Assembly (NCBI GenBank): GCA_964588985.1
Contig: CAZPQW010000011.1
Span: 41,069-105,068, forward strand
From: an uncultured Solirubrobacteraceae bacterium
Lineage (GTDB): Bacteria > Actinomycetota > Thermoleophilia > Solirubrobacterales > Solirubrobacteraceae
Length of the DNA: 64,000 bases
Direction of reading: 5' to 3'
The notes below the pieces were generated by a model, which had not been told where the DNA came from, searched no databases, and saw only the letters and a program-made list of their open reading frames with translations. Shown piece after piece: positions 1 to 64,000 of this stretch. Each line of letters begins with the position of its first letter. Positions within the stretch are counted from its first letter, which is position 1. Both the position numbers and the translations under genes were made by a program.

Positions 1-37
1 ATGCTCTCCACGGCGGCGCGGAAACGCGCTGCGGCGC

Positions 38-2185
38 TCATGCGGGCATCTCCCGCGGTGCGCCCTCGTGCAACCCGATGCGCGCATGCAGCCGGCGCAG
101 CGGACGCGGCGCCCACCACGTGCGCTCGCCCAGGCGGCCCATCAGCGCGGGCACGAGCAGCGCGCGCACGACCGTCGCGTCGATCGCCACCGCGAGCGCC
201 GCGCCGACGCCGAGCTGCTTGATGAAGAAGATGTGCGACGTCACGAACGCGCCGATCGCGACGCACAGCAAGAGCGCGGCCGCCGTGATCAGCCGCCCGG
301 TGCGCTCTAGTCCCTGAGCGACCGCGTCGCGGGTGGACAGCCCCATGTCGTGCGCCTCCTTGATCCTCGCGAACAGGAACACACCGTAGTCGGTCGACAG
401 CGCGAACGCCACGACGAACAGGAGCACCAGGTTCGACTCCTCGAGGCCCCCGATCGGGCTGAATCCCATCAGCGAGGAGAGGTGGCCATCCTGGAATATC
501 AGCACCAGCAGGCCGGCGCCGACGGCGACGGTCAGCGCGTTCATCACCAGCGCGAGCAGCGGCAGCACGAGCGAGCCGGTCATCAGGAAGATGATGCCGC
601 CGGTGACGAGCGCGAGGATCACGAGCGCAGGATCGACGTTCGCCGCGACCGCCGCCTTCTGGTCGACGAACCACGCCGTGGGGCCGCCCACGAGCAGCGT
701 CGAGGAGGACGCGAGCGTGCGCAGCCTTCGGATCAGCCGCTGGTTAACCGAGGAGCCATCCTGGCCCCTGGGGTTCAGTTCGAACTGCCACGTTTCGCGG
801 CCGTAGTAACGGGGCGGCACGAGGCTCGCCTGCCCGGACGCGATCGCCTGCGCGCGCTGTGCCAACCCCGTGACCGTCTGGCGCGCGCCGGCCGGTGCGC
901 GCACGACCAGCGTGATCGCCTGTGAGCCGTTCACTGGGAAGTCGCGACCGAGTGTTTCGGCGACCTGGCGCGGCTGCGAGGAGCTCGGCAGCACGCGAGC
1001 GTCGGGCGGGGTGAGCTGTAGGCGCAGGGCTGGGAGCGAGATCGCGATCAGCGCGACCGCGGTGACGAGCGCGATCAGGCCCGGGCGACGCATCACGCCG
1101 CGCGCGAGCCGATACCAGGCGCCGCGCTCGGACGGCTGCGCGATGTCCTGAGCGCTGCGCTGCATCCAGCGGGGCGCGAGCGAGTCGATGCGCGGACCGA
1201 GCGCCACGAGCACCGCCGGCAGCACCACGAGCGCAACCGCGCCGTCGGCCAGCGCCACGAGCCCGCCGCCCACGCCCATCGAGTAGAGGAATCGCAGCGG
1301 GAACACGAGCAGGCACGAGAGCGCGCCCGCGACGGTCAGCGAGCTGTAGAGCACCGTGCGCCCGGCGGTCTCGAGCGTGCGCCTGATCGCAGTAGCGGTG
1401 TCTGCGCCGCGGGCGAGCTCTTCGCGGTAGCGCGAGAGCACGAACAGGCTGTAGTCGATGCCGAGGCCGAGGCCGATGCCGGTGACGAGGTTGACCGCGA
1501 AGATTGACAGGCCCGCGAACTGGTCGATCAGCCGCAGCAGCAGGAACGTGGCCACGATCGCGAAGCCGCCCACGAGCAGCGGCAGGACGGCGGCGATCAG
1601 GCCACGGAACACCCAAAGCGAGAGCAGCAGCAGGATCGGGAAGGCGAACGTCTCCGCGGCCCGCAGGTCCGAGCTGGTGCGTTCGTTGATTTCGCTGAAC
1701 GCCACGTCGTTGCCGCCGAAGCTAACGCCGCTGCCAGCGAGCAGCGGGCGAACGTGTGCGACCGCGTCCTTCGAGCGTTCGCGATTCGTGAACGCCGCCA
1801 GCACGACCGTCTGTCGCCCGTCGCGCGAGACGAGCTCGGGCAGGTGGGTGCTCGGATAGTCGATCACGCGTTGGAAGCCTGGCTGCTTCGAAAGCAGCGC
1901 GGCCACCCGCGTCGTCTCAGCGGCGGCGGCTGGATCGCTGCGCACGTCGGCCCCGCTCGGCACAAGCGCCGCGACGCCGAATCCGGCGGACTGGCCTGTG
2001 GCTCGTTCGATCGCATGCAGCGCCTGCTGGTTCTGCGAGTGCGGGTCCTGGAAATCCGAGGATTCGCTCTTGAGGATCGAGACGACCGGGGCTCCCAGCG
2101 CGGCCGCCACCAGGAACAGGACGCCCGCGAGGATCAGCACGCGGCGGGTGTGCCCGGTTGCGAGCGCCAGCAGCCGAGAGGTCAT
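38..2185 (-). CDS. MMPL/RND family membrane exporter
   Basis: 715 aa; two hydrophobic bundles with GLGIDYSLF and ALSTDYGVFL motifs; ends with the DATVVRALLVPA...WWAP segment typical of MMPL. Confidence 0.9.
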   Translation of the reverse strand: MTSRLLALATGHTRRVLILAGVLFLVAAALGAPVVSILKSESSDFQDPHSQNQQALHAIERATGQSAGFGVAALVPSGADVRSDPAAAAETTRVAALLSKQPGFQRVIDYPSTHLPELVSRDGRQTVVLAAFTNRERSKDAVAHVRPLLAGSGVSFGGNDVAFSEINERTSSDLRAAETFAFPILLLLSLWVFRGLIAAVLPLLVGGFAIVATFLLLRLIDQFAGLSIFAVNLVTGIGLGLGIDYSLFVLSRYREELARGADTATAIRRTLETAGRTVLYSSLTVAGALSCLLVFPLRFLYSMGVGGGLVALADGAVALVVLPAVLVALGPRIDSLAPRWMQRSAQDIAQPSERGAWYRLARGVMRRPGLIALVTAVALIAISLPALRLQLTPPDARVLPSSSQPRQVAETLGRDFPVNGSQAITLVVRAPAGARQTVTGLAQRAQAIASGQASLVPPRYYGRETWQFELNPRGQDGSSVNQRLIRRLRTLASSSTLLVGGPTAWFVDQKAAVAANVDPALVILALVTGGIIFLMTGSLVLPLLALVMNALTVAVGAGLLVLIFQDGHLSSLMGFSPIGGLEESNLVLLFVVAFALSTDYGVFLFARIKEAHDMGLSTRDAVAQGLERTGRLITAAALLLCVAIGAFVTSHIFFIKQLGVGAALAVAIDATVVRALLVPALMGRLGERTWWAPRPLRRLHARIGLHEGAPREMPA

Positions 2186-2229
2186 CGTCCGCTCTCCTCC
2201 CTGTCGGTGTCGCGCAACCGCACTCCTAC

Positions 2230-2259
2230 ATTATGAGTGACTGCTAACTAACTTGTCAA
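2230..2259 (-). promoter_or_regulatory. Sigma-70-type promoter of the MMPL gene, with overlapping imperfect palindrome
   Basis: Minus strand reads TTGACA-N18-CATAAT in an AT-rich gap; CACTC-N9-GAGTG inverted repeat at 2221-2239. Confidence 0.65.
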
Positions 2260-2282
2260 GGGCAAGTTCAGCTAGATGGATC

Positions 2283-2732
2283 TCAATCGGACGCTTCGCG
2301 CCAGACCTCGACCGAGACCTCGTCCACCGGAAGCGCGATCGGCGGCTCCGGCTTGGCCGCCTTCACCCACACGCCCTCGAGGTCGTAGTCGGCGAGCAGC
2401 CGGTCGGCGATCGTGCTGCAGAGCCGCTCGAGCGTTTTGTGCGAGCGCTGCTGGGCGATCAGCGCGACGAGCTGGCAGACCTCGGCGTAGTCGACCGTGT
2501 CCTCGAGCGAGTCCGTTACGGTCGCGTCGGTCTCGCCGATGTCCAGACGCAGGTCGAGCACCAGGCGCTGGCCCACCTCGCGCTCGGCCTCGGTGACACC
2601 GTGGTGGGTGTACAGCGAAAGTCCGCTGATCTCGATCGTGACCGCCTCGGCGGCCTCTTCGCCCTCCTCTTCGAGACCTGCGTCGTCGTCTAGCTCGTCT
2701 GGGTCCTCGCCATGCCCCTCGTCGTCGGCCAC
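2283..2732 (-). CDS. folB: Dihydroneopterin aldolase
   Basis: HHGV..AER..GQRL..DL, DTVDYA and K.EPPI motifs; directly follows folP; acidic N-terminal extension. Confidence 0.92.
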   Translation of the reverse strand: MADDEGHGEDPDELDDDAGLEEEGEEAAEAVTIEISGLSLYTHHGVTEAEREVGQRLVLDLRLDIGETDATVTDSLEDTVDYAEVCQLVALIAQQRSHKTLERLCSTIADRLLADYDLEGVWVKAAKPEPPIALPVDEVSVEVWREASD

Positions 2733-3622
2733 GAGCCCAACGTAGCAGCCGCCACCGTCAGCGCGGCGCTCACCGGGCCGACGTCGTGCACGCGGAACAA
2801 GCTCGCCCCGCGCTCATACGCGAGCACGTTCGTCGCGATCGTCCCCGGTAGGCGCTCCTCCGGGGACACGGGCTCGCGCTCGCCCGCACCGTCGGCGATC
2901 AGCCGGCCGAGGAAGCTCTTGCGCGAGGTCCCCACGAGGAGTGGGCAACCGAGCGAAGTCAGCTCATCGAGGCGAGCGAGCAGCACGAGGTTGTGCTCGA
3001 GCGTCTTGCCGAAGCCGATGCCCGGGTCGAGCACGATCCGCTGCTCGGGGATGCCGGCGCTCACCGCGAAGCTCAGACGCTCCTCGAGAAACGCCTTGAC
3101 GTCGTCGACCACATCTTTGTATTGAGGCCCACCCTCGCGCTGCATCGTGCGGGGCTCGCCGAGCATGTGCATCAGACAGCAGTCGACGCCGCTTTCGGCC
3201 ACCACGCCGACCATCCCCGGATCGGCTCGCAGCGCGCTCACGTCGTTGACGATGCTCGCCCCCGCGGCGATCGCGGCTCGCGCCACCGCCGCCTTGGACG
3301 TGTCGATCGAGACCTGCGGAGGCGTGGAGATCCAATCGGTCGCGGCGATCCCCTCGAGCACCGGCAGCACCCTGCGCAGCTCCTCCTCACCCGAGACCGG
3401 CTCGGCTCCCGGCCGCGTCGACTCGCCACCCACATCCAGGATGTCCGCGCCTTCTGCGACCAGCGTCAACGCGTGCGCGATCGCATCGCCCGCGTCGAGG
3501 TACTCCCCTCCGTCTGAGAACGAGTCGGGGGTCACGTTCACAACCCCCATGATTCGGAACGGCGAGGCGTCAGGCAGGTTCTGGGCGCTCTTTGTCGCTG
3601 GCTCTGATCTCAGCCGTTCCAC
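2690..3622 (-). CDS. folP: Dihydropteroate synthase (start uncertain)
   Basis: IMGVVNVTPDSFSDGG, GGESTRPG, DPGIGFGK, SRKSF and RVHDV motifs. Confidence 0.95.
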   Translation of the reverse strand: MERLRSEPATKSAQNLPDASPFRIMGVVNVTPDSFSDGGEYLDAGDAIAHALTLVAEGADILDVGGESTRPGAEPVSGEEELRRVLPVLEGIAATDWISTPPQVSIDTSKAAVARAAIAAGASIVNDVSALRADPGMVGVVAESGVDCCLMHMLGEPRTMQREGGPQYKDVVDDVKAFLEERLSFAVSAGIPEQRIVLDPGIGFGKTLEHNLVLLARLDELTSLGCPLLVGTSRKSFLGRLIADGAGEREPVSPEERLPGTIATNVLAYERGASLFRVHDVGPVSAALTVAAATLGSWPTTRGMARTQTS

Positions 3623-5558
3623 CCGCGAGCCCTGGCCTCGGAACCGGGCGCGGCACGGTCTCGCGCTCCGCGCGCTCAGCCGAGGCGGGCGGCGCGGGAA
3701 GCTCCGGCGTGGCGGCGTCTTCGATGCCGAACACCTCCTCCTCGCTCTTGCCCGCGAGCAGCGCCGCGAACTCCTCCTTCTCGATCGTCTCGCGTTTGAC
3801 GAGGATCTCGGAGATGTTCTTCAGGTCGTGCTCGTGTTCGGAGAGGATGCTCGTCGCGCGCTGGTGGGCGGACTCGATGATGCGGCGAATCTCGTCGTCG
3901 ATCTCGCGGGCGATCTCGTCGGAGTAGTCCGGTTCGCTGGAGAATTCGCGGCCGAGGAACGGCTGGCTGTGGTCGTGGCCGAACACGCGCGGCCCGAGCT
4001 TCTGGCTCATGCCGAAGCGCATCACCATCTGCTTCGCCGTGGCGGTGACCTTCTCGATGTCGTTGGAAGCTCCGGTGGTGATCTCGCCGAAGACGATTTC
4101 CTCGGCGGCGCGTCCGCCGAGCGTCATCGCCATCGTGTCCTCGAGCTCGGCGCGCGTGGTCAGGAAACGGTCCTCCTGGGGCATCGAGATCGTGTAGCCG
4201 AGCGCCTGGCCACGTGAGATCACGGAGATCTTGTGCACCGGGTCAGCGTGCTCGAGGAAGTGGCCCACGAGCGCGTGGCCCATCTCGTGGTAGGCGGTGA
4301 TGAGGCGCTCTTTCTCGCTCATCACGCGCGTCTTCTTCTCCGGGCCGGCGATCACGCGCATGATCCCCTCCTCCAGCTCGACCTGGCCGATCTCGCGCTT
4401 GCCGGTGCGCGCGGACAGCAGCGCCGCCTCGTTGATCAGGTTGGAGAGGTCAGCGCCGGTAAAGCCCGGGGTCTGTCCCGCGAGCGCGTCGATGTCGATG
4501 ACCTTCGCGAGCGGCTTGCCGCGCGTGTGGACCTCGAGGATCTTCGCGCGACCCTTGCGGTCGGGGCGGTCGACGGCGATCTGGCGGTCGAAGCGCCCGG
4601 GGCGCAGCAGCGCCGGGTCGAGGATGTCGGGCCGGTTGGTGGCCGCGATCATGATGATGTTGTCCTTCGCCTCGAAGCCGTCCATCTCGACGAGCAGCTG
4701 GTTGAGCGTCTGCTCGCGCTCGTCGTGACCGCCGCCCAGGCCCGCGCCGCGGTGGCGGCCGACGGCGTCGATCTCGTCCATGAAGATGATGCACGGGCTG
4801 TTCTGCTTGGCCTGCTCGAACAGATCGCGGACGCGCGATGCGCCGACGCCGACGAACATCTCCACGAAGTCCGAGCCGGAGATCGAGAAGAACGGCACGC
4901 CCGCCTCGCCGGCGACCGCGCGCGCGAGCAGCGTCTTGCCCGTTCCCGGGGGGCCGTACAGCAGCACGCCGGTGGGGATCCGCGCACCGAGCGCCTGGAA
5001 CTTCTTCGGGTTCTCCAGGAACTCCTTGATCTCGTGGAGCTCCTCCACCGCCTCGTCCACGCCGGCCACGTCGCGGAAGGTGATCTTCGGCGAGTCCGCG
5101 GACATGCGCTTGGCGCGCGACTTGCCGAACGACATCACTTTCGAGCCGCCGCCCTGGACCTGGTTCATGATGAAAAGCCAGAACCCGAAGAACAGCAGGA
5201 TCGGGACGATGTAGCCGAGCAGGCTCAGCAGCGCGTCGCTCTTTTCCGCTTCGATGTTGAACTTGACCCCGGGAACGCTTTCGAGCTTTTTGAGCAGTTC
5301 GGGCGTGGCCTGTTCGATGAAGCCGATTTCGTAGCTTTCCTTGTTCGCCTTGCTGTTGAGCTTGACTTCGAGCGCTTTGCCCTTGTTCTTCAGCAGGACC
5401 GATTCGACTTCGCCTTTGGGGATCTCCGTGGAGACCAGCGTCTGATAGCTGTGCGAATGCCGGTTGGACGAACTCGGCGTGAAGAATTTGACGGCGAGAA
5501 ACGCCAACACCACGACGATGAGGATCGGAAATGCGGCGCTCTTGAAGAAGCGGGTCAT
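3570..5558 (-). CDS. ftsH: ATP-dependent zinc metalloprotease FtsH
   Basis: Two TM helices, Walker [16 protein letters not shown] region RPGRFDR, HEMGH zinc motif; start set at ATG 5558 (MTRFFK). Confidence 0.97.
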
Positions 5559-5679
5559 GGCGAGTTCCTGAGGGTCCTGGCACCGTCTGAGGTCGTGACC
5601 ACCGCTCCCCAGCGTACCATGCAGGACCGGCCCTTCGGGCGGTTGCGCGGGACGCTCGAGACCCGAAGGCCGAGGCTCT

Positions 5680-6228
5680 CTAGCTGTCCAGCACCGCCAC
5701 GTAGGGCAAGTTGCGGTGGCGCTCGGCGTAGTCGAGCCCATAGCCGACCACAAAGCGGTCGGGTATCTCAAAGCCCACGTAGCGAGTGGGCAGGTCGACC
5801 TTGCGCCGCTCGGGCTTTGTCAGAAGCGCGCACACCTCGAGCGTGCGCGGGTTGCGCGAGCCGAGGTTGCGAAGCAGGTACTGCAGAGTCAACCCGGAGT
5901 CGACGATGTCCTCGACGATCAGCACGTCGCGGTCTTCTATCGACGCGTCGAGGTCCTTGAGGATGCGAACCACGCCGGAGGAGTCGGTGGCGGAGCCGTA
6001 GGAGGCGACCGCCATGAAGTCGACCTCGACGGGGATGTCGATGAAGCGCATGAGATCGCTCAGGAAGAACACCGCGCCCTTGAGCACGCCTACGAGCAGC
6101 AGCGGCCTGCCGGCATAGTCGCGAGAGATCTCCTCGCCAAGTTCCACCACCCTACGCTGCAGGTCCTCGGCGGTGACCAGCACCTCGCCCAGACCTGGCT
6201 CGACTGAGACGCGTGCGGGTGTGGCCAC
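5680..6228 (-). CDS. hpt: Hypoxanthine phosphoribosyltransferase
   Basis: [17 protein letters not shown] motif, FVVGYGLDY; tilS-hpt-ftsH synteny. Confidence 0.95.
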
Positions 6229-6238
6229 GCGAGGGAGT

Positions 6239-7246
6239 CTAGTCCTCGTGCGGCGGCTGCTCGGCGGGGGAGCGCTCGGCGCGTGGCGGAAGCTTCACCA
6301 TCGTGAGGACGCCGTCCTCGATGACGGCGCCGGCACGCCCCCCTACGTGCAGCTCCGCGCGGCCGCCGCGACGACCGAGCGCGATCAGCTCCTCGACGCG
6401 CTCGCCGGCCTGCGGTACGTACGTGCCCGCGGCCTCCTCGGCGAGGCGCACCACCACCAGTCGTGCCAGCGCGGCCGGCAGCTGGCTCAGCCGGAGGATC
6501 GCGATGCCCGCGCGCCCGGCGAGCTCGCCTGTGACGAGCTCGTCGAGCAGCTCGGTCTCCTCGCGCAACAGCGCGGCGGTGCGCAGCACGTTGGCCTCGG
6601 CGGCGGGGTGCACGGCGCGCAGGGCCGGCAGCAGCCCGTGCCTAACACGAGTGCGGGCATAGCGCTCGTCCGCGTTGCTCTCGTCCTCTCGCCAGCCGAG
6701 CCCCTGTGCTTCGCAGTAGGCGGCCGTCTGCTCGCGCGTGACCCCCAGCAACGGGCGGATCAGGCGCCCCTCGCTCGCGACCATCCCCTGCAACGCGCGC
6801 CGTCCGGGAGAGGCCGCCAGCCGGTAGAGGATCGTCTCGACCTGGTCGCTGGCGGTGTGGCCCGTGGCGACGAGCGCATCGCGCCGTTGCGCCGACCGCG
6901 TCGCCGCGTCGTAGCGCAGCTCGCGCGCCCACGCCTGCACGTTGCCGGCGGCTCCCGGCATACCCGGCGAGCCCGCGTCGCGCTCCGCGCGCACCACCTC
7001 CAGCTCGACGCCCAGCCGCTCGCACACCGCCGCGCAGTGACGCTCGTCCGCGTCCGCCTGCTCGCGCAGCCCGTAGTTGACATGCAGGGCGCTCACCCAC
7101 TCCGGGCCAAGCAGCGCCACGGCCACGTCGAGCAGACAGGTCGAATCGCGCCCTCCGGAGAGCATCGCGAGGATCGGACGCCCGCCCGCCGCGCGCGCGA
7201 ACAGCCCGCTCGCGCCGATCGTCTCGCGCACCTCCTCGACGATCAT
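6239..7246 (-). CDS. tilS: tRNA(Ile) lysidine synthetase
   Basis: PP-loop [24 protein letters not shown]; start set at ATG 7246. Confidence 0.93.
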
Positions 7247-7248
7247 CT

Positions 7249-8469
7249 CTACCCCTCGCGAGCGGAGGCCACGAACAGCTCCGTCGGCTCGGAGAAGCCC
7301 TTCAGCCGAACCTCGCCGATGCGGATGAACTCGAGGCCGTCGTGCCCCTGAGCGCTTTCCACCACCGAGCGCGTCACGAGCACCTCCCCGCCTCCCGCCC
7401 TTGCGACCACGCGCGCGGCCTGATTGACCTCGCGGCCGAAGTAGTCGCCGTCGCGGTAGAGCGCCTCGCCGTAGTGCACGCCGATCCGCGGCGGCGGCTC
7501 GCCGGGCGCGATCTGGTCCTGCAGGCCGACCGCCCATGCCGTCAGCGCGGCCACGTCGGAACCCACGACCATCACCTCGTCGCCGAGCGTCTTGATCACG
7601 CGCGCGTCCAGCGGCAGGCTCTGCGCAACGGCCCTGACGAACCCTTCCACCGTGCTTACCGCCGCCTCGTCCCCGCGCTCGACGGTCAGGCGCGCGTAGC
7701 CGGCGAGGTCGGCGAACGCGATCGCCACGCGCAGCCGTCCCTCCTCGAGGACGTCGTCGCCCAGGTCGGCCTCCATGTGACCGATCATGTCCTGCTCCAC
7801 GAAGTGCGTGAGGAAACGGCCGTGCAGGTAGTTCATGAACGGCGCCGCGAACGGGAATATCTCGCGCACCAGCCCCTCCATCTCCTCGGCGACCTCGACG
7901 CTCGGCACGCCCGCGCGCATCAGCGGCTCGTGCACGTAGAGATGGACCAGCCGCACCTCCGCGTCGGCGATCTGCGCGATCACCTGGCCGTAGACGCGCA
8001 TCAGCTGCAGGAACGCTGGCAGCGGAAAGCCAGCGCCGAGCATCGTGGACACGTAGCGCATCATCTCCAGGTCTTCGTCGGAGATCGCCTCCAGTGGAAG
8101 GGTGCCGAGGCCCATGGTGATGTAGATCTCTTCGATCAGCTCCGGCTTGACGCCGCTCTCGCGCGCGGCGTCCTTGAGCGAGTGCCGCGGCTCGGAGCTG
8201 CGCAGCATGTTCTCGATCGGCCCGACGGCGAGCTGGCCGTTGTCGCTGGCCTGCTTGATTCGCTCGAGCGTGTGACCGCGAGCGCGAAGCCTCGCGACCA
8301 CGCGGACGTAGGCCATGGCGGAAGGGGTCCAGCGTCCGTCGTAGCCGGGGACCAGGCCCTTGGCGACCCAGCGGCGGACCGTCGCGGCGGAGACGCCAGC
8401 GCGCGCGGCCACCTGAGCGAGCGTCAGCTCGCCGGTCTCGCGCACTGGATCAGCGTCGGGCTCGTTCAC
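7249..8469 (-). CDS. MerR-type HTH fused to class III adenylate cyclase
   Basis: N-terminal VAARAGVSAATVRRW HTH; C-terminal FADLAGY, KTLGD and DYFGREVNQAARV cyclase motifs. Confidence 0.88.
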   Translation of the reverse strand: MNEPDADPVRETGELTLAQVAARAGVSAATVRRWVAKGLVPGYDGRWTPSAMAYVRVVARLRARGHTLERIKQASDNGQLAVGPIENMLRSSEPRHSLKDAARESGVKPELIEEIYITMGLGTLPLEAISDEDLEMMRYVSTMLGAGFPLPAFLQLMRVYGQVIAQIADAEVRLVHLYVHEPLMRAGVPSVEVAEEMEGLVREIFPFAAPFMNYLHGRFLTHFVEQDMIGHMEADLGDDVLEEGRLRVAIAFADLAGYARLTVERGDEAAVSTVEGFVRAVAQSLPLDARVIKTLGDEVMVVGSDVAALTAWAVGLQDQIAPGEPPPRIGVHYGEALYRDGDYFGREVNQAARVVARAGGGEVLVTRSVVESAQGHDGLEFIRIGEVRLKGFSEPTELFVASAREG

Positions 8470-8524
8470 TCAGACGCGAGGCGCGGCGGGCATTCCCATA
8501 CCTCGAAGTCTAAAGTCGCGGCCG

Positions 8525-9244
8525 ATGGCACACGATCCACCCCACCCGGAAGCGGCGCGTCAGCCCTCGATCCACCTGCGTCCGACGGCGGAGTTGAGCG
8601 AGCGCGTGCTGCTGCCCGGCGACCCTGGCCGCGCGCTGATGCTGGCCCAGGCCCTGCTGCAGGAGCCGCGCATGTTCAACCACCACCGCGGCCTGTGGGG
8701 CTACACCGGCACAGCAAGCGATGGCGGCAAGCTGACGATCCAGGCGACCGGCATGGGCGGACCGTCGGCGGCGATCGTGCTGCACGAGCTGATCGTGCTG
8801 GGAGCCCGCCGGGCGATCCGTGTGGGCACCTGCGGCGCGCTCGCTCCTGGGCTCGAGCTGGGCGAGCTCGTGGTGGCATGCGAGGCGATCTGCGCCGACG
8901 GCACCTCGCGCGCGCTGGGCGCGGGCGAGCGGATCGCGGCCGACCCGGCGCTCACGCGCGCGCTGACGCGCGAGGCGCGGGGAGCGCGCGAAGGCGCCGT
9001 CGTGAGCGTGGATCTCTTCTACGAGGACGGCGACCCGGGCGATGGTCGCGACGCGCTCGCGGTGGAGATGGAGGCGGCGACGCTGTTCGCGGTCGGCGCC
9101 CGAGCGCACGTTCCCGTGGCCTGTGTGCTGGCTGTGTCCGACACGTTCGACGGAGAGGGCAACCGCGCGCGAATCGAGGATGATGCGCTGCTCGCCGCTG
9201 CGGAGAGGATGGGGGCGGCGGCGATCGCCGCCCTCGCGGCCTGA
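8525..9244 (+). CDS. Purine nucleoside phosphorylase (PNP/UDP family)
   Basis: LPGDPGRA, TGMGGPS, RVGTCG and VEMEAA motifs. Confidence 0.88.
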   Translation: MAHDPPHPEAARQPSIHLRPTAELSERVLLPGDPGRALMLAQALLQEPRMFNHHRGLWGYTGTASDGGKLTIQATGMGGPSAAIVLHELIVLGARRAIRVGTCGALAPGLELGELVVACEAICADGTSRALGAGERIAADPALTRALTREARGAREGAVVSVDLFYEDGDPGDGRDALAVEMEAATLFAVGARAHVPVACVLAVSDTFDGEGNRARIEDDALLAAAERMGAAAIAALAA

Positions 9245-9256
9245 ACCGCTTGGGCC

Positions 9257-9799
9257 TCAGCCCGCTTTGGGCTTGGCTCTTGCCGCTTTGGCTTTCGCCG
9301 GTTTGGCTGCCGCTTTGGGCTTGGCGGCCGGTGTTCCCGATTTGCCTCGGACGCCAGCCGCTTTCGCGGTCGCCTTCGGTTTCGCCGCTTTGGCTTTCGG
9401 CTGCGCTTTGGCCGCCGCTTTGGGCTTGGCCGGCTGGTCGAGCTTGCTCGTGAGCGTGCGCAGCTGCTGCTCGATCGCGGACAGGCGCGCCTCGACCCCG
9501 CCCGTGGACGTGCCGCGATCGAGGCGGTCGACGCCGTCCTCGATGCCCTCCAGCCGGTGGGAGACCGAGCGCAGCCGCCTCGTCAGCCGTTCGATGTCGG
9601 CCGCGGAGGGGATGTTGAGCGCGCTCAGCGCCACCTCCTGTGCCTGCGCCGCCTTCTCGCGGGCCTCGAACGCGCGACCGATCGCGCCGGTCAGGAGCGG
9701 GTTTTCCAGCAGATCAGACAGCGCCTTGCCGAGCCGCTCCTCGGTGTTGCCGCCCAGGCGATCGCGCAGGTGCTTGGCGACATTGCTCGCGTCGGACAT
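9257..9799 (-). CDS. Hypothetical coiled-coil protein with Lys/Ala/Pro-rich histone-H1-like tail (phasin-like)
   Basis: LNIPSAADIERL...L phasin-like segment; KPKAAAK repeats at the C-terminus. Confidence 0.65.
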   Translation of the reverse strand: MSDASNVAKHLRDRLGGNTEERLGKALSDLLENPLLTGAIGRAFEAREKAAQAQEVALSALNIPSAADIERLTRRLRSVSHRLEGIEDGVDRLDRGTSTGGVEARLSAIEQQLRTLTSKLDQPAKPKAAAKAQPKAKAAKPKATAKAAGVRGKSGTPAAKPKAAAKPAKAKAARAKPKAG

Positions 9800-9822
9800 C
9801 TTCTGAAGGATACGGTGCAGCG

Positions 9823-10731
9823 ATGGGTCAGCGACTTTTCATCTTCGTGCAGATGGAGTTCCCGTGGATCCTCGGCCCGCCCGACGGTAGGTACCTGCTG
9901 CGCGCCGAGCGGGACGGAGAGCCGGAGCGCGTCGTGGTGATCGACACGCTGGCGGCCACTCGCGACCGAAAGGCGGCTCGCGGCGGATCGATCCTCAGGC
10001 GCTCGAGCCCCACCGAGGCCCCACCGGAACCCGATCCCGAGTCGGTCAGCACGACGCGCGTGACGGTGATCGATCCGATCTCGCTGTCGTCCGAGAACCA
10101 GGCCCGTGCTTGGCTCGAGGATCTGGGTGGCGATCGCGAGGTGCTCGCCGCCGTCGCGGTCGTCAACCGCGTTCTGTACTCGCATCGCATCGCCTCCGCG
10201 GACCCCCACGTCCACGAGGTCTCCCCCGCCCAGGCGCTCGCGATCAGGGCCGGCTGGGGCGAGGGCGAGCAGGTGGCCGACGGTCGCTGGCTGCACGCGC
10301 GCGTGCTGCCGTGGAAGCGTCCCGGCCACGGCTCGGGCGGCGCACTGCGAGTTGGCCGCGCGCGGTCGCTCGCGCTTCGCCCCCAGGAGCGCCTCGCGGA
10401 GCTGCTGGGCGCCCACGGGCAGGCGTTGGGATGCGAGGAGCTGGCCCTGCGCGCACGTCTGGACCTGGACCACGGGCGCACGCGCCTCGCGGCGCTCGAG
10501 CTCGATCGAGCGCTCGCGCTGGCCGCCACCGAGCTGCGGTCGGAGACCCGGCCGGACCTCGACATCCGCATCGCCGAGCTCGAACAGCTGCACACGGGCG
10601 TCGTCGAGCAGGCGACCGGCGCGCTGGCAAAGGAGGTCGCGGAGCTGGACGTGGAGGCCGTGACCCACGCGCTGGAGCGGCTCGAGGCGGCGCTGCGCGC
10701 GCGTTCGGCCACGGGCTTTAGTCTGCAGTGA
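9823..10731 (+). CDS. Conserved hypothetical protein
   Basis: GC3-biased ORF; TACGGT -10 six nt before ATG 9823; stop overlaps the next start (GTGA). Confidence 0.7.
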   Translation: MGQRLFIFVQMEFPWILGPPDGRYLLRAERDGEPERVVVIDTLAATRDRKAARGGSILRRSSPTEAPPEPDPESVSTTRVTVIDPISLSSENQARAWLEDLGGDREVLAAVAVVNRVLYSHRIASADPHVHEVSPAQALAIRAGWGEGEQVADGRWLHARVLPWKRPGHGSGGALRVGRARSLALRPQERLAELLGAHGQALGCEELALRARLDLDHGRTRLAALELDRALALAATELRSETRPDLDIRIAELEQLHTGVVEQATGALAKEVAELDVEAVTHALERLEAALRARSATGFSLQ

Positions 10732-11867
10732 CGATGGATCCGACGACCACGGCGATAGGAACCTGGAGCGGCGGGCGCTTCATGCACTTCGGCGAGCCGT
10801 TGGAGGACGAGCGCCTGAGCGCACTCCTGCGTCCGGGCGAAGGCATCGACACGGTGATCACCGCGGACGTGTACGGCAGCGGGGAGGCGGATCTCGCGCT
10901 CGGCCGAGCGCTCGAGGGTCTCCGACGCGAGGACTACTGCCTCGTGGGCGCTATCGGGCACGACTTCTACACGGGCGAGCGCGACGGCGCGAAGGGCTTT
11001 CCCCGCTTCACCGACCCGCTACTGCGAGGCGAGGCGGACTACGCGCGGTACATCCGCGAGGCCACCGAGCGCAGCCTCGAGCGCTGCGGGGTGGAGCGCT
11101 TCGATCTGCTGCTGCTGCACAACCCCGACCACGTCGGCTACTCGAGCCCGGTCGTGTGGGAGGGCATGCGGGCGGTCCGCGACGCCGGACTCACCGAGCG
11201 CCTGGGCGTCGCGCCGGGCCCGGCGAACGGCTTCACGCTCGACCTGATCGACTGCTTCGAGCGCTTCGCTGAGCTGATCGACTGGGCGATGATCATCCTC
11301 GGCCCGCTCGAGCCGTGGCCCGGCGAGCTCGTGCTCGACGCCGCGGCCAAACACGACGTGAGCCTGATCACGCGAGTGGTCGACTACGGCGGGATGTTTC
11401 ACGACGACGTGCTGCCCGGCCACGCCTTCGCGCCCTACGACCACCGCAAGTTCCGTCCCGACGGCTGGGTGCAGGCGGGCAGGGAGAAGCTCGAGCTGAT
11501 GCGCCCCTACGCGGAGCGCCACAGTCTGACGATGCTGCAGCTCGCGTGCGCGTGGAACCTGTCTCTGCCGGGCGTGCGCTGCGTGGTCCCGTCGTTGATC
11601 CAGGAGAGCGGAGCGCACGCGCGCGCGATCGAGGACAAGCGCGCCGAGCTGGCCGCCGTCACGGCGGATGCGATCCTCAGCGAAGAGGAGGTGGAGGCGA
11701 TCCGCGCGATCGGCGAGAACACCGGCTGCATGGCGCTGAAGGGCGCCAGCCTCGAACACCAGGGGTCGGCGCTCGCAGACAGATGGAGCGTCGACGATCA
11801 GCTCTCTCAGGTGGCCGGCCGCTGGGGCATCGACCCCGATCGGGACCTGCTGCCGCACGCGGTCTAG
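10728..11867 (+). CDS. Aldo/keto reductase family protein
   Basis: GTW, TADVYGSG, SLERC...DLLLLHNP motifs. Confidence 0.85.
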   Translation: MTMDPTTTAIGTWSGGRFMHFGEPLEDERLSALLRPGEGIDTVITADVYGSGEADLALGRALEGLRREDYCLVGAIGHDFYTGERDGAKGFPRFTDPLLRGEADYARYIREATERSLERCGVERFDLLLLHNPDHVGYSSPVVWEGMRAVRDAGLTERLGVAPGPANGFTLDLIDCFERFAELIDWAMIILGPLEPWPGELVLDAAAKHDVSLITRVVDYGGMFHDDVLPGHAFAPYDHRKFRPDGWVQAGREKLELMRPYAERHSLTMLQLACAWNLSLPGVRCVVPSLIQESGAHARAIEDKRAELAAVTADAILSEEEVEAIRAIGENTGCMALKGASLEHQGSALADRWSVDDQLSQVAGRWGIDPDRDLLPHAV

Positions 11868-12529
11868 AGCCCCAGCCGCCCCGGCAGCTCCTCCATCGCA
11901 TCCAGAATCTCCGCACCGGCTTGCCTCAGCGCGTCCTCGTCGCTGTCAGCGGCGTAGCCGAACACGCGCATCCCGGCCGCCACAGCGGCCACCACACCCG
12001 ACGGCGTGTCCTCCACGACGACGCACGCGGACGGATCGACTCCCATCGTGCTCGCCGCATGGAGAAAGAGATCGGGATGCGGCTTGCCGCGCGCGACGGA
12101 GTGCGCCGAGAACAGGGCACGATCGGCGAACAGGTAGCCGAGACCTGTGAGCTGGAGCGAGAGCCGCGTCTTCTCGAGCTTGCCCTGCGAGGCCACGCAA
12201 ACGGCCAGTCCCGCATCGCGCACCTGCGCGACTGCCGCGGCGGCCCCATCCACAGCTCGCAGCTCCCGTCGAAATACCTCCGCGCGCGTGCGCTCGTAGC
12301 TCTCGAGCCAGCCCGGGGGCAACGAGCGACCGAGCTCCGCCTCGGCCGCGATCCCGATGTCGCCGAGCAGCAACCCCTGGTAGTCGCGGCGAGCCTCCTC
12401 GAGCGTCTTCGAAAGCCCCTCCTCGCTCAGCATGCGTGCGAGCACGTCGTTTGAGATCCGCTCGCTGTCGACGAGCACACCGTCGCAATCGAAGATGACC
12501 AGCTCGGGCTCCCGCCCGACGGCGCTCAC
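11864..12529 (-). CDS. HAD-superfamily hydrolase
   Basis: IFDCDGVLVDS, KPHPD and VEDTPSG motifs; GTG 12529 overlaps the upstream stop. Confidence 0.9.
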   Translation of the reverse strand: MSAVGREPELVIFDCDGVLVDSERISNDVLARMLSEEGLSKTLEEARRDYQGLLLGDIGIAAEAELGRSLPPGWLESYERTRAEVFRRELRAVDGAAAAVAQVRDAGLAVCVASQGKLEKTRLSLQLTGLGYLFADRALFSAHSVARGKPHPDLFLHAASTMGVDPSACVVVEDTPSGVVAAVAAGMRVFGYAADSDEDALRQAGAEILDAMEELPGRLGL

Positions 12530-13098
12530 GGCGACAGGCGCGTGGTGCGCCATCCCTCCTCGGCCCGCTCGAACAGCAGGCGCTCGTGCATCCTGTCGGG
12601 CGCTTGGGTCCAGAACTCGACCGCTTCGGGAACGACGCGGATGGCTCCCCAGTCGGGCGGACACTGGGGAGGAGCCTCGAGCACGTTCATGAGATGCGCG
12701 TGGCGGGCGCGCAGCGGCTCGATGTCCTCGATCGGCGTGCCCTGTCGGGAGACGAGCGTCTGGACCCGGTGTGAGATGTCCCGCTCGGAGAACAGCTCGA
12801 GCGCGAGCGCTCGCTCGGCCACCTTCGCCTCACCGGTCACGTGCACCTGCCGGCCGACGGTGGGCCAGTGGAAAAGAAGAGCCACGTTCGGATTGCTCTC
12901 GATCTCGCGAGCTTTGCGGGTCCACAGCGCGGAGGTGAACACGAGCGCGTCGCCCTCCACGCGCTTGAGCGACACGGTCCGCGCGGACGGTCGCCCATCC
13001 GCGCCGACGGTGACGAACGCGACTGCAGCGGGCTCCGGTGCTCCCGCCGATCGCGCGTCGCCCAACCAGCGATTCAGCAGCGCGATCGGATCGCTCAT
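12526..13098 (-). CDS. PdxH/PhzG-family FMN-dependent oxidase (divergent)
   Basis: GRPSARTV.LK, RK..EI..NP.VAL.F.W, RQV, WG, EFW and RMHER motifs. Confidence 0.8.
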   Translation of the reverse strand: MSDPIALLNRWLGDARSAGAPEPAAVAFVTVGADGRPSARTVSLKRVEGDALVFTSALWTRKAREIESNPNVALLFHWPTVGRQVHVTGEAKVAERALALELFSERDISHRVQTLVSRQGTPIEDIEPLRARHAHLMNVLEAPPQCPPDWGAIRVVPEAVEFWTQAPDRMHERLLFERAEEGWRTTRLSP

Positions 13099-13114
13099 GA
13101 GGGTCCTGACGCTA

Positions 13115-13681
13115 CTACATGTGCAGGTTGCCGATCACCTGGACTTCGGCGTTGGAGTTGTTGCGGTCGAGCACGCCGTAGAAGCCGCCCTTGCCGGAGA
13201 TGTGCGCGTAGCGACCGGTCCCGCCTACGATCGTGGCGGTGCCTCCGAAGCTTTCATAGCGACCGTTGCCTGAGTGGAGTTTCGCGCTGCCGTGACCGGA
13301 GATCGAGCCGCCGCCGAGGTGAAACGTAAAGCTCGACGTGGTGGTGCTTCCGTTGAAGCTCAGTGTCGCGTGCGCCGTGCCCACGAGCGTGCCTGTGGCA
13401 CGACCTTCCTCGGTCAGTGTGTTCCCGTTCGCGTTCAGCAGGTGCATCTTGGCCGCGTCTCGCACCACCAGGATCCGCGCCGTCACCGCGCTCGGCTGCC
13501 GCGACTCGCCGCGAGCGAGGCCCGCGGCGATGCCGCCGTCCAACGCCCCGCCGGCGACCGCCGCCACGGCGACCGCCGCGGCGAACATCCGGGTCTTGTT
13601 ACCTGGGCGCACCATCAGCCCAACATATCCGGCAGTCGTGGAGCCCGGCGACAGTGTTTCCATCTGCGTCGAGGAGCTCAT
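13115..13681 (-). CDS. Secreted beta-rich protein, dirigent/allene-oxide-cyclase-like
   Basis: Signal-peptide-like Ala/Val stretch; alternating beta-strand pattern; IVGGTGRY..ISG motif; ATG 13681 overlaps the DUF2600 stop (ATGA). Confidence 0.6.
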   Translation of the reverse strand: MSSSTQMETLSPGSTTAGYVGLMVRPGNKTRMFAAAVAVAAVAGGALDGGIAAGLARGESRQPSAVTARILVVRDAAKMHLLNANGNTLTEEGRATGTLVGTAHATLSFNGSTTTSSFTFHLGGGSISGHGSAKLHSGNGRYESFGGTATIVGGTGRYAHISGKGGFYGVLDRNNSNAEVQVIGNLHM

Positions 13682-14784
13682 ATGCGAGGCTCGCGCCCAC
13701 TCCCAGACCGCGTGCGGCCCGCCGCGCGACGCGCGCGAAGCACCCACATGCTCGGTGTCGCCGCTCCCCCGAGCACAGCAAGGATGCGTTCGGATATGGG
13801 CGCGGCCTCGGGAAGGGAAGCCTCGGGGGCCGTCAGATAGAGACTGACCATGCCGGCGAGGATGAGGGCGTGCAGATCGCCGCCGCGCAGTCCGCGAGCC
13901 GCCCCCAGTGCCCGCTCGGTGATCATCTGTAAACGCGCGCCCGCTTCCTCGGCTGAGCTGTAGTGAGACAGCAGGCTGACCTGTCCGGCGCCGGCGTCCT
14001 CACCTAGGTCGACGAGGCTGTCGAGCAGTGTGTGCAGAGCACCGATCCACGGGTAGTAGGCCCGCTCGATCGCGGCGATGTCCCCTGAGCTGAGCCGCGG
14101 ATCAGCGGCGGCCGCGAGCAGCGCGAGGACCGCCAGCGAGGAGGCGCCGGCGGCGGCCGTCTCCCACCATTGCAGGGCTGAGTCTGGCGAGGTTTGATCG
14201 TCTGCCCAGCGCGCAAGAGCGCTGTGATCGCCCTGATTGAGTGCTTGATAGGCGATGATTCGAGTAATCGCAGCCTCGGTGGGCCCTGAAGCTGGACGGT
14301 TGTTCGACATTTGAGCGAGCGCACCGCGAGTCGTGTCGATCATGTCCAGGAGGTAGCCACCATCCTCGGAGCTCGCGCAAAGCGCGTAGTAGTCGTCGTG
14401 AGGGACCCCCGGTTGCAGCGCGCGCAGCAGTGCCAGGTGCAGCTGCCGCGCGTTTGCCGAGCGATCTCCGCAGGGCTGCTCGGCGAGCAGGTCGGCGTAG
14501 TCGTAGGCGGCCTGCCAGGCGACGATCATCCGCACCGTCAAAGCGCGGCTCCTGCTGGGCACAAGCACCGCAAACGCGGCTGCTCCCTCGATATTTCCGC
14601 GCTTCGACAGCTGCGCCTCGAGCGCGACCCGACGCAGCAACGGATCGTCGATCGAGGCGGCACGAGCCTTCCAGTGGCGCATCTCCCGAGCGAGGTGGGG
14701 ATATACGCCCAACCAGTAACGCAACGCCGTCTGAACAAACAAGGCCCCCGATGAGAAACGCCTCCATGTTGTGCTCATACGCAC
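13678..14784 (-). CDS. DUF2600 / tetraprenyl-beta-curcumene synthase (YtpB)-like terpene cyclase, copy 1
   Basis: W...A..I.DP.LR..AL, EGAAAFA, Q.AYDYAD, WWETAAAGASSL and YYPWIGALHTLLDSLVD..ED match the YtpB family pattern. Confidence 0.8.
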   Translation of the reverse strand: MRMSTTWRRFSSGALFVQTALRYWLGVYPHLAREMRHWKARAASIDDPLLRRVALEAQLSKRGNIEGAAAFAVLVPSRSRALTVRMIVAWQAAYDYADLLAEQPCGDRSANARQLHLALLRALQPGVPHDDYYALCASSEDGGYLLDMIDTTRGALAQMSNNRPASGPTEAAITRIIAYQALNQGDHSALARWADDQTSPDSALQWWETAAAGASSLAVLALLAAAADPRLSSGDIAAIERAYYPWIGALHTLLDSLVDLGEDAGAGQVSLLSHYSSAEEAGARLQMITERALGAARGLRGGDLHALILAGMVSLYLTAPEASLPEAAPISERILAVLGGAATPSMWVLRARRAAGRTRSGSGREPRI

Positions 14785-14836
14785 AACATCGCCAGCGAAC
14801 CGCCGCTGCCAAAGTCAGCTGACTGCTAAACCTGTG

Positions 14837-17404
14837 TCACTCCTGAAAGCTCGTCTGGGCCGATACGCGCGCCGCGGAAAGGCCCGGGAGGGCGACAACT
14901 GTGAGCGCGATGCCCCCGACGAGCAACAGCGTGAGCAGCACCTGCACCAGCCCAAGAGAGAAGGGCGCGGGGAACCCCGTCGTCAGTTTCAGCCACCGGC
15001 TCGCGAGTGCGTGGCCGTAGAGTCCGAAGATCGCGCCGTCGGCGCAACCGATCCCGAGGACGATGCCGCTCTCCAGCAAAAGCGAGCGCCACAGTTGGCG
15101 GCTGTCGAAGCCCTGGGACTTCAACGAGGCGAGCCTGTCCCGCCGCTGCCAGATCGCGGCGCTGAGCGCAAACGCAACCGACAGCGCAGCCACCAGTAGC
15201 AGCAGCGTCGATATCTGCCCCAGGCTCCGCAGGGCCTGCCTGGCGTTCGCACGGAACTGCGCTTCGCGCTGGCCACGCGTCTGCACCGACAGCCCCGGGC
15301 GCGCACCGATCGCCGCCTGAACCGATCGCACGCCCTGAGTCGGCGTCACCCCCGGCCGGAGGTTGACCTCCAGAGCCGCGGGATTCGTGGTCTGCCAGCC
15401 TCGACGGAAATCGGCTGTCGACATCGTGATCGCTCCCGCCGGCCATCCCACGTTCGTGGTGACCGCAGCCACACCAAGGCGCTGTTGCCCCGACGGTGTG
15501 GGCAGAGTGAAGCTACCGCCGACCTCGAGGTGGCGTTCGTCCGCGAACCCATCCGAGACCGCGGCCCAGCCGCCTTGACGCAGCAGGCTCGTGGCGTGGG
15601 CGAGGTTGCCCTCCAGCAACTGCGAGGACTGGATCATCGCGCTGTCGCTCGGCGGCCGCGCGCGAATCCACAGCCTGCGTTTGCCGACGTCCAGGAGTGC
15701 GCCCTGATACACGCGCACCGAGGCCACGTCGCGCGTGCGGGCGATCCTGTCCACCGCGCCGCGAGCCAGGAAGCTGTCCGTGGTGAACACGTTTTCTCCG
15801 GTGGTCACCCACACGTCGGCGGTACCCAGATACTGAGTGATCGCCGCGTTCAGGCCCGTGGTCAGATCGTGTCGTGCGCCCTGTATGGCCACGCTCCCGT
15901 ACACCGCCAGCGCCGCCACGCTGGCAAGCGCGACCGAGCGCGTGGCCGTGGCGCGCAGTTCGACCACCGCGAGCGCAAGCATGCTGCCGCGCAGACGCTC
16001 GCTGACCGGAGCGATCGCGGCGCCTGTGAGCGCGAAGATGCCCGGGCTCAGGCACGCGGCGGCGAGCGCGAGCAGCACTCCACCGACGATCGTCAGGCTG
16101 GGCGCCGCGAGCACCACGATCGTCACGGCCGCCAACAGCGTCAGGCCGATCGTGGTGAGCAGTGCGATCGAGCTCGTGCCAATGCCGTGGCCCACCTCAC
16201 CCCGCTCGTGGAGAACCGCATCCACGGGACGCCGGGGATTCATGTCGAAGGTCGGCGGCAGCGATGCGAGCAATGCGGCGAGCACACCGCACGCCGTGGC
16301 CAGAAGGACCGTCGTCGTATGCACCACCTGGTGCGATCCGATCGGAAACGCAAACGTGAGGTAGCTGGGGATTTCGCGGAACAGCGTGCGCGACAGCAGA
16401 CTCCCCGCGGCCACGCCCGCGAGCGAGGCGACAACCCCGAGCATCACCGCCTGCGAGGCGAGGATCAGTAACACCTGCCGAGGTCCGAAGCCCTGTGTGC
16501 GCAGCTCCGCGACGAAGCGACGACGCTCGGGCACCGTCAGCAGCATCGCGTTGAGCGCGAGCAGAAACCCGACCATCGCGCTGATCGCCGCGAACAGCGT
16601 CGTCGACTGGCTGGTCGGGCGAGCGGCCTGTTCGAGCAGCGCCAGCTCGTGATCGGCTGGCTCCACGTCGAGCCGCCCGCCCGCCAACCCGCGCAGCTCG
16701 CGTTCGACGCGTGCGTCCTGGCCCGCCTGAGGCTGAACCAGCACCTGCGTGACTCGTCGCGACTTGTCGGTGAGGCTCTGCGCCACCGGCAGCAGCGCCA
16801 AGACGATCGGGCTGTTTGCCACGGGCCCCACGATCTGTTCGGGTAGGACCGCGCGCACGATCGCGGCGTGAGAGTCGCCGCTGGAGCGGATCTCGACCGA
16901 CTGCCCGGCCTCGGCGTTCACGGCCGCCGCGACGCTCGACGGGAGTCCGACTCCTCCTGTCAACAGCGACGTCCCGGCCCCGAGGTTCTTCGTTGCCGTG
17001 GTGTTGAGCGTGACCAGACTTGCTGTCACGCCGAGCACCTGGATCACCTGACGCCCCTTCGGCCCGACGATCACAGCGTCCTCTTTCAGGACCGGTGAGG
17101 CGACCCTCACTCCCGGCAGTTCTCCGACTCGCGTCGCCAACCGTTCGTCGAACCCACTGGAGGAGCGCGACACGAGCTGGAGGCGCGCGGTTCCCGTCAC
17201 TGCGTGGACGAGGTCGCCGGCCGAGCTGACGATGCTGGTGTTCGCGACGAGCACTCCGAACATCAGCGCCACGCCCGTCGCGATCCCCAAGCCAGCGAGC
17301 AGCTCCTGGATCTTGTGGTCCTTCAGCCGCCAGCGATAGAGGTCGATCAACGCGCTCAGCCGCACACCGAGCACGGCCGGCTTCGGCATTCTGCTGGGCA
17401 TCAT
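14837..17404 (-). CDS. FtsX/MacB-type ABC transporter permease, copy 1
   Basis: ~855 aa with two FtsX-like halves (ERRRFVAELRTQG; QRRDRLASLKSQG); start ATG 17404 overlaps the upstream stop. Confidence 0.88.
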   Translation of the reverse strand: MMPSRMPKPAVLGVRLSALIDLYRWRLKDHKIQELLAGLGIATGVALMFGVLVANTSIVSSAGDLVHAVTGTARLQLVSRSSSGFDERLATRVGELPGVRVASPVLKEDAVIVGPKGRQVIQVLGVTASLVTLNTTATKNLGAGTSLLTGGVGLPSSVAAAVNAEAGQSVEIRSSGDSHAAIVRAVLPEQIVGPVANSPIVLALLPVAQSLTDKSRRVTQVLVQPQAGQDARVERELRGLAGGRLDVEPADHELALLEQAARPTSQSTTLFAAISAMVGFLLALNAMLLTVPERRRFVAELRTQGFGPRQVLLILASQAVMLGVVASLAGVAAGSLLSRTLFREIPSYLTFAFPIGSHQVVHTTTVLLATACGVLAALLASLPPTFDMNPRRPVDAVLHERGEVGHGIGTSSIALLTTIGLTLLAAVTIVVLAAPSLTIVGGVLLALAAACLSPGIFALTGAAIAPVSERLRGSMLALAVVELRATATRSVALASVAALAVYGSVAIQGARHDLTTGLNAAITQYLGTADVWVTTGENVFTTDSFLARGAVDRIARTRDVASVRVYQGALLDVGKRRLWIRARPPSDSAMIQSSQLLEGNLAHATSLLRQGGWAAVSDGFADERHLEVGGSFTLPTPSGQQRLGVAAVTTNVGWPAGAITMSTADFRRGWQTTNPAALEVNLRPGVTPTQGVRSVQAAIGARPGLSVQTRGQREAQFRANARQALRSLGQISTLLLLVAALSVAFALSAAIWQRRDRLASLKSQGFDSRQLWRSLLLESGIVLGIGCADGAIFGLYGHALASRWLKLTTGFPAPFSLGLVQVLLTLLLVGGIALTVVALPGLSAARVSAQTSFQE

Positions 17405-18108
17405 CCAGCCGACGCAGGGACCAGATCTGGGTCCAAACCGTCGGACAGACGCCCGTCTTTGAGCGTATAGACACGGTCGACGAGCTGGCTCGCATGCGGA
17501 TCGTGCGTTACCAGCAGGCCCGGCGTCTGGTGTTCGTGGCAGATATCGCGCAGCAGTTCGAGGGTCTGACTGCTGCGACGCGAGTCGAGGTTGCCCGTCG
17601 GCTCGTCGGTGAGCAGCAGCCGCGGCTCGTTGACCAACGCCCGTGCGATCGCAACCCGCTGGCGCTCGCCCATCGACAGCCGGTCGGGCGTGTGTTCGGC
17701 TCGGGCGCCCAGCCCCACCCGCTCCAGCCACGGCTGCGCTCTTCGCCTGGCCTCACGCAGGCTCAGCCCGTGTCCCAGAAGCTTGATCGCGGCGTTGTCG
17801 AGCGCGGAGGCGCCGGAGATCAGATGGAACGTCTGGAAGACGAAGCCGACATCGTGGAGGCGATATGCGGCGCTCTCGGCCGCGCTCATACGCGAGACCT
17901 CGCTCCCGTCGAAGTGGATGCTCCCCTCGTCGGGCGTGAGCAGTCCGGCGGAGAGCAAGAGCAGCGTCGTCTTGCCGGACCCGCTGGGGCCGTACAGCGC
18001 TACGAACTCGCCCTCGGAGACCGTCAGCGAGACACCGTCGACCGCGTTTACGACCTCGGCGCCACTTGGATAGTGCTTGACGACATCTCGCAGCTCCAGT
18101 GCGCTCAC
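17401..18108 (-). CDS. ABC ATP-binding protein (LolD/MacB-like), copy 1
   Basis: [37 protein letters not shown] and VTHD motifs. Confidence 0.92.
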   Translation of the reverse strand: MSALELRDVVKHYPSGAEVVNAVDGVSLTVSEGEFVALYGPSGSGKTTLLLLSAGLLTPDEGSIHFDGSEVSRMSAAESAAYRLHDVGFVFQTFHLISGASALDNAAIKLLGHGLSLREARRRAQPWLERVGLGARAEHTPDRLSMGERQRVAIARALVNEPRLLLTDEPTGNLDSRRSSQTLELLRDICHEHQTPGLLVTHDPHASQLVDRVYTLKDGRLSDGLDPDLVPASAG

Positions 18109-18848
18109 GGCGAGGAGCGCGCCCTGCCATACGCACGCTGGTCCGGAAATTGGACGACCGTGCCAGCCTGGTCCATCGAGCGTAGCCGTCCCTGATCGAT
18201 CGACATGATCCGGTGCGCACGGCGCAGGGGCGCCACGTCCTCGGAGGCGACCACGATCGCCACCCGCGAGTCCTTGCCAAGCGAGCACAGCAGGTCGTAG
18301 AGCTCCACGCCCTCGCTCGGGCTGAGCAGCACCGCCGGCTCGTCGATCAGCAGCAGTCTCGGCTTGTGCACAAACGCGCGGGCGAGGGCGACCCTGACGC
18401 GCTCGACGCGTGAGAGGCGATCGGTGGCCATGTACGCGCAACGCGAGACGCCCATCCTTTCGAGCGCGAGATGAGCCGGCTCCTTGGCCTCGCGCAGGCT
18501 CATGCCATCGCTCAGCAGCGGCAGCGCCACGTGCTCGACGACCGGCTTGTTGCGTCCCGGACGCCAGTCGGTCGACACGAGCCCAATGCCGCCGTAGCGC
18601 TGCAGCTTCGCGCGCGCGTCCGCGGACATGCTCCCCACGTCGCGACCGTCGAACCACACAGACCCCGAGTCGGGGAGTTCCGTGGCCGCTGCCACCCGCA
18701 GCAGCGTCGTCTTGCCGGATCGCCGCACGCCCCATATGCCGACGAAGTCGCCCTCGTCGATTTCCAGCGACAGATCGTCGAGAGCTCGAATCTCCCCACG
18801 GCCATCCGCATAGGACTTCGTGACGTGCTGCAGCGAGAGGAGACTCAT
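18105..18848 (-). CDS. Degenerate ABC ATP-binding protein, copy 1
   Basis: Walker A GVRRSGKTT and Walker B LLIDEP present; signature is LSRVE; switch His absent (VASED). Confidence 0.85.
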   Translation of the reverse strand: MSLLSLQHVTKSYADGRGEIRALDDLSLEIDEGDFVGIWGVRRSGKTTLLRVAAATELPDSGSVWFDGRDVGSMSADARAKLQRYGGIGLVSTDWRPGRNKPVVEHVALPLLSDGMSLREAKEPAHLALERMGVSRCAYMATDRLSRVERVRVALARAFVHKPRLLLIDEPAVLLSPSEGVELYDLLCSLGKDSRVAIVVASEDVAPLRRAHRIMSIDQGRLRSMDQAGTVVQFPDQRAYGRARSSP

Positions 18849-19447
18849 CGCATCCTGCCTGTCGACTCATTGGCTACGAACTCCGCGATCCACCGTCGCG
18901 CCATGACGATCCATCGCAACTCCGCTTGAAGGCTCTCATCGACCGCCATCCGCGTCAAGTTCATCGCGAGGCCCGCCCACGAGCCCATCGGCACCTCGGC
19001 TTCCTGGGTCTTGTGCAGCATCGCGAAGCAGTCGCGTTCGTAGTCGTCGAGCGCGCTCAGAAGCTGGGGCGCGTGTCGCGCGCTCGACATCGCGATCTTC
19101 GCCTGCAGCTCCGCGCGCATCGGCTCCTTGCCGACTGGGGTTTCCATCCACGCAGCCACAACCGACTCGGCCCGCTCGGTCGCCAAGTAGACGCGCTGCC
19201 CATCGCCCACCCGCCCCGTCGCCTCCTTGATGCTCGAGGAGACGAGCCCGTCCTCCTCGAGCCGATCGAGCGTTCCGTAGACGCTCTGCCGGGTCACGCG
19301 CCACGCCGGGCCGAGACGCCGCTCGACGAGAGTTCCCAGGCGGTATCCGCCAAGCGGCTGATCGCCCTCGCTCACGAGCAGCGCGAGGAGCGCCCCCCGC
19401 AAGGGCGAGCCTCCCACCTGCTTCTTCTCCGGCATCGCCGCTGACAT
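18845..19447 (-). CDS. PadR-family transcriptional regulator, copy 1
   Basis: LRGALLALL..GY.L...VY..L.RLE..GLV winged helix; GGAG SD before ATG 19447. Confidence 0.85.
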   Translation of the reverse strand: MSAAMPEKKQVGGSPLRGALLALLVSEGDQPLGGYRLGTLVERRLGPAWRVTRQSVYGTLDRLEEDGLVSSSIKEATGRVGDGQRVYLATERAESVVAAWMETPVGKEPMRAELQAKIAMSSARHAPQLLSALDDYERDCFAMLHKTQEAEVPMGSWAGLAMNLTRMAVDESLQAELRWIVMARRWIAEFVANESTGRMR

Positions 19448-19645
19448 CGCGCTCCACCCCCAAGTCGAGAGCCGTTTGGCAACAAGAACGATACGTGAAA
19501 CTTCGATCGGTCGATAGATCGTTGGTCTGGACAAAACTATCCCGACCAGCTGGCTGAGCCTTTCACATCCTGCGTATTACTGCTCGCATCTCGCATAGCG
19601 ACAATGTTTACCGGGACATCCCGAACGTTTCTCACTGTTTATGAG

Positions 19646-19674
19646 TTGACAACCCATCAGGCGTGACCTATACA
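19646..19674 (+). promoter_or_regulatory. Sigma-70-type promoter for the IclR-HTH gene
   Basis: TTGACA-N17-TATACA in the AT-rich divergent intergenic region. Confidence 0.6.
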
Positions 19675-19706
19675 ACGCGCGTCTGGCCGACGATCATCGC
19701 GCGTAC

Positions 19707-20096
19707 GTGATTACGAACGCACGAAGCTCCTCCCATGCCACATCGTCGACCGAGCCGGTGTACATCGAGCTGACCCAGGCCCAGGTCGATCGCGTCGTAC
19801 GCGGAGCTTCGGGGGCGGGCACGATGTCCGCCCTGATGGCTGGGCTCGGAGGCGTACGCCAGACGCTGCAGGACGCACCTGAGCAGATCGAGGACAGACG
19901 CCTCTCCAGATCGCTGCTGTCCGGCCTGCTGCTGCTCGCCTGCTTCCCGACCGACGGCACGTACCTCAGCAACACCGAGGTCGCGCGACTGGTCGGCATG
20001 AACATGAGCACCGCCCACCGCTACATCTCCACGCTCGTCTCGGTCGGACTGCTCGAACGCGACCCCGGAACGCGTCACTACCGGCTGGCGCAATGA
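19707..20096 (+). CDS. IclR-type HTH-only protein, copy 1
   Basis: SRSL..GL.LL..F ... EVARLVGM..STAHRY.STL...GLLERDP.TR.YRL; no effector domain. Confidence 0.82.
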   Translation: MITNARSSSHATSSTEPVYIELTQAQVDRVVRGASGAGTMSALMAGLGGVRQTLQDAPEQIEDRRLSRSLLSGLLLLACFPTDGTYLSNTEVARLVGMNMSTAHRYISTLVSVGLLERDPGTRHYRLAQ

Positions 20097-20746
20097 CGCT
20101 CCCCTTCGCCGCGGATCTCGGATCGACGACTCGGCCGTCCACGATCGATGACGGCCCGACGATCGTCGGCGAGGAGCAGGAGCTGCTCGATCTGCAGACC
20201 CAGCTGCTGCTCGCCGATCGCACCCATCCGGTCGTGGCGCTCACTCTCGACGAAGAGGAGATCGACGCCGCCGTCCTTTGGCTCGAGGAGATTCGCCCGA
20301 TCGTCGGCCCGGACACGCGCGTCTACTTCGTCGAGGAACCTCTGTTGAGCCTCCTGCGCGAGGGACTCGGACGCAAGCTCGCACTGACACCCGGCTCGGC
20401 GCGGATCTGGTGGCCGGGGCTCTCCACGCGCAGCGATCCCGGCGACCACCCACTCGTGCTGGCGCTCGAGGGCGAGAGCCGCGTGGACGTGCTCGCTGAG
20501 CTCGCTCGCCAGTTCGACCTCAGCCGCCCGCACGTCCGCCGCGAGCTCAAGCTCATCGAGGATGCTCGAGCGCTGGCTGAACACCGTCTCGCCGAGATCG
20601 TCGAGCAGGACCAGAGGACGGCGGAGCGCCTGCGCGACGCCCACCGCGAACGCCACCGTGAAGCGACCCGCGCACAGGCAGCCGAGGCTCGGCTGAACGA
20701 TGCGCTCAAGCGGCTCGCGGAGTGCGACTGCGAAGAGTCGGCCTAG
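20093..20746 (+). CDS. Hypothetical protein with C-terminal coiled coil
   Basis: ATGA overlap with the IclR gene; GC3 bias; charged helical C-terminus. Confidence 0.65.
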   Translation: MTLPFAADLGSTTRPSTIDDGPTIVGEEQELLDLQTQLLLADRTHPVVALTLDEEEIDAAVLWLEEIRPIVGPDTRVYFVEEPLLSLLREGLGRKLALTPGSARIWWPGLSTRSDPGDHPLVLALEGESRVDVLAELARQFDLSRPHVRRELKLIEDARALAEHRLAEIVEQDQRTAERLRDAHRERHREATRAQAAEARLNDALKRLAECDCEESA

Positions 20747-21543
20747 GGGACCAGCTCGACCCCGAGCGCGCTCGCCAGCGTCGCGAGGCCCTCGACCACG
20801 TCTCCGTCGAAGCGCACGCTCGCGATCTCGTCCAGCGGCGTGGTGCCCTGGGTGAGGATCGCCACCGATCCACCCCTCGCCCTGGTCAACAGCGGCAGCC
20901 CCGCCACGGGATGGACCTCCAGCGAGGAGCCGATGCACAGCAGCACGTCAGCGCCTTTGCACAGCTCGCGCGCACGCCCCAGCGAGCGCTCGTCGAGCAT
21001 CTCGCCGAACAGCACCACATCGGGCTTCAGCGGGCCGTCGCACGCCTCGCAGCGCGGCACGCCGTCGGGGTCTTCGGCCAGCCGAGTACGCACCTCCTCG
21101 AGCCCGATGCGCCCGCCGCAGACGGGGCAGGAGCACGTGGCGATGCTCCCGTGCACCTCCACCAGCTCACGTGTGCCGGCGACACGGTGGAGCATGTCGA
21201 TGTTCTGCGTGATCACGCCGTCGAGCATGCCCCGCTCCTCGAGCGCAACGAGCACACGGTGCGCGCCGTTGGGCTGCTTACCCCCGAGCGTCGCGAAGCG
21301 TTCGCCGTAGAAGCGCCAGAAGCGCACCGGGTCGCCGCGGAATGCCTCGATGTGCGCCACCTCCATCGGGTTCACGTTCTCCCACAGCCCCGTCCGCGGG
21401 GTGCGGAAGTCGGGGATCCCCGACGGGACCGAGATGCCCGCCCCGGTCAGCGCTACGACCGAGCGGGCGCCTTCGATCAGCTCGGCGAGCGTCTGGATCG
21501 CCGGGCGCACGCCGAGAGCGGCCGGTAGGCCGCCCCTACCCAA
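20743..21543 (-). CDS. cobB: NAD-dependent protein deacylase (Sir2 family)
   Basis: TGAGIS..SGIPDFR, TQNID.LH, HG, CxxC...CxxC, KPDVVLFGE and GSSL motifs. Confidence 0.92.
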   Translation of the reverse strand: MGRGGLPAALGVRPAIQTLAELIEGARSVVALTGAGISVPSGIPDFRTPRTGLWENVNPMEVAHIEAFRGDPVRFWRFYGERFATLGGKQPNGAHRVLVALEERGMLDGVITQNIDMLHRVAGTRELVEVHGSIATCSCPVCGGRIGLEEVRTRLAEDPDGVPRCEACDGPLKPDVVLFGEMLDERSLGRARELCKGADVLLCIGSSLEVHPVAGLPLLTRARGGSVAILTQGTTPLDEIASVRFDGDVVEGLATLASALGVELVP

Positions 21544-21546
21544 CTC

Positions 21547-23553
21547 TCACTCGCCCTTGAAGCTCGGCGCGCGTTTGCCGAGGAACGCGGAGATGCCCTC
21601 CTTGGCGTCCGCGCTCGCGAACACCGCGGCGAACGCACGCTTCTCGTCCTCGACGCCCTGGTCTAGATCGCCGGCCCCTGAGACGCTCTTGATCTGCGCC
21701 ACCGCGAGCGGCGCCTGCCCGGCGAGCTTGCGCGCCCACTGCAGCGCGGTGTCGAGCAGTTCGTGGTCCTCAACCAGGCGGTTCACCAACCCGAGCTCGA
21801 ATGCTTCATCGGCCAGGATCGGATCGCCGACGAGGTTCATCTCGAGCGCCTTGTTCGTGCCAACCAGGCGTGGCAGACGCTGGGTGCCGCCGAAGCCGGG
21901 GATGATCCCCAGCTTGATCTCCGGCTGGCCGAAGATCGCCGAGCGCGCCGCGATCCGCACGTCGCACGCCATCGCGAGCTCGCAGCCGCCGCCGAACGCG
22001 AGGCCGTTGACCGCCGCGATCGTCACGACCCCGTCCTCGCCGAGCTCTTTGAAGAGCGCGTGCGCGGAGTGGATCAGCTGCTCGCCCGCTGATTCGTCCA
22101 TCGTCGTGAACGCCTTGATGTCGGCGCCCGCGCAGTAGAGGAACGGGTTCGAGGAGGCGATCACCAGCGCGTGCACGCCTGAGCTCTTGACCTTGCTCCA
22201 GACCTTGCCCAGGTCCTCCACCACCTGCGGGGAGATCGAGTTCATCTGGCCGTTCGCCAGCCACGCGATCGCCACGCCGTCGGCGCGCGTCTCTAGCTTG
22301 ACGACCTCGGCCGGCTGCTCGGCGTCCGGCTGCGGGTAGGCGTAGAAGCCCTGGCCGCTCTTCTGGCCGAGGCGTCCCTGAGCGACGAGACGGCGCAGGA
22401 TCGTCGGCGGCATGAAGCGCTCGCCGTAGCGCTCCTGCGCGTTCTCCATCCGCTCGAGGACCGTGTCGAGGCCCTCGACGTCGGCCTTCATGAACGGCGG
22501 CATCAACCCTCTGCGAGGGTCCAGGCCGGCGCCGGCCATCATCCCGAAGTCGATGTCGCGGTGGGTCGCGACGCCCTCCTCGAGCACCAGGCACGCCTCG
22601 ATCAGTGTCTTCAGCGACAGCATCTCCACCAGCTCCGCCACGTTCGGCTCGTTGTCGCCCGAGATGTTCGGCTCGCCCTGTGCGTTGTAGAAGCCATCGC
22701 CGCCGGTCTTCGCGCCGAGCTTGCCGTCGGCCACGAGCTTCTGCATGCCCTTGGGCACGTAGAAGCGTTCCTCGCCGTAGGACTCGACGAGGTGCTCGGC
22801 GACGTGCAGCACCGTGTCCAGGCCGAGCAGGTTCACCAGGTAGTAGGGGCCGATCGGCACCACGCCCGCGGCTCCGACGCCCTCGTCGATCGCTTTGATC
22901 GACAGGCCCTTCTCCTCCTGCTCGCGCCACACCTCCGAGATCCCCGAGTTGAGGATGCGGTTGACGACGAAGCCCGGGACCTCGGCACAGGTGATCGGCT
23001 GCTTGCGGATCGCCTGCGCGAACGTGATCGCCGCGCTGACAGTCTCGGCGGAGGTTTCCTCGCCCTCGACGATCTCGATCAGCGGCATGATCGACGCGGG
23101 GTAGAAGTAGTGGAAGCCCACGACCTTCTCCGGGCGCAGCGTCGCTTCGCCCATCTCCGTGATCGACAGCGAGGAGGTGTTCGACGCGAGGATCGCGTGG
23201 CCGGGGGTGGCCGCGTCGAGCTCCGCGAACACGCTCTGCTTTATGTCCATCCGCTCGGGGACCGCCTCGACGACGAAGTCCACGTCGCCGAAGGCCTCAT
23301 ACGAGGTCGTCCCGTGGATCCGCCCCATGACCGCGTCGATCTGCTCCTGCGCCTGCTCGGCGGTGATCTTGCCCTTCTCGACGAGCTTGTTGATCTGCCC
23401 GCTGGTGACGTTGCGGGCCTCGTCGAGGCCCGCCTGCACGAGTGCGTCGTCGATGTCCTTCAACACCACCGGCGTTCCGGAGGCGGCGATCGTCTGGGCG
23501 ATCTGCCCGCCCATTGTTCCCGCCCCGACGACGGCGGCCTTGAAGACGAACAT
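21547..23553 (-). CDS. 3-hydroxyacyl-CoA dehydrogenase / enoyl-CoA hydratase fusion (dehydrogenase N-terminal)
   Basis: VVGAGTMG, ASNTSSL, PGFVVNR; C-terminal AGADI, GGGCELA, PE...G..PGFGGTQRL. Confidence 0.92.
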   Translation of the reverse strand: MFVFKAAVVGAGTMGGQIAQTIAASGTPVVLKDIDDALVQAGLDEARNVTSGQINKLVEKGKITAEQAQEQIDAVMGRIHGTTSYEAFGDVDFVVEAVPERMDIKQSVFAELDAATPGHAILASNTSSLSITEMGEATLRPEKVVGFHYFYPASIMPLIEIVEGEETSAETVSAAITFAQAIRKQPITCAEVPGFVVNRILNSGISEVWREQEEKGLSIKAIDEGVGAAGVVPIGPYYLVNLLGLDTVLHVAEHLVESYGEERFYVPKGMQKLVADGKLGAKTGGDGFYNAQGEPNISGDNEPNVAELVEMLSLKTLIEACLVLEEGVATHRDIDFGMMAGAGLDPRRGLMPPFMKADVEGLDTVLERMENAQERYGERFMPPTILRRLVAQGRLGQKSGQGFYAYPQPDAEQPAEVVKLETRADGVAIAWLANGQMNSISPQVVEDLGKVWSKVKSSGVHALVIASSNPFLYCAGADIKAFTTMDESAGEQLIHSAHALFKELGEDGVVTIAAVNGLAFGGGCELAMACDVRIAARSAIFGQPEIKLGIIPGFGGTQRLPRLVGTNKALEMNLVGDPILADEAFELGLVNRLVEDHELLDTALQWARKLAGQAPLAVAQIKSVSGAGDLDQGVEDEKRAFAAVFASADAKEGISAFLGKRAPSFKGE

Positions 23554-24725
23554 CAGGCGGGAACCGCCGTCGGCTCCTCGGCACGTCGTGGCAGCAGCGT
23601 TTCGCGCGCGATCACCAGCCGCTGGATCTGCGAGGTGCCCTCGTACAGCTGCATGATCTTCGCGTCGCGGAACAGCTTCTCCACGGGGTACTCCTTGATG
23701 AAGCCGTAGCCGCCGTACACCTGCACCGCGTCCGTCGCGATCTTCATCGCCGCGTCCGCGGCGAAGCGCTTCGCGTGCGAGGAGACCAGCGTGTTGCGTT
23801 CGCCGTTGTCGAGCATCGTCGCCGACTTCCACGTCAGCAGCCGCGCTGCCTCGATTTCGGTCGCCATGTCGGCGATCATGAACTGGATCGCCTGGTGCAT
23901 CGCGATCGGCACGCCGAACTGGACGCGTTCGCGCGAGTAGTCGACCGCGAACTCGAACGCCGCGCGAGCGATGCCGGTGGCCATCGCCGCGACACCCGGG
24001 CGGGTGCGGTCGAGCGTCATCATCGCCAGTTTGAAGCCCTTGTTTTCCTCGCCCAGCAGGTTCTCGGCGGGGACCTCGACATCGTTGAAGGAGATCGTCG
24101 CGGTGTTCGACGCGCGCTGCCCGAGCTTGTCCTCCTTCTTGTCCACGACCACGCCCCAGTCGCGCTCGACCACGAACGCCGAGATGCCACGGTGGCCGGC
24201 GTCCTTGTCGGTCTTCGCGTAGACGGTGTAGTAGTCGGCGTAGCCGCCGTTGGTGATGAAGCACTTGGAGCCGTTGATGACGTACTTGTCGCCCTTCTTC
24301 ACGGCCGTTGTGCGCATGCCGGAGACGTCGGAGCCGGCGTCCGGCTCGGTCAGGCAGAACGAAGCGAGCTTGGGCGCTTCGGTGAGCATGCCGAGGTACT
24401 TCTTCTTGATCTCCTCGGAGCCGCCCAGCGCGATCGGCGCGGTGGCCAGGCCGTTGCAGCCGAGCGAGGTCTGGATCCCCGAGCAGCCCCACGAGAGCTC
24501 CTCCTCGATCAGGCAGCCATCGAGGTAGCCGGCGCCGGCTCCGCCGTAGGCCTCCTCGATGTGGGAGTTCATCAGTCCCACCTCCCACGCTTTCTCGACC
24601 AGGTCCTGCGGCCACGTGCCGTCCTTGTCGTACTCCCAGGCTACGGGGCGTATCTCCTTGACGGCGAAGTCGTGCGCCATCTCGCGCAGGTTCTTCTGCT
24701 CGTCTGTGAGCGTGAAATCGACCAT
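23553..24725 (-). CDS. Acyl-CoA dehydrogenase
   Basis: LTEPDAGSD, NGSK.FITNG, R.QFG, Q..GGYG and YEGTSQIQ motifs. Confidence 0.95.
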   Translation of the reverse strand: MVDFTLTDEQKNLREMAHDFAVKEIRPVAWEYDKDGTWPQDLVEKAWEVGLMNSHIEEAYGGAGAGYLDGCLIEEELSWGCSGIQTSLGCNGLATAPIALGGSEEIKKKYLGMLTEAPKLASFCLTEPDAGSDVSGMRTTAVKKGDKYVINGSKCFITNGGYADYYTVYAKTDKDAGHRGISAFVVERDWGVVVDKKEDKLGQRASNTATISFNDVEVPAENLLGEENKGFKLAMMTLDRTRPGVAAMATGIARAAFEFAVDYSRERVQFGVPIAMHQAIQFMIADMATEIEAARLLTWKSATMLDNGERNTLVSSHAKRFAADAAMKIATDAVQVYGGYGFIKEYPVEKLFRDAKIMQLYEGTSQIQRLVIARETLLPRRAEEPTAVPA

Positions 24726-24772
24726 TCTCAGATCTCCTTACGGGCTGGCGCGTGAAAGTGGCGCGGGACATA

Positions 24773-24792
24773 GATTGACTGGTCAGTCAATC
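24773..24792. promoter_or_regulatory. TetR-like operator palindrome upstream of the beta-oxidation operon
   Basis: GATTGACTG-GT-CAGTCAATC, a perfect 9 bp inverted repeat in the divergent gap. Confidence 0.75.
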
Positions 24793-24842
24793 CAGAGAGC
24801 GGAGGGTAGCGAACGGCAGGCCGATCGGCAACAATCAGCAGT

Positions 24843-25331
24843 GTGGACCGCGCCATCGCGACTCTCGTGCTCGGCATCATCGAAAACCCGCTGAGCTTCG
24901 TCGTCATCGGCGCGGTCGCCTTCTCGGTGCTGATGTGCCTCGTGTTCGCCGCCTCCCGCGGCGCCGGCAGCATGTACGACCAGATCGGCCAGGGCGGCTT
25001 CTCGCGCGAAGGCGACCAGCCGAAGAGCGGCATGCTCACCCCGATACCCGGCTCGACCGCGGCGAGCGCGGAGCAGGAGCGGGAGATTCGCCAGATGCTC
25101 GCCGCGCGCAGCGAGCGGATGGTGCGCCGGGGCGAGCCGGCGCTGGACGTCGACGCCGAGCTCGCGCGCCTGCTCACGCCCGCAAGCGCACCCGGGAAAC
25201 ACGACGCCGAGCTCGCCGAAGAGGTGCGCCAGCTCGTCATAGCGCGCAACGAACGGCGTATCCGCCAGGGTCTCGAGCCCCTCGACGAGGACGCCGAGGT
25301 GACACGCACGCTCGCGGAGATGGACCCGTGA
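24843..25331 (+). CDS. Membrane-anchored hypothetical protein with internal duplication
   Basis: N-terminal TM; two copies of E.RQ...AR.ER..R.G...LD.DAE. Confidence 0.7.
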   Translation: MDRAIATLVLGIIENPLSFVVIGAVAFSVLMCLVFAASRGAGSMYDQIGQGGFSREGDQPKSGMLTPIPGSTAASAEQEREIRQMLAARSERMVRRGEPALDVDAELARLLTPASAPGKHDAELAEEVRQLVIARNERRIRQGLEPLDEDAEVTRTLAEMDP

Positions 25332-25365
25332 ACACAGCGCCGGCGCCGTGGGGTATAAACGCGCC

Positions 25366-25707
25366 ATGACCAACGCGCGCCGCTTCCAGATCGACGAGCT
25401 GACCCTCCGTCCCGGCACCTACTTCAACCCGCAGACCGAGATCATGATCGTCGTCGACGACTCACCCGAGGTCGACCACGAGCTGTTCGAGATGGACGAG
25501 TTCGACAGCGACGAGTGGGTGCTGATCGCAGAGGACACCCCGCTCGACGAACCCAAGCGCGACGAGCTCGTCGAGCGCTTCCAGCTCGCCTACCAGGGGA
25601 CCAGCGAGCTGTCCGCGGACGACGACGATGACGACGAAGACGAGGACGACGACGAAGAGGACGACGAGCTCGACGGCGTCGAAGAGCTGGAGCTCGACAG
25701 AGACTGA
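25366..25707 (+). CDS. Highly acidic hypothetical protein
   Basis: GC3-biased ORF with poly-Asp/Glu tail; TATAAA just upstream. Confidence 0.7.
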   Translation: MTNARRFQIDELTLRPGTYFNPQTEIMIVVDDSPEVDHELFEMDEFDSDEWVLIAEDTPLDEPKRDELVERFQLAYQGTSELSADDDDDDEDEDDDEEDDELDGVEELELDRD

Positions 25708-25725
25708 GTCGCTAGCATCGAAGCG

Positions 25726-27225
25726 GTGCGCTTGAAGCGTCTCGCGGCACTCGCCCTCGGGGTCCTCGCCCTGGGCGGGGCCGGCTCTCCCGCTGCCCTG
25801 GCTGCCCACAAGCACGCGCCGACCGTCACCGCCGCGCTCCAGAGCCTGCTGCATGGAGGCTCGATCGCGGAAGCCGCCTACCGCCAGGACTACAGCGCGT
25901 ACGTCGCCGCCAAACGCTCCGTCGGGCGACTCGGCGGCACCCGCCGCGCGGAGCTGAGCGCGGTCTTGACCAACGTGCAGCAGATGGCCGCCGCCGGCCA
26001 GCTGATCCCCTCGCGCCTGCCGGCGGTGTTCCTCACGCTCGAACGCAACCGCACCTGGTGGACGACCGAACCGCTGCTCGCGAGCGGGGATCGGGTGAGC
26101 TTCCCGGGAAGCAAGCTGATCTGGCAGTACTACCCCGGACAGGGCATCGAGATCCAATGGCTGGCTACGTTTGGCGAGGGCAACGGCTTCTTCCTCTCCG
26201 GCCACGAAAACTCGAACCTGCGCCAGCTGGCGAGCGAAATCATCCCGCTCGCCACGCAGCGCGCGGGGGGCATCGCGTGGGAGTACCTGTTCCACTTCGA
26301 CGGCGGCGCGCCGCCATGGACGAGCGGCCTCTCGCAGGGGACGGCCCTGCAGGTGCTCGCGCGCTCCTACCTGCGCTTCAAAGAACCGGCCGATCTCACG
26401 GCGGCCCAGCAGGCGCTCGGGATCTTCAAACTGCCGCCACCGCAGGGCGTGCGTGTGAGCACCCCCGCGGGCGTGATCTACGCCGAGTACACCTACGCGC
26501 CCAGCGACCGCATCCTCAACGGCTTCATCCAGGCGCTCGTCGGCCTGTACGACTACACCTCCATCACCCAGGATCCGCTGGGGCTGGCGCTGTTCGAAGC
26601 TGGAGACGCGGAGGCGCGCGTGCTCACGCCCCACTACGACACGGGCGCGTGGTCGCTGTACGACCAGTTCGGCGAATCGAACCTCAACTACCACGAACTG
26701 CTCGCCGAATTCCTCCAGCACCTGTGCGAACGGTCGAAGAAAGGCATCCCGATCGCGCCCGCGGCGCCGCCGCCGGCGCCGAGCACGACGCCCACCGCCC
26801 CACCGCCCGCCTCCACCACCTCCAAAACCGGCGGAGCAAGCTCGGGCGCGGTCGCGGCGAGCGCCCCCACCGCCCCCGTGAGCACGCCGATCGCCGCCGA
26901 TCAGATCTACTGCACGACCGCGCAGCGCTTCTACGCCGACGTGCACACGCCACCCGTGGTCGCACTGCTGACGACGAAGCTGCACGGCGGCACCCGCGGC
27001 GGCGTGAAGATGTCGCTGTCGAAGATCTCCACCGTCAACCTCACCGTGCGCAAGGGCTCCCACGTGGTCTGGAGCAACAGCGCGACGGTCGGCGGGGGCA
27101 AGCCGAAGCTGCTGTGGGTGACGCCCGCCAAGGGCGGCACGTTCACGGTCACGCTCACCGCCACCGACCTCGCGGGCAACTTCGCCACGACCAACGGCAC
27201 GATCGTCGTCTCGCCGCATAAGTGA
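25726..27225 (+). CDS. Secreted D-glucuronyl C5-epimerase C-terminal-domain protein
   Basis: Signal peptide; W.SGLSQG, YAEY, ILNGFI.AL.GLYDY, YDTG.WSLYD and YH motifs; Ig-like C-terminus. Confidence 0.78.
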   Translation: MRLKRLAALALGVLALGGAGSPAALAAHKHAPTVTAALQSLLHGGSIAEAAYRQDYSAYVAAKRSVGRLGGTRRAELSAVLTNVQQMAAAGQLIPSRLPAVFLTLERNRTWWTTEPLLASGDRVSFPGSKLIWQYYPGQGIEIQWLATFGEGNGFFLSGHENSNLRQLASEIIPLATQRAGGIAWEYLFHFDGGAPPWTSGLSQGTALQVLARSYLRFKEPADLTAAQQALGIFKLPPPQGVRVSTPAGVIYAEYTYAPSDRILNGFIQALVGLYDYTSITQDPLGLALFEAGDAEARVLTPHYDTGAWSLYDQFGESNLNYHELLAEFLQHLCERSKKGIPIAPAAPPPAPSTTPTAPPPASTTSKTGGASSGAVAASAPTAPVSTPIAADQIYCTTAQRFYADVHTPPVVALLTTKLHGGTRGGVKMSLSKISTVNLTVRKGSHVVWSNSATVGGGKPKLLWVTPAKGGTFTVTLTATDLAGNFATTNGTIVVSPHK

Positions 27226-27255
27226 GCCGCCGCGCCGCGCCTAGACTAGGCGCCA

Positions 27256-27933
27256 GTGACACGACTCGCACACGCATGGCACGCGATGCGCCCTGAGCAG
27301 CGGCTGGCCGCGCTGGCCGCGCTCGCGCTGCTCGTGACGATGTTCTTCCCGTGGTACGGGCTGCAGAGCCTCAACCCCAAGACCAAGGCGATCTACTCGC
27401 ACAACATCAGCGCGTTCGGCGACGTGTCGTTCGTCGAGGCCGCGATCTTCCTCGTCGCCGTCGGAGTGGTCGCGATGCTGATCGCACGTGCGGAGGGACG
27501 CGACTTCCAGCTGCCCGGAGGCGACGGCACGGTCGTGCTGATCACGGGCGCGTGGGCGGGCCTCCTGATCTTCTACCGCGTGTTCAGCCGACCCGCCGGC
27601 GACGGCTACCCGGTGGGGATCGAGTGGGGGTTCTTCCTCGCGTTCGTCGCCGCCGGCGGCCTCGCGTTCGCGGGGTTGAGGATGCGCGCGGGCGAACGGC
27701 CCTCGCCTCCGCTCGTGCGCCCGCGCGGTGAACAGCGCAGGCGCACGCCGGTCAATCCGAGGCCCGTCGATCCGGACAGCCCCGTGCTCGCCTCCGGTCC
27801 GCTTCGCCACCATCGCTCCGCGCCGGTTCCCGCTGCTCGCACGCCGCCCGTCGAGCGCTCGCCGTATCCGCCGGCACCGTCCGGCAAGCCCGAGCAGCTC
27901 TCCTTCGAAGACCCGCCCACGCGGGCGGAGTAG
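27256..27933 (+). CDS. Hypothetical membrane protein
   Basis: Four hydrophobic segments plus a Pro-rich tail. Confidence 0.7.
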   Translation: MTRLAHAWHAMRPEQRLAALAALALLVTMFFPWYGLQSLNPKTKAIYSHNISAFGDVSFVEAAIFLVAVGVVAMLIARAEGRDFQLPGGDGTVVLITGAWAGLLIFYRVFSRPAGDGYPVGIEWGFFLAFVAAGGLAFAGLRMRAGERPSPPLVRPRGEQRRRTPVNPRPVDPDSPVLASGPLRHHRSAPVPAARTPPVERSPYPPAPSGKPEQLSFEDPPTRAE

Positions 27934-27994
27934 CCGTACCGCCGAGCCACGCGCGCGGCCCCGCTCTCAGCCGACGCCTATCATTGGTTCGACG

Positions 27995-28912
27995 ATGTCC
28001 GCGCCCCTGCCACCCTCGCCAGCCTCCGTCGCGGAGCTGGCAGCGGGTTTGCGCGAGGTCGGCTACCTGCCCGGCGAGTCGACCGCGCTGGTGTCGTTCC
28101 TGGCGACCAAGCTCGGCAAGCCCGTGCTCGTGGAGGGTCCCGCCGGGGTCGGCAAGACCGAGCTCGCGAAGGCGCTCGCGAGACACCTGGGCCGCGAGCT
28201 GGTGCGCCTGCAGTGCTACGAGGGGCTCGACGAGGCGAAGGCGCTGTACGAGTGGAACTACCGCAAGCAGCTGCTGCGCATCCAGGCGGAGGCGACCGAC
28301 ACCGGCTGGGACGCAGTGCAGGAGGACATCTTCGGCGACGAGTTCCTGCTCGCACGCCCGCTGATGACCGCGATCGCCTCCCCCGAGCCGGTTGTGCTGC
28401 TGATCGACGAGATCGACAAGACCGACCAGGAGTTCGAGGCGATGCTGCTGGAGGTGCTCTCCGACTTCCAGATCTCGATCCCCGAGCTGGGTCTCGTGCA
28501 GGCGCGCACGCACCCGGTGGTGCTGCTCACGTCGAACAACTCGCGTGAGCTCACCGAGGCGCTCAAGCGCCGCTGCCTGTACCTGTGGCTCGACTACCCC
28601 GAGCTCGAGCACGAGCTGGAGATCGTGCGGCTGCACGCACCCGAACTCGACGAGACGGTCGCCCGCCGGCTGGTGGAGGTCGTGGGCATGGTGCGCGCAC
28701 TGGACCTGAAGAAGCCGCCGTCGATCGCGGAGTCGATCGACTGGGCGCGCGCGCTACTCTTGCTCGGCGTCAAGGACATCGACTCGGACACCTTCATGGA
28801 AACGATGTCGGTGATCGTCAAGCACCGCACCGACATGGACGTGGTCGCCGATCGCGTGGGCCTGAAGCTCAGCTCGCCCGCTGCGACCGGGCCGGCGCCG
28901 CATGTCGCCTGA
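27995..28912 (+). CDS. MoxR/CoxD-like AAA+ ATPase
   Basis: EGPAGVGKTELA, RLQCYEGLD, LLIDEIDK and ALKRRC motifs. Confidence 0.92.
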   Translation: MSAPLPPSPASVAELAAGLREVGYLPGESTALVSFLATKLGKPVLVEGPAGVGKTELAKALARHLGRELVRLQCYEGLDEAKALYEWNYRKQLLRIQAEATDTGWDAVQEDIFGDEFLLARPLMTAIASPEPVVLLIDEIDKTDQEFEAMLLEVLSDFQISIPELGLVQARTHPVVLLTSNNSRELTEALKRRCLYLWLDYPELEHELEIVRLHAPELDETVARRLVEVVGMVRALDLKKPPSIAESIDWARALLLLGVKDIDSDTFMETMSVIVKHRTDMDVVADRVGLKLSSPAATGPAPHVA

Positions 28913-30311
28913 GGCCGACTCGCCCCTGAGCACCCCCAGGCCGGAGGGCCTGCCCGCACGGATACTCGAGCTGGGCGAGGAGCTGCGCCGCGAAGGCATC
29001 GCGGTGGGCACCTCGGAGCTGCTCGACGCGTTCGAGGTGCTACGCGAGATCCCGTGGACGCTTCAGGAGGACTTCCGCGAGGCGCTCGCGGCGACGCTCG
29101 CCAAGAGCCAGGAGGACCGGCGCGTGTTCGAGCTGGTGTTCGACCGCTTCTTCTTCCGCGCCGTCGAGGTCGCCGCCGCGCGCGAGGGCATCCGCGAGGA
29201 GGATCTCTCGGAGCTCGGCGAGCTCTCCGAGGAGGAGCTCGAGGCGCTGCGCACGCAGATTGCCGCCGCGCTGCGCGATGGCTCGGAGGGCGCGATGCGC
29301 GACCTCGCGCGCATGGCGATCGCCGCGTTCGCCCGCCGTCAGGAGGGCTCGGGGGTGATCGGCGTGGACGTGCAGCGCATCCGCCGTGCGCTCGGCCTGC
29401 GCGCCGAGCCACAGCCCGACCTGCCCGCCGAGGACCCGCGCCGCGACGGGCTGCCGCGCGAGGCGCTGCGCCGCTTCGAGGCGCTCCTGAGACGAGAGTT
29501 GGAGCGCGGGCAGATCGAGCGCACCGGCAACCTCCCCCCCGCACGCCCGCTCGGGGAAATGGACCGCGCGCTGCCCTCCGGCCCGCTCGCGGACCTCGCC
29601 GCGGTGCACCGCGTCGTCGCGCAGCTGCGCCGCCGCCTCGCCACCCAGGGACTGCAGGCGCGCGGGCACCGCCGCCACGCGCACGTGGACGTGCGGCGCA
29701 CGATGCGCGCCTCGCTTCAGACCGGCGGCGTGCCGGTGGTGCTGAAGTACCGCCCACGCCGCCCCAAACGACCGGAGATCTACGTCCTGTGCGACGTGTC
29801 CACGAGCGTCACCTCCGCGTCGGTGTTCTTCCTGTCGGTGCTCCACGCTCTCCACGACACGTTCCGCAAGATGCGCTCGTTCGTGTTCATCGAGCGGATC
29901 TCCGAGGTGACGGACATCTTCGAACACGAGCGGAACTTCAAGGCGGTCAGCGAGAAGATCTCCGGCGACGCGGGCGTGGCGGACATCTCCGGCTACACCG
30001 ACTACGGACGCGTGTGGTCGGAGTTCCTGGTGCAGGTGGAGGACGACCTCCACCCGCGCGCCACGGTGATCGTGCTCGGCGACGCGCGCACCAACGGGCG
30101 CGACCCGCGCGCGGACATCTTCGCTCAGATCGCGGCGCGCGCCGGACGCACGTTCTGGCTGAACCCGGAGCCGCGGCTGTACTGGAACTACGGCGACTCG
30201 GTGATCTCCGCGTACGAGCAGTACTGCACCGCGTTCGAGTGCTGGACGACCGCGCAGCTGGAGGACTTCGTGCGCGCGCTCACGCGGCCGGTCGTCGCGG
30301 CGCCGCGCTAG
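28902..30311 (+). CDS. VWA-domain (CoxE-like) protein
   Basis: DVRRTMRASL..GG.P, DVSTS MIDAS, GDARTN and WLNPE motifs; follows MoxR. Confidence 0.88.
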   Translation: MSPEADSPLSTPRPEGLPARILELGEELRREGIAVGTSELLDAFEVLREIPWTLQEDFREALAATLAKSQEDRRVFELVFDRFFFRAVEVAAAREGIREEDLSELGELSEEELEALRTQIAAALRDGSEGAMRDLARMAIAAFARRQEGSGVIGVDVQRIRRALGLRAEPQPDLPAEDPRRDGLPREALRRFEALLRRELERGQIERTGNLPPARPLGEMDRALPSGPLADLAAVHRVVAQLRRRLATQGLQARGHRRHAHVDVRRTMRASLQTGGVPVVLKYRPRRPKRPEIYVLCDVSTSVTSASVFFLSVLHALHDTFRKMRSFVFIERISEVTDIFEHERNFKAVSEKISGDAGVADISGYTDYGRVWSEFLVQVEDDLHPRATVIVLGDARTNGRDPRADIFAQIAARAGRTFWLNPEPRLYWNYGDSVISAYEQYCTAFECWTTAQLEDFVRALTRPVVAAPR

Positions 30312-30327
30312 CATCGGACGGGCAGCA

Positions 30328-30435
30328 GACACCGGGGGTGCTGGCGGGAAAGGCCGGCTGAGATGGCGCACGGGAACCGGGTTCCCCCGGCGCCGACCCT
30401 TTGAACCTGTGGGGTAATGCCCGCGAAGGGAGCGA
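30328..30435 (+). ncRNA. TPP (THI-box) riboswitch
   Basis: GGGGTGC...CTGAGA...ACCCTTTGAACCTG...GGTAATGCCCGCGAAGGGAG conserved core, directly upstream of a thiamine-precursor ABC operon; the SD overlaps the aptamer 3' end. Confidence 0.92.
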
Positions 30436-30436
30436 A

Positions 30437-31219
30437 GTGCCGAGCGATCTGCAGTCCCGCCCTCAGCCCACGATCCGTCCGAGGATCGCGGCCGAGGAGA
30501 TCGTGCTCGAGGACGTGAGCTTCACCTTCGCCGGCCGTGACCGCGGCGTGAGGGCGCTCGACGGGCTGTCGTTGCGAGCCGCCCGCGGCGAGCTGCTGGC
30601 GGTGGTCGGCCCGAGCGGCTGCGGCAAGAGCACGCTTCTGGAACTGCTGTGTGGCCTGCGCACGCCCGAGCGGGGCTCGATCGCCTGTCCGCCCGCGGTG
30701 CTGATGCCCCAGCGCGACCTGCTGCTGCCGTGGCTCTCCGCGCTCGACAACGCCGGCCTCGCGCTGCGCATCGTGGGCCTCTCGCGCGCACAGGCGCGCG
30801 CCCGCGCCGGCGAGCTGTTCGCGGAGCTCGGGCTGGAGGGCTTCGAGCACGCGCGCCCACATGAGCTCTCTGGCGGCATGCGCCAGCGTGTGGCGTTCTT
30901 GCGCACGCTGTTGTCGGGCAAGCAGGTGCTGTGCCTCGACGAGCCGTTCGGCGCGCTCGACGCGATCACGCGCGGGGAGATGCAGGAGTGGCTGGCCGGA
31001 ACGCTCGTCCGCGAGCCGCGCACTGTGGTGCTCGTGACCCACGACGTCGAGGAGGCGATCCTGCTGGCCGACCGCGTGGTCGTACTCTCGCCTCGGCCAG
31101 GGCGCGCAGTCGCACAGCTCGAGGTCGAGCTTGAGCGTCCGCGCGGGCGCACCGACGCGGATGTGATCGCGCTGCGCGAGCGTGCGCTCGACGCGCTGGC
31201 CGGCGGAGCCCGCGGATGA
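30437..31219 (+). CDS. ABC ATP-binding protein, ThiZ/SsuB-like
   Basis: GPSGCGKST, LSGGMRQR, DEPFGALD and VTHD motifs. Confidence 0.9.
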   Translation: MPSDLQSRPQPTIRPRIAAEEIVLEDVSFTFAGRDRGVRALDGLSLRAARGELLAVVGPSGCGKSTLLELLCGLRTPERGSIACPPAVLMPQRDLLLPWLSALDNAGLALRIVGLSRAQARARAGELFAELGLEGFEHARPHELSGGMRQRVAFLRTLLSGKQVLCLDEPFGALDAITRGEMQEWLAGTLVREPRTVVLVTHDVEEAILLADRVVVLSPRPGRAVAQLEVELERPRGRTDADVIALRERALDALAGGARG

Positions 31220-31998
31220 GGCGTCGCGCGGTGCGCGTGCTGCCCGCGTTCGTGCTCGCCGCGGTGCTGCTCGGCGCGTGGGAGCTGTATGTGGCGCTCT
31301 CGGGCGTGGAAGCGGACGTGCTGCCGGCTCCCCACGCGATCGCGACGGAACTGTGGGACAGCGCGAACGTCCTGTGGCGCAACTTCTCGGTCACCGCCGA
31401 GGAGGTCGTGCTGGGACTCGGCCTGGCCCTCGTGAGCGGATTCGCGCTCGCGGTCGCCATCCACCTCTCGCCGCTGCTGCGCCGCGCGGTCTACCCGCTG
31501 GCCGTGGGCTCGCAGGCGTTGCCGATCCCGCTGATCGGCGTGCCGCTGGTGTTCTGGTGGGGTTTTGGGATCTTCCCCAAGCTGGTGGTGGTCGCTCTGA
31601 TCTGCTTCTTCCCGGTGCTCGTCACCACCGTCGACGGCCTCGCGACGGTGGACCCCGACCAGCCCAAGCTGCTGCGCACGCTCGACGCCTCACGCTGGCA
31701 GGCGTTCCGCCTCGCCGAGCTGCCGGCGGCGCTGCCGGCGGCGCTCAGCGGAGCGCGCATCGCGCTGGCGGTTGGTGTGATCGGAGCGTTCATCGCCGAG
31801 ACCACGACCCCGACCACCGGCGCCTACCCCGGCCTGGGGCGCCAGATCATCGCCGAAATCAACGCCTTCAACACGACGCGGGCCTATGCGGCTACGGCCG
31901 TCCTGTTCGCCTTCGCGATCGCCTGCTTCTACGCGCTGTCCGTCGCCGAGCGCAGACTTGCACCCTGGAGCATCCAATCCCGAGGAGATATCCCTTGA
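31216..31998 (+). CDS. ABC permease, ThiX/SsuC-like
   Basis: Six TM segments, LPAP and FFPV motifs, EAA-like loop. Confidence 0.88.
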   Translation: MRRRAVRVLPAFVLAAVLLGAWELYVALSGVEADVLPAPHAIATELWDSANVLWRNFSVTAEEVVLGLGLALVSGFALAVAIHLSPLLRRAVYPLAVGSQALPIPLIGVPLVFWWGFGIFPKLVVVALICFFPVLVTTVDGLATVDPDQPKLLRTLDASRWQAFRLAELPAALPAALSGARIALAVGVIGAFIAETTTPTTGAYPGLGRQIIAEINAFNTTRAYAATAVLFAFAIACFYALSVAERRLAPWSIQSRGDIP

Positions 31999-33029
31999 CC
32001 GACTCAGCGATCCGTCGACCCGCGACCGTGCTGCTCGCCGCCGCGTGCCTTGCGTGCGCGCTCGCGCTCGGAGCGTGCGGCAGCAAGCAGGACTCGCTCA
32101 CCGCGCCCGGGGTCAAGCCGTTCTCGGTGATGCTCGACTTCTTCCCCAACGCCGACCACGCGCCTCTGTATGCGGCGATCGCGAACGGCGACTTCCGCAG
32201 AGCCGGCCTGAGCGTCGAGCCTGAGACGCCCGCGGAAACGGCCGAACCGCTGAAGCTGCTCGCCGCCGGCAAGGTCGACATGGCGATCTCCTACGAGCCC
32301 GAGCTGATGCTCGCCCGCGATCGCGGCCTGAAGCTCGTGTCGATCGGAGCGCTCGTGCAGCGACCCCTGACGTCGATCATCGCGCTTCCCGGCAAGCACG
32401 TCGCGAACGTGTCCGCGCTCGCGGGCAAGACCGTCGGCACGGCCGGGATCGCCTACCAGACGGCCGAGCTGCACACCGCGCTAGCGCACGCGGGCGTCTC
32501 CACCGGCAGTGTGAAGGAAGCGAACGTCGGCTTCAACCTCGTGCCCGCGATGCTGTCCGGACGGGTCGACGCGACGCTCGGCGGCTTCTGGAACTACGAG
32601 GGGATCCAACTGCGCCTGCTGCACAAGCATCCCGTCGTGATCCCCGTCGATCAGGCGGGCGTGCCCACGTATGACGAGCTCGTGCTGGTCGTGCGCGAAG
32701 ACGAGGCCCACACGCGCGGCCAGGACCTGCGCGCGTTCCTGCAGGCGCTCACCCGCGGCGAGCACGAGGTGCGCGCGAACCCGTCCGGCGCGGCCGCGCT
32801 GCTCGTCAAGGCCAACCCGTCGCTGGAAGCGAAGCTGCAGCTGGAATCGATCAAGCAGACGCTGCCGGCGGTCCTCCCCGCCGACTCGAGCGACCCCTAC
32901 GGCTGGCAGCAGCCGACCGCGTGGGCGACGTTCGGCGCGTGGATGTTCGCGCACGGCCTGCTTTCCCACGACCCCAACGGAGGGTTGCCTCCGTTCACGA
33001 ACGAGTTCCTGCCGGGACAGGGGATCTGA
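31995..33029 (+). CDS. NMT1/THI5-like substrate-binding lipoprotein (ThiY-like)
   Basis: Lipobox LGAC; LDFFPNADH, ISYEP and WNYE motifs; GAGGAG SD before TTG 31995. Confidence 0.88.
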   Translation: MTDSAIRRPATVLLAAACLACALALGACGSKQDSLTAPGVKPFSVMLDFFPNADHAPLYAAIANGDFRRAGLSVEPETPAETAEPLKLLAAGKVDMAISYEPELMLARDRGLKLVSIGALVQRPLTSIIALPGKHVANVSALAGKTVGTAGIAYQTAELHTALAHAGVSTGSVKEANVGFNLVPAMLSGRVDATLGGFWNYEGIQLRLLHKHPVVIPVDQAGVPTYDELVLVVREDEAHTRGQDLRAFLQALTRGEHEVRANPSGAAALLVKANPSLEAKLQLESIKQTLPAVLPADSSDPYGWQQPTAWATFGAWMFAHGLLSHDPNGGLPPFTNEFLPGQGI

Positions 33030-33080
33030 CTATCTGACTCTTGGGTCTTTGCGTAATAGTTTGTATATACTGACTTTACG

Positions 33081-34790
33081 GTGGAGGCCGAGGAAGTAGG
33101 ACTCGGGCCTGAGGCTGCAGGCCAGACGGCTGCTCACGGCGCGGCCCTGCCTTCGACAGCCGCCTCGCAGAGCCTCGCCTCGCAGGCAGCGCTGCTCGAC
33201 CTGGTCCCGGACGCGTTCGTGGGCATCGACGCCGACGGCGGGATCACGCTCGCCAACAAACAAGTCGAGTCCCTCTTCGGCTACTCCCACGAGCAGCTGA
33301 TCGGTCAGCCGCTCGAGATCCTCCTGCCCGAGCGCTTCGTGGCCGCTCACCGCGGCCACCGCGCCCGCTTCTTCTCCCACCCGCATACCCGCCCGATGGA
33401 TAGCGGGCTGGAACTGACGGGACGCCGGCTGGACGGCAGCGAGTTCCCGGCGGAAATCAGCTTGGGAACCATCGAGCTCGAAGGCCACATGCTCGCAACG
33501 GCAGCCATCCGCGACATCAGTGATCGCATCGCGGTCGTGCGCGAGAAGGAGCGACTCGAGGCCGAAGCCGAACGCGAGCATCTGGTCAACCAGCTGCACC
33601 ACGTTCGGCGCCTGGAGAGCCTCGGCGAGCTTGCGGGCGGCGTCGCCCACGACTTCAACAACCTGCTCGCCGTGATCATCAACTACGCAGCGTTCGTCGC
33701 CGAGGATCTCGACGCGGCGGGCGAGAGCGAGGAGAAGCGCCACATCTTGCGGGCCGACGTCGAGCAGATCGGCCTGGCGGCGCAGCGGGCCGCGCACCTC
33801 ACGCACCAGCTGCTCGCATTCGCCCGACGCGAGGTGGTACAGCCTGAGGTCGTCGACGTCAACACGGTGGTTGCCGACATCGAGCAGCTCCTCACACGCA
33901 CTCTCGGCGAGCACATAACCCTGCGCAGCGAACTCGCCGCGGACCTGCGATCGGTCCTCATCGATCCGGGGCAGCTCGAGCAGATGCTCGTCAACCTCGC
34001 CATCAACGCCCGCGATGCGATGCCGAACGGCGGCACGCTCACGATCGACACCGCCAACTTCGACATCGACGCCGACTACACACATCACCGACCCGAGCTG
34101 TCTCCCGGCCCCTACGTTCGCCTGCGTGTCAGCGACAACGGCACGGGCATGGAGCACGACGTCATCGAACGTGCCTTCGACCCGTTCTTCACCACCAAGC
34201 CCGCCGGCCAGGGGACCGGGCTCGGACTCGCGACCGTCTACGGCATCGTCCAACAGGCCGGCGGGCAGGCGCGGATCTACTCAGAGTCCAGCATCGGCAC
34301 GACGTTCACCGCGCTGCTGCCCGCGACCGATCGCAGTCCGACCCGCGCCCCTGTCGAGATCGATCGCGAGCGCCTGCGCGGCAAGTCCACGATCCTGCTG
34401 GTGGAGGACGAGCAGGCTCTGCGCGAGGTCATCGAACGGATCCTCACGAGCAGCGGCTACCAGGTCCTCAGCGCCACCAACGGCGCCGAGGCACTCGCGC
34501 TCGCCGGCAAGTCGCTGGAAGGCATAGACCTGCTGCTGACCGACGTGATCATGCCGGTGATGCACGGCCCGCAGCTCGCCGAGCAGATTAAGCAGATGCG
34601 ACCGTCGATCCGGGTGATGTTCATGTCCGGCTTCGCCCAGCCGATCCTCGACGCGGGCGGACACCTGGAGCCGGGCGTGATTCTGATCGAGAAGCCGTTC
34701 GCGGGAGCGGACCTGCTGGAAAAGGTGCGCCAGGTCCTCGAATCCGATGCGCAGAGCAATAGCCGGCAAGCCGGCGGGGAGGAACGATGA
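33081..34790 (+). CDS. PAS-domain hybrid histidine kinase
   Basis: PAS; GGVAHDFNN; NARDAM; DNGTGM; PFFTTK; GTGLGL; C-terminal receiver domain. Confidence 0.93.
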   Translation: MEAEEVGLGPEAAGQTAAHGAALPSTAASQSLASQAALLDLVPDAFVGIDADGGITLANKQVESLFGYSHEQLIGQPLEILLPERFVAAHRGHRARFFSHPHTRPMDSGLELTGRRLDGSEFPAEISLGTIELEGHMLATAAIRDISDRIAVVREKERLEAEAEREHLVNQLHHVRRLESLGELAGGVAHDFNNLLAVIINYAAFVAEDLDAAGESEEKRHILRADVEQIGLAAQRAAHLTHQLLAFARREVVQPEVVDVNTVVADIEQLLTRTLGEHITLRSELAADLRSVLIDPGQLEQMLVNLAINARDAMPNGGTLTIDTANFDIDADYTHHRPELSPGPYVRLRVSDNGTGMEHDVIERAFDPFFTTKPAGQGTGLGLATVYGIVQQAGGQARIYSESSIGTTFTALLPATDRSPTRAPVEIDRERLRGKSTILLVEDEQALREVIERILTSSGYQVLSATNGAEALALAGKSLEGIDLLLTDVIMPVMHGPQLAEQIKQMRPSIRVMFMSGFAQPILDAGGHLEPGVILIEKPFAGADLLEKVRQVLESDAQSNSRQAGGEER

Positions 34791-35854
34791 CGGAGCTGCT
34801 GATCGTGGATGACGACGTGCCTCTGAGGCGCTGGGCCGAGCGGGTGGTGAGCGACGGCGGCTACGCGTGCGACAGCGCGGGCGACGCTGCCGAGGCACGC
34901 GAACGTCTACAGCAGAGCGCCTATTCGCTCGTCCTGCTCGACGTCCGCATGCCAGGCGAGTCGGGGATGGAGCTCCTGAGCCACATCCGCTCCTCGTTCC
35001 CTGCCACGGCCGTGGTGATGGTCACGGGCGAGGACGACCAGCAGCTTGCGATGAGCGCGATCGAGCACGGCGCGTATGGCTACATGGTCAAGCCGGTCAG
35101 ATCGGGGGAGCTGTTGATCAACGTCGCCAACGCACTGCACCGCCGCCGCAGCGAGGCCGACCGCCAGCAGATGGTGAGCACGCTCGAGAACGCCGTGCAG
35201 GACAGCAGCTACAAGCTCGAGCACGCGCTGCAGGAGCTGCACCTGTCCGAGAGCATGGTGTGGGCCTCGCAGGCGGAGACGATCCTGCGCCTGGCGCGAC
35301 TGGTGGAGTTCCGCGACGAGGAGACCGGGCACCACCTGCAGCGGATGAGCTCCTACTGCGAGATCCTCGCGTGCGAGCTCGGCCTGTCCGAGCGCCACCG
35401 GGAGGTCGTGCGCCTGGCCAGCCAGCTGCACGACGTGGGCAAGGTCGCGATCCCCGACAGCATCCTGCGCAAGTCGGGCAAGCTCACGCCGCAGGAGTTC
35501 GAGGTGATCCAGACGCACGCCGAAATCGGCCACGAGATGCTCACGGGCTCGACCTCCGAGGTCGTGCAGATTGGCGCGACGATCGCGCTCACCCATCACG
35601 AGCGCTGGGATGGCAGCGGCTATCCGGGCGAGCTCTCCGGCGAGGAGATCCCAGAGGAGGGCCGCATCGCGGCGATCGCGGACGTGTTCGACGCGCTCAC
35701 CTCCGATCGCGTCTACCGTCCGGCGTTCCCGGTGAGTCTGGCGCTCAAAACCATGCAGGCCGAGCGCGGCACACACTTCGACCCGCGGATGCTCGACGCG
35801 TTCATGCACGCGCTTCCCGAAGTCGAAGCGGTCAGGCGCACCTACGGCGACTGA
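34787..35854 (+). CDS. Response regulator with HD-GYP phosphodiesterase domain (RpfG-like)
   Basis: REC (IVDD, LLDVRMP, KP); HDVGK; HHERWDGSGYP; ADVFDAL. Confidence 0.92.
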   Translation: MTELLIVDDDVPLRRWAERVVSDGGYACDSAGDAAEARERLQQSAYSLVLLDVRMPGESGMELLSHIRSSFPATAVVMVTGEDDQQLAMSAIEHGAYGYMVKPVRSGELLINVANALHRRRSEADRQQMVSTLENAVQDSSYKLEHALQELHLSESMVWASQAETILRLARLVEFRDEETGHHLQRMSSYCEILACELGLSERHREVVRLASQLHDVGKVAIPDSILRKSGKLTPQEFEVIQTHAEIGHEMLTGSTSEVVQIGATIALTHHERWDGSGYPGELSGEEIPEEGRIAAIADVFDALTSDRVYRPAFPVSLALKTMQAERGTHFDPRMLDAFMHALPEVEAVRRTYGD

Positions 35855-35917
35855 CGCGCGCCGAGCCGCCACTCCGACGGCCCCGCCGCCTGTTCCCGCA
35901 AGCGCTACCGTCCAACG

Positions 35918-36955
35918 ATGGCTTGCATCGGGCTGCTCACCGGAGGAGGCGACTGTCCCGGACTGAACGCCGTCATCCGCGCGGTCGTCCGCAGCGGCTC
36001 GGCCCGCGGCGAGCATCGATTCGTCGGGTTCCGCCACGGCTGGGCCGGGCTGCTGGACGACGAGGCTGACGAGCTGACGCTGCAGAGCACCGTCGGCCTG
36101 CTCCCACGCGGCGGGACGATTCTCGGCACCTCGCGCACCAACCCCTACGCGGACGGCGCCGACGGGACCGCGCAGATCGTGCGCACTCTGAAGAGCCGCG
36201 GCGTCGACGCGCTGATCCCGATCGGCGGCGAGGACACGCTCGGGGTGGCCCTGCGCCTGCACCGCGAGGGGGTGCCGGTGGTGGGCGTGCCCAAGACGAT
36301 CGACAACGACCTCGGCGGCACCGACGTGACGGTCGGCTTTCAGACCGCCGTTCAGATCGTGACCGACGCGATCGACCGTCTGCACACGACCGCCGAGTCC
36401 CACGACCGCGTGATGGTCGTCGAGGTGATGGGCAGGCACGCCGGGTGGATCGCGACGCACGCGGGCATCGCGGGAGGCGCCGACGCGATCCTCGTGCCCG
36501 AGCGCCCGTTCGACATCGACGAGGTCGTGGCATACGTCCGCCGCCGCCACGAGCGGGGGCGCAGCTTCTCGATCGTGGTCGCCGCCGAGGGAGCGAAGCC
36601 GCGCGAAGGCACCCTGCAGACGCGGGCCGGGACGACCGCGGACGCGTTCGGACACGTGCGCCTGGGAGGGATCGGCGTCACCCTCGAGGCGGAGATCGAG
36701 GCGCGCACCGGCTATGAGACGCGCGTGACGATCCTCGGGCACGTACAGCGCGGGGGCACGCCCGTGGCGTTCGACCGGGTCCTCGCAACGCGCTTCGGCG
36801 TGGCCGCGATGGACGCTGTCGCCGCGGGACGCTTCGGCACGATGGTGGGCTTGAGCGGCAGCGAGATCGTCGAGGTCGAACTCGAGGAGGCGCTGCGCAA
36901 ACCCAAGCTGCTCGACCCAGCCCTCTACGAGACCGCCGAGCTGTTCTTCGGCTGA
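35918..36955 (+). CDS. pfkA: 6-phosphofructokinase (probably PPi-dependent)
   Basis: TGGGDCPGLN, GGEDT, PKTIDND, EVMGR and LGHVQRGG motifs. Confidence 0.93.
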   Translation: MACIGLLTGGGDCPGLNAVIRAVVRSGSARGEHRFVGFRHGWAGLLDDEADELTLQSTVGLLPRGGTILGTSRTNPYADGADGTAQIVRTLKSRGVDALIPIGGEDTLGVALRLHREGVPVVGVPKTIDNDLGGTDVTVGFQTAVQIVTDAIDRLHTTAESHDRVMVVEVMGRHAGWIATHAGIAGGADAILVPERPFDIDEVVAYVRRRHERGRSFSIVVAAEGAKPREGTLQTRAGTTADAFGHVRLGGIGVTLEAEIEARTGYETRVTILGHVQRGGTPVAFDRVLATRFGVAAMDAVAAGRFGTMVGLSGSEIVEVELEEALRKPKLLDPALYETAELFFG

Positions 36956-36970
36956 CGGCCGAGCTGGCGC

Positions 36971-38038
36971 TCAGAGCGGCCAGTGGCAAGCGAGCTTCGC
37001 GACGGCGCGCTCCACCAGCGATCCCGGATCGTCCGACGACGGCTCGAACGTCGCCTCGCGCGGCTGCCCCTCGCCCGCGAGAGCCGGCAGCGTCGCGCAG
37101 ACGCACTCGGCCAGCACGCGCCGGTTGTAGCCGCCCTCCAACACCACCCCAAGCGGGATGCCCGAGGCGAGCGCCATATCGCGCACGCGCATCGCCATCT
37201 CCGGGAAGGAGCGCGTCTCCAGGGCGCAGTCGGCCAACGGGTCCTCGACGTGCGCGTCGAAGCCCGCGGAGACGAGCACGAGCTCGGGCTCGAACGCGAC
37301 CGCCGAGGGCAGGATCACGCGCTCCAGCAGCGCGAGCCACAGCGGCTCGCGCGAGCCCGCGGGCACCGGCAGGTTGATCGTGTAGCCCTCTCCCGGACCC
37401 GAGCCAACGTCGTCGAGCGGGCCGCTCCCGGGAAACAGCCCCTGCTGGTGGATGCTCGCGAACAGCACGTCGTCGCGCTCGCGAAATATCTCCCCGGTGC
37501 CGTTGCCGTGGTGCACGTCCCAGTCGAGCACGAACACCCTGCTCAATCCCAGATCGGCGATCGCCGAGGCAGCCGCGACGGCGACGTTGTCGAACAGGCA
37601 GAAGCCCATCGCGCGCTCACGCTCGGCGTGGTGACCCGACGGCCGGACCGCGCAGAACCCCACACGCGCCTCTTCGGCCAGGAGCGCGCGCGTCATCTCG
37701 CACGCACCACCGGCTGCATGCAGCGCCGCGCGAAACGACTCTTCGCCGACGAACGTATCGGGGTCGATCGCGCCGCCGCCGGCCGCGCACAGATCCATGA
37801 TCGAGCTCACGTGTCGCGCGGAGTGCACCAGCTGCAGTTGCTCGACGCTCGCGGCGGGCGCCTCGCGCCGCTCCCACCCCAGCCAGTCACGCTCCGCGAG
37901 TGCCCGTTCGAGCGCGATCAGACGCTCCGGCGTGTCGGGATGCATTGGCGAGTGCACGCGCGGGTCGTGCTCGAGGCACGCCGGATGGCTGAAGTACAGG
38001 CCCGGGCTGACGAGGGGCCTCTCCGATTCGCGATCCAC
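36971..38038 (-). CDS. Histone-deacetylase-family (Zn) deacylase (start uncertain)
   Basis: HP..PERL, RPSGHHA, GFC, DWDVHHGNGT, SAGFDAH and LEGGY motifs. Confidence 0.9.
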   Translation of the reverse strand: MDRESERPLVSPGLYFSHPACLEHDPRVHSPMHPDTPERLIALERALAERDWLGWERREAPAASVEQLQLVHSARHVSSIMDLCAAGGGAIDPDTFVGEESFRAALHAAGGACEMTRALLAEEARVGFCAVRPSGHHAERERAMGFCLFDNVAVAAASAIADLGLSRVFVLDWDVHHGNGTGEIFRERDDVLFASIHQQGLFPGSGPLDDVGSGPGEGYTINLPVPAGSREPLWLALLERVILPSAVAFEPELVLVSAGFDAHVEDPLADCALETRSFPEMAMRVRDMALASGIPLGVVLEGGYNRRVLAECVCATLPALAGEGQPREATFEPSSDDPGSLVERAVAKLACHWPL

Positions 38039-38196
38039 CGTCTCAATATGGCGTAATCGGACACGCTCTGCGCGCGCTCCTGGTCGTGAGCGCGGCGCAG
38101 GGCTCGACCCAACGGTGACTACCTGTCGGAACAGTTCGGTAGGCGCCCTCGCGGTGATGTATCTTCCACGTACCATTTCCTGAGACGAGGAAGCGA

Positions 38197-38784
38197 ATGG
38201 CAAGCGTAAGTCCGGAGAAGACTAAGTGGATGCGGGGGGCATCGACGCCGCTGCGAGGCGCGCTGCTCGGCCTGCTGCTCGAACGCCCGGGCCACGGAGG
38301 AGATCTGGCCAACCGGCTGGCCGCACGGCTGGGCGAGACGTGGCGCGTCGACACGAACGACGTCTACCGCCTGCTCGAGCAGCTCGAGCGCACAGGCCTC
38401 GCGAGCTCGCGCGACGAGCCCAAGCGCAGCAACCAGCGACGGACGCATCTCGTGTACCACCCAACGGAGGAGACCTCCGAGGCTCTCACGACGTGGATGG
38501 AAACGCTGCTGCCGCGAGAGCCGGTGCGACTTGGCCTGCAGGCCAAGCTGTCTGTCGCGCGACCACAGGACGCGCCACGCCTGCTGATCGCGCTGCGAGC
38601 CTACGAGCGCGAGTGCTTGGTCCTCGCTCAGCTGGTCTGTCCCTCGGACTTCTATGCACGCTCGTGGGCGGCGCTGTGCATGGAGTGCACGCGCGACGCC
38701 GTCTACGCGCAACTGCAGACGGAAGTGGATTGGGCGACGCGGACCCGACAGCGGATCAACGAGTTCCTGGAACACAACTCGTAG
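38197..38784 (+). CDS. PadR-family transcriptional regulator, copy 2
   Basis: PLRGALLGLL, WRV....VY..L..LE..GL, WMET, LQAK and YEREC shared with copy 1. Confidence 0.85.
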   Translation: MASVSPEKTKWMRGASTPLRGALLGLLLERPGHGGDLANRLAARLGETWRVDTNDVYRLLEQLERTGLASSRDEPKRSNQRRTHLVYHPTEETSEALTTWMETLLPREPVRLGLQAKLSVARPQDAPRLLIALRAYERECLVLAQLVCPSDFYARSWAALCMECTRDAVYAQLQTEVDWATRTRQRINEFLEHNS

Positions 38785-38797
38785 GGCTAACGGTGCG

Positions 38798-39547
38798 ATG
38801 ACGCCGCTGCTCTCATTCCTGAACGTGACCAAGCGCTACCCGGACGGCGGGCGGGAGATCCTCGTCCTCGACCGCGTCTCGCTCGACATCGAGCCCGGCG
38901 CGTCGGTCGGCGTTTACGGCTCCCGCCGCTCCGGCAAGTCCACGCTGCTGCGCATGGCCGCCGGAGTCGCCTCGCCGGACTCGGGATCGGTCAGCTTCGA
39001 CGGCCACGACATGGCGGACATGACCTCCGCGCAGCGAGGCCGACTGCTGCGCGGAGCGATCGCGTTCATGTGCGCGGACGACTGGCTCGCGAACCCCGGC
39101 GAGAGCATCGCCGACCACGTCGCCACCTCGCTCGGCAGTCAGGGACTGACGATGCGCGAAGCCAGGCATAAGGCGCTGCGGATCCTCGACCACGTCGACA
39201 TCGACGAGAAGGCCTCCGAGAAGATGACCGTGTCGCTGTCACTGACCGAACGCACGCGGGTGATGCTCGCGCGAGCACTTGCCCGAGAGCCGCGCCTGCT
39301 GGTGCTCGACGAACCGGCGGCGATGCCCAGCCCCGGCGACCGCGGCAAGTTCCATGAACTGCTGCGCTCGGTGGCGAGGGAGCGTGGCATGGCGCTGCTC
39401 GTCGCCTCTGAGGAAATGGCGGCACTGAGCGGCTTCGACGTGCTGATGTCGATCTCCGAAGGCGAACTGTGCTCGACCGACGAGCGAGGCATGCTCGCAC
39501 GCCTGCCGAAACCCCCACTGCCCGACCCGGAGCCATCGACACCGTGA
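38798..39547 (+). CDS. Degenerate ABC ATP-binding protein, copy 2
   Basis: GSRRSGKST; signature is LSLTE; LVLDEP; switch His absent (VASEE). Confidence 0.85.
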   Translation: MTPLLSFLNVTKRYPDGGREILVLDRVSLDIEPGASVGVYGSRRSGKSTLLRMAAGVASPDSGSVSFDGHDMADMTSAQRGRLLRGAIAFMCADDWLANPGESIADHVATSLGSQGLTMREARHKALRILDHVDIDEKASEKMTVSLSLTERTRVMLARALAREPRLLVLDEPAAMPSPGDRGKFHELLRSVARERGMALLVASEEMAALSGFDVLMSISEGELCSTDERGMLARLPKPPLPDPEPSTP

Positions 39548-40248
39548 GCACGCTCGAATTGCGCGAGGTCAGCAAGCACTACGCCACCAGCGTGGAGACC
39601 GTCACGGCCGTGGACCGGGTCTCGCTGTCGGTTTCCAGCGGGGAGTTCGTGGCGCTCTACGGCCCGAGCGGATCGGGCAAGACGACGCTGCTGATGCTGG
39701 CGGCCGGCCTCACTCCGCCGGACGACGGCAGCGTGCTGTTCGACGGGCAGAACGTGGGCGCGCTGTCCGAGCGCGACAGTGCTCTCTACCGTCGTCGGGA
39801 TGTGGGCTTCGTCTTTCAGTCCTTCCACCTGATGCCCCATACGTCAGCGCTCGACAACGCCACGATCAAGCTCACCGGCAGCGGCTACACCCTGCGCGAG
39901 GCGCGCACGCAGGCCCTGCCGTGGCTCGAGCGCGTCGGCTTGGCGGCGCGCTCGGAACACACGCCGGAGCAGCTCTCGATGGGTGAGCGACAGCGGGTCG
40001 CGATCGCCCGTGCCCTCGTCAGCGATCCGCGACTGCTGCTGGCGGACGAGCCGACCGGCAATCTCGACTCCAAGCGCAGCCAGGAGATACTCGGGTTGAT
40101 GCGCGACGTCTGCCACGAACGCTCGATTCCCGGAGTGCTCGTCACTCACGACCTCGAAGCCACACGGTTCGTCGATCGCGTGTACACGCTGCGCGACGGA
40201 CAACTGATCGACGGGATGGATTCAGAGCTGGCAGCGACCTCCTCGTGA
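39544..40248 (+). CDS. ABC ATP-binding protein (LolD/MacB-like), copy 2
   Basis: [37 protein letters not shown] and VTHD motifs. Confidence 0.92.
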
Positions 40249-42860
40249 GCGGGAGTCCGCGCCCCCGCTTCGCGGGGGTACGCCTCAGCATGCAGGTCCA
40301 TCTCTATCGAGTTCGACTGCGCTCCCATGGGGTCCAGGAGCTGCTCGCCGCCAGCGGCATCGCGATCGGGGTCGCGCTGGTGCTAGGAGTGCTCGTTGCG
40401 AACACGAGCTTGACGAGCTCGGCGGCCGAGCTGCTCCACAGGGTCATCGGCTCTGCCCGCATCCAGCTCGCGGCACGCTCCTCCAGCGGGTTCGACATGA
40501 GGCTGGCGAGCACGAGCGAGCATCTCGCGGGGGTGCGGGTCGCTGCGCCGGTGCTCCGACAGAACATCGCGATGGTCGGCCCGCGTGGCCGTCAATCGGT
40601 GCAACTGCTGGGCGTGACGCCCGCGGTGGCGCTGTTGAATGGCCTGGGCGGACAGGACTCAAGCCGGGCCTCCGGCCTGGCCGGCATCCGTGTAGCCGGC
40701 GGACTCGCCTCCGGCCTAGAGGCGATCGGCGTCGGCGGCGGACTGATCCTGCCGTCGAGCGTCGCCGTCGCCACAGGCGCGAAGGTCGGTGGGCAGGTAA
40801 CGGTCTTTGCTCGCGGATACGCGAGCCGCATCAGGGTCGCGGCTGTGCTGAGCGACTCCAAGGTCGGTGCGCTCGCATCCAGCCCGATCGCGATCACACA
40901 GCTACCCGTAGCGCAGCGCCTCACAGGGCTCAAAGGTCGTGTGACGCAGGTTTACTACGAGCCGCTGCGGGGCGCGGATCGCCTACTGGCCGGCGAGCTG
41001 CGCACCCTCGCCGCTGGACGGCTGGACGTCCTGCCGGCCGACAACGAACTGCGCCTGCTCGATCAAGCCGCGAAGCCCAACGACCAGTCGACGTCGCTGT
41101 TCGCGGCGATCAGCGTGATGGTCGGCTTCCTGCTGGCCGTCAACGCGATGCTGCTAACCGTGCCGGAGCGTCGGCGCTTCGTCGCGGATCTGCGCATGCA
41201 GGGATACGACTGGCGCCAGATCCTCGCGCTGCTCGCCTTTCAGGCGATCGTCCTCGGCCTCTTCGCCTCGGCTGTCGGCGTACTGCTCGGTGACCTGCTC
41301 GCCCACGCCTCCTTCCACAGCATTCCCTCCTATCTGACGACCGCGTTCCCGATCGGCAGCCAGGAGATCCTGCACGCGGAAACGGTGCTCCTGGCGCTGG
41401 GATGCGGTGTGGTCGCGACGATCCTCGTCTCGGTCTCCCCCGTCTTCGACCTGCGCCCCAACCGCCCCACAGACGCCATCTTCCGGGATCGCTCCGGCGG
41501 CAACGAGGTCCTCACGCGGCGCACCACCCTGAAGCTCGCGCTCGTCGGTGTCGGCCTCGCGAGCCTGATCACGGCACTCGTCCTGGTGGAAGCGAGCTTG
41601 ACGGTCCTGGGCGGCGTGGCTCTCGCGGTGACGACTCTCTGCGCGCTCCCGATCGCGTTCGCGGTGGTCTCCCGGGCGCTGCGATGGATCGGCGAGCGTG
41701 CTCGCAGCAGCGCACTGATCGTCGTCGTGTCGGAGCTGCGTGCGGTCACCACTCGTTCGGTGGCGCTCGCGGGCATCGCGGCGCTCGCGGTCTACGGGAG
41801 TGTCGCGATCGGAGGAGCTCGTGCCGATCTCGTCCGCGGCCTGGAGATCAACTTCAACGAATATCTCCAATCGGCAGATGTGTGGGTGACGACCGGCGGG
41901 AACGACCCCGGGATCACCAACAGCTTTCACGAAGAAGGCGAGACCGCGGCTATCGCGCGCGTCGCGGGCGTCGTATCGGCACGCACCTACCACGGCGGGT
42001 TTCTCGACGTCGGGGCGCGTCGGATATGGATCATCGCGAGATCCCCCGCGGACGGCAGCCCGATCCCGGCCACCCAGATGGAGCAGGGAAGCCTCACGAA
42101 TGCCACGCGACTGTTGCGCGGGACGGGATGGGCGACCGTGCCGGACGGCTTTGCCCAGGAACACCACCTCGGCATCGATCAATCCTTCTCACTGCCGACA
42201 CCGACCGGACAGGCGCACCTGCGCGTCGCAGCGATCACGACGAACCTGGGATGGCCTCCCGGTGGTGTGGTCGTGAGCGCCGCCGACTACAGCCGCTACT
42301 GGCAGCATGAAGATCCAACCGCGATCGAGGTCAACTTCAAGCCAGGGATTCCCGCCTCGATCGCCAGACTCGCGGTGGCGCGAGCGCTCGGCAACCGTCC
42401 AGGGCTGACAGTCCAAAGCTTCCCGGAACGTAGCGCCGAATACGCGCAAGCCTCACGTCAGGGACTTCAGGCTCTCAGCGAGATCGCGAGCCTGCTGTTG
42501 ATTGCCGCGGCCCTCGCGGTCGCGTCGGCGTTGAGCGCCGCGATCTGGCAGCGGCGCGCTCGACTCGCGTCGCTGAAGATCCAGGGCTACGACACCAAAC
42601 AGCTCTGGCGGGCACTGCTGCTCGAGAGCACTCTCGTGCTCGGCGTGGGCTGCTCGATCGGAGCGGTCGCGGGCGTCTACGGCCACGCGCTCGCAAGCCG
42701 CTGGCTGCGGCTGACGACCGGCTCTCCTGCGCCATTCGCGGTGGACGTGAAGGAAGTGACGATCACGCTCGCGTCGCTCGCGGCGATCGCACTGGCCGTG
42801 ATCGCGGTACCCGGACTTGCGGCCGCGCGTGCACCAGCGCGTACGAGTCTTCAGGAGTAA
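40245..42860 (+). CDS. FtsX/MacB-type ABC transporter permease, copy 2
   Basis: 871 aa; QELLA..GIA.GVAL, NAMLLTVPERRRFVA and YGHALASRWL shared with copy 1. Confidence 0.88.
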   Translation: MSGSPRPRFAGVRLSMQVHLYRVRLRSHGVQELLAASGIAIGVALVLGVLVANTSLTSSAAELLHRVIGSARIQLAARSSSGFDMRLASTSEHLAGVRVAAPVLRQNIAMVGPRGRQSVQLLGVTPAVALLNGLGGQDSSRASGLAGIRVAGGLASGLEAIGVGGGLILPSSVAVATGAKVGGQVTVFARGYASRIRVAAVLSDSKVGALASSPIAITQLPVAQRLTGLKGRVTQVYYEPLRGADRLLAGELRTLAAGRLDVLPADNELRLLDQAAKPNDQSTSLFAAISVMVGFLLAVNAMLLTVPERRRFVADLRMQGYDWRQILALLAFQAIVLGLFASAVGVLLGDLLAHASFHSIPSYLTTAFPIGSQEILHAETVLLALGCGVVATILVSVSPVFDLRPNRPTDAIFRDRSGGNEVLTRRTTLKLALVGVGLASLITALVLVEASLTVLGGVALAVTTLCALPIAFAVVSRALRWIGERARSSALIVVVSELRAVTTRSVALAGIAALAVYGSVAIGGARADLVRGLEINFNEYLQSADVWVTTGGNDPGITNSFHEEGETAAIARVAGVVSARTYHGGFLDVGARRIWIIARSPADGSPIPATQMEQGSLTNATRLLRGTGWATVPDGFAQEHHLGIDQSFSLPTPTGQAHLRVAAITTNLGWPPGGVVVSAADYSRYWQHEDPTAIEVNFKPGIPASIARLAVARALGNRPGLTVQSFPERSAEYAQASRQGLQALSEIASLLLIAAALAVASALSAAIWQRRARLASLKIQGYDTKQLWRALLLESTLVLGVGCSIGAVAGVYGHALASRWLRLTTGSPAPFAVDVKEVTITLASLAAIALAVIAVPGLAAARAPARTSLQE

Positions 42861-42898
42861 ATGTGTAGTAACCGATACCGCAGGCCGAAACTGTTCCT

Positions 42899-44005
42899 GT
42901 GGCCGGCTACCCCAGGAGTCGATTAGGTCTGGCCAGAGCGTTTTCGGGCGCAGCCGCAAAGTATTGGCTCGAGATCTTCCCCCAGGTCAAACGCGAGCTG
43001 CGCCACTGGCATCGACAAGCGCTTCGAATCCCGGACCCGGGACTGCGACGCCAAGCCCTGGCCACCCAACATGCCGAGCGTGGCAATCTCGACGGGGCTG
43101 CGGCGTTCGCCGTGCTCGCACCCCGCGCCCACCGGGCGCAGGTGGTGCGCGCCAGCATCGCGTTCCAAATCGCCTACGAATACGTCGACTCGCTCGCCGA
43201 GGAGCCCAACAGCGACCCGCTGGCGAATGGCGAGCGGCTTCACCTGGCGCTGCTCGCGGCGCTCGATCCACACATCGAGCAGCCCGACTACTACGAGTTC
43301 CATGCGGGCAAATGCGACAACGGCTACATCACATACCTCGTCGGCACCTGCAGAGAGGCACTCGCCACGCTCCCGTCCTACGACACAGTGGCAGACGATG
43401 CGCTGCGGGCCGCGCGACGCATGGCCGCCTACCAGAGCCTCAACCACGATCCTCGCGGAGAGGTCATGGCGCTCGCGCGGTGGGCCTCGGACCTGACGCC
43501 CACTGGAACTGGACTGCGCTGGTGGGAGACGGCAGCCGGCGCGGCTTCCTCGCTCACCCTCCTTCCTCTCATCGCGGCAGCCGCACAGCCCGCGCTCGAC
43601 GCAAGTGAGGCCAGCGCGATGGACAGCGCCTACTTCCCATGGATTGGCTCCCTCAACCAGTTGCTCGACAGCCTGATCGACCAGGCCGCGGATCGCGAGG
43701 CCGGCCATCACAGCCTCGTCGATCACTACGTGTCGATCGAGGAAATGGCTGCACGCCTCGGCTCGATCGCGACCCGCGCCATGCAGGCCACCGAGTCGAT
43801 ATCCGGGAGCATCCAGCATGCGCTGATCCTCGCGGCGATGAGTAGCTACTACCTCTCGGCGCCAGGAGCGCTGACTCCCAGCGCGAGAGTCGTGGCGCGA
43901 CATGTGCTGGATGCCATGGGTGCGTTGGCGAAGCCCACGATGCTCATCCTGCGCATGCGACGCGAGGCCGGTCGGCTTCTCACCGACCCGATCGTCGACA
44001 GTTAG
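42899..44005 (+). CDS. DUF2600 / YtpB-like terpene cyclase, copy 2
   Basis: YWL...P...RE.RHW, RGNLDGAAAFA, QIAYEYVD, WWETAAGAASSL and YFPWIGSLNQLLDSLID motifs. Confidence 0.8.
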   Translation: MAGYPRSRLGLARAFSGAAAKYWLEIFPQVKRELRHWHRQALRIPDPGLRRQALATQHAERGNLDGAAAFAVLAPRAHRAQVVRASIAFQIAYEYVDSLAEEPNSDPLANGERLHLALLAALDPHIEQPDYYEFHAGKCDNGYITYLVGTCREALATLPSYDTVADDALRAARRMAAYQSLNHDPRGEVMALARWASDLTPTGTGLRWWETAAGAASSLTLLPLIAAAAQPALDASEASAMDSAYFPWIGSLNQLLDSLIDQAADREAGHHSLVDHYVSIEEMAARLGSIATRAMQATESISGSIQHALILAAMSSYYLSAPGALTPSARVVARHVLDAMGALAKPTMLILRMRREAGRLLTDPIVDS

Positions 44006-44174
44006 AAAACGGCCTCTTAGACGATTCGCCATAAGTTACTCGAGAGTCAAGTATTGGACTTTCCCCTTGTCGCGGATTCGCACCATCGACATGATCATAG
44101 GTGCGTGACACTGGATCGAAACGCTGTCCTTCTGCGTATCCAAGTCCAGATTCCCGCTCTCGTCTCGCCAGTGA

Positions 44175-44205
44175 GTGAGCCGGGCGTCCCTGGCGTCCGG
44201 CTCAC
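44175..44205 (+). other. Strong stem-loop in the leader of IclR-HTH copy 2
   Basis: GTGAGCCGGGCGTC-CCT-GGCGTCCGGCTCAC: 14 bp stem with two G-U pairs on the + strand. Confidence 0.6.
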
Positions 44206-44229
44206 GTTTGATCGCACGATCGGGTCTCA

Positions 44230-44592
44230 GTGACAGACGACAATTCAATCTCGATAGAGCTCACCAGCAAGCAGATCGACCGCATCATCCGCGGCGCGTC
44301 GTCGCGGGACTTCGCGTCCAACCTGATGCGTGGGCTGGCGGACAGTCAGGCGCCGCCGCCGGACTTCGAAGCGCTCTCCGAGAGCCCCCGCCTGTCGCGC
44401 TCGCTACTGCTCGGCCTGCTCGTGCTGGCGTGCTTCCCAACGGACGGGAGCACCGTGGCGGTGACCCAGATCGCGGCGCGCTTGGGGATGAGCGCGAGCA
44501 CGACGCACCGCTACATGACCACGCTCCTGGCGGTGGGCCTGCTCGAACAGGACTCGCGCACCCGTCGCTACCGGCTGCCGGTCGACGACTGA
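44230..44592 (+). CDS. IclR-type HTH-only protein, copy 2
   Basis: IELT..Q.DR..RGAS, LSRSLL.GLL.LACFPTDG, ST.HRY..TL..VGLLE.D..TR.YRL. Confidence 0.82.
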   Translation: MTDDNSISIELTSKQIDRIIRGASSRDFASNLMRGLADSQAPPPDFEALSESPRLSRSLLLGLLVLACFPTDGSTVAVTQIAARLGMSASTTHRYMTTLLAVGLLEQDSRTRRYRLPVDD

Positions 44593-44594
44593 CG

Positions 44595-46088
44595 CTAGGC
44601 GGAAGCGGTGGCACGCTCGCGCGCCGGCGTGAAGCCGGGCAGCTCGAGCTCGATACTTGCGCCGCCCTCGGGCGAGGCGCCGGCGGTCACCGTGCCGCCG
44701 TGCGCATCGGCGATCGCGCGTACGATCGCCAGCCCCAGGCCCGTCCCTCCAGACTTGCGGTCGCGCGCCGCATCGGTGCGATGGAAGCGACCGAAGATCC
44801 GCTCGCGCTGATCCACCGGGATACCGGGACCGTCGTCTTCCACCAGGAACCGTACTCGCCCGCGAGGAGCCCGCTCGACGCGCATGCGAACCAGCCCCAC
44901 TCCCGGAGAGGTGTGGTCGATCGCGTTGCCGAGCAGGTTGCGCAGCGCCTGCGCGAGGCGATCGGGGTCGGCCCGGAGCACGCCCCCGGGCACGCGATCG
45001 AGCTCGAAGCGGCGATCGGCGATCAGGCTCGTACCATCCCACAGCTCGCGAACGTAGTCGGCGAGCTCGACGCTCTCCACCCGCAGGAACTCCGTGTGCT
45101 CCGTCTTGGCCAGCAGCAGCAGGTCGTCGACCAGGCGGCTGACGCGGGCGATCTCAGCCTGCACTAAGCGCTCCACCCGGCGCACCTCCTCCCCGGACGG
45201 GTTGCTCTGCGCCGCCAGCACTTCGAGCTGTCCGCGAATCACCGTCAGCGGCGTGCGCAGCTCGTGCGACGCGTCGGCCACGAACGCACGCTGGCCCGCG
45301 AACGCGTCGGTGAGTCGGTCGAGCATGTGGTTGAAGGCATCCGCCAGCACCTTCACCTCCTCGCCCTCCCCGCCCGAGTCGTGTATCCGCGGGTGCAGGT
45401 CGCCGGCGTCCACCCGCGCGGCCACGGCGGCCATCCTGCGCAGCGGACGCGACAGGCGAGCGCCCAGGAAGTAGGAGGCCAAGATCGCCCCCGCGAGAGC
45501 CAGCAGGCCTGCGAGCACGAACGCGCCGGCGACGCTTCGCTGGGCGTGGGCGACCGCGGCGAGGGGCTCACCGACCCCCACGGTCACCGCAAGACCGCCA
45601 CGAACGCGCACCACGCGCTTGAGCAGACGCAGGTCGCCGACATCGGGAAGAGCCACCGTCGAGTACCCCTGATGTGCCGTCTGCAGGCGCGTCGAAAGGC
45701 GGTTCTCAGCTTCCTGCGCGGCCGTGCTCTCGCCGTCGTCCGGCTGGACGCGCGAGAACAGCTCGGGGCGGTTGGTGCTGGTGGGAGCGCCCGACACGAG
45801 CACGAACAACAGGGTCGAGCTGGCACTGAACGGCTGGTTGCGTACATAGCGGGCCGCGGCCGAGGCGACGCCGCGGGGGGTACGCGCCTGTGTGAGCGTG
45901 AGGTTGTCCGTCAGCTCGCTCGCGTCGCCGCCCAGCTCCTGGTCGATCTGATGGCGCAGCTGGGTGGCGGTGCCGCGATACACCGCCACGAAAACGATCG
46001 CCGTGCACATCAGGGTCACCAGCGTCAGCCAGCCGGCCAGGCGCCAGCGCAGTCCCCTGGGGCGCAGGCGCGCGAGGATCTCGCGCAC
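44595..46088 (-). CDS. HAMP-domain sensor histidine kinase
   Basis: Two TM segments, HAMP, DASHELRTPL, NLLGNA, DDGPGI and GTGLGL motifs. Confidence 0.93.
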   Translation of the reverse strand: MREILARLRPRGLRWRLAGWLTLVTLMCTAIVFVAVYRGTATQLRHQIDQELGGDASELTDNLTLTQARTPRGVASAAARYVRNQPFSASSTLLFVLVSGAPTSTNRPELFSRVQPDDGESTAAQEAENRLSTRLQTAHQGYSTVALPDVGDLRLLKRVVRVRGGLAVTVGVGEPLAAVAHAQRSVAGAFVLAGLLALAGAILASYFLGARLSRPLRRMAAVAARVDAGDLHPRIHDSGGEGEEVKVLADAFNHMLDRLTDAFAGQRAFVADASHELRTPLTVIRGQLEVLAAQSNPSGEEVRRVERLVQAEIARVSRLVDDLLLLAKTEHTEFLRVESVELADYVRELWDGTSLIADRRFELDRVPGGVLRADPDRLAQALRNLLGNAIDHTSPGVGLVRMRVERAPRGRVRFLVEDDGPGIPVDQRERIFGRFHRTDAARDRKSGGTGLGLAIVRAIADAHGGTVTAGASPEGGASIELELPGFTPARERATASA

Positions 46089-46093
46089 GATTC

Positions 46094-46852
46094 TCAGGCG
46101 CCGCCGCCGAGCCTATATCCGACGGCTCGCACGGTGTGTATCGGAGCGGGATCGCCAGGCTGGCCGAGCTTGCGCCGCAGATATCCGACGTAGACGTCCA
46201 CAACGTTGGTCGCGGGATCGTGCTCGTAGCCCCACACGGAGCTGAGGATCTCCTCGCGCGAGACGACTCTGCCGTGGTTGCGCAGGAGGTACACGAGCAA
46301 CTCGAACTCGGTCGTCGACAACGCGGCCGAACGTCCGTTGCGGCGCACCTTGCGACTCAGCAGATCGACCTCGATGCCCTCCGCCGCCAGCGAGCTCGAC
46401 GACGCCTGCGCGATCACACGCAGCTGGGCGCGCACGCGCGCGACGAGCTCCGCCATCGAGAACGGCTTGACCAGGTAGTCCACTGCGCCCGCTTCGAGTC
46501 CCTCGACGCGGTCCTCGATCTCACCGCGAGCGGTGAGCACGATCACCGGCACGCTCGGTGTCGCCCTGCGAACGGCTTGCAGGATCTCGAGGCCGCTGCG
46601 CCCGGGGAGCATCAGGTCGAGGACGATCGCGTCGAAGCCGCCCTTCAGCGCCAGCCGCTCTCCCTCGATGCCGTCCAGCACGGCCTGCACGGCAAAGCCC
46701 TCCGCCTCGAACCCCCGGCTGACGAAATCGACGATCCCCGGCTCGTCCTCGATCAGGAGCACGCTCGCCGTGTGCGACGAAGTGCCCGCAGCCCCGCCAT
46801 CCACGGCTATGCCCGCAGACTGCGGCTCAGGGGCATCGACGGCATTTGCCAT
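46094..46852 (-). CDS. OmpR-family response regulator
   Basis: IEDE, LDLMLP, KPFS and NVVDVYVGYLRRKL motifs. Confidence 0.94.
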   Translation of the reverse strand: MANAVDAPEPQSAGIAVDGGAAGTSSHTASVLLIEDEPGIVDFVSRGFEAEGFAVQAVLDGIEGERLALKGGFDAIVLDLMLPGRSGLEILQAVRRATPSVPVIVLTARGEIEDRVEGLEAGAVDYLVKPFSMAELVARVRAQLRVIAQASSSSLAAEGIEVDLLSRKVRRNGRSAALSTTEFELLVYLLRNHGRVVSREEILSSVWGYEHDPATNVVDVYVGYLRRKLGQPGDPAPIHTVRAVGYRLGGGA

Positions 46853-46903
46853 GCCTCAAGGATATGCATCGCTACCGGCGCCGCTTTTCCTGCCCCTCGA
46901 TTC

Positions 46904-46919
46904 GATGAGGTTTCTCATC
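46904..46919. promoter_or_regulatory. Palindromic operator between the two-component system and the ApbE cluster
   Basis: GATGAG-GTTT-CTCATC. Confidence 0.45.
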
Positions 46920-46962
46920 CGGGAGTTACCCCATCCTTAGTCAATATGAACACACTGCCTCC

Positions 46963-47634
46963 ATGGCCATCGACCAGCAGACAACCAGCCCGCGCACAGC
47001 CGGGTACCCCGCACGGGCGCGAAATCGGCGCCTGACGGGTGGCGGCTCGACCGGCAACGAACGCCTCACCGCCGTCAACGGCGCGATCCTCATCGCGCTA
47101 CTGGCGGTGATCGGCCTGACGCTGCTGCGCCTGCGCCCACTGCTGTCGGTGCACCTGTTCGTCGGGATGCTGCTGATCCCACCGGTCCTACTCAAGCTCG
47201 CCAGCACCGGCTACAGGTTCATCCGCTACTACACCCACGACCCGGTCTACCGCCGCAAGGGGCCGCCGCCGACGCTGCTGCGGATGCTCGCGCCGATGAT
47301 GGTGCTGACCACCGTCGTGGTGCTCGCCAGCGGGGTGGCGCTGCTGTTCATCGGCCCCTCCTCGCGCGACACGTTGCTGCCGGTACACAAGGTGAGCTTC
47401 ATCCTCTGGAGCGCTTTCTTCGCACTTCACGTGCTTGGCCACCTCATCGAGCTGCCGCACGCGCTGCGTGCCGATTATTCACCCTCGGCTCGTCTCACCG
47501 GTGATGTGACAGGACGGTCGGGACGCACACTCGCGCTCGCCGGCGCACTCGTCGCGGGGGTGGTGCTCGCGATCCTCGTGATCCCCGAATTCGGGCCGTG
47601 GCTGCACAACACGAACCTGTTCCACGACCACTAG
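46963..47634 (+). CDS. Membrane protein, possibly cytochrome b-like
   Basis: Five TM segments with His in the helices (HLFVG, HKVSF, LHVLGH). Confidence 0.65.
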   Translation: MAIDQQTTSPRTAGYPARARNRRLTGGGSTGNERLTAVNGAILIALLAVIGLTLLRLRPLLSVHLFVGMLLIPPVLLKLASTGYRFIRYYTHDPVYRRKGPPPTLLRMLAPMMVLTTVVVLASGVALLFIGPSSRDTLLPVHKVSFILWSAFFALHVLGHLIELPHALRADYSPSARLTGDVTGRSGRTLALAGALVAGVVLAILVIPEFGPWLHNTNLFHDH

Positions 47635-47639
47635 CCCAA

Positions 47640-48101
47640 ATGCACATACACACAACTCACACGCGAGATGCGGCGCTGCGCGAGCTCAACCGGCTCACCC
47701 GCTGGATGATCGCCGGCAGCATCGTCCTCACCGGGATTCTCTCCGATGTCGCTGCGAGCGCATTCTCTGGAAAAGCGACCAAGCACAACGCGAAGAGCAA
47801 GAGCGCGGCCGCTCACCACAAAGCACCCAAGACCTCCACCGGCACCTCCACCGGCGTGCTCAAAGCGCCGGCCCAGACACCAACCACGCCGACGGAAGAA
47901 CCTTCACACGAATCGACTCCCCAGGAATCCGCTCCGACGAACGAATCCGCGCCCGCGCAGGAACCCGCCCCGGAACAGGAATCCGCACCGACGCAGGAAT
48001 CGGCGCCGGCGCAGGAAGCGCCCCCCGAACCGACGCAGGAAGCAGCGCCCGAACCAGCGCCGGCGGAAGAATCGGGTCCGGTCGTCTCGGGAGGCTCCTG
48101 A
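47640..48101 (+). CDS. Membrane-anchored low-complexity protein ending in SGGS (candidate ApbE substrate)
   Basis: One TM, Glu/Pro/Ala repeats, C-terminal PVVSGGS; stop overlaps the apbE start (TGATG). Confidence 0.7.
   Translation: MHIHTTHTRDAALRELNRLTRWMIAGSIVLTGILSDVAASAFSGKATKHNAKSKSAAAHHKAPKTSTGTSTGVLKAPAQTPTTPTEEPSHESTPQESAPTNESAPAQEPAPEQESAPTQESAPAQEAPPEPTQEAAPEPAPAEESGPVVSGGS
47910..48070 (+). repeat. Degenerate 18 bp coding tandem repeat (QESAPx)
   Basis: GAATCCGCTCCGACGAAC / GAATCCGCGCCCGCGCAG / GAATCCGCACCGACGCAG / GAATCGGCGCCGGCGCAG and similar units. Confidence 0.8.
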
Positions 48102-49066
48102 TGGGCGCCGCCCACGGCGCGCCAGAGCAGCTCCCCACCGCCAGGTGGGAAGCGCTGGGTACGACCGTCGTGCTGCGCCTCACCGACCCAAACGGAATCG
48201 CGGCCGCACGCGCCGCGGTGGAGGCGGACCTATCGGCCGTCGATCGGGCGTGCAGTCGCTTCCGGGCAGACTCGGAGATCTCGCGTATCAACGCGCAAGC
48301 GAGCCGTTCGCGGAAGGTCAGCGCACTGCTCTTCGAGGCGCTCGAGCTCGCGGTCAGAGCCGCGGAGCTGACCGACGGCGACGTCGACCCGACCGTCGGG
48401 CGCGCGCTCGAGCTCGCCGGCTACGACCGCGACTGGCATCAGCTCGCCCCACCGGTGGGCGAGCCCGAGCGCGACGTGAGGGTGACCGCACGCGTCATCA
48501 GCGGTTGGCGCGCGATCACGCTCGATCGCCACAGCGGGACGGTCCGCATGCCCGCGGGGATCACGCTCGACCTCGGCGCGACCGCGAAAGCATGGGCGGC
48601 CGACCGCGCGGCGGCGGCAGCAGCGGCGGCAGCGGGCTGTGGCGCTCTGGTCTCGATCGGCGGCGACATCGCCACCGCCGGTCAGCCTCCCGCGGGCGAC
48701 TGGCGGATCCGAGTGACCGACGATCACCGCAGCGACCCCTCCGCACCCGGCCAGACGATCGCGATCCAATCCGGCGCGTTGGCGACCTCGAGCACCGCGG
48801 TGCGCCGCTGGAGCCACGCCGGACACACGATGCACCACATCATCGACCCCCGCACGGGAGCGCCGGTGCGCGACACGTGGCGCACCGTGAGCGTGGCCGC
48901 GGAAAGCTGCGCGGACGCGAACATCGCCACCACCGCGGCGCTCGTGCGTGGCGACCGCGCGCCATCGTGGCTCGCCGAGCAGCAGCTGCCGGCCCGCCTG
49001 CTCGATTGGCGGGGCAACGTCACGACCGTCGGCGGCTGGCCGGTGGAGAGGGCCTTGGCGGCATGA
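48101..49066 (+). CDS. apbE: FAD:protein FMN transferase
   Basis: LGT, SRFRADSE, DPTVG, LDLGATAKAWAAD, GGD, ATS and HHIIDPRTG motifs. Confidence 0.92.
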   Translation: MGAAHGAPEQLPTARWEALGTTVVLRLTDPNGIAAARAAVEADLSAVDRACSRFRADSEISRINAQASRSRKVSALLFEALELAVRAAELTDGDVDPTVGRALELAGYDRDWHQLAPPVGEPERDVRVTARVISGWRAITLDRHSGTVRMPAGITLDLGATAKAWAADRAAAAAAAAAGCGALVSIGGDIATAGQPPAGDWRIRVTDDHRSDPSAPGQTIAIQSGALATSSTAVRRWSHAGHTMHHIIDPRTGAPVRDTWRTVSVAAESCADANIATTAALVRGDRAPSWLAEQQLPARLLDWRGNVTTVGGWPVERALAA

Positions 49067-49779
49067 GCCTCCCGATCGCGGCGAGCGGCACGAGCCTCTA
49101 CTGGTATCTCACCCGCTCGACGGGCGCGGTCGCGCTGCTGCTGCTCACGTTCGCGATCGCGCTCGGCGTCGCCGACGTGAAGCGTTGGAGCACCCCGCGC
49201 TGGCCGCGCTTCGTGGTGGACTCGCTGCACCGCAACGTGTCGCTGCTTGCGTTCACCTTCCTGGTGCTGCACATCCTCACCTCCGTGCTCGACAGCTTCG
49301 CGCCGATCTCGCTTTTGGACTCGGTGGTTCCGTTCGCGGGCTCCTATCGGCCGTTCTGGCTCGGCCTCGGCGCGGTCTCCTTCGATCTGATCCTCGCGGT
49401 GATCGCCACGAGCCTGCTGCGCCAGCGGATGGGCTACGGCACCTGGCGCGCGATCCACTGGCTCACGTACGCGAGCTGGCCGATCGCGCTCCTGCACGGC
49501 CTCGGCACCGGCAGCGACGTGAAATTCACGTGGCTGCTCGCGCTCTCCGTCCTGTGCATCGCGATCGTCATCGCGGCCGTCCTCGCCAGGGTCGTCGCCG
49601 GCTGGCCCGAGAACCTGCCGGTCCGCGGAGCGGCGCTCGGCGGAGCGGGGGCGTTCTCGCTGTTCCTCGTGCTGTGGCTCCCCCAGGGCCCACTCGGCTC
49701 GGAATGGGCGCGTCGCTCTGGAACTCCGACCGCGCTCCTACCCCACGCCCACGCCTCGACAACCAAGAAGAGCAAATGA
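49063..49779 (+). CDS. Ferric-reductase-like (MsrQ-like) transmembrane protein
   Basis: W...R.TG, LHR, LH, WRAIHWLTY and LLH heme-His pattern. Confidence 0.85.
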   Translation: MSLPIAASGTSLYWYLTRSTGAVALLLLTFAIALGVADVKRWSTPRWPRFVVDSLHRNVSLLAFTFLVLHILTSVLDSFAPISLLDSVVPFAGSYRPFWLGLGAVSFDLILAVIATSLLRQRMGYGTWRAIHWLTYASWPIALLHGLGTGSDVKFTWLLALSVLCIAIVIAAVLARVVAGWPENLPVRGAALGGAGAFSLFLVLWLPQGPLGSEWARRSGTPTALLPHAHASTTKKSK

Positions 49780-51161
49780 GCGCGTCCCCGACGACAATCA
49801 CCGAAGTGCGCCCCCCCTCTCACGAGCCCGTCGACGCCCCCGCGCTGCCACGGCTGCTCGCGGGAATCCGCGAACACGGCGCGCTGAGCCTCGAAGAACA
49901 CCTCGCGGTCCACGGCCCTCTCGCTCCCGTGCGCAGCGGCAAGCGCAGGCGTGCGCGCGAGGACGCCCAAGCGATGATCGAGGAGGTCGAGCGCGCGGGG
50001 CTGCTCGGCCACGGCGGCGCGGGCTTCCCGATGGCAAGGAAGCTGCAGGCGGTCGCGTCGGCACGCGGTCGCGCGATCGTGGTGGCGAACGGAGCCGAGG
50101 GCGAGCCCGCGAGCCTCAAGGACCGCACGCTGCTTGAGACGCTGCCGCACCTCGTGCTCGACGGTGCCGTCGCCGCGGCCGAAGCGGTCGACGCGGACGA
50201 GCTGATCGTGTGCGTGTGCGAAACCGCCGGCGCGAGCGTCGAAAGCGTCGCCCGGGCAATCGAGGAACGCCAGGCACGCGCCTCCGCGGGCGCCTCGCCC
50301 CGCATCAACCTCACGACCGTGCCGAGCCACTATGCGGCGGGCCAGGAGTCGGCGCTCGTGAACTACCTAAACGGCGGGCCCGCCAAGCCGCTGTTCACTC
50401 CGCCGATGATGTTCGAGCAGGGCGTGCGCAAGCGCCCCACGCTGATCAACAACGTCGAGACGCTCGCCCACATGGCGCTGATCGCCCGCCACGGCGCGCA
50501 CTGGTTCCGCCAGCTGGGGACGAGCGCCCAGCCCGGTTCCACGCTCGTCACGCTGTGCGGGCCGGTCGCCCACCCCGGGGTGTATGAGATCGAGCACGGC
50601 GCGTCGCTCGCCTCGCTCATCGACGCCGGCGGCGGGCCCACCGCGCGGGTGCGCGGAGCGCTCGTGGGCGGCTACGCGGGCACGTGGATCGCCGGCGAGC
50701 GCCTGCGCGGAGTCGCACTCTCCAAGGAGCACCTCGCACCCCACGGAGCGACGCTCGGAGCGGGCGTAGTGCTGCTGCTCTCCGAGGCTGCCTGCCCAGT
50801 AGCGGAAAACGCGCGCGTGGCGCGGTGGCTCGCGAACCAGAGCACTCGTCAGTGCGGCCCGTGCGTGCACGGCCTGGACGCGCTCGCGGGAACCATCGAG
50901 GAGATCGCCGCGGGCGTCGCCGGAGCGAGGGTCTCCCAGCGCATCGACCGCCTCGCCTCGCTCGTCGCGCGTCGTGGCGCGTGCGGCCACCCCGACGGCG
51001 CGCTCAACCTGATCCTCAGCTCGCTGCAGGCCTTCCAGACGGAGTTCGCCGACCACGCGCGCCATGGCCCGTGCGAGAGCTGCGGCCGCGCGCCCGAGCT
51101 GCCGCTGCCGCTGCGACAGGTCAGCGACCAGACGCTTCGCGACCTGGAGCCTCGGCGATGA
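49776..51161 (+). CDS. NuoF/RnfC-like FMN/NADH-binding Fe-S protein
   Basis: GL.G.GGAGFP, NGAEGEP.S.KDR, GQESAL, NNVETL, SLBB region and QCGPC...C. Confidence 0.88.
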   Translation: MSASPTTITEVRPPSHEPVDAPALPRLLAGIREHGALSLEEHLAVHGPLAPVRSGKRRRAREDAQAMIEEVERAGLLGHGGAGFPMARKLQAVASARGRAIVVANGAEGEPASLKDRTLLETLPHLVLDGAVAAAEAVDADELIVCVCETAGASVESVARAIEERQARASAGASPRINLTTVPSHYAAGQESALVNYLNGGPAKPLFTPPMMFEQGVRKRPTLINNVETLAHMALIARHGAHWFRQLGTSAQPGSTLVTLCGPVAHPGVYEIEHGASLASLIDAGGGPTARVRGALVGGYAGTWIAGERLRGVALSKEHLAPHGATLGAGVVLLLSEAACPVAENARVARWLANQSTRQCGPCVHGLDALAGTIEEIAAGVAGARVSQRIDRLASLVARRGACGHPDGALNLILSSLQAFQTEFADHARHGPCESCGRAPELPLPLRQVSDQTLRDLEPRR

Positions 51162-51391
51162 GCCAGACCGTGCGCGTCAACCCGATCGCGTGCGAGGCGC
51201 ACGGCATGTGCGCCGAGCTGCTGCCCGAGCGGATCACGCTCGACGAGTGGGGCTACCCGATCGTCGACGGCGAGCCGCTGCACGGCTCGCAGGTCGAGCA
51301 CGCCATCCGCGCGGCCCGCGCATGCCCCACGTTCGCGCTGCTCGTGGAACGAGACCGTGCGCGGGCGAAGGCCGGCTCGCGCTCGAGCTGA
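51158..51391 (+). CDS. Single-cluster ferredoxin
   Basis: CEAHGMC...CP motif. Confidence 0.88.
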   Translation: MSQTVRVNPIACEAHGMCAELLPERITLDEWGYPIVDGEPLHGSQVEHAIRAARACPTFALLVERDRARAKAGSRSS

Positions 51392-51476
51392 GCGCGCTCT
51401 AGGCTCAGGGTCGCGTGACCGCCCATCTGCGTGATCGCACCGATCAATGCGTAGAAACAGGCACAACGCAGTAATC

Positions 51477-51539
51477 TGCGCGAACGCGCATTATTGTGTC
51501 GATACAGCCATTCCTAGGTACAATATGCGCAATCGTGCA
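51477..51539 (+). promoter_or_regulatory. hipBA promoter with paired operators
   Basis: TGCGC-N4-GYGCA at 51477-51490 and 51526-51539, flanking TACAAT (51519-51524). Confidence 0.65.
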
Positions 51540-51540
51540 G

Positions 51541-51768
51541 ATGCATACACTAGACATCACCACCTCAGAAAAGATCGGACAACGCGTACGCGAGGAGCGG
51601 GGCCGCCAGGGCATCGATCAACGGACGCTCGCCATGGTCGCCAGCGTCGGGGTCCGCTCCGTCCACCGCGTCGAGCACGGCGAGCCTACTGTGCGACTGG
51701 ACGTGGTGACCCGGATCCTTGCGGCGCTGGGCTTGCGCCTGGAGGTACACGGCCACGGTGAGACATGA
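51541..51768 (+). CDS. hipB: HipB-like XRE antitoxin
   Basis: IG..VR..R...GI.Q..LA..A.V....V.RVE.G HTH; ATGA overlap with hipA. Confidence 0.82.
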   Translation: MHTLDITTSEKIGQRVREERGRQGIDQRTLAMVASVGVRSVHRVEHGEPTVRLDVVTRILAALGLRLEVHGHGET

Positions 51769-52997
51769 GTCTCGGCGTCTACTGGGATGAGCAAGAGATC
51801 GGGAGGCTCGAGCGCGTGGACGAGCGGTCCCGTGAGTATTCCTTCCGCTACACGCAACGGTCCCGCGCGATCTCACTGTCGCTGCCGCTGAGCCAGGAAG
51901 ACTTCACTCCCGCGGAGAGCCGTCCGTTCTTCGAGGCCCTGCTGCCCGAGGGGGCAGTGCGCGAACAGATCGCAAGTCAACTCAAGCTTGCGACGAGTGA
52001 CTCGTTTGGCCTGCTCGCGGAGTTGGGGCGCGACTGCGCCGGTGCGCTGCAGATCGTCGACAACAGGCGGACGTCAGACCAGCCATCGGTGCGCTGGCTC
52101 GACGAAAGCGAGCTGGACGAGCTGGTCGAAGATCTTCCACGGCACCCCCTTGGGATCCAACGCGAAGATGAGCGCCTCCGCCTCAGCCTCGCCGGCGTGC
52201 AGCACAAGGCCGTGCTCGTCCGCGATGAGCAGCACCGCTTCGGGAAGCCGCTCGACGGCATGCCCAGCAGCCACATCCTCAAGCCAGAGCTGCCCGGCAG
52301 CGAATACCCAGGACTGGCTACGAACGAGTACTTCTGCATGCGTCTGGCAGCACGGTGCGGACTGTCGGCGGCCGGCGTCGAGCTGATCACGGCAGCCGGC
52401 CGTCCGTGCCTGGTGGTCGAGCGATTCGACCGCGAGCAACTGACGTGGCCGCATCGTCGCATACACCAGGAGGATCTCTGTCAGGCGCTGGGGCTGACTC
52501 CCGACTTCAAGTACCAGAAGGAGGGATGGCGGCTGCCCTCCTACCGCGCGCTTGCCGGTCTGCTGGACCAGCACGGCCCGTGGCCGGGCCTGGATCGCCT
52601 CGCCGGCGCGCAGGCCGCCGTCTTTCACTATCTGGTCGGCAATGCAGATGCGCACGCCAAGAACATCTCGCTGGTGCATGTGCGAGACGGAGTCCGGCTG
52701 GCGCCGCTCTACGACGTGGTCTCCACCGCCGCCTACCCCGACCTCAGCACAGAGCTGGCGCTGAGCATCGGCGACGAGTTGGACCCTGACGCCATCACCT
52801 CGATTCACTGGTCAGACCTCGCCAACGACTTCGGCCTCAACACAGGAGGGTTCGAGCGCGTGCGCCGAGAGCTCCTCGACCGCGTAACCGTCGAGGCACC
52901 CCGTCTACGTGACGAGGCGCGGGCCAAGAACTGGTATCAGCCCTCGATCGACAACATCATCTCCGTGATCGCGGCCCGAGGGGCGCGAGCTGTGTAA
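51765..52997 (+). CDS. hipA: HipA-family kinase toxin
   Basis: ISLSLP, LLPEG, GRDCAGAL, SLAGVQ.K, HILKP, ERFDR, HQED, GNADAHAKN and LAPLYD motifs. Confidence 0.95.
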   Translation: MSLGVYWDEQEIGRLERVDERSREYSFRYTQRSRAISLSLPLSQEDFTPAESRPFFEALLPEGAVREQIASQLKLATSDSFGLLAELGRDCAGALQIVDNRRTSDQPSVRWLDESELDELVEDLPRHPLGIQREDERLRLSLAGVQHKAVLVRDEQHRFGKPLDGMPSSHILKPELPGSEYPGLATNEYFCMRLAARCGLSAAGVELITAAGRPCLVVERFDREQLTWPHRRIHQEDLCQALGLTPDFKYQKEGWRLPSYRALAGLLDQHGPWPGLDRLAGAQAAVFHYLVGNADAHAKNISLVHVRDGVRLAPLYDVVSTAAYPDLSTELALSIGDELDPDAITSIHWSDLANDFGLNTGGFERVRRELLDRVTVEAPRLRDEARAKNWYQPSIDNIISVIAARGARAV

Positions 52998-53031
52998 GCA
53001 GGACCACTGAAGCGCAGGCCCACGGCTACGT

Positions 53032-53904
53032 TCAGCCCCCATACATGTGCGAAGCCGCCAGCCCGGACCACCGTCCATAGCGCTCGAAGAACTCCCGCAC
53101 CTGATACTCCTCGGCGTAGGCGTTGGGATCGCCGCCGCTGAGCGCGCGCCCGACGAGCTTGAGCAGTCCGAGATCGCCGGCGGGAACCTGGTCGTAGCGG
53201 CCCTGTCCATAGAGGGCGAGCATCTCGACCGTCCACGAGCCGATGCCGGGGATCGCGCGCAGCCGTCGCCAGCCCCGCTCGTGATCTGAGTCGTGCAGGT
53301 CGATTCGCCCGCGCGCGACCTCGCGCGCGGCGCGCACGAGCGTGATCGCCCGGCATCCGGCGAGGTCGAAGGACTGGAGGCGTGCGGGCGCCGTTCCGGC
53401 GAGCACCTCGGCCGCGGGCAGATCGCGCAGCCCGTCGCCAAGTCCGTCCCGTCCAGTCCAGCGCCTACCCAGCGCGCCGAGCACGCGGCGCTCGATCGCC
53501 GCGGCGCGCTCGTACTCGATCAGCTGCTCGCAGATCGCCCACGCGAGCGACTCGAACGGCTCCGGCCGGCGGACAGCCCGCAGCCATGGCCGTGCGCGCA
53601 CCGAGCGTCCGATCAGAGGGTCGCGGGCGAACTCGCGCAGGAACGCGCCGAGGTCGTCGTCGACCCCCAGCGCGAAGCGCATCCGCTCGATCCCGTACTC
53701 GGCCGCCGCGTTCGTGGGCGCCCACGCGCCGAACAGCACCGTCTCGGGCGAGGTCTGTGCGACCCGCACGAGCACGGGCTCGTCGTCGTGGTGCAGCAGC
53801 CGTTCGAGCACTCCCCCGCGCCGGCGCAGCATGCCGTCCATGCCCGTTCGGCGGGGCAGGCGAAATGCCCCGACGGGCGTCACCTCCCGGCGCAGCTCGA
53901 CCAA
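53032..53904 (-). CDS. alkA: DNA-3-methyladenine glycosylase (HhH-GPD, AlkA-like)
   Basis: FESL..AI..Q, L..IPGIG.WT and P.GDLG motifs. Confidence 0.8.
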   Translation of the reverse strand: MVELRREVTPVGAFRLPRRTGMDGMLRRRGGVLERLLHHDDEPVLVRVAQTSPETVLFGAWAPTNAAAEYGIERMRFALGVDDDLGAFLREFARDPLIGRSVRARPWLRAVRRPEPFESLAWAICEQLIEYERAAAIERRVLGALGRRWTGRDGLGDGLRDLPAAEVLAGTAPARLQSFDLAGCRAITLVRAAREVARGRIDLHDSDHERGWRRLRAIPGIGSWTVEMLALYGQGRYDQVPAGDLGLLKLVGRALSGGDPNAYAEEYQVREFFERYGRWSGLAASHMYGG

Positions 53905-53924
53905 CTTGCCCAGCGCTCCGACCT

Positions 53925-54350
53925 TCAGCGCTGGGGGTCAGCGCCGGGGCGGCCCAGCAGGTGCACGTCGACGAGCATCGAGCGGCTGCTCACGACCTGC
54001 ATCACCTCGCCCGCCTGGCTGCGCTGGCGCGCTCCGGCCTTGCTCAGGGCACGCCCCGCCCGTCGACCGCTGCTCAGAGCGGTGGATTGACGCTGGCGGC
54101 GGTGCACCAGCCCCAGTACCGCGGCGCCGGCGACGAACCCACCGGCGGCGACAGCCGCCGCCTGCACCGCGGGGATCATCGCGGCCGGCCGTCGCGAGCT
54201 TGCGATCGTGCCGGGGAACGCGCGTGCGTCCACGATCCGCGGCGGTCCCGACAGGACCGGCAGCGCGTCCACCACCTGCCCGTCCACGTCCTCGATCGGG
54301 CCGTCGTCGTGAGTCTCAGCGGCCGGATCGGGCTCAAGCGGATCGCTCAC
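53925..54350 (-). CDS. Hypothetical membrane-anchored protein
   Basis: One hydrophobic helix; TACACT -10 seven nt before GTG. Confidence 0.65.
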   Translation of the reverse strand: MSDPLEPDPAAETHDDGPIEDVDGQVVDALPVLSGPPRIVDARAFPGTIASSRRPAAMIPAVQAAAVAAGGFVAGAAVLGLVHRRQRQSTALSSGRRAGRALSKAGARQRSQAGEVMQVVSSRSMLVDVHLLGRPGADPQR

Positions 54351-54392
54351 CCGGCGAAGTGTAGAGGGAGCCTCAGACCGCTAGGACGGTCG

Positions 54393-55526
54393 CTAGTCGA
54401 GTACGCGCTCGTACACGCGATAGCGCCGCTTGATCTCGCCGCCCATGCCTTCCATGGCGCGGTTCATCGGCTTGTTCACCTCGAGGATCCAGCCCATCTC
54501 CCCGCCCTTCTGCGGGGTGCGTTCTGCCGCGTCGAAGTGCATCTGGTAGAAGCGCGCGCCGACCCCCGTGTGCTGGTACTCGGGCTTGACGCCGAGAGCG
54601 AACACGCGCACCGCGTCGATCTTCGGTTTCTCGCGCAGCGCGGTGATCCAGCCGAACGGCAGCAGGCGCCCGTTCATCTTGCCCAGCACCTGGTTGAAGT
54701 CCGGCAGCGACAGCGCCGCGCCGACGACCTCGCCGGTGTCCTTCTTTTCGGCCACCATCGCCCAGTTCTCGTCGAGCACCGGTTTGAGGTCCTTGGCGTA
54801 GTGGCGGACCTCCTCCTCGTTGAGCGGCACGAACGCCCAGTTGCGCTCCCACGCTGAGTTGTAGACCTCCAGGAAGCGGGTCACCTCGGCGTGCAGGTCC
54901 TTCTTGCGGAAGTTGCGGCACACGATCCCGTGCTCGGACTCGAGCTTGTCCGCCACGTCCCAGATCGCGGGGTGGACTTTGTCGCGGCCGGTGACGTGCA
55001 GGCTCCACATGTACAGGTCCATCGCCTTGTCGATGCCGATGTCCTGCTCGAAGAGGCGCTGGTAGTAGGGGTGGTGCCAGGGGCAGAGGATGATCGGCGG
55101 GTGCTCGTGACCCTCGACGAGCAGGCCGCACTCGTCGTTGGTGGTGAAGTCCATAGGGCCGACCATGCGATCGCGCCCGCGCTCGCGCAGCCACTTCTCG
55201 GCGGCGTCGAGCAGCGCGCGCGCCGCCTCGGGGTCGTCCTCGCACTCGAACCAGCCGAACAGCCCCCACGAGTTGTCCTGGAATTTGTTGAGGTTGTCGT
55301 CGATGTGCGCGCTGACGCGCCCGATCGCGCGTCCGTCGCGGTAGGCGAGGAAGTACTGGGCCTGGGCGTGCTTGAAGAACGGGTTCTTCTTCTGGTCCAG
55401 CCGGCTCTTCAGGTCCATCAGCAGCGGTGCGACCCAGTTGGGCTCGTTACGATAGAGCCGCCACGGCAGCTTGATGAAGGTCGCGAGCTCTTTTCGAGTC
55501 GTGACGGGCCTGATCTCAAGCGTCAT
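54393..55526 (-). CDS. Tandem GNAT acyltransferase, bacterial ceramide synthase-like
   Basis: IRPV....L..FI.LP..LY...PNWV.PL...KNPFF.H...FLA..DG...GR..A, NW.F.P, LGVKPEYQ..G and WILE.N..M motifs; adjacent to an SPT-like gene. Confidence 0.72.
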   Translation of the reverse strand: MTLEIRPVTTRKELATFIKLPWRLYRNEPNWVAPLLMDLKSRLDQKKNPFFKHAQAQYFLAYRDGRAIGRVSAHIDDNLNKFQDNSWGLFGWFECEDDPEAARALLDAAEKWLRERGRDRMVGPMDFTTNDECGLLVEGHEHPPIILCPWHHPYYQRLFEQDIGIDKAMDLYMWSLHVTGRDKVHPAIWDVADKLESEHGIVCRNFRKKDLHAEVTRFLEVYNSAWERNWAFVPLNEEEVRHYAKDLKPVLDENWAMVAEKKDTGEVVGAALSLPDFNQVLGKMNGRLLPFGWITALREKPKIDAVRVFALGVKPEYQHTGVGARFYQMHFDAAERTPQKGGEMGWILEVNKPMNRAMEGMGGEIKRRYRVYERVLD

Positions 55527-55542
55527 GCGGCGACCACCTTAT

Positions 55543-56862
55543 ATGCCCACCTCGATCGACGTCTTCGCCAAGACCCGCGGCTACGAGCGCGAAGTGGTGC
55601 TGCGTGCGGCGCGCGACGCCGACGTCCTGCCGTACTTCCACGTGCTCACCTCGCCGGCGATGCCGGTGGTGGAGATGGAGGGAGCCGAGCGGATCATGCT
55701 CGGCTCCAACAACTACCTCGGGCTGACCGCTGACGAGCGTGTGATGAAGGGCGCGGAGGACGCGCTGCACCGCTACGGCACCGGCCTCACCGGCTCACGA
55801 CTGCTGAACGGGACGATCCCCCTGCACCTCGAACTCGAGCGTGAGATCGCGGAGTGGATGGACACCGAGGACGCGCTCGTGTTCTCCACCGGCCACCAGG
55901 CGAACCTCGGTGTGCTGGGCACGCTGCTCGGGCCCACCGACACCGTGATCGTGGACGCGGGCGACCACGCGTCGATCCTCGACGGTTGCCTGCTCTCGCG
56001 CGCGAAGCTGCGCCCGTTTCGCCACAACCGCCTCGACAAGCTCGAGAAGATGCTCGACCGCGCGCAGAGCGACGGCGGCGGCGTGCTGGTGGTGGTCGAC
56101 GGCGTGTTCTCGATGGAGGGCGACATCGCCCCGCTCAGCGAGATCTGCGACCTGTGCGCCCGCTACGGCGCACGCCTGATGGTCGACGAGGCGCACGCCG
56201 CCGGAGTGATCGGCGCGCACGGCGCCGGCACCGCGGAACTGCTCGGCGTCGCCGACCGGGTCGACCTGCGCGTGGGGACGTTCTCCAAGTCGCTGGCTTC
56301 CTGCGGAGGGTTCGTGGCGGGCTCGGCTGAGGTGATCGACTACCTGCGCGTTTCCTCGCGAGCGTTTCTGTTCACCGCCTCGGCGGTGCCCGCGGCGGTC
56401 GGCGCCGCGCTGAGCGCCCTGCGCGTGCTGCGCTCCGAGGACGGCCCGCCGCTGCTCGTGCGGGTGCTCGCGAACGCGCAGCGTCTGCGCGACGGGCTGG
56501 AGGAGCTCGGCTTCGCGGTCGTCGCCCCGCAGGTGCTGCCGGCGGGCGCCCACGTACAGGAGCACGCACCCGGCCTGCACGCCCATGCCGACGGCACGCA
56601 CACGATCATCACCCCCATAGTCCCAGTGCTGGTGGGCGATGACTGGAAGGCGGCGCTGCTTTGGAAGGCTCTGTATGACGCGGGCGTGTTCGTCAACACC
56701 GCCCTGCACCCCGCCGTGCCGCCCGGTGGAGCGCTGCTGCGCACCAGCGTGATGGCCACCCACGACGAGCCCACTCTCGACCGCGCGCTCGACGTGTTCG
56801 CGCGCGTCAAGGGCGAGTTCGAGGCCGAGCACGGCCCGCTGCCGGGACCCGCTTCGCGCTGA
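55543..56862 (+). CDS. spt: Alpha-oxoamine synthase, serine palmitoyltransferase-like
   Basis: MLGSNNYLGL, GSRLLNGT, HAS, DGVFSMEGD, DEAH and PLP-Lys GTFSKS motifs. Confidence 0.75.
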   Translation: MPTSIDVFAKTRGYEREVVLRAARDADVLPYFHVLTSPAMPVVEMEGAERIMLGSNNYLGLTADERVMKGAEDALHRYGTGLTGSRLLNGTIPLHLELEREIAEWMDTEDALVFSTGHQANLGVLGTLLGPTDTVIVDAGDHASILDGCLLSRAKLRPFRHNRLDKLEKMLDRAQSDGGGVLVVVDGVFSMEGDIAPLSEICDLCARYGARLMVDEAHAAGVIGAHGAGTAELLGVADRVDLRVGTFSKSLASCGGFVAGSAEVIDYLRVSSRAFLFTASAVPAAVGAALSALRVLRSEDGPPLLVRVLANAQRLRDGLEELGFAVVAPQVLPAGAHVQEHAPGLHAHADGTHTIITPIVPVLVGDDWKAALLWKALYDAGVFVNTALHPAVPPGGALLRTSVMATHDEPTLDRALDVFARVKGEFEAEHGPLPGPASR

Positions 56863-56947
56863 CCTCGCTCCGTGCTTGTCTGCAGTATCACAAGCACCCC
56901 TGGAAACAAAAAAGGTCGCTTCTAGCGCACGTTGTTCACGCGCGAGG

Positions 56948-56977
56948 TTGACCGCGGACCCCCTCCTGACGTAGCTT
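56948..56977 (+). promoter_or_regulatory. Candidate promoter of the mIHF-like gene
   Basis: TTGACC-N18-TAGCTT, ~180 nt upstream of the ATG. Confidence 0.5.
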
Positions 56978-57160
56978 CCAGATGCGCTCTGCATGACCGT
57001 GGGTTCGCCCACAAAGCTGTCGGGGAGGGAATGTTGGACCGATGTCGCTCTTTGGTGCGGCCGGACCCAGCACGGCCATCGCGGGCGCATACCGATCCAA
57101 AATTCGAGCAAGCATGTCGCCCCTCGCGCGAGTCACGCGGGGCGACGGGGAGAGTCCCAC

Positions 57161-57538
57161 ATGAACGCGACAGCGACGATTGCCCCTGCCGGTCCTCAGT
57201 ACATGCGCGCCCTCGAGCGCGCCAACAAGGTACGTCTCGCCCGTGCCGATCTCAAGCGTCGCGTGGCGGACGGCGAGATCCAGGTGGCGGATGTGATCCT
57301 CGATTGCCCCTGGGAGGCGGAGAGCATGGCCGTCGCGGACCTGTTGATGAGCCAGCATCGATGGGGCCAGACCCGCTGCCGCAAGTTTCTCTCTCAGATA
57401 CCGATGTCGGAGAAGAAGACGATCGGGTCGATGACCGACCGCCAGCGCCAGACGCTCGCCGCGGGGCTCACCTCTGCGGAGCGGGGTCACGCATGGAGCG
57501 TGACCCCCTGGCTAACGGACAGCCTGACGAGAGCTTGA
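57161..57538 (+). CDS. mihF: Actinobacterial integration host factor (mIHF/sIHF, H2TH) homologue
   Basis: ALE.A...R.ARA.LK ... M.V..LL......G........I......G.M.DRQR..L matches the mycobacterial mIHF pattern; GGGGAG SD. Confidence 0.75.
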   Translation: MNATATIAPAGPQYMRALERANKVRLARADLKRRVADGEIQVADVILDCPWEAESMAVADLLMSQHRWGQTRCRKFLSQIPMSEKKTIGSMTDRQRQTLAAGLTSAERGHAWSVTPWLTDSLTRA

Positions 57539-58040
57539 CCTGCCACCAGCCCGCGAGCATGCCGACGAGGCCGAGGCGCGGGCGCACCTCCCATACGCCG
57601 CATCCGCCCTCGCCGAGGTCTTTGACCGGCAGGCGCGTGAACTTGTAGCGACCGGGTTCCAGCTTCATCCGCTCCAGCTGCTCGCGCGCGGCCTGCTCGT
57701 GGGCGGCGCGGGCGGCCGCGAGCGTTCGCAGCTCCTGCAGCTGGCCGGCGAGTCGGTCGCGCGAGCGCTCGAGCTCCCCGAGGTCGAGCAGACGCGGACC
57801 CTGAGAGCTCGCCGGTACGATCGCCGGCGGCGGTACGTGCGGAAACCTGTCCGCCACGATCGAGCTCAGCTCGTGCTCGATCCGCGCGATCTGCGCCTTC
57901 AGCGACCGGCGCGCGGCACGGTCGGCCTCGCGGCTCGACCACTCGACCCCCACCCGCACGGCGTCATCGCGGGTCGCGGCGAGAAGCGTCGATCCATCCC
58001 CCGCTGCGCCCCGATCGATCAGCTGCTGCTCGTGCGACAA
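57468..58040 (-). CDS. Hypothetical coiled-coil protein with CG.W / SSGCP C-terminus
   Basis: GC3-biased ORF; Trp/Cys-rich C-terminal segment. Confidence 0.65.
   Translation of the reverse strand: MSHEQQLIDRGAAGDGSTLLAATRDDAVRVGVEWSSREADRAARRSLKAQIARIEHELSSIVADRFPHVPPPAIVPASSQGPRLLDLGELERSRDRLAGQLQELRTLAAARAAHEQAAREQLERMKLEPGRYKFTRLPVKDLGEGGCGVWEVRPRLGLVGMLAGWWQVKLSSGCPLARGSRSMRDPAPQR
57483..57507. terminator. Perfect 10 bp hairpin in the overlap of two convergent genes
   Basis: GGGGTCACGC-ATGGA-GCGTGACCCC; no U-tract. Confidence 0.5.
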
Positions 58041-58129
58041 ACCCGCCTCCTCCCGGCATTCCCGGATAGACCGGAAACCGAGATTCTACCAGCGCGAGCG
58101 ACGGCGATGGGCGCCTTGACGACGCCCGC

Positions 58130-58798
58130 TCATGGCTGTTCGAGTGACGCGCGGCATGCCCACAGCGCCTCTTCGATGTAGATCGTCGGCACACCCGCCA
58201 CCTGCACGGCGAACAGCGTCAACCGGCGGGTCCGGGCCTTCGGCTCGTGTCCCGCGCCGAGTTCGCCGAACAGCATCGCGACCGCCGCAAACTCGTCGGC
58301 GATCACGAGTCTGCCGGCGGGAAGCGCGAACGCCCGGGGCGAGCGTCCGAGCGACTCTCCGTCGCGGCTGGGGCGGATCCCGAGCTGTCCCCGGACGGAC
58401 CCGGCGTCGAGCGCCCACACCGGGACGCCGGTGTCGAGCAGCGCGATCAGCAGCACGTCGGCGAGCAGCCCGTCGCTGAAGAACGCGCCGCGCAGCATCC
58501 GCTCCAGCACAGCCGCCTCGATCGGAGTGCGCTCGGTGTCGGGGTCGAGGCCGATGTGGCGGAAGAACACGCGGTAGGCGCTCGGCACCGGCTCGCGTCT
58601 GATGCTCACGCCGCGCGCGCCGCGAAAGCGGTTCGAGAGCTCGCGCAGTTGGCCTTGCACGTCGGGGGCCGAGCTGCCCGTGAGCGAGCCCTTGCGCTCG
58701 ACATCAACCTCAACGCTCATCAGCCGCAGCGCCGGCAGCTCCTCCTCGACCTCGAGCGCGCGCCAACCGAGCGTCGGAGGCGCCTGCGCGCCGCTCAT
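58130..58798 (-). CDS. B3/B4 tRNA-binding (PheRS beta-related) domain protein
   Basis: AYRVFFRHIGLDP...R.P.EA motif; ATGA overlap with the upstream gene. Confidence 0.78.
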   Translation of the reverse strand: MSGAQAPPTLGWRALEVEEELPALRLMSVEVDVERKGSLTGSSAPDVQGQLRELSNRFRGARGVSIRREPVPSAYRVFFRHIGLDPDTERTPIEAAVLERMLRGAFFSDGLLADVLLIALLDTGVPVWALDAGSVRGQLGIRPSRDGESLGRSPRAFALPAGRLVIADEFAAVAMLFGELGAGHEPKARTRRLTLFAVQVAGVPTIYIEEALWACRASLEQP

Positions 58799-59472
58799 GC
58801 CGGCCCCCGCCATCCGCGCGCGCGCGCCGCCGTCAGGAGCTCCGCGATCCGGGCGCGCAGGGTGGCGATCGACGGACGCAGCAGCAGCGCCTTGCTCTGC
58901 ACCACGCCGCCGGGGTAGGCGAAGCTGACCTGCGGGCAGCTCGCGACTTTGTAGAGGACCGCGAGCGCGCCGTCCTTGTCGATCCCCACCGGGAACGTCA
59001 GGCCCCGAGAGCGCACCAGGCCGCGCAGCTGACCGCGGTCGCCCTTGATCGCGACCGCCGCGAAGCGCACACCCGGGAAGGAGGGCTCGAGCTTCTGCAT
59101 GTCGTCGAGGATCCCCGGGCAGGAGCCGGAGTCGACGAACAGCGCGAGCACCACAGGCCCTTGTTCGTAGAGCTGGCAGACGTTGAAGATGCGCGCTCCG
59201 CGGACGCTGCAAGCCGGCTTTTCGCCCGCCGATCCGTCTCTTGCGTGGGTGGCGACGTTGGCGTCGCCTTCGAGGTCGCTCAACGCGAGCGGCACCGCAA
59301 ACGGCGCTAGTCGCTGACCGGGTGGGATGCCCGTCGCGCCGTTGGGCTTCGTGAGCGCGGTGTTGATCGTGATCGCCACCAGGATCGCGATGCCGAGGAC
59401 GCCGACGATGCGCCCGCCGCCCGAGCGCCCGCGGCCCCACTTACCGAGCCAGTAGTTTTCAGGCTGGCTCAT
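58795..59472 (-). CDS. Membrane-anchored thioredoxin-fold (TlpA/AhpC-TSA-like) protein
   Basis: TM anchor, G..LAPF, GPVVL, FPVGID.DG.LA..Y...CP; only one Cys at the CxxC position. Confidence 0.65.
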   Translation of the reverse strand: MSQPENYWLGKWGRGRSGGGRIVGVLGIAILVAITINTALTKPNGATGIPPGQRLAPFAVPLALSDLEGDANVATHARDGSAGEKPACSVRGARIFNVCQLYEQGPVVLALFVDSGSCPGILDDMQKLEPSFPGVRFAAVAIKGDRGQLRGLVRSRGLTFPVGIDKDGALAVLYKVASCPQVSFAYPGGVVQSKALLLRPSIATLRARIAELLTAARARGWRGPA

Positions 59473-62161
59473 GGCCCGAGCGGCGGGGGCGAAGCGTTCG
59501 CGGCAGCGACGCACGCCAGGCGCCCAGCGACCTGAGAGGCTGCTCGCGCTCGGCGATCACGATCACCGCGGGCAGCGCGACGAGCACGCCCACGAGCGAG
59601 ACGCTCAGGTCGATCAGCGTCACCACGCCGAAGTCGCGCAGCATCGTGATGTCCGACAGCGCCAGCACGCCGAAGCCGGCGATCGCGGTCACGCCCGACG
59701 CCGCGACCGCGGCTCCGGTGCGCGCGTAGCTGCGGCGCAGCGCCTCGACGGTGTCGTGACCCGCGAGGCGTTCCTGGCGGTGGCGCTCGGAGAGCAGCAC
59801 GCTGAACTCGGTCGAGATCGCGATCACGAGCGCCCCGAGCGTGACCGACATCGGGTTCAGCGGCACTCGCACGGCGAACAGGATCAGAGCGGACCAGCCG
59901 GTGGCGAGCACGATCGGCACGAGCGGCGTGAGCGCCCGACGCCCGTCGCCGCGGAACGCGACGAGCAGCACAAGCGCCACCGCGAGCAGCCCGACGAGCA
60001 GCGTCTCGATGCGCCGCCACGGGTCCGCCACCTGCGAGCCCGACGCGGCCGCCAGCACCGGTAGACCGACGAGTGTGGCGGTCACGCCCGCGGGTGGATG
60101 CAGGCTCGCGCGCATCCATTCGATCAGCTGTTGCTGCTGGTCGAGCGCCATCAGGCGGATGCCGAACGCGAGCGTCGCGACGTGCCGGCCTGGGGCGATC
60201 ACGTCCTGGGCGAAGTACGGCGGGATCACGTCCAGCAGCCCGCTCACCTGAGCCTGGGTGAGCTTGTGCGTGGCGGTGGAGCTCGCCTGCCCGGCGAACA
60301 GGTCCGGCAGCGAAAACGCCGGGCACAGTCGCGCCTTGCCGCAGCCGTGAGAGGCGGTGTAGCCGAAGCGGCGCAGCACAGCGCTCTGGTAGGAGCTCAT
60401 CCATTCGATCGTGGCGGGCGTGGTGAGGCTCTTCCCGGAGATCATCACGTCGATTTCCCCGCCCACGCCGGTGGTCCGCTCGAGCGTGCCGAGCGCCTGC
60501 AGGGAGCTGAGGCTCTGGGGGACGAGCTTGGTGATGTCGGTCTCGACCCTCGTCTGGGTGTCCAGCCCCCAGCCGAGCGCGGCGAGCGCCAGCCCCACGC
60601 ACAGCACGCGCTCCGGGCGGCGCACCGATCCGACGAGCGCCGCTCCGGTGAGCGCTCGCGTGAGCACGTTCTCGCGCAGCAGCTCACGCGCGCCTCGCCA
60701 AGCAGCCGTCAGCTGGGCGGCGCCCGGCAGCTGGAGCGGACGCGCGCTTCCCTCGCCGAGCCCGCCGAGCGACATCGCCGCGGAGCCGGCGGTGAGCGCG
60801 CACAGCAGCGCGATCGCGACCCCCACCACGAGCAGCACGCCGAAGCCGCGCACCATCGGCACGGGCGAGAGCAGCAGCACGAGCATCGCCGCCGCGCTCG
60901 CCGCGCCGGCGGTCGCGATCGTGGGGGCGCCCACCGCGGCGGCCTGCGCGAGGATCCGCCGCCGCGTCTCGCCGTCGCCGGTCGCAGCCTGCCCCTGCTC
61001 TTCTTCGGCGATCTCCCCCACGCGCGACTGGAACTGGATCGCGTAGTCGACCGCCAGACCCACGAGCACCGGCAGCACCGCGATCGAGGCCATCGTCAGC
61101 GAGGCGCCCAGCGCGGAGAGCGCTCCGAACGTGAGCGCCGCGGCGAGCAACGCGAGCGCGAGCGGCAGCAGTCGCGGACGGCCGAGAAAGATCAACCCGA
61201 GCGTTCCCGCCATCACCAGCAGCACCGCGATCAGCAGCAGCTCGATCGAGTGCGTGATCGAGCTCGTGAGGTCCGAGACGATCACCGGCTCGCCGGTCAC
61301 CAGGTAGGACTCGCCGTGCTGCAGGCGCCACTGGCTCATGCCGACCGCCTGGCGGATCAGCCCGATCGTCTCGATCCTCGCCTTTTCCGAGAGCCCGGCT
61401 CGCATCCGCACCGACACGAGCGCGGTGTCGCGGCTGGGGAACAGGTAGGCGAAGCGCTGCTTCGGCGTGCCCGCGGGCTTGGTCGAGTCGAACACGAGCG
61501 AGGAGACGAAGCTGGCGTCTTCGATCGACGGCTTCGACGTGAGCCCGTGTTCGAGCGCCTCTTCGATCAGCCGCGTCTTGAATTCGGCGATCGTCAATTT
61601 GCTCGCCTGCTGGCCGAGCGTGTGCGCGTACGCCGCCGAGTGGCCGCGTGCGAGCGCCGCGCTCTCGATGGTCCGTTCGGCGCGCTTGGCCTGGGCTTCG
61701 GCCTGCTTAGTCTCCGCGGTCAGGCCTTCGTCGATCCGGCTCGCCGACTCTGTGATGAACGTGCCCGGGCCGAACACCACCTTCACCGTTTTCGCGCGCG
61801 CCAGTTGCCCGCACGGCCCGTTGATTCCCCCCTCGGCGGCCAACGCCTTGGTGGGCACGTTGCCCGACAGGCAGCCCTCGAGCCCGGTGAGCCGCTCGAT
61901 GTCGGAGCTGAGCACGAGCTGCTGCAGGCTGCCCTTCACGAGCACCGCGATCGGCTCTTCGCCGAAGTTGCGGTAGAAGCTCTGCGTCGCGCGGTAGTCG
62001 CCGCTCGAGCTCGACACGAACGTGCTCATCGCCGCCGTCGGGCGCAGCCGCAGCGCGAGCCCCGCACCCGCCACACCGAGCACACCCGCGACCGCGAGCA
62101 CCAGCCGCGCCCGCCGTGCAGCGCCGCCGGCGAGGGCGGAGAGAATCCGGGAGGAAGTCAC
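59459..62161 (-). CDS. MMPL/RND-family transporter
   Basis: Two TM bundles (GLAVDYAIQF; AISTEFSVLL) with large extracytoplasmic loops. Confidence 0.85.
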   Translation of the reverse strand: MTSSRILSALAGGAARRARLVLAVAGVLGVAGAGLALRLRPTAAMSTFVSSSSGDYRATQSFYRNFGEEPIAVLVKGSLQQLVLSSDIERLTGLEGCLSGNVPTKALAAEGGINGPCGQLARAKTVKVVFGPGTFITESASRIDEGLTAETKQAEAQAKRAERTIESAALARGHSAAYAHTLGQQASKLTIAEFKTRLIEEALEHGLTSKPSIEDASFVSSLVFDSTKPAGTPKQRFAYLFPSRDTALVSVRMRAGLSEKARIETIGLIRQAVGMSQWRLQHGESYLVTGEPVIVSDLTSSITHSIELLLIAVLLVMAGTLGLIFLGRPRLLPLALALLAAALTFGALSALGASLTMASIAVLPVLVGLAVDYAIQFQSRVGEIAEEEQGQAATGDGETRRRILAQAAAVGAPTIATAGAASAAAMLVLLLSPVPMVRGFGVLLVVGVAIALLCALTAGSAAMSLGGLGEGSARPLQLPGAAQLTAAWRGARELLRENVLTRALTGAALVGSVRRPERVLCVGLALAALGWGLDTQTRVETDITKLVPQSLSSLQALGTLERTTGVGGEIDVMISGKSLTTPATIEWMSSYQSAVLRRFGYTASHGCGKARLCPAFSLPDLFAGQASSTATHKLTQAQVSGLLDVIPPYFAQDVIAPGRHVATLAFGIRLMALDQQQQLIEWMRASLHPPAGVTATLVGLPVLAAASGSQVADPWRRIETLLVGLLAVALVLLVAFRGDGRRALTPLVPIVLATGWSALILFAVRVPLNPMSVTLGALVIAISTEFSVLLSERHRQERLAGHDTVEALRRSYARTGAAVAASGVTAIAGFGVLALSDITMLRDFGVVTLIDLSVSLVGVLVALPAVIVIAEREQPLRSLGAWRASLPRTLRPRRSGHEPA

Positions 62162-62196
62162 GGGCGAAGGCTAACCCTCGTCCGCGGTCCGCAACG

Positions 62197-62298
62197 CAGG
62201 CGGCCGAATCGTTGTTCCTGGCAAGGACGCAGGGAGCGTGGCGTGCATCGCACGCGAGCGACCGAGGACGCAGCCAGGGGCAAGGAGGCGGTTGCCTG
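62197..62298 (+). repeat. ~100 nt rod-like palindromic intergenic element (REP/MITE-like or structured RNA)
   Basis: Nested stems 62197-62206/62289-62298, 62212-62222/62273-62283 and GCGTGC-ATC-GCACGC at 62241-62255. Confidence 0.6.
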
Positions 62299-62300
62299 GC

Positions 62301-63125
62301 TCACTCCATGCCGAGGGGGCCGGCTGATTCACCGGAGAGGAACTGGCGCACGAACGGGTTTTCGGAGGCGAAGAGGTCCTCCGCGGGGCCCGATTCGACG
62401 ATCCGGCCCTTCCACAGCACGGAGATGTGCTCGGCCACGCGGCGCGCGCTCATGATGTCGTGGGTGATCACCACGTAACAGCCGCCATTCTCCGCGTGGA
62501 CTTCCTTGATCAGCTCGCACAGCAGCGCGGTGCGCACGGGGTCGAGACCCGAGTCGGGCTCGTCGAAGAGCACGATGTCCGGTTCGAGGACCAGGGCGCG
62601 CGCGAATCCGGCGCGCTTGCGCATGCCGCCGGAGAGCTCGTTGGGCATCTTCTCGTTGGCGTTGCCCAGGCCGACCTCCCCCAGGCGGCTGTTGACGATG
62701 TCCGCGATCTCCTCCTCGCCCTTCTCGGTGTGCTGGCGCAGCGGGAAGGCGACGTTGTCGTAGAGGTTCATCGACCCGAACAGCGCGCCGTCCTGGAAGA
62801 GCACTCCGAACTTCTTGCGCAGCTCGAACAGCTCCGCGTCGGGCAGGCTCGGGATCGACTGCCCATGCACGATCACGTCGCCCTCGTCTGGGTAGAGCAG
62901 GCCGACGATGTGCTTGATGCACACCGACTTGCCGGTGCCCGATGGTCCCAGGATCATCGAGATCCGGTCCTCGGGCAGCGACATGTTCAGGCCGCGCAGC
63001 ACGTGGTTGCGCCCGAAGGACTTGTGCACGTCCACGAACTCGATCGCGTCCGGCGCGCTCGACGGGCGGATGTTGCCGCTGTGGTACTGGAACTCCTCGC
63101 CCTCGGCTGAGTGCTCGTCGGTCAC
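62301..63125 (-). CDS. Mkl/MlaF-type ABC ATPase of an Mce system
   Basis: GPSGTGKS, LFQDGALFGS, LSGGMRKR and DEPDSGLDP motifs; GTG 63125. Confidence 0.92.
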   Translation of the reverse strand: MTDEHSAEGEEFQYHSGNIRPSSAPDAIEFVDVHKSFGRNHVLRGLNMSLPEDRISMILGPSGTGKSVCIKHIVGLLYPDEGDVIVHGQSIPSLPDAELFELRKKFGVLFQDGALFGSMNLYDNVAFPLRQHTEKGEEEIADIVNSRLGEVGLGNANEKMPNELSGGMRKRAGFARALVLEPDIVLFDEPDSGLDPVRTALLCELIKEVHAENGGCYVVITHDIMSARRVAEHISVLWKGRIVESGPAEDLFASENPFVRQFLSGESAGPLGME

Positions 63126-63129
63126 CTGT

Positions 63130-63927
63130 CTACCCCCCGATCGGGGCCCGGGGATTGGCGCCCCAGAAGATCTGCGTGCCGAGCATGCCGATGACGTGCA
63201 CGAGCACGAGGTTGAGCACCATGGACTTGGCCGTGGCGGTGCCCACGCCCACGGGCCCACCGCTGGCGTTGTAGCCGTAGTAGCAGCCCACCAGCACGAT
63301 CGCGGTGGCCATGAACATCGCCTTGATCAGGCTGAAGATGAAGTCCGGTGGATTCTGGAATTGCCAGAAGATCAGGAAGTATCCGCCGGAGGAGACCGCC
63401 CCCACCTGCTGCACGACCGCGATGTAGGAGGCGAGGAAGCCCGCGCCGATCGCCGCGAGGTACATGAACGGCAGCACCAGCCAGGCGGCGAGCAGACGCG
63501 TGGCGCAGAGGAACGTGACGGAGTTGATCCCCATCACCTCGAGCGCGTCGATCTCGTCGGAGATGCGCATCGCGCCGAGCTCCGCGACGATCCCGGTGCC
63601 GACCTTCGCGGCCATCATGTAGCCGAACGCGTAGGGCACGAGCTCGCGCAGGTCGCACCATGCGGTGAACACGCCCGCGTAGGCGGGGGCGCCCTGAGCC
63701 TCGGTGAAGTACGCGCCCTCGATCCCGCACTCCAGGCCGATGATGAACACGAGCGCCCAGATGATCAGCGTCGAGGAGATGATCAGGATCCCCGACTGGC
63801 GCAGCGCCTCGCCGAAGAAGCGGAACACGCGAAGACCCCACACGTCGCGGACGATGTTGCCCGTGAAGCGGCCGATCTCGCCGGTCGCGGCGAGCCATTC
63901 GCGGGGGAGCGCGAAGATCTCGCCCAT
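63130..63927 (-). CDS. YrbE/MlaE-family permease
   Basis: AELGAMRISDEIDALEVMG and GYNASGGPVGVG motifs. Confidence 0.92.
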   Translation of the reverse strand: MGEIFALPREWLAATGEIGRFTGNIVRDVWGLRVFRFFGEALRQSGILIISSTLIIWALVFIIGLECGIEGAYFTEAQGAPAYAGVFTAWCDLRELVPYAFGYMMAAKVGTGIVAELGAMRISDEIDALEVMGINSVTFLCATRLLAAWLVLPFMYLAAIGAGFLASYIAVVQQVGAVSSGGYFLIFWQFQNPPDFIFSLIKAMFMATAIVLVGCYYGYNASGGPVGVGTATAKSMVLNLVLVHVIGMLGTQIFWGANPRAPIGG

Positions 63928-64000
63928 TACTTGATCACCAGGATCTGCGGGTGGGTGGCGAGCAGCGTCTGGGTGAAGACGTAGTCGAAGGAGAAGATCG
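63927..64000 (-). CDS. 3' end of upstream gene, probably the second YrbE permease (partial)
   Basis: ...FSFDYVFTQTLLATHPQILVIK* with TAATG overlap onto the next start. Confidence 0.6.
   Translation of the reverse strand, partial: IFSFDYVFTQTLLATHPQILVIK

Follow-up and report, generated by a model that had tools for sequence, protein, structure and literature searches.

The window analysed here is a stretch of 64,000 nt on contig CAZPQW010000011.1 (positions 41,069-105,068, forward strand) of the metagenome-assembled genome GCA_964588985.1, from an uncultured Solirubrobacteraceae bacterium. It contains two cassettes (Table 1), in each of which Pfam searches identified a PadR regulator, a degenerate and a canonical ABC ATPase (NBDa and NBDb), a double-FtsX permease with ten transmembrane segments (TM), a DUF2600 protein and an IclR-type protein reduced to its helix-turn-helix (HTH). 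A sequence-only reading of this DNA had reported the same five-gene order twice, together with a sixth, HTH-only IclR gene, and its coordinates and Pfam identities hold. It had also described the junctions as mostly RTGA start/stop overlaps, and six of the ten junctions checked between genes on one strand have such an overlap. In copy 1 they join PadR to NBDa and DUF2600 to P6 (both ATGA), as well as NBDa to NBDb and NBDb to the permease (GTGA and ATGA flanking NBDb_1); in copy 2 they join NBDa to NBDb and NBDb to the permease. A seventh overlap (ATGA) connects IclR-HTH_1 to P217.

Table 1. Features of the two cassettes in the window (window coordinates).
Feature	Position	Strand	Description
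P6	13115-13681	minus	predicted secreted 8-stranded beta-barrel; accessory gene, coupled to DUF2600_1
DUF2600_1	13678-14784	minus	368 aa; PF10776 E 2e-67
permease_1	14837-17404	minus	~855 aa; FtsX x2; 10 predicted TM; two extracytoplasmic domains
NBDb_1	17401-18108	minus	canonical ABC ATPase, LolD/FtsE/MacB type; ABC_tran E 6e-34
NBDa_1	18105-18848	minus	degenerate ABC ATPase; ABC_tran E 1.4e-19
PadR_1	18845-19447	minus	winged-helix regulator, operon head; PF03551 E 3.6e-8
Divergent intergenic region PadR_1/IclR-HTH_1	19448-19706	none	presumed promoters and operators, from reading the sequence
IclR-HTH_1	19707-20096	plus, divergent	129 aa; PF09339 E 1.6e-12 at residues 73-120
P217	20093-20746	plus	217 aa; accessory gene, coupled to IclR-HTH_1
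Candidate operator ATGTCGGAAC-A-GTTCGGTA	38124-38141	plus	conserved; ~60 bp upstream of PadR_2
PadR_2	38197-38784	plus	PF03551 E 4e-9
NBDa_2	38798-39547	plus	degenerate ABC ATPase; ABC_tran E 8e-24
NBDb_2	39544-40248	plus	canonical ABC ATPase; ABC_tran E 7e-35
permease_2	40245-42860	plus	871 aa; 10 TM; FtsX x2; weak MacB_PCD match (E 6.6e-5)
DUF2600_2	42899-44005	plus	PF10776 E 6e-73
IclR-HTH_2	44230-44592	plus	120 aa; PF09339 E 9e-14 at residues 62-108

About 18 kb of unrelated genes, including those for a Sir2 protein, a hybrid kinase, PFK and a deacetylase, separate the cassettes, and both are flanked by housekeeping genes. The identity between copies 1 and 2 is 37% for PadR, 41% for NBDa, 68% for NBDb, 53% for the permease, 48% for DUF2600 and 53% for IclR-HTH. 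Judged from their sequences, the two copies are old paralogues; an assembly artefact or a recent duplication was rejected because the paralogues are only 37-68% identical.

PF03551 scored above its cut-off in all six module heads of the genome, and PadR stands at the head of 22 of the 24 standard-order loci. The nearest solved relative of the PadR proteins is AphA (E 7.7e-6). Among orthologues, no component is more conserved than PadR_2 (median identity 86%, dN/dS 0.10). The IclR-type proteins are 114-181 aa long in four cassettes and end 10-12 residues past PF09339, which was the sole domain found, the IclR effector-binding domain being absent; a conserved N-terminal stretch precedes the HTH of IclR-HTH_1. 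The candidate operator upstream of PadR_2 has the core palindrome GAAC-N-GTTC, conserved across 24 aligned upstream regions of copy-2 orthologues, and the element was not seen by eye ahead of copy 1. GGAACNGTTCG occurs exactly once within the window. With at most one mismatch it gave 8 matches versus 4.3 expected, a number reached by 9 of 100 shuffles, and this comparison ruled it out as a window-wide motif. Next to copy 2 lies a two-component system in convergent orientation, whose kinase carries a HAMP domain.

Two accessory genes accompany copy 1. P6 has a hydrophobic N-terminal segment and no match in Pfam and NCBIfam searches; its AF2 model has eight strands and a pLDDT >90 across residues 46-163. 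Foldseek returned weak matches to dirigent, AOC and Diels-Alderase barrels (best E 1.9e-3, nothing at E <= 0.001), and the ESM Atlas leads were DUF3224, AOC_like and Dirigent; we treat the dirigent/AOC-like assignment of the predicted barrel as a lead only. The predicted complex of permease_1 with the P6 barrel scored 0.00, which carries no weight either way as to binding. Genes for secreted barrels are found again next to modules of the standard-order, alternative-order and squalene-synthase types; only some modules have one. P217 had no match in the Pfam search and matched PADLOC HEC-07 (E 1.3e-15); a paralogue of it is placed after DUF2600 in another cassette of the set (C20).

The DUF2600 enzyme and its ABC partner

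The sequence-only reading had assigned the 368-aa proteins to DUF2600 and a terpene-synthase fold, and several searches agree with it. Copies 2 and 1 score 246 and 228 bits, respectively, against PF10776, whose gathering cut-off is 25, and DUF2600_2 matches BalTS (PDB 5yo8) across residues 23-320 with E 3.4e-33, at the ~25% identity that DUF2600 shows to known class IB synthases. The AF2 model of DUF2600_2 (pLDDT 90) retrieved 5yo8_A in Foldseek (E 8e-19, TM 0.86/0.90, rmsd 2.1) and also superposes on 6loo, indicating an all-helical class I terpene-synthase fold. By sequence, motif and predicted fold, these proteins are thus class IB large-terpene synthase homologues. DUF2600_1 has at most one weak TM candidate in its hydropathy profile, and a weak search for longer proteins found no fused DUF2600 forms.

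The reference motifs of the family are DYLDNLxD and DY(F,L,W)IDxxED, with three essential Asp each, and mutating any single one of the six abolished the activity of BalTS, as reported in PMC5939612. The corresponding motifs are DYADLLAE and DSLVDLGED in DUF2600_1, and motif 1 of DUF2600_2 is EYVDSLAE. In motif 1, all 50 sequences of the lineage that were compared carry Glu instead of Asp at the third position, and 49 carry Asp at the second. At the first position 41 have Asp, 8 have Asn and one, copy 2, has Glu; carboxylates occupy all three positions in 41/50 and positions 2 and 3 in 49/50. Motif 2, D-S-L-(I/V)-D-x-x-x-D, keeps its three Asp in 50/50, with Ser replacing Tyr and a variable Glu. 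Given the non-canonical motif 1 and the BalTS Asp mutants, catalytic activity of DUF2600 is therefore plausible but unproven.

The hydropathy profile of the permease has ten peaks, arranged as 1 + ECD + 3, 2, and 1 + ECD + 3, where ECD denotes an extracytoplasmic domain. In permease_2, ECD1 spans residues ~52-284 and ECD2 ~525-746, and the MacB_PCD match falls on ECD1. From this architecture the protein is classed as a fused double-FtsX, type VII (MacB/FtsX-fold) ABC permease. A PDB sequence search with permease_2 gave only weak LolC and MacB matches, and the YbbP chain was absent at E <= 0.01.

The two ATPases differ. NBDb has canonical ABC motifs, and its best NCBIfam families are LolD, FtsE, DarD, YbbA and MacB, all below equivalog cut-offs. 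NBDa keeps the Walker A Lys and the Walker B Asp-Glu and lacks the Q-loop Gln, the LSGGQ signature, the D-loop and the H-loop His, so that by its motifs it is degenerate in its own catalytic loops and signature. Neither ATP site would therefore have the complete canonical make-up, an uncommon state for a pump and one that would count against reading the system as an export pump.

Paralogous modules in one lineage

The description of the cassette as twice repeated is correct for the window, where both copies are real, and understates the genome, which has five DUF2600 cassettes with all five DUF2600 genes downstream of NBD-NBD-permease. In a sixth module, on contig C1, the gene that immediately follows the permease, in the DUF2600 position, encodes a squalene/phytoene-synthase-family enzyme (PF00494, E 1.2e-47), and the same enzyme follows the permease in 4 of 5 orthologous loci. 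Because this parallel module exists, the data suggest a general rule in which an isoprenoid-diphosphate enzyme is joined to this double-FtsX pump. A sister module on contig C22 combines the same permease type with an anchored alpha/beta hydrolase and three secreted P6-like proteins.

The earlier statement that the cassettes contain no prenyl synthase and draw on a housekeeping pool is likewise true of the two window cassettes and does not extend to all others. In a cassette on C4 of the same genome, a cis-prenyltransferase passing the uppS cut-off lies directly after DUF2600, and enzymes above this cut-off follow DUF2600 in the relatives' loci L048, L054, L064 and L084; the substrate would therefore not always come from the housekeeping pool. 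Solirubrobacterales are known for menaquinone MK-7 and hence would have a heptaprenyl-PP pool.

Within the genus, DUF2600 matches number 0-17 per genome in genomes of 3-4.5 Mb; 6 of 24 further congeneric genomes searched had no match, and none was found among 400 other Actinomycetota genomes searched. Decayed copies are also present in the lineage. The DUF2600 cassette family is restricted to one lineage and its copy number is highly variable; with 0-17 copies per genome and decayed copies, other accessory functions fit equally well.

In three relatives for which all DUF2600 matches were fetched, giving an unbiased count, the permease adjoins DUF2600 at 27 of 30 loci. Another set of 49 loci is biased toward copy-2 orthologues, as the scan finds close relatives only. 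Among 78 full-length DUF2600 loci, the permease is adjacent in 62 and an adjacent ABC system is missing in 16, one clade of the latter having a conserved methyltransferase-like neighbour; these linkage counts cover this lineage only. The gene order of copy 2 is syntenic in 21 relatives. The order is thus kept in other genomes, as had been predicted. A mobile element or defence island was ruled out by this synteny, the housekeeping flanks and the lack of a PADLOC system match: PadR, the permease, DUF2600 and P6 matched none of the PADLOC defence models, and the ATPases and HTH gave generic matches only.

Pairwise distances of DUF2600 and the permease correlate with r = 0.89 over 60 modules and r = 0.80 over 29 modules in four genomes. 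When partners were shuffled within genomes, the mean r was 0.02 and the maximum 0.46, and 0 of 1000 shuffles reached the observed 0.80. Enzyme and permease co-diverge, and the module evolves as a unit. In a second order, DUF2600-NBDb-permease, a window-type enzyme is combined with a different permease clade, so that the enzyme-pump linkage was re-formed independently. Median dN/dS values of 0.10-0.29 across all six genes indicate purifying selection. The proposal of an old, maintained module is borne out by the divergence of the copies, the order kept elsewhere, the co-divergence and the purifying selection.

Possible functions of the modules

The papers searched yielded no description of a terpene synthase combined with an ABC pump and a regulator, in line with the earlier claim that the combination is undescribed. 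In the literature as far as consulted, only the Bacillus members of the class IB large-terpene synthases have been defined biochemically, and what these enzymes do in the cell is still unclear. To our knowledge, no exporter is known for the very hydrophobic products of these synthases.

We favor the explanation, with a probability of roughly 0.55, that these PadR-controlled modules synthesise a polyprenyl-derived hydrocarbon and then pull it out of the membrane. A cytoplasmic, membrane-peripheral synthase would ionise a long-chain polyprenyl diphosphate, drawn from the cell's own pool in the window cassettes and supplied by the cassette-encoded cis-prenyltransferase in those of the C4 type. 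The product, a hydrocarbon without a head group, would partition into the bilayer, from which the 10-TM double-FtsX permease with its two ECDs and its canonical and degenerate ATPases would pull the lipid to the cell surface. In some modules the lipid may then pass to the co-encoded secreted dirigent/AOC-like beta-barrel. PadR, and probably also the HTH-only IclR-like protein, would place each paralogous module under separate transcriptional control, and the diversification of paralogues within one Solirubrobacteraceae lineage presumably reflects different products or induction conditions. From the genomic context we infer terpene export and, with it, the substrate and product, the direction in which transport runs, and what the regulators bind and control. 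A precedent is YbbAP-TesA, a type VII ABC system described as extracting hydrophobic molecules from membranes (PMC12646458). Against the export reading, a hydrocarbon has no obvious need for an exporter.

The modules might instead serve in envelope stress or antibiotic defence. A BceAB-like ABC system would protect or free polyprenyl-diphosphate carriers from lipid-II-cycle antibiotics, DUF2600 would use up competing long-chain prenyl diphosphates or alter the membrane, and the many paralogues, each under its own regulator, would answer different compounds. PadR regulators are often in charge of genes for detoxification or efflux, and the variable, expanded copy number with decayed copies suits such a role. 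In B. subtilis, ytpB lies within the sigma-M envelope stress operon ytpAB, and build-up of heptaprenyl-PP, the YtpB substrate, is reported to sensitise the cells to bacitracin and is discussed together with the FtsX-type BceAB (bioRxiv 10.1101/2024.01.17.576085; PMC7038271); the build-up did not, however, inhibit BceAB activity according to PMC7038271. The cis-prenyltransferase and the squalene/phytoene-synthase-family enzyme found in modules would be dedicated biosynthetic partners, so that making a product fits better than draining a pool. The permease also has two ECDs, and the head gene is PadR, not a BceRS-type two-component system. We regard a defence role as unlikely.

It is decidedly unlikely that the ABC machine moves no terpene and mechanically drives or feeds an extracytoplasmic partner such as the secreted barrel, in the manner of FtsEX or YbbAP-TesA, with the synthase merely co-regulated to adjust the membrane. 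Type VII ABC systems are described as often acting by mechanotransmission to periplasmic partners (PMC12646458), the C22 module joins this permease type to an anchored hydrolase and secreted P6-like proteins, and the degenerate NBDa suggests a regulated ATPase and not a high-throughput one. The secreted barrel, however, accompanies only some modules, and the strongest and most constant link of the permease is to a cytoplasmic isoprenoid enzyme with which it co-diverges and has re-associated independently.

A bolder version of the membrane-extraction model, which we consider a long shot, is that each module makes, exports and autoregulates its own extracellular or surface large terpenoid, with the barrels as carriers or extracellular cyclases and the products as signals, surface identity or antagonists. 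If true, such a combinatorial set would give large head-to-tail terpenes their first dedicated route of export, and abundant uncultured soil Actinomycetota would have a new way to diversify their chemistry. That the modules are paralogous extracellular terpenoid signalling channels, each sensing its own signal through PadR, which was the boldest idea of the sequence-only reading, is very improbable: the separate regulators, the many diverged paralogues and the strong conservation of PadR would suit it, but the modules have no receptor or uptake component, a signalling role and PadR binding or sensing of a product find no support, C35+ hydrocarbons are practically insoluble and therefore poor diffusible signals, and some genomes of the genus have no DUF2600 match.

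That one uncultured soil lineage keeps this enzyme in an operon with a mechanotransducing ABC machine, in up to 17 copies per genome, points to important lipid biology. The cassettes are testable units of 6-7 kb with which new C35+ terpenes could be discovered and the extraction of membrane hydrocarbons by type VII ABC systems could be probed, and they offer an unusual ATPase pair.

Comparison with known systems

DUF2600 resembles YtpB/BsuTS of B. subtilis (tetraprenyl-beta-curcumene synthase) and BalTS of B. alcalophilus in PF10776 membership, all-helical fold and two acidic motifs at matching positions. Unlike the Bacillus synthases, which occur as one copy, the genes here number 5-17 copies per genome and stand in fixed linkage with an ABC system and PadR; the B. 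subtilis gene is instead described in the ytpAB operon with a hydrolase (bioRxiv 10.1101/2024.01.17.576085). YbbAP-TesA of E. coli shares with the modules a fused double-FtsX permease, two ECDs, a genetic tie to a lipid-active enzyme and a proposed membrane extraction (PMC12646458), and the C22 sister module looks closest to it. The partner enzyme of the DUF2600 modules, however, is predicted to be cytoplasmic and biosynthetic, whereas TesA is periplasmic and hydrolytic, and the modules have two different ATPases, one of them degenerate, and a PadR head.

The best, weak, permease matches are to LolC/LolCE and the ATPase matches LolD, and by analogy the way in which LolCDE-LolA draws its substrate from the outer leaflet and passes it to a soluble carrier would parallel a permease with a secreted barrel; the scores, however, are far below family cut-offs, the host is monoderm and the context of lipoprotein sorting is absent. 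BceAB likewise pairs a dedicated regulator with a 10-TM FtsX-family permease, but has a single ECD between TM7 and TM8 in place of two, and BceRS in place of PadR; the modules here have two ATPase genes, and the Bacillus synthase, unlike DUF2600, is not encoded alongside the BceAB transporter. As in ordinary bacterial terpene clusters, a small cluster combines an enzyme with a pathway-specific regulator and a transporter. It departs from them in its class IB enzyme, its type VII pump with a degenerate second ATPase and its lack of tailoring enzymes, and in that small genomes (3-4.5 Mb) have come to hold 5-17 duplicated, diversified versions of the entire cluster.

Two paralogous cassettes and their ABC machine

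ORF listing, translation and Pfam scans located both cassettes at the positions proposed by the sequence-only reading, copy 1 on the minus strand and copy 2 on the plus strand. The two copies share 37% identity in PadR, 41% in NBDa (the first, degenerate ABC ATPase), 68% in NBDb (the second, canonical one), 53% in the permease, 48% in DUF2600 and 53% in IclR-HTH. This range of 37-68% indicates an old duplication and rules out an assembly artefact, in agreement with the earlier view of the copies as old paralogues. RTGA overlaps were found at 6 of the 10 same-strand junctions checked; one more couples IclR-HTH_1 to a gene for a 217-aa protein. All genes of the original inventory are present, but it had overlooked two in copy 1: the 217-aa gene and the gene for P6, a secreted β-barrel protein, whose start overlaps the stop of DUF2600_1.

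Features of the two cassettes and adjoining genes (window positions)
Feature	Coordinates	Strand	Basis
P6, secreted β-barrel protein	13115-13681		
DUF2600_1	13678-14784	minus	PF10776, E 2e-67
Permease_1, ~855 aa, two FtsX domains	14837-17404	minus	Pfam
NBDb_1, second ABC ATPase	17401-18108	minus	Pfam
NBDa_1, first ABC ATPase	18105-18848	minus	Pfam
PadR_1	18845-19447	minus	Pfam
IclR-HTH_1, divergent, 129 aa, IclR-type HTH only	19707-20096	plus	Pfam
217-aa protein	20093-20746	plus	
PadR_2	38197-38784	plus	Pfam
NBDa_2	38798-39547	plus	Pfam
NBDb_2	39544-40248	plus	Pfam
Permease_2	40245-42860	plus	Pfam
DUF2600_2	42899-44005	plus	PF10776, E 6e-73
IclR-HTH_2	44230-44592	plus	Pfam
HAMP histidine kinase and OmpR-type response regulator	44595-46852	minus	

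Ordinary genes occupy the flanks and the 18-kb interval separating the copies, including those for a pyridoxamine-phosphate oxidase, a HAD hydrolase, Sir2, a hybrid kinase, an HD response regulator, phosphofructokinase, a deacetylase and a two-component system. Of 21 orthologous loci, only 7 retain, within the fetched flanks, the HAMP kinase/OmpR pair that lies convergent to copy 2. The 217-aa protein belongs to no Pfam family, but a PADLOC candidate-defence model, HEC-07, aligns with it (E 1.3e-15) at positions 157-358 of the model's 553. A paralogue comes after DUF2600 in the cassette on contig C20 (C20:54261-54701), which has no IclR-HTH gene.

NBDb is canonical, with the Walker A sequence GPSGSGKTT in 55/65 sequences, the signature LSMGERQR in 54/65 and the H-loop THD. 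In NBDa the Lys of Walker A and the Asp-Glu of Walker B remain; the Gln of the Q-loop, the glycines of the signature, the D-loop and the His of the H-loop are missing from each of the 53 sequences compared. Hydropathy of the permease peaks ten times, and long extracytoplasmic segments follow TM1 and TM7; the PDB sequence matches of this protein are weak and only to LolC and MacB. P6 falls in no Pfam or NCBIfam family. It is modelled as an eight-stranded barrel (pLDDT >90 over residues 46-163), whose Foldseek matches, although weak (best E 1.9e-3), agree on dirigent proteins, allene-oxide cyclase and barrel Diels-Alderases. The ESM Atlas points the same way (dirigent/allene-oxide-cyclase-like).

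A class IB synthase homologue next to the permease

The 368-aa proteins are indeed DUF2600 members and, by sequence and predicted structure, homologues of class IB large-terpene synthases. BalTS, a synthase of this class (PDB 5yo8/6loo), was the sole PDB sequence match in phmmer (E 3.4e-33, residues 23-320). An AlphaFold model built on 37 sequences (pLDDT 90) aligned with 5yo8_A in Foldseek at E 8e-19 and TM 0.86/0.90; other class I terpene synthases and prenyltransferases gave far weaker matches. Among 50 sequences of the window lineage, all three Asp residues of motif 2 are invariant. The third Asp position of motif 1 is Glu in 50/50 and the second is Asp in 49/50, while the first position carries Asp in 41 sequences, Asn in 8 and Glu in a single one, the window's DUF2600_2. 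For the most part, then, the metal-binding carboxylates persist in a lineage-specific form, and enzymatic activity is plausible. Public annotation names these enzymes 'tetraprenyl-beta-curcumene synthase' or 'DUF2600 family protein'.

The window genome, a 3.41-Mb assembly of 48 contigs, has five DUF2600 genes, and tblastn placed NBDa-NBDb-permease ahead of every one. Pfam identified PadR at the head of all five cassettes and an HTH-only IclR-like gene beside four. Both window copies are real, but 'twice-repeated' falls short of the five in the genome. One of its two cis-prenyltransferase genes, above the uppS model cut-off, lies directly 3' of DUF2600 in the cassette on contig C4 and is followed by a P6 paralogue; four loci of relatives (L064, L084, L048 and L054) also have a cis-prenyltransferase 3' of DUF2600. 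Two more permease paralogues lie on contigs C1 and C22. The C1 sister module runs PadR-NBDa-NBDb-permease and then directly a squalene/phytoene-synthase-family enzyme (PF00494, E 1.2e-47) whose nearest NCBIfam model is HpnD, below cut-off. This type of module recurs, with five orthologues (57-69% identity) in other genomes of the genus; in 4/5 the permease lies immediately 5', and in two a P6-like gene comes next. The C22 module (L086, C22:31000-42000) has no terpene enzyme. It pairs a double-FtsX permease with just one ATPase and also includes a divergent PadR, a tandem of three secreted P6-like proteins, a membrane-anchored α/β hydrolase and an F420H2-dependent quinone-reductase-family gene. 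Elsewhere the genome encodes two trans-polyprenyl synthases and a squalene-hopene cyclase.

Conservation of the gene order in other genomes was confirmed by an unbiased count of all listed DUF2600 places in three genomes of the genus (13 + 7 + 10 = 30 loci). The permease adjoins DUF2600 in 27 of them, 24 in the standard order NBDa-NBDb-permease-DUF2600 and 3 in an alternative order, DUF2600-NBDb-permease; PadR heads 22 of the 24. The three exceptions are an intact gene in another context, a fragment, and a gene near a relaxase-like gene and a permease remnant. Among 49 loci retrieved by a query derived from copy 2, a biased sample, 29 had the standard order and 9 the alternative one, and 11 showed no ABC genes. 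One DUF2600 clade without ABC neighbours (L025, L033; ~9016-11640) has an N-terminally extended enzyme flanked by two conserved proteins, one of 276 aa bearing a methyltransferase-like DPPFN motif and one of 169 aa. In modules of the C10-type clade (L055, L057, L070, L075, L077), a third ABC-ATPase-like match precedes the usual pair, and as many as four HTH-only IclR-like genes are close by.

Co-divergence and distribution of the modules

Enzyme and permease co-diverge; a co-phylogeny check had been suggested in the sequence-only reading. Pairwise distances of DUF2600 and permease correlated at r = 0.89 over 60 complete modules and at r = 0.80 over 29 modules of four multi-copy genomes; shuffling enzymes within genomes gave an average r of 0.02, never more than 0.46, and 0/1000 shuffles reached the observed 0.80. 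The main clades of the two trees agree, except for the alternative-order modules, whose enzymes nest with the window type and whose permeases group in another clade, so the enzyme-pump pairing arose more than once. Across 21 copy-2 orthologues, median identity (median dN/dS) was 86% (0.10) for PadR, 84% (0.16) for PFK, 79% (0.17) for NBDb, 68% (0.29) for NBDa, 67% (0.25) for the permease, 63% (0.22) for DUF2600 and 62% (0.29) for IclR-HTH; selection maintains all of these genes. Some 60 bp upstream of PadR_2, the 24 aligned orthologous upstream regions share a conserved element whose core is GAAC-N-GTTC.

The records of related loci are titled as uncultured Solirubrobacteraceae, Solirubrobacterales, Conexibacter or Thermoleophilia MAGs. 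PF10776 was detected in 18 of the 24 other genomes searched within the genus, at 1 to 17 matches per genome (broken copies counted), in 0/16 genomes of other families of the order and in 0/400 other genomes sampled across the phylum (252 genera, with 8 of the genomes belonging to other genera of the same family). The permease subfamily has a similarly narrow range: only 4/200 other Actinomycetota genomes matched at E <= 1e-30, all at 22-28% identity. These figures rest on genome samples, and absence holds for the genomes searched. Turnover of the family is indicated by a decayed cassette (L083, G022 C2:1433907-1453850), in which DUF2600 is intact and adjoins a 1091-aa relaxase-like ORF and a permease remnant of 113 aa, and by two G002 loci, one with DUF2600 split by a ~1.3-kb insertion (L066) and one with fragments only (L067). 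At L069 (G023 C1:1804803-1824770) the DUF2600 frame extends to 835 aa, which could be a C-terminal fusion or merely an open frame in GC-rich DNA.

A possible make-and-extract module

The modules share a constant core: PadR, one degenerate and one canonical ATPase, a double-FtsX permease and an isoprenoid-diphosphate-consuming enzyme. Two unrelated families, class IB synthases and squalene/phytoene synthases, fill the same enzyme slot, and a dedicated cis-prenyltransferase and secreted barrels of the hydrophobic-ligand type are recurrent extras. Both enzyme families yield head-group-free hydrocarbons that remain in the bilayer. On these grounds, and with the type VII precedent YbbAP-TesA, we read the cassettes best as make-and-extract modules (probability about 0.55). 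The isoprenoid enzyme would make a head-group-free hydrocarbon, and the type VII ABC machine would extract it from the membrane; substrate, product, transport direction and regulator ligands are what we infer for the modules. In the YbbAP-TesA study (PMC12646458), type VII ABC systems are described as drawing hydrophobic molecules out of membranes.

The main rival, a role in envelope stress or antibiotic defence, draws on B. subtilis, in which ytpB and its substrate are tied to bacitracin sensitivity and BceAB (bioRxiv 10.1101/2024.01.17.576085, PMC7038271); the biosynthetic partners within the modules argue against such a role, which we consider unlikely. That the ABC machine is a mechanotransducer with a merely co-regulated synthase is quite improbable, and true signalling channels, raised earlier as a possibility, are the least probable of these alternatives.

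All parts of the module fall into established families, and clusters that combine regulator, exporter and synthase are familiar as a type of unit. Four features appear to be new: a class IB synthase paired with a type VII ABC machine, the ATPase pair with one member degenerate in both loops and signature, the HTH-only IclR-like companion and the multiplication of the whole unit inside one lineage. The full-text literature searched contained no description of the combination, consistent with the initial impression that it is undescribed. Among known systems, it is YbbAP-TesA that the C22 sister module, with its anchored α/β hydrolase, brings to mind.
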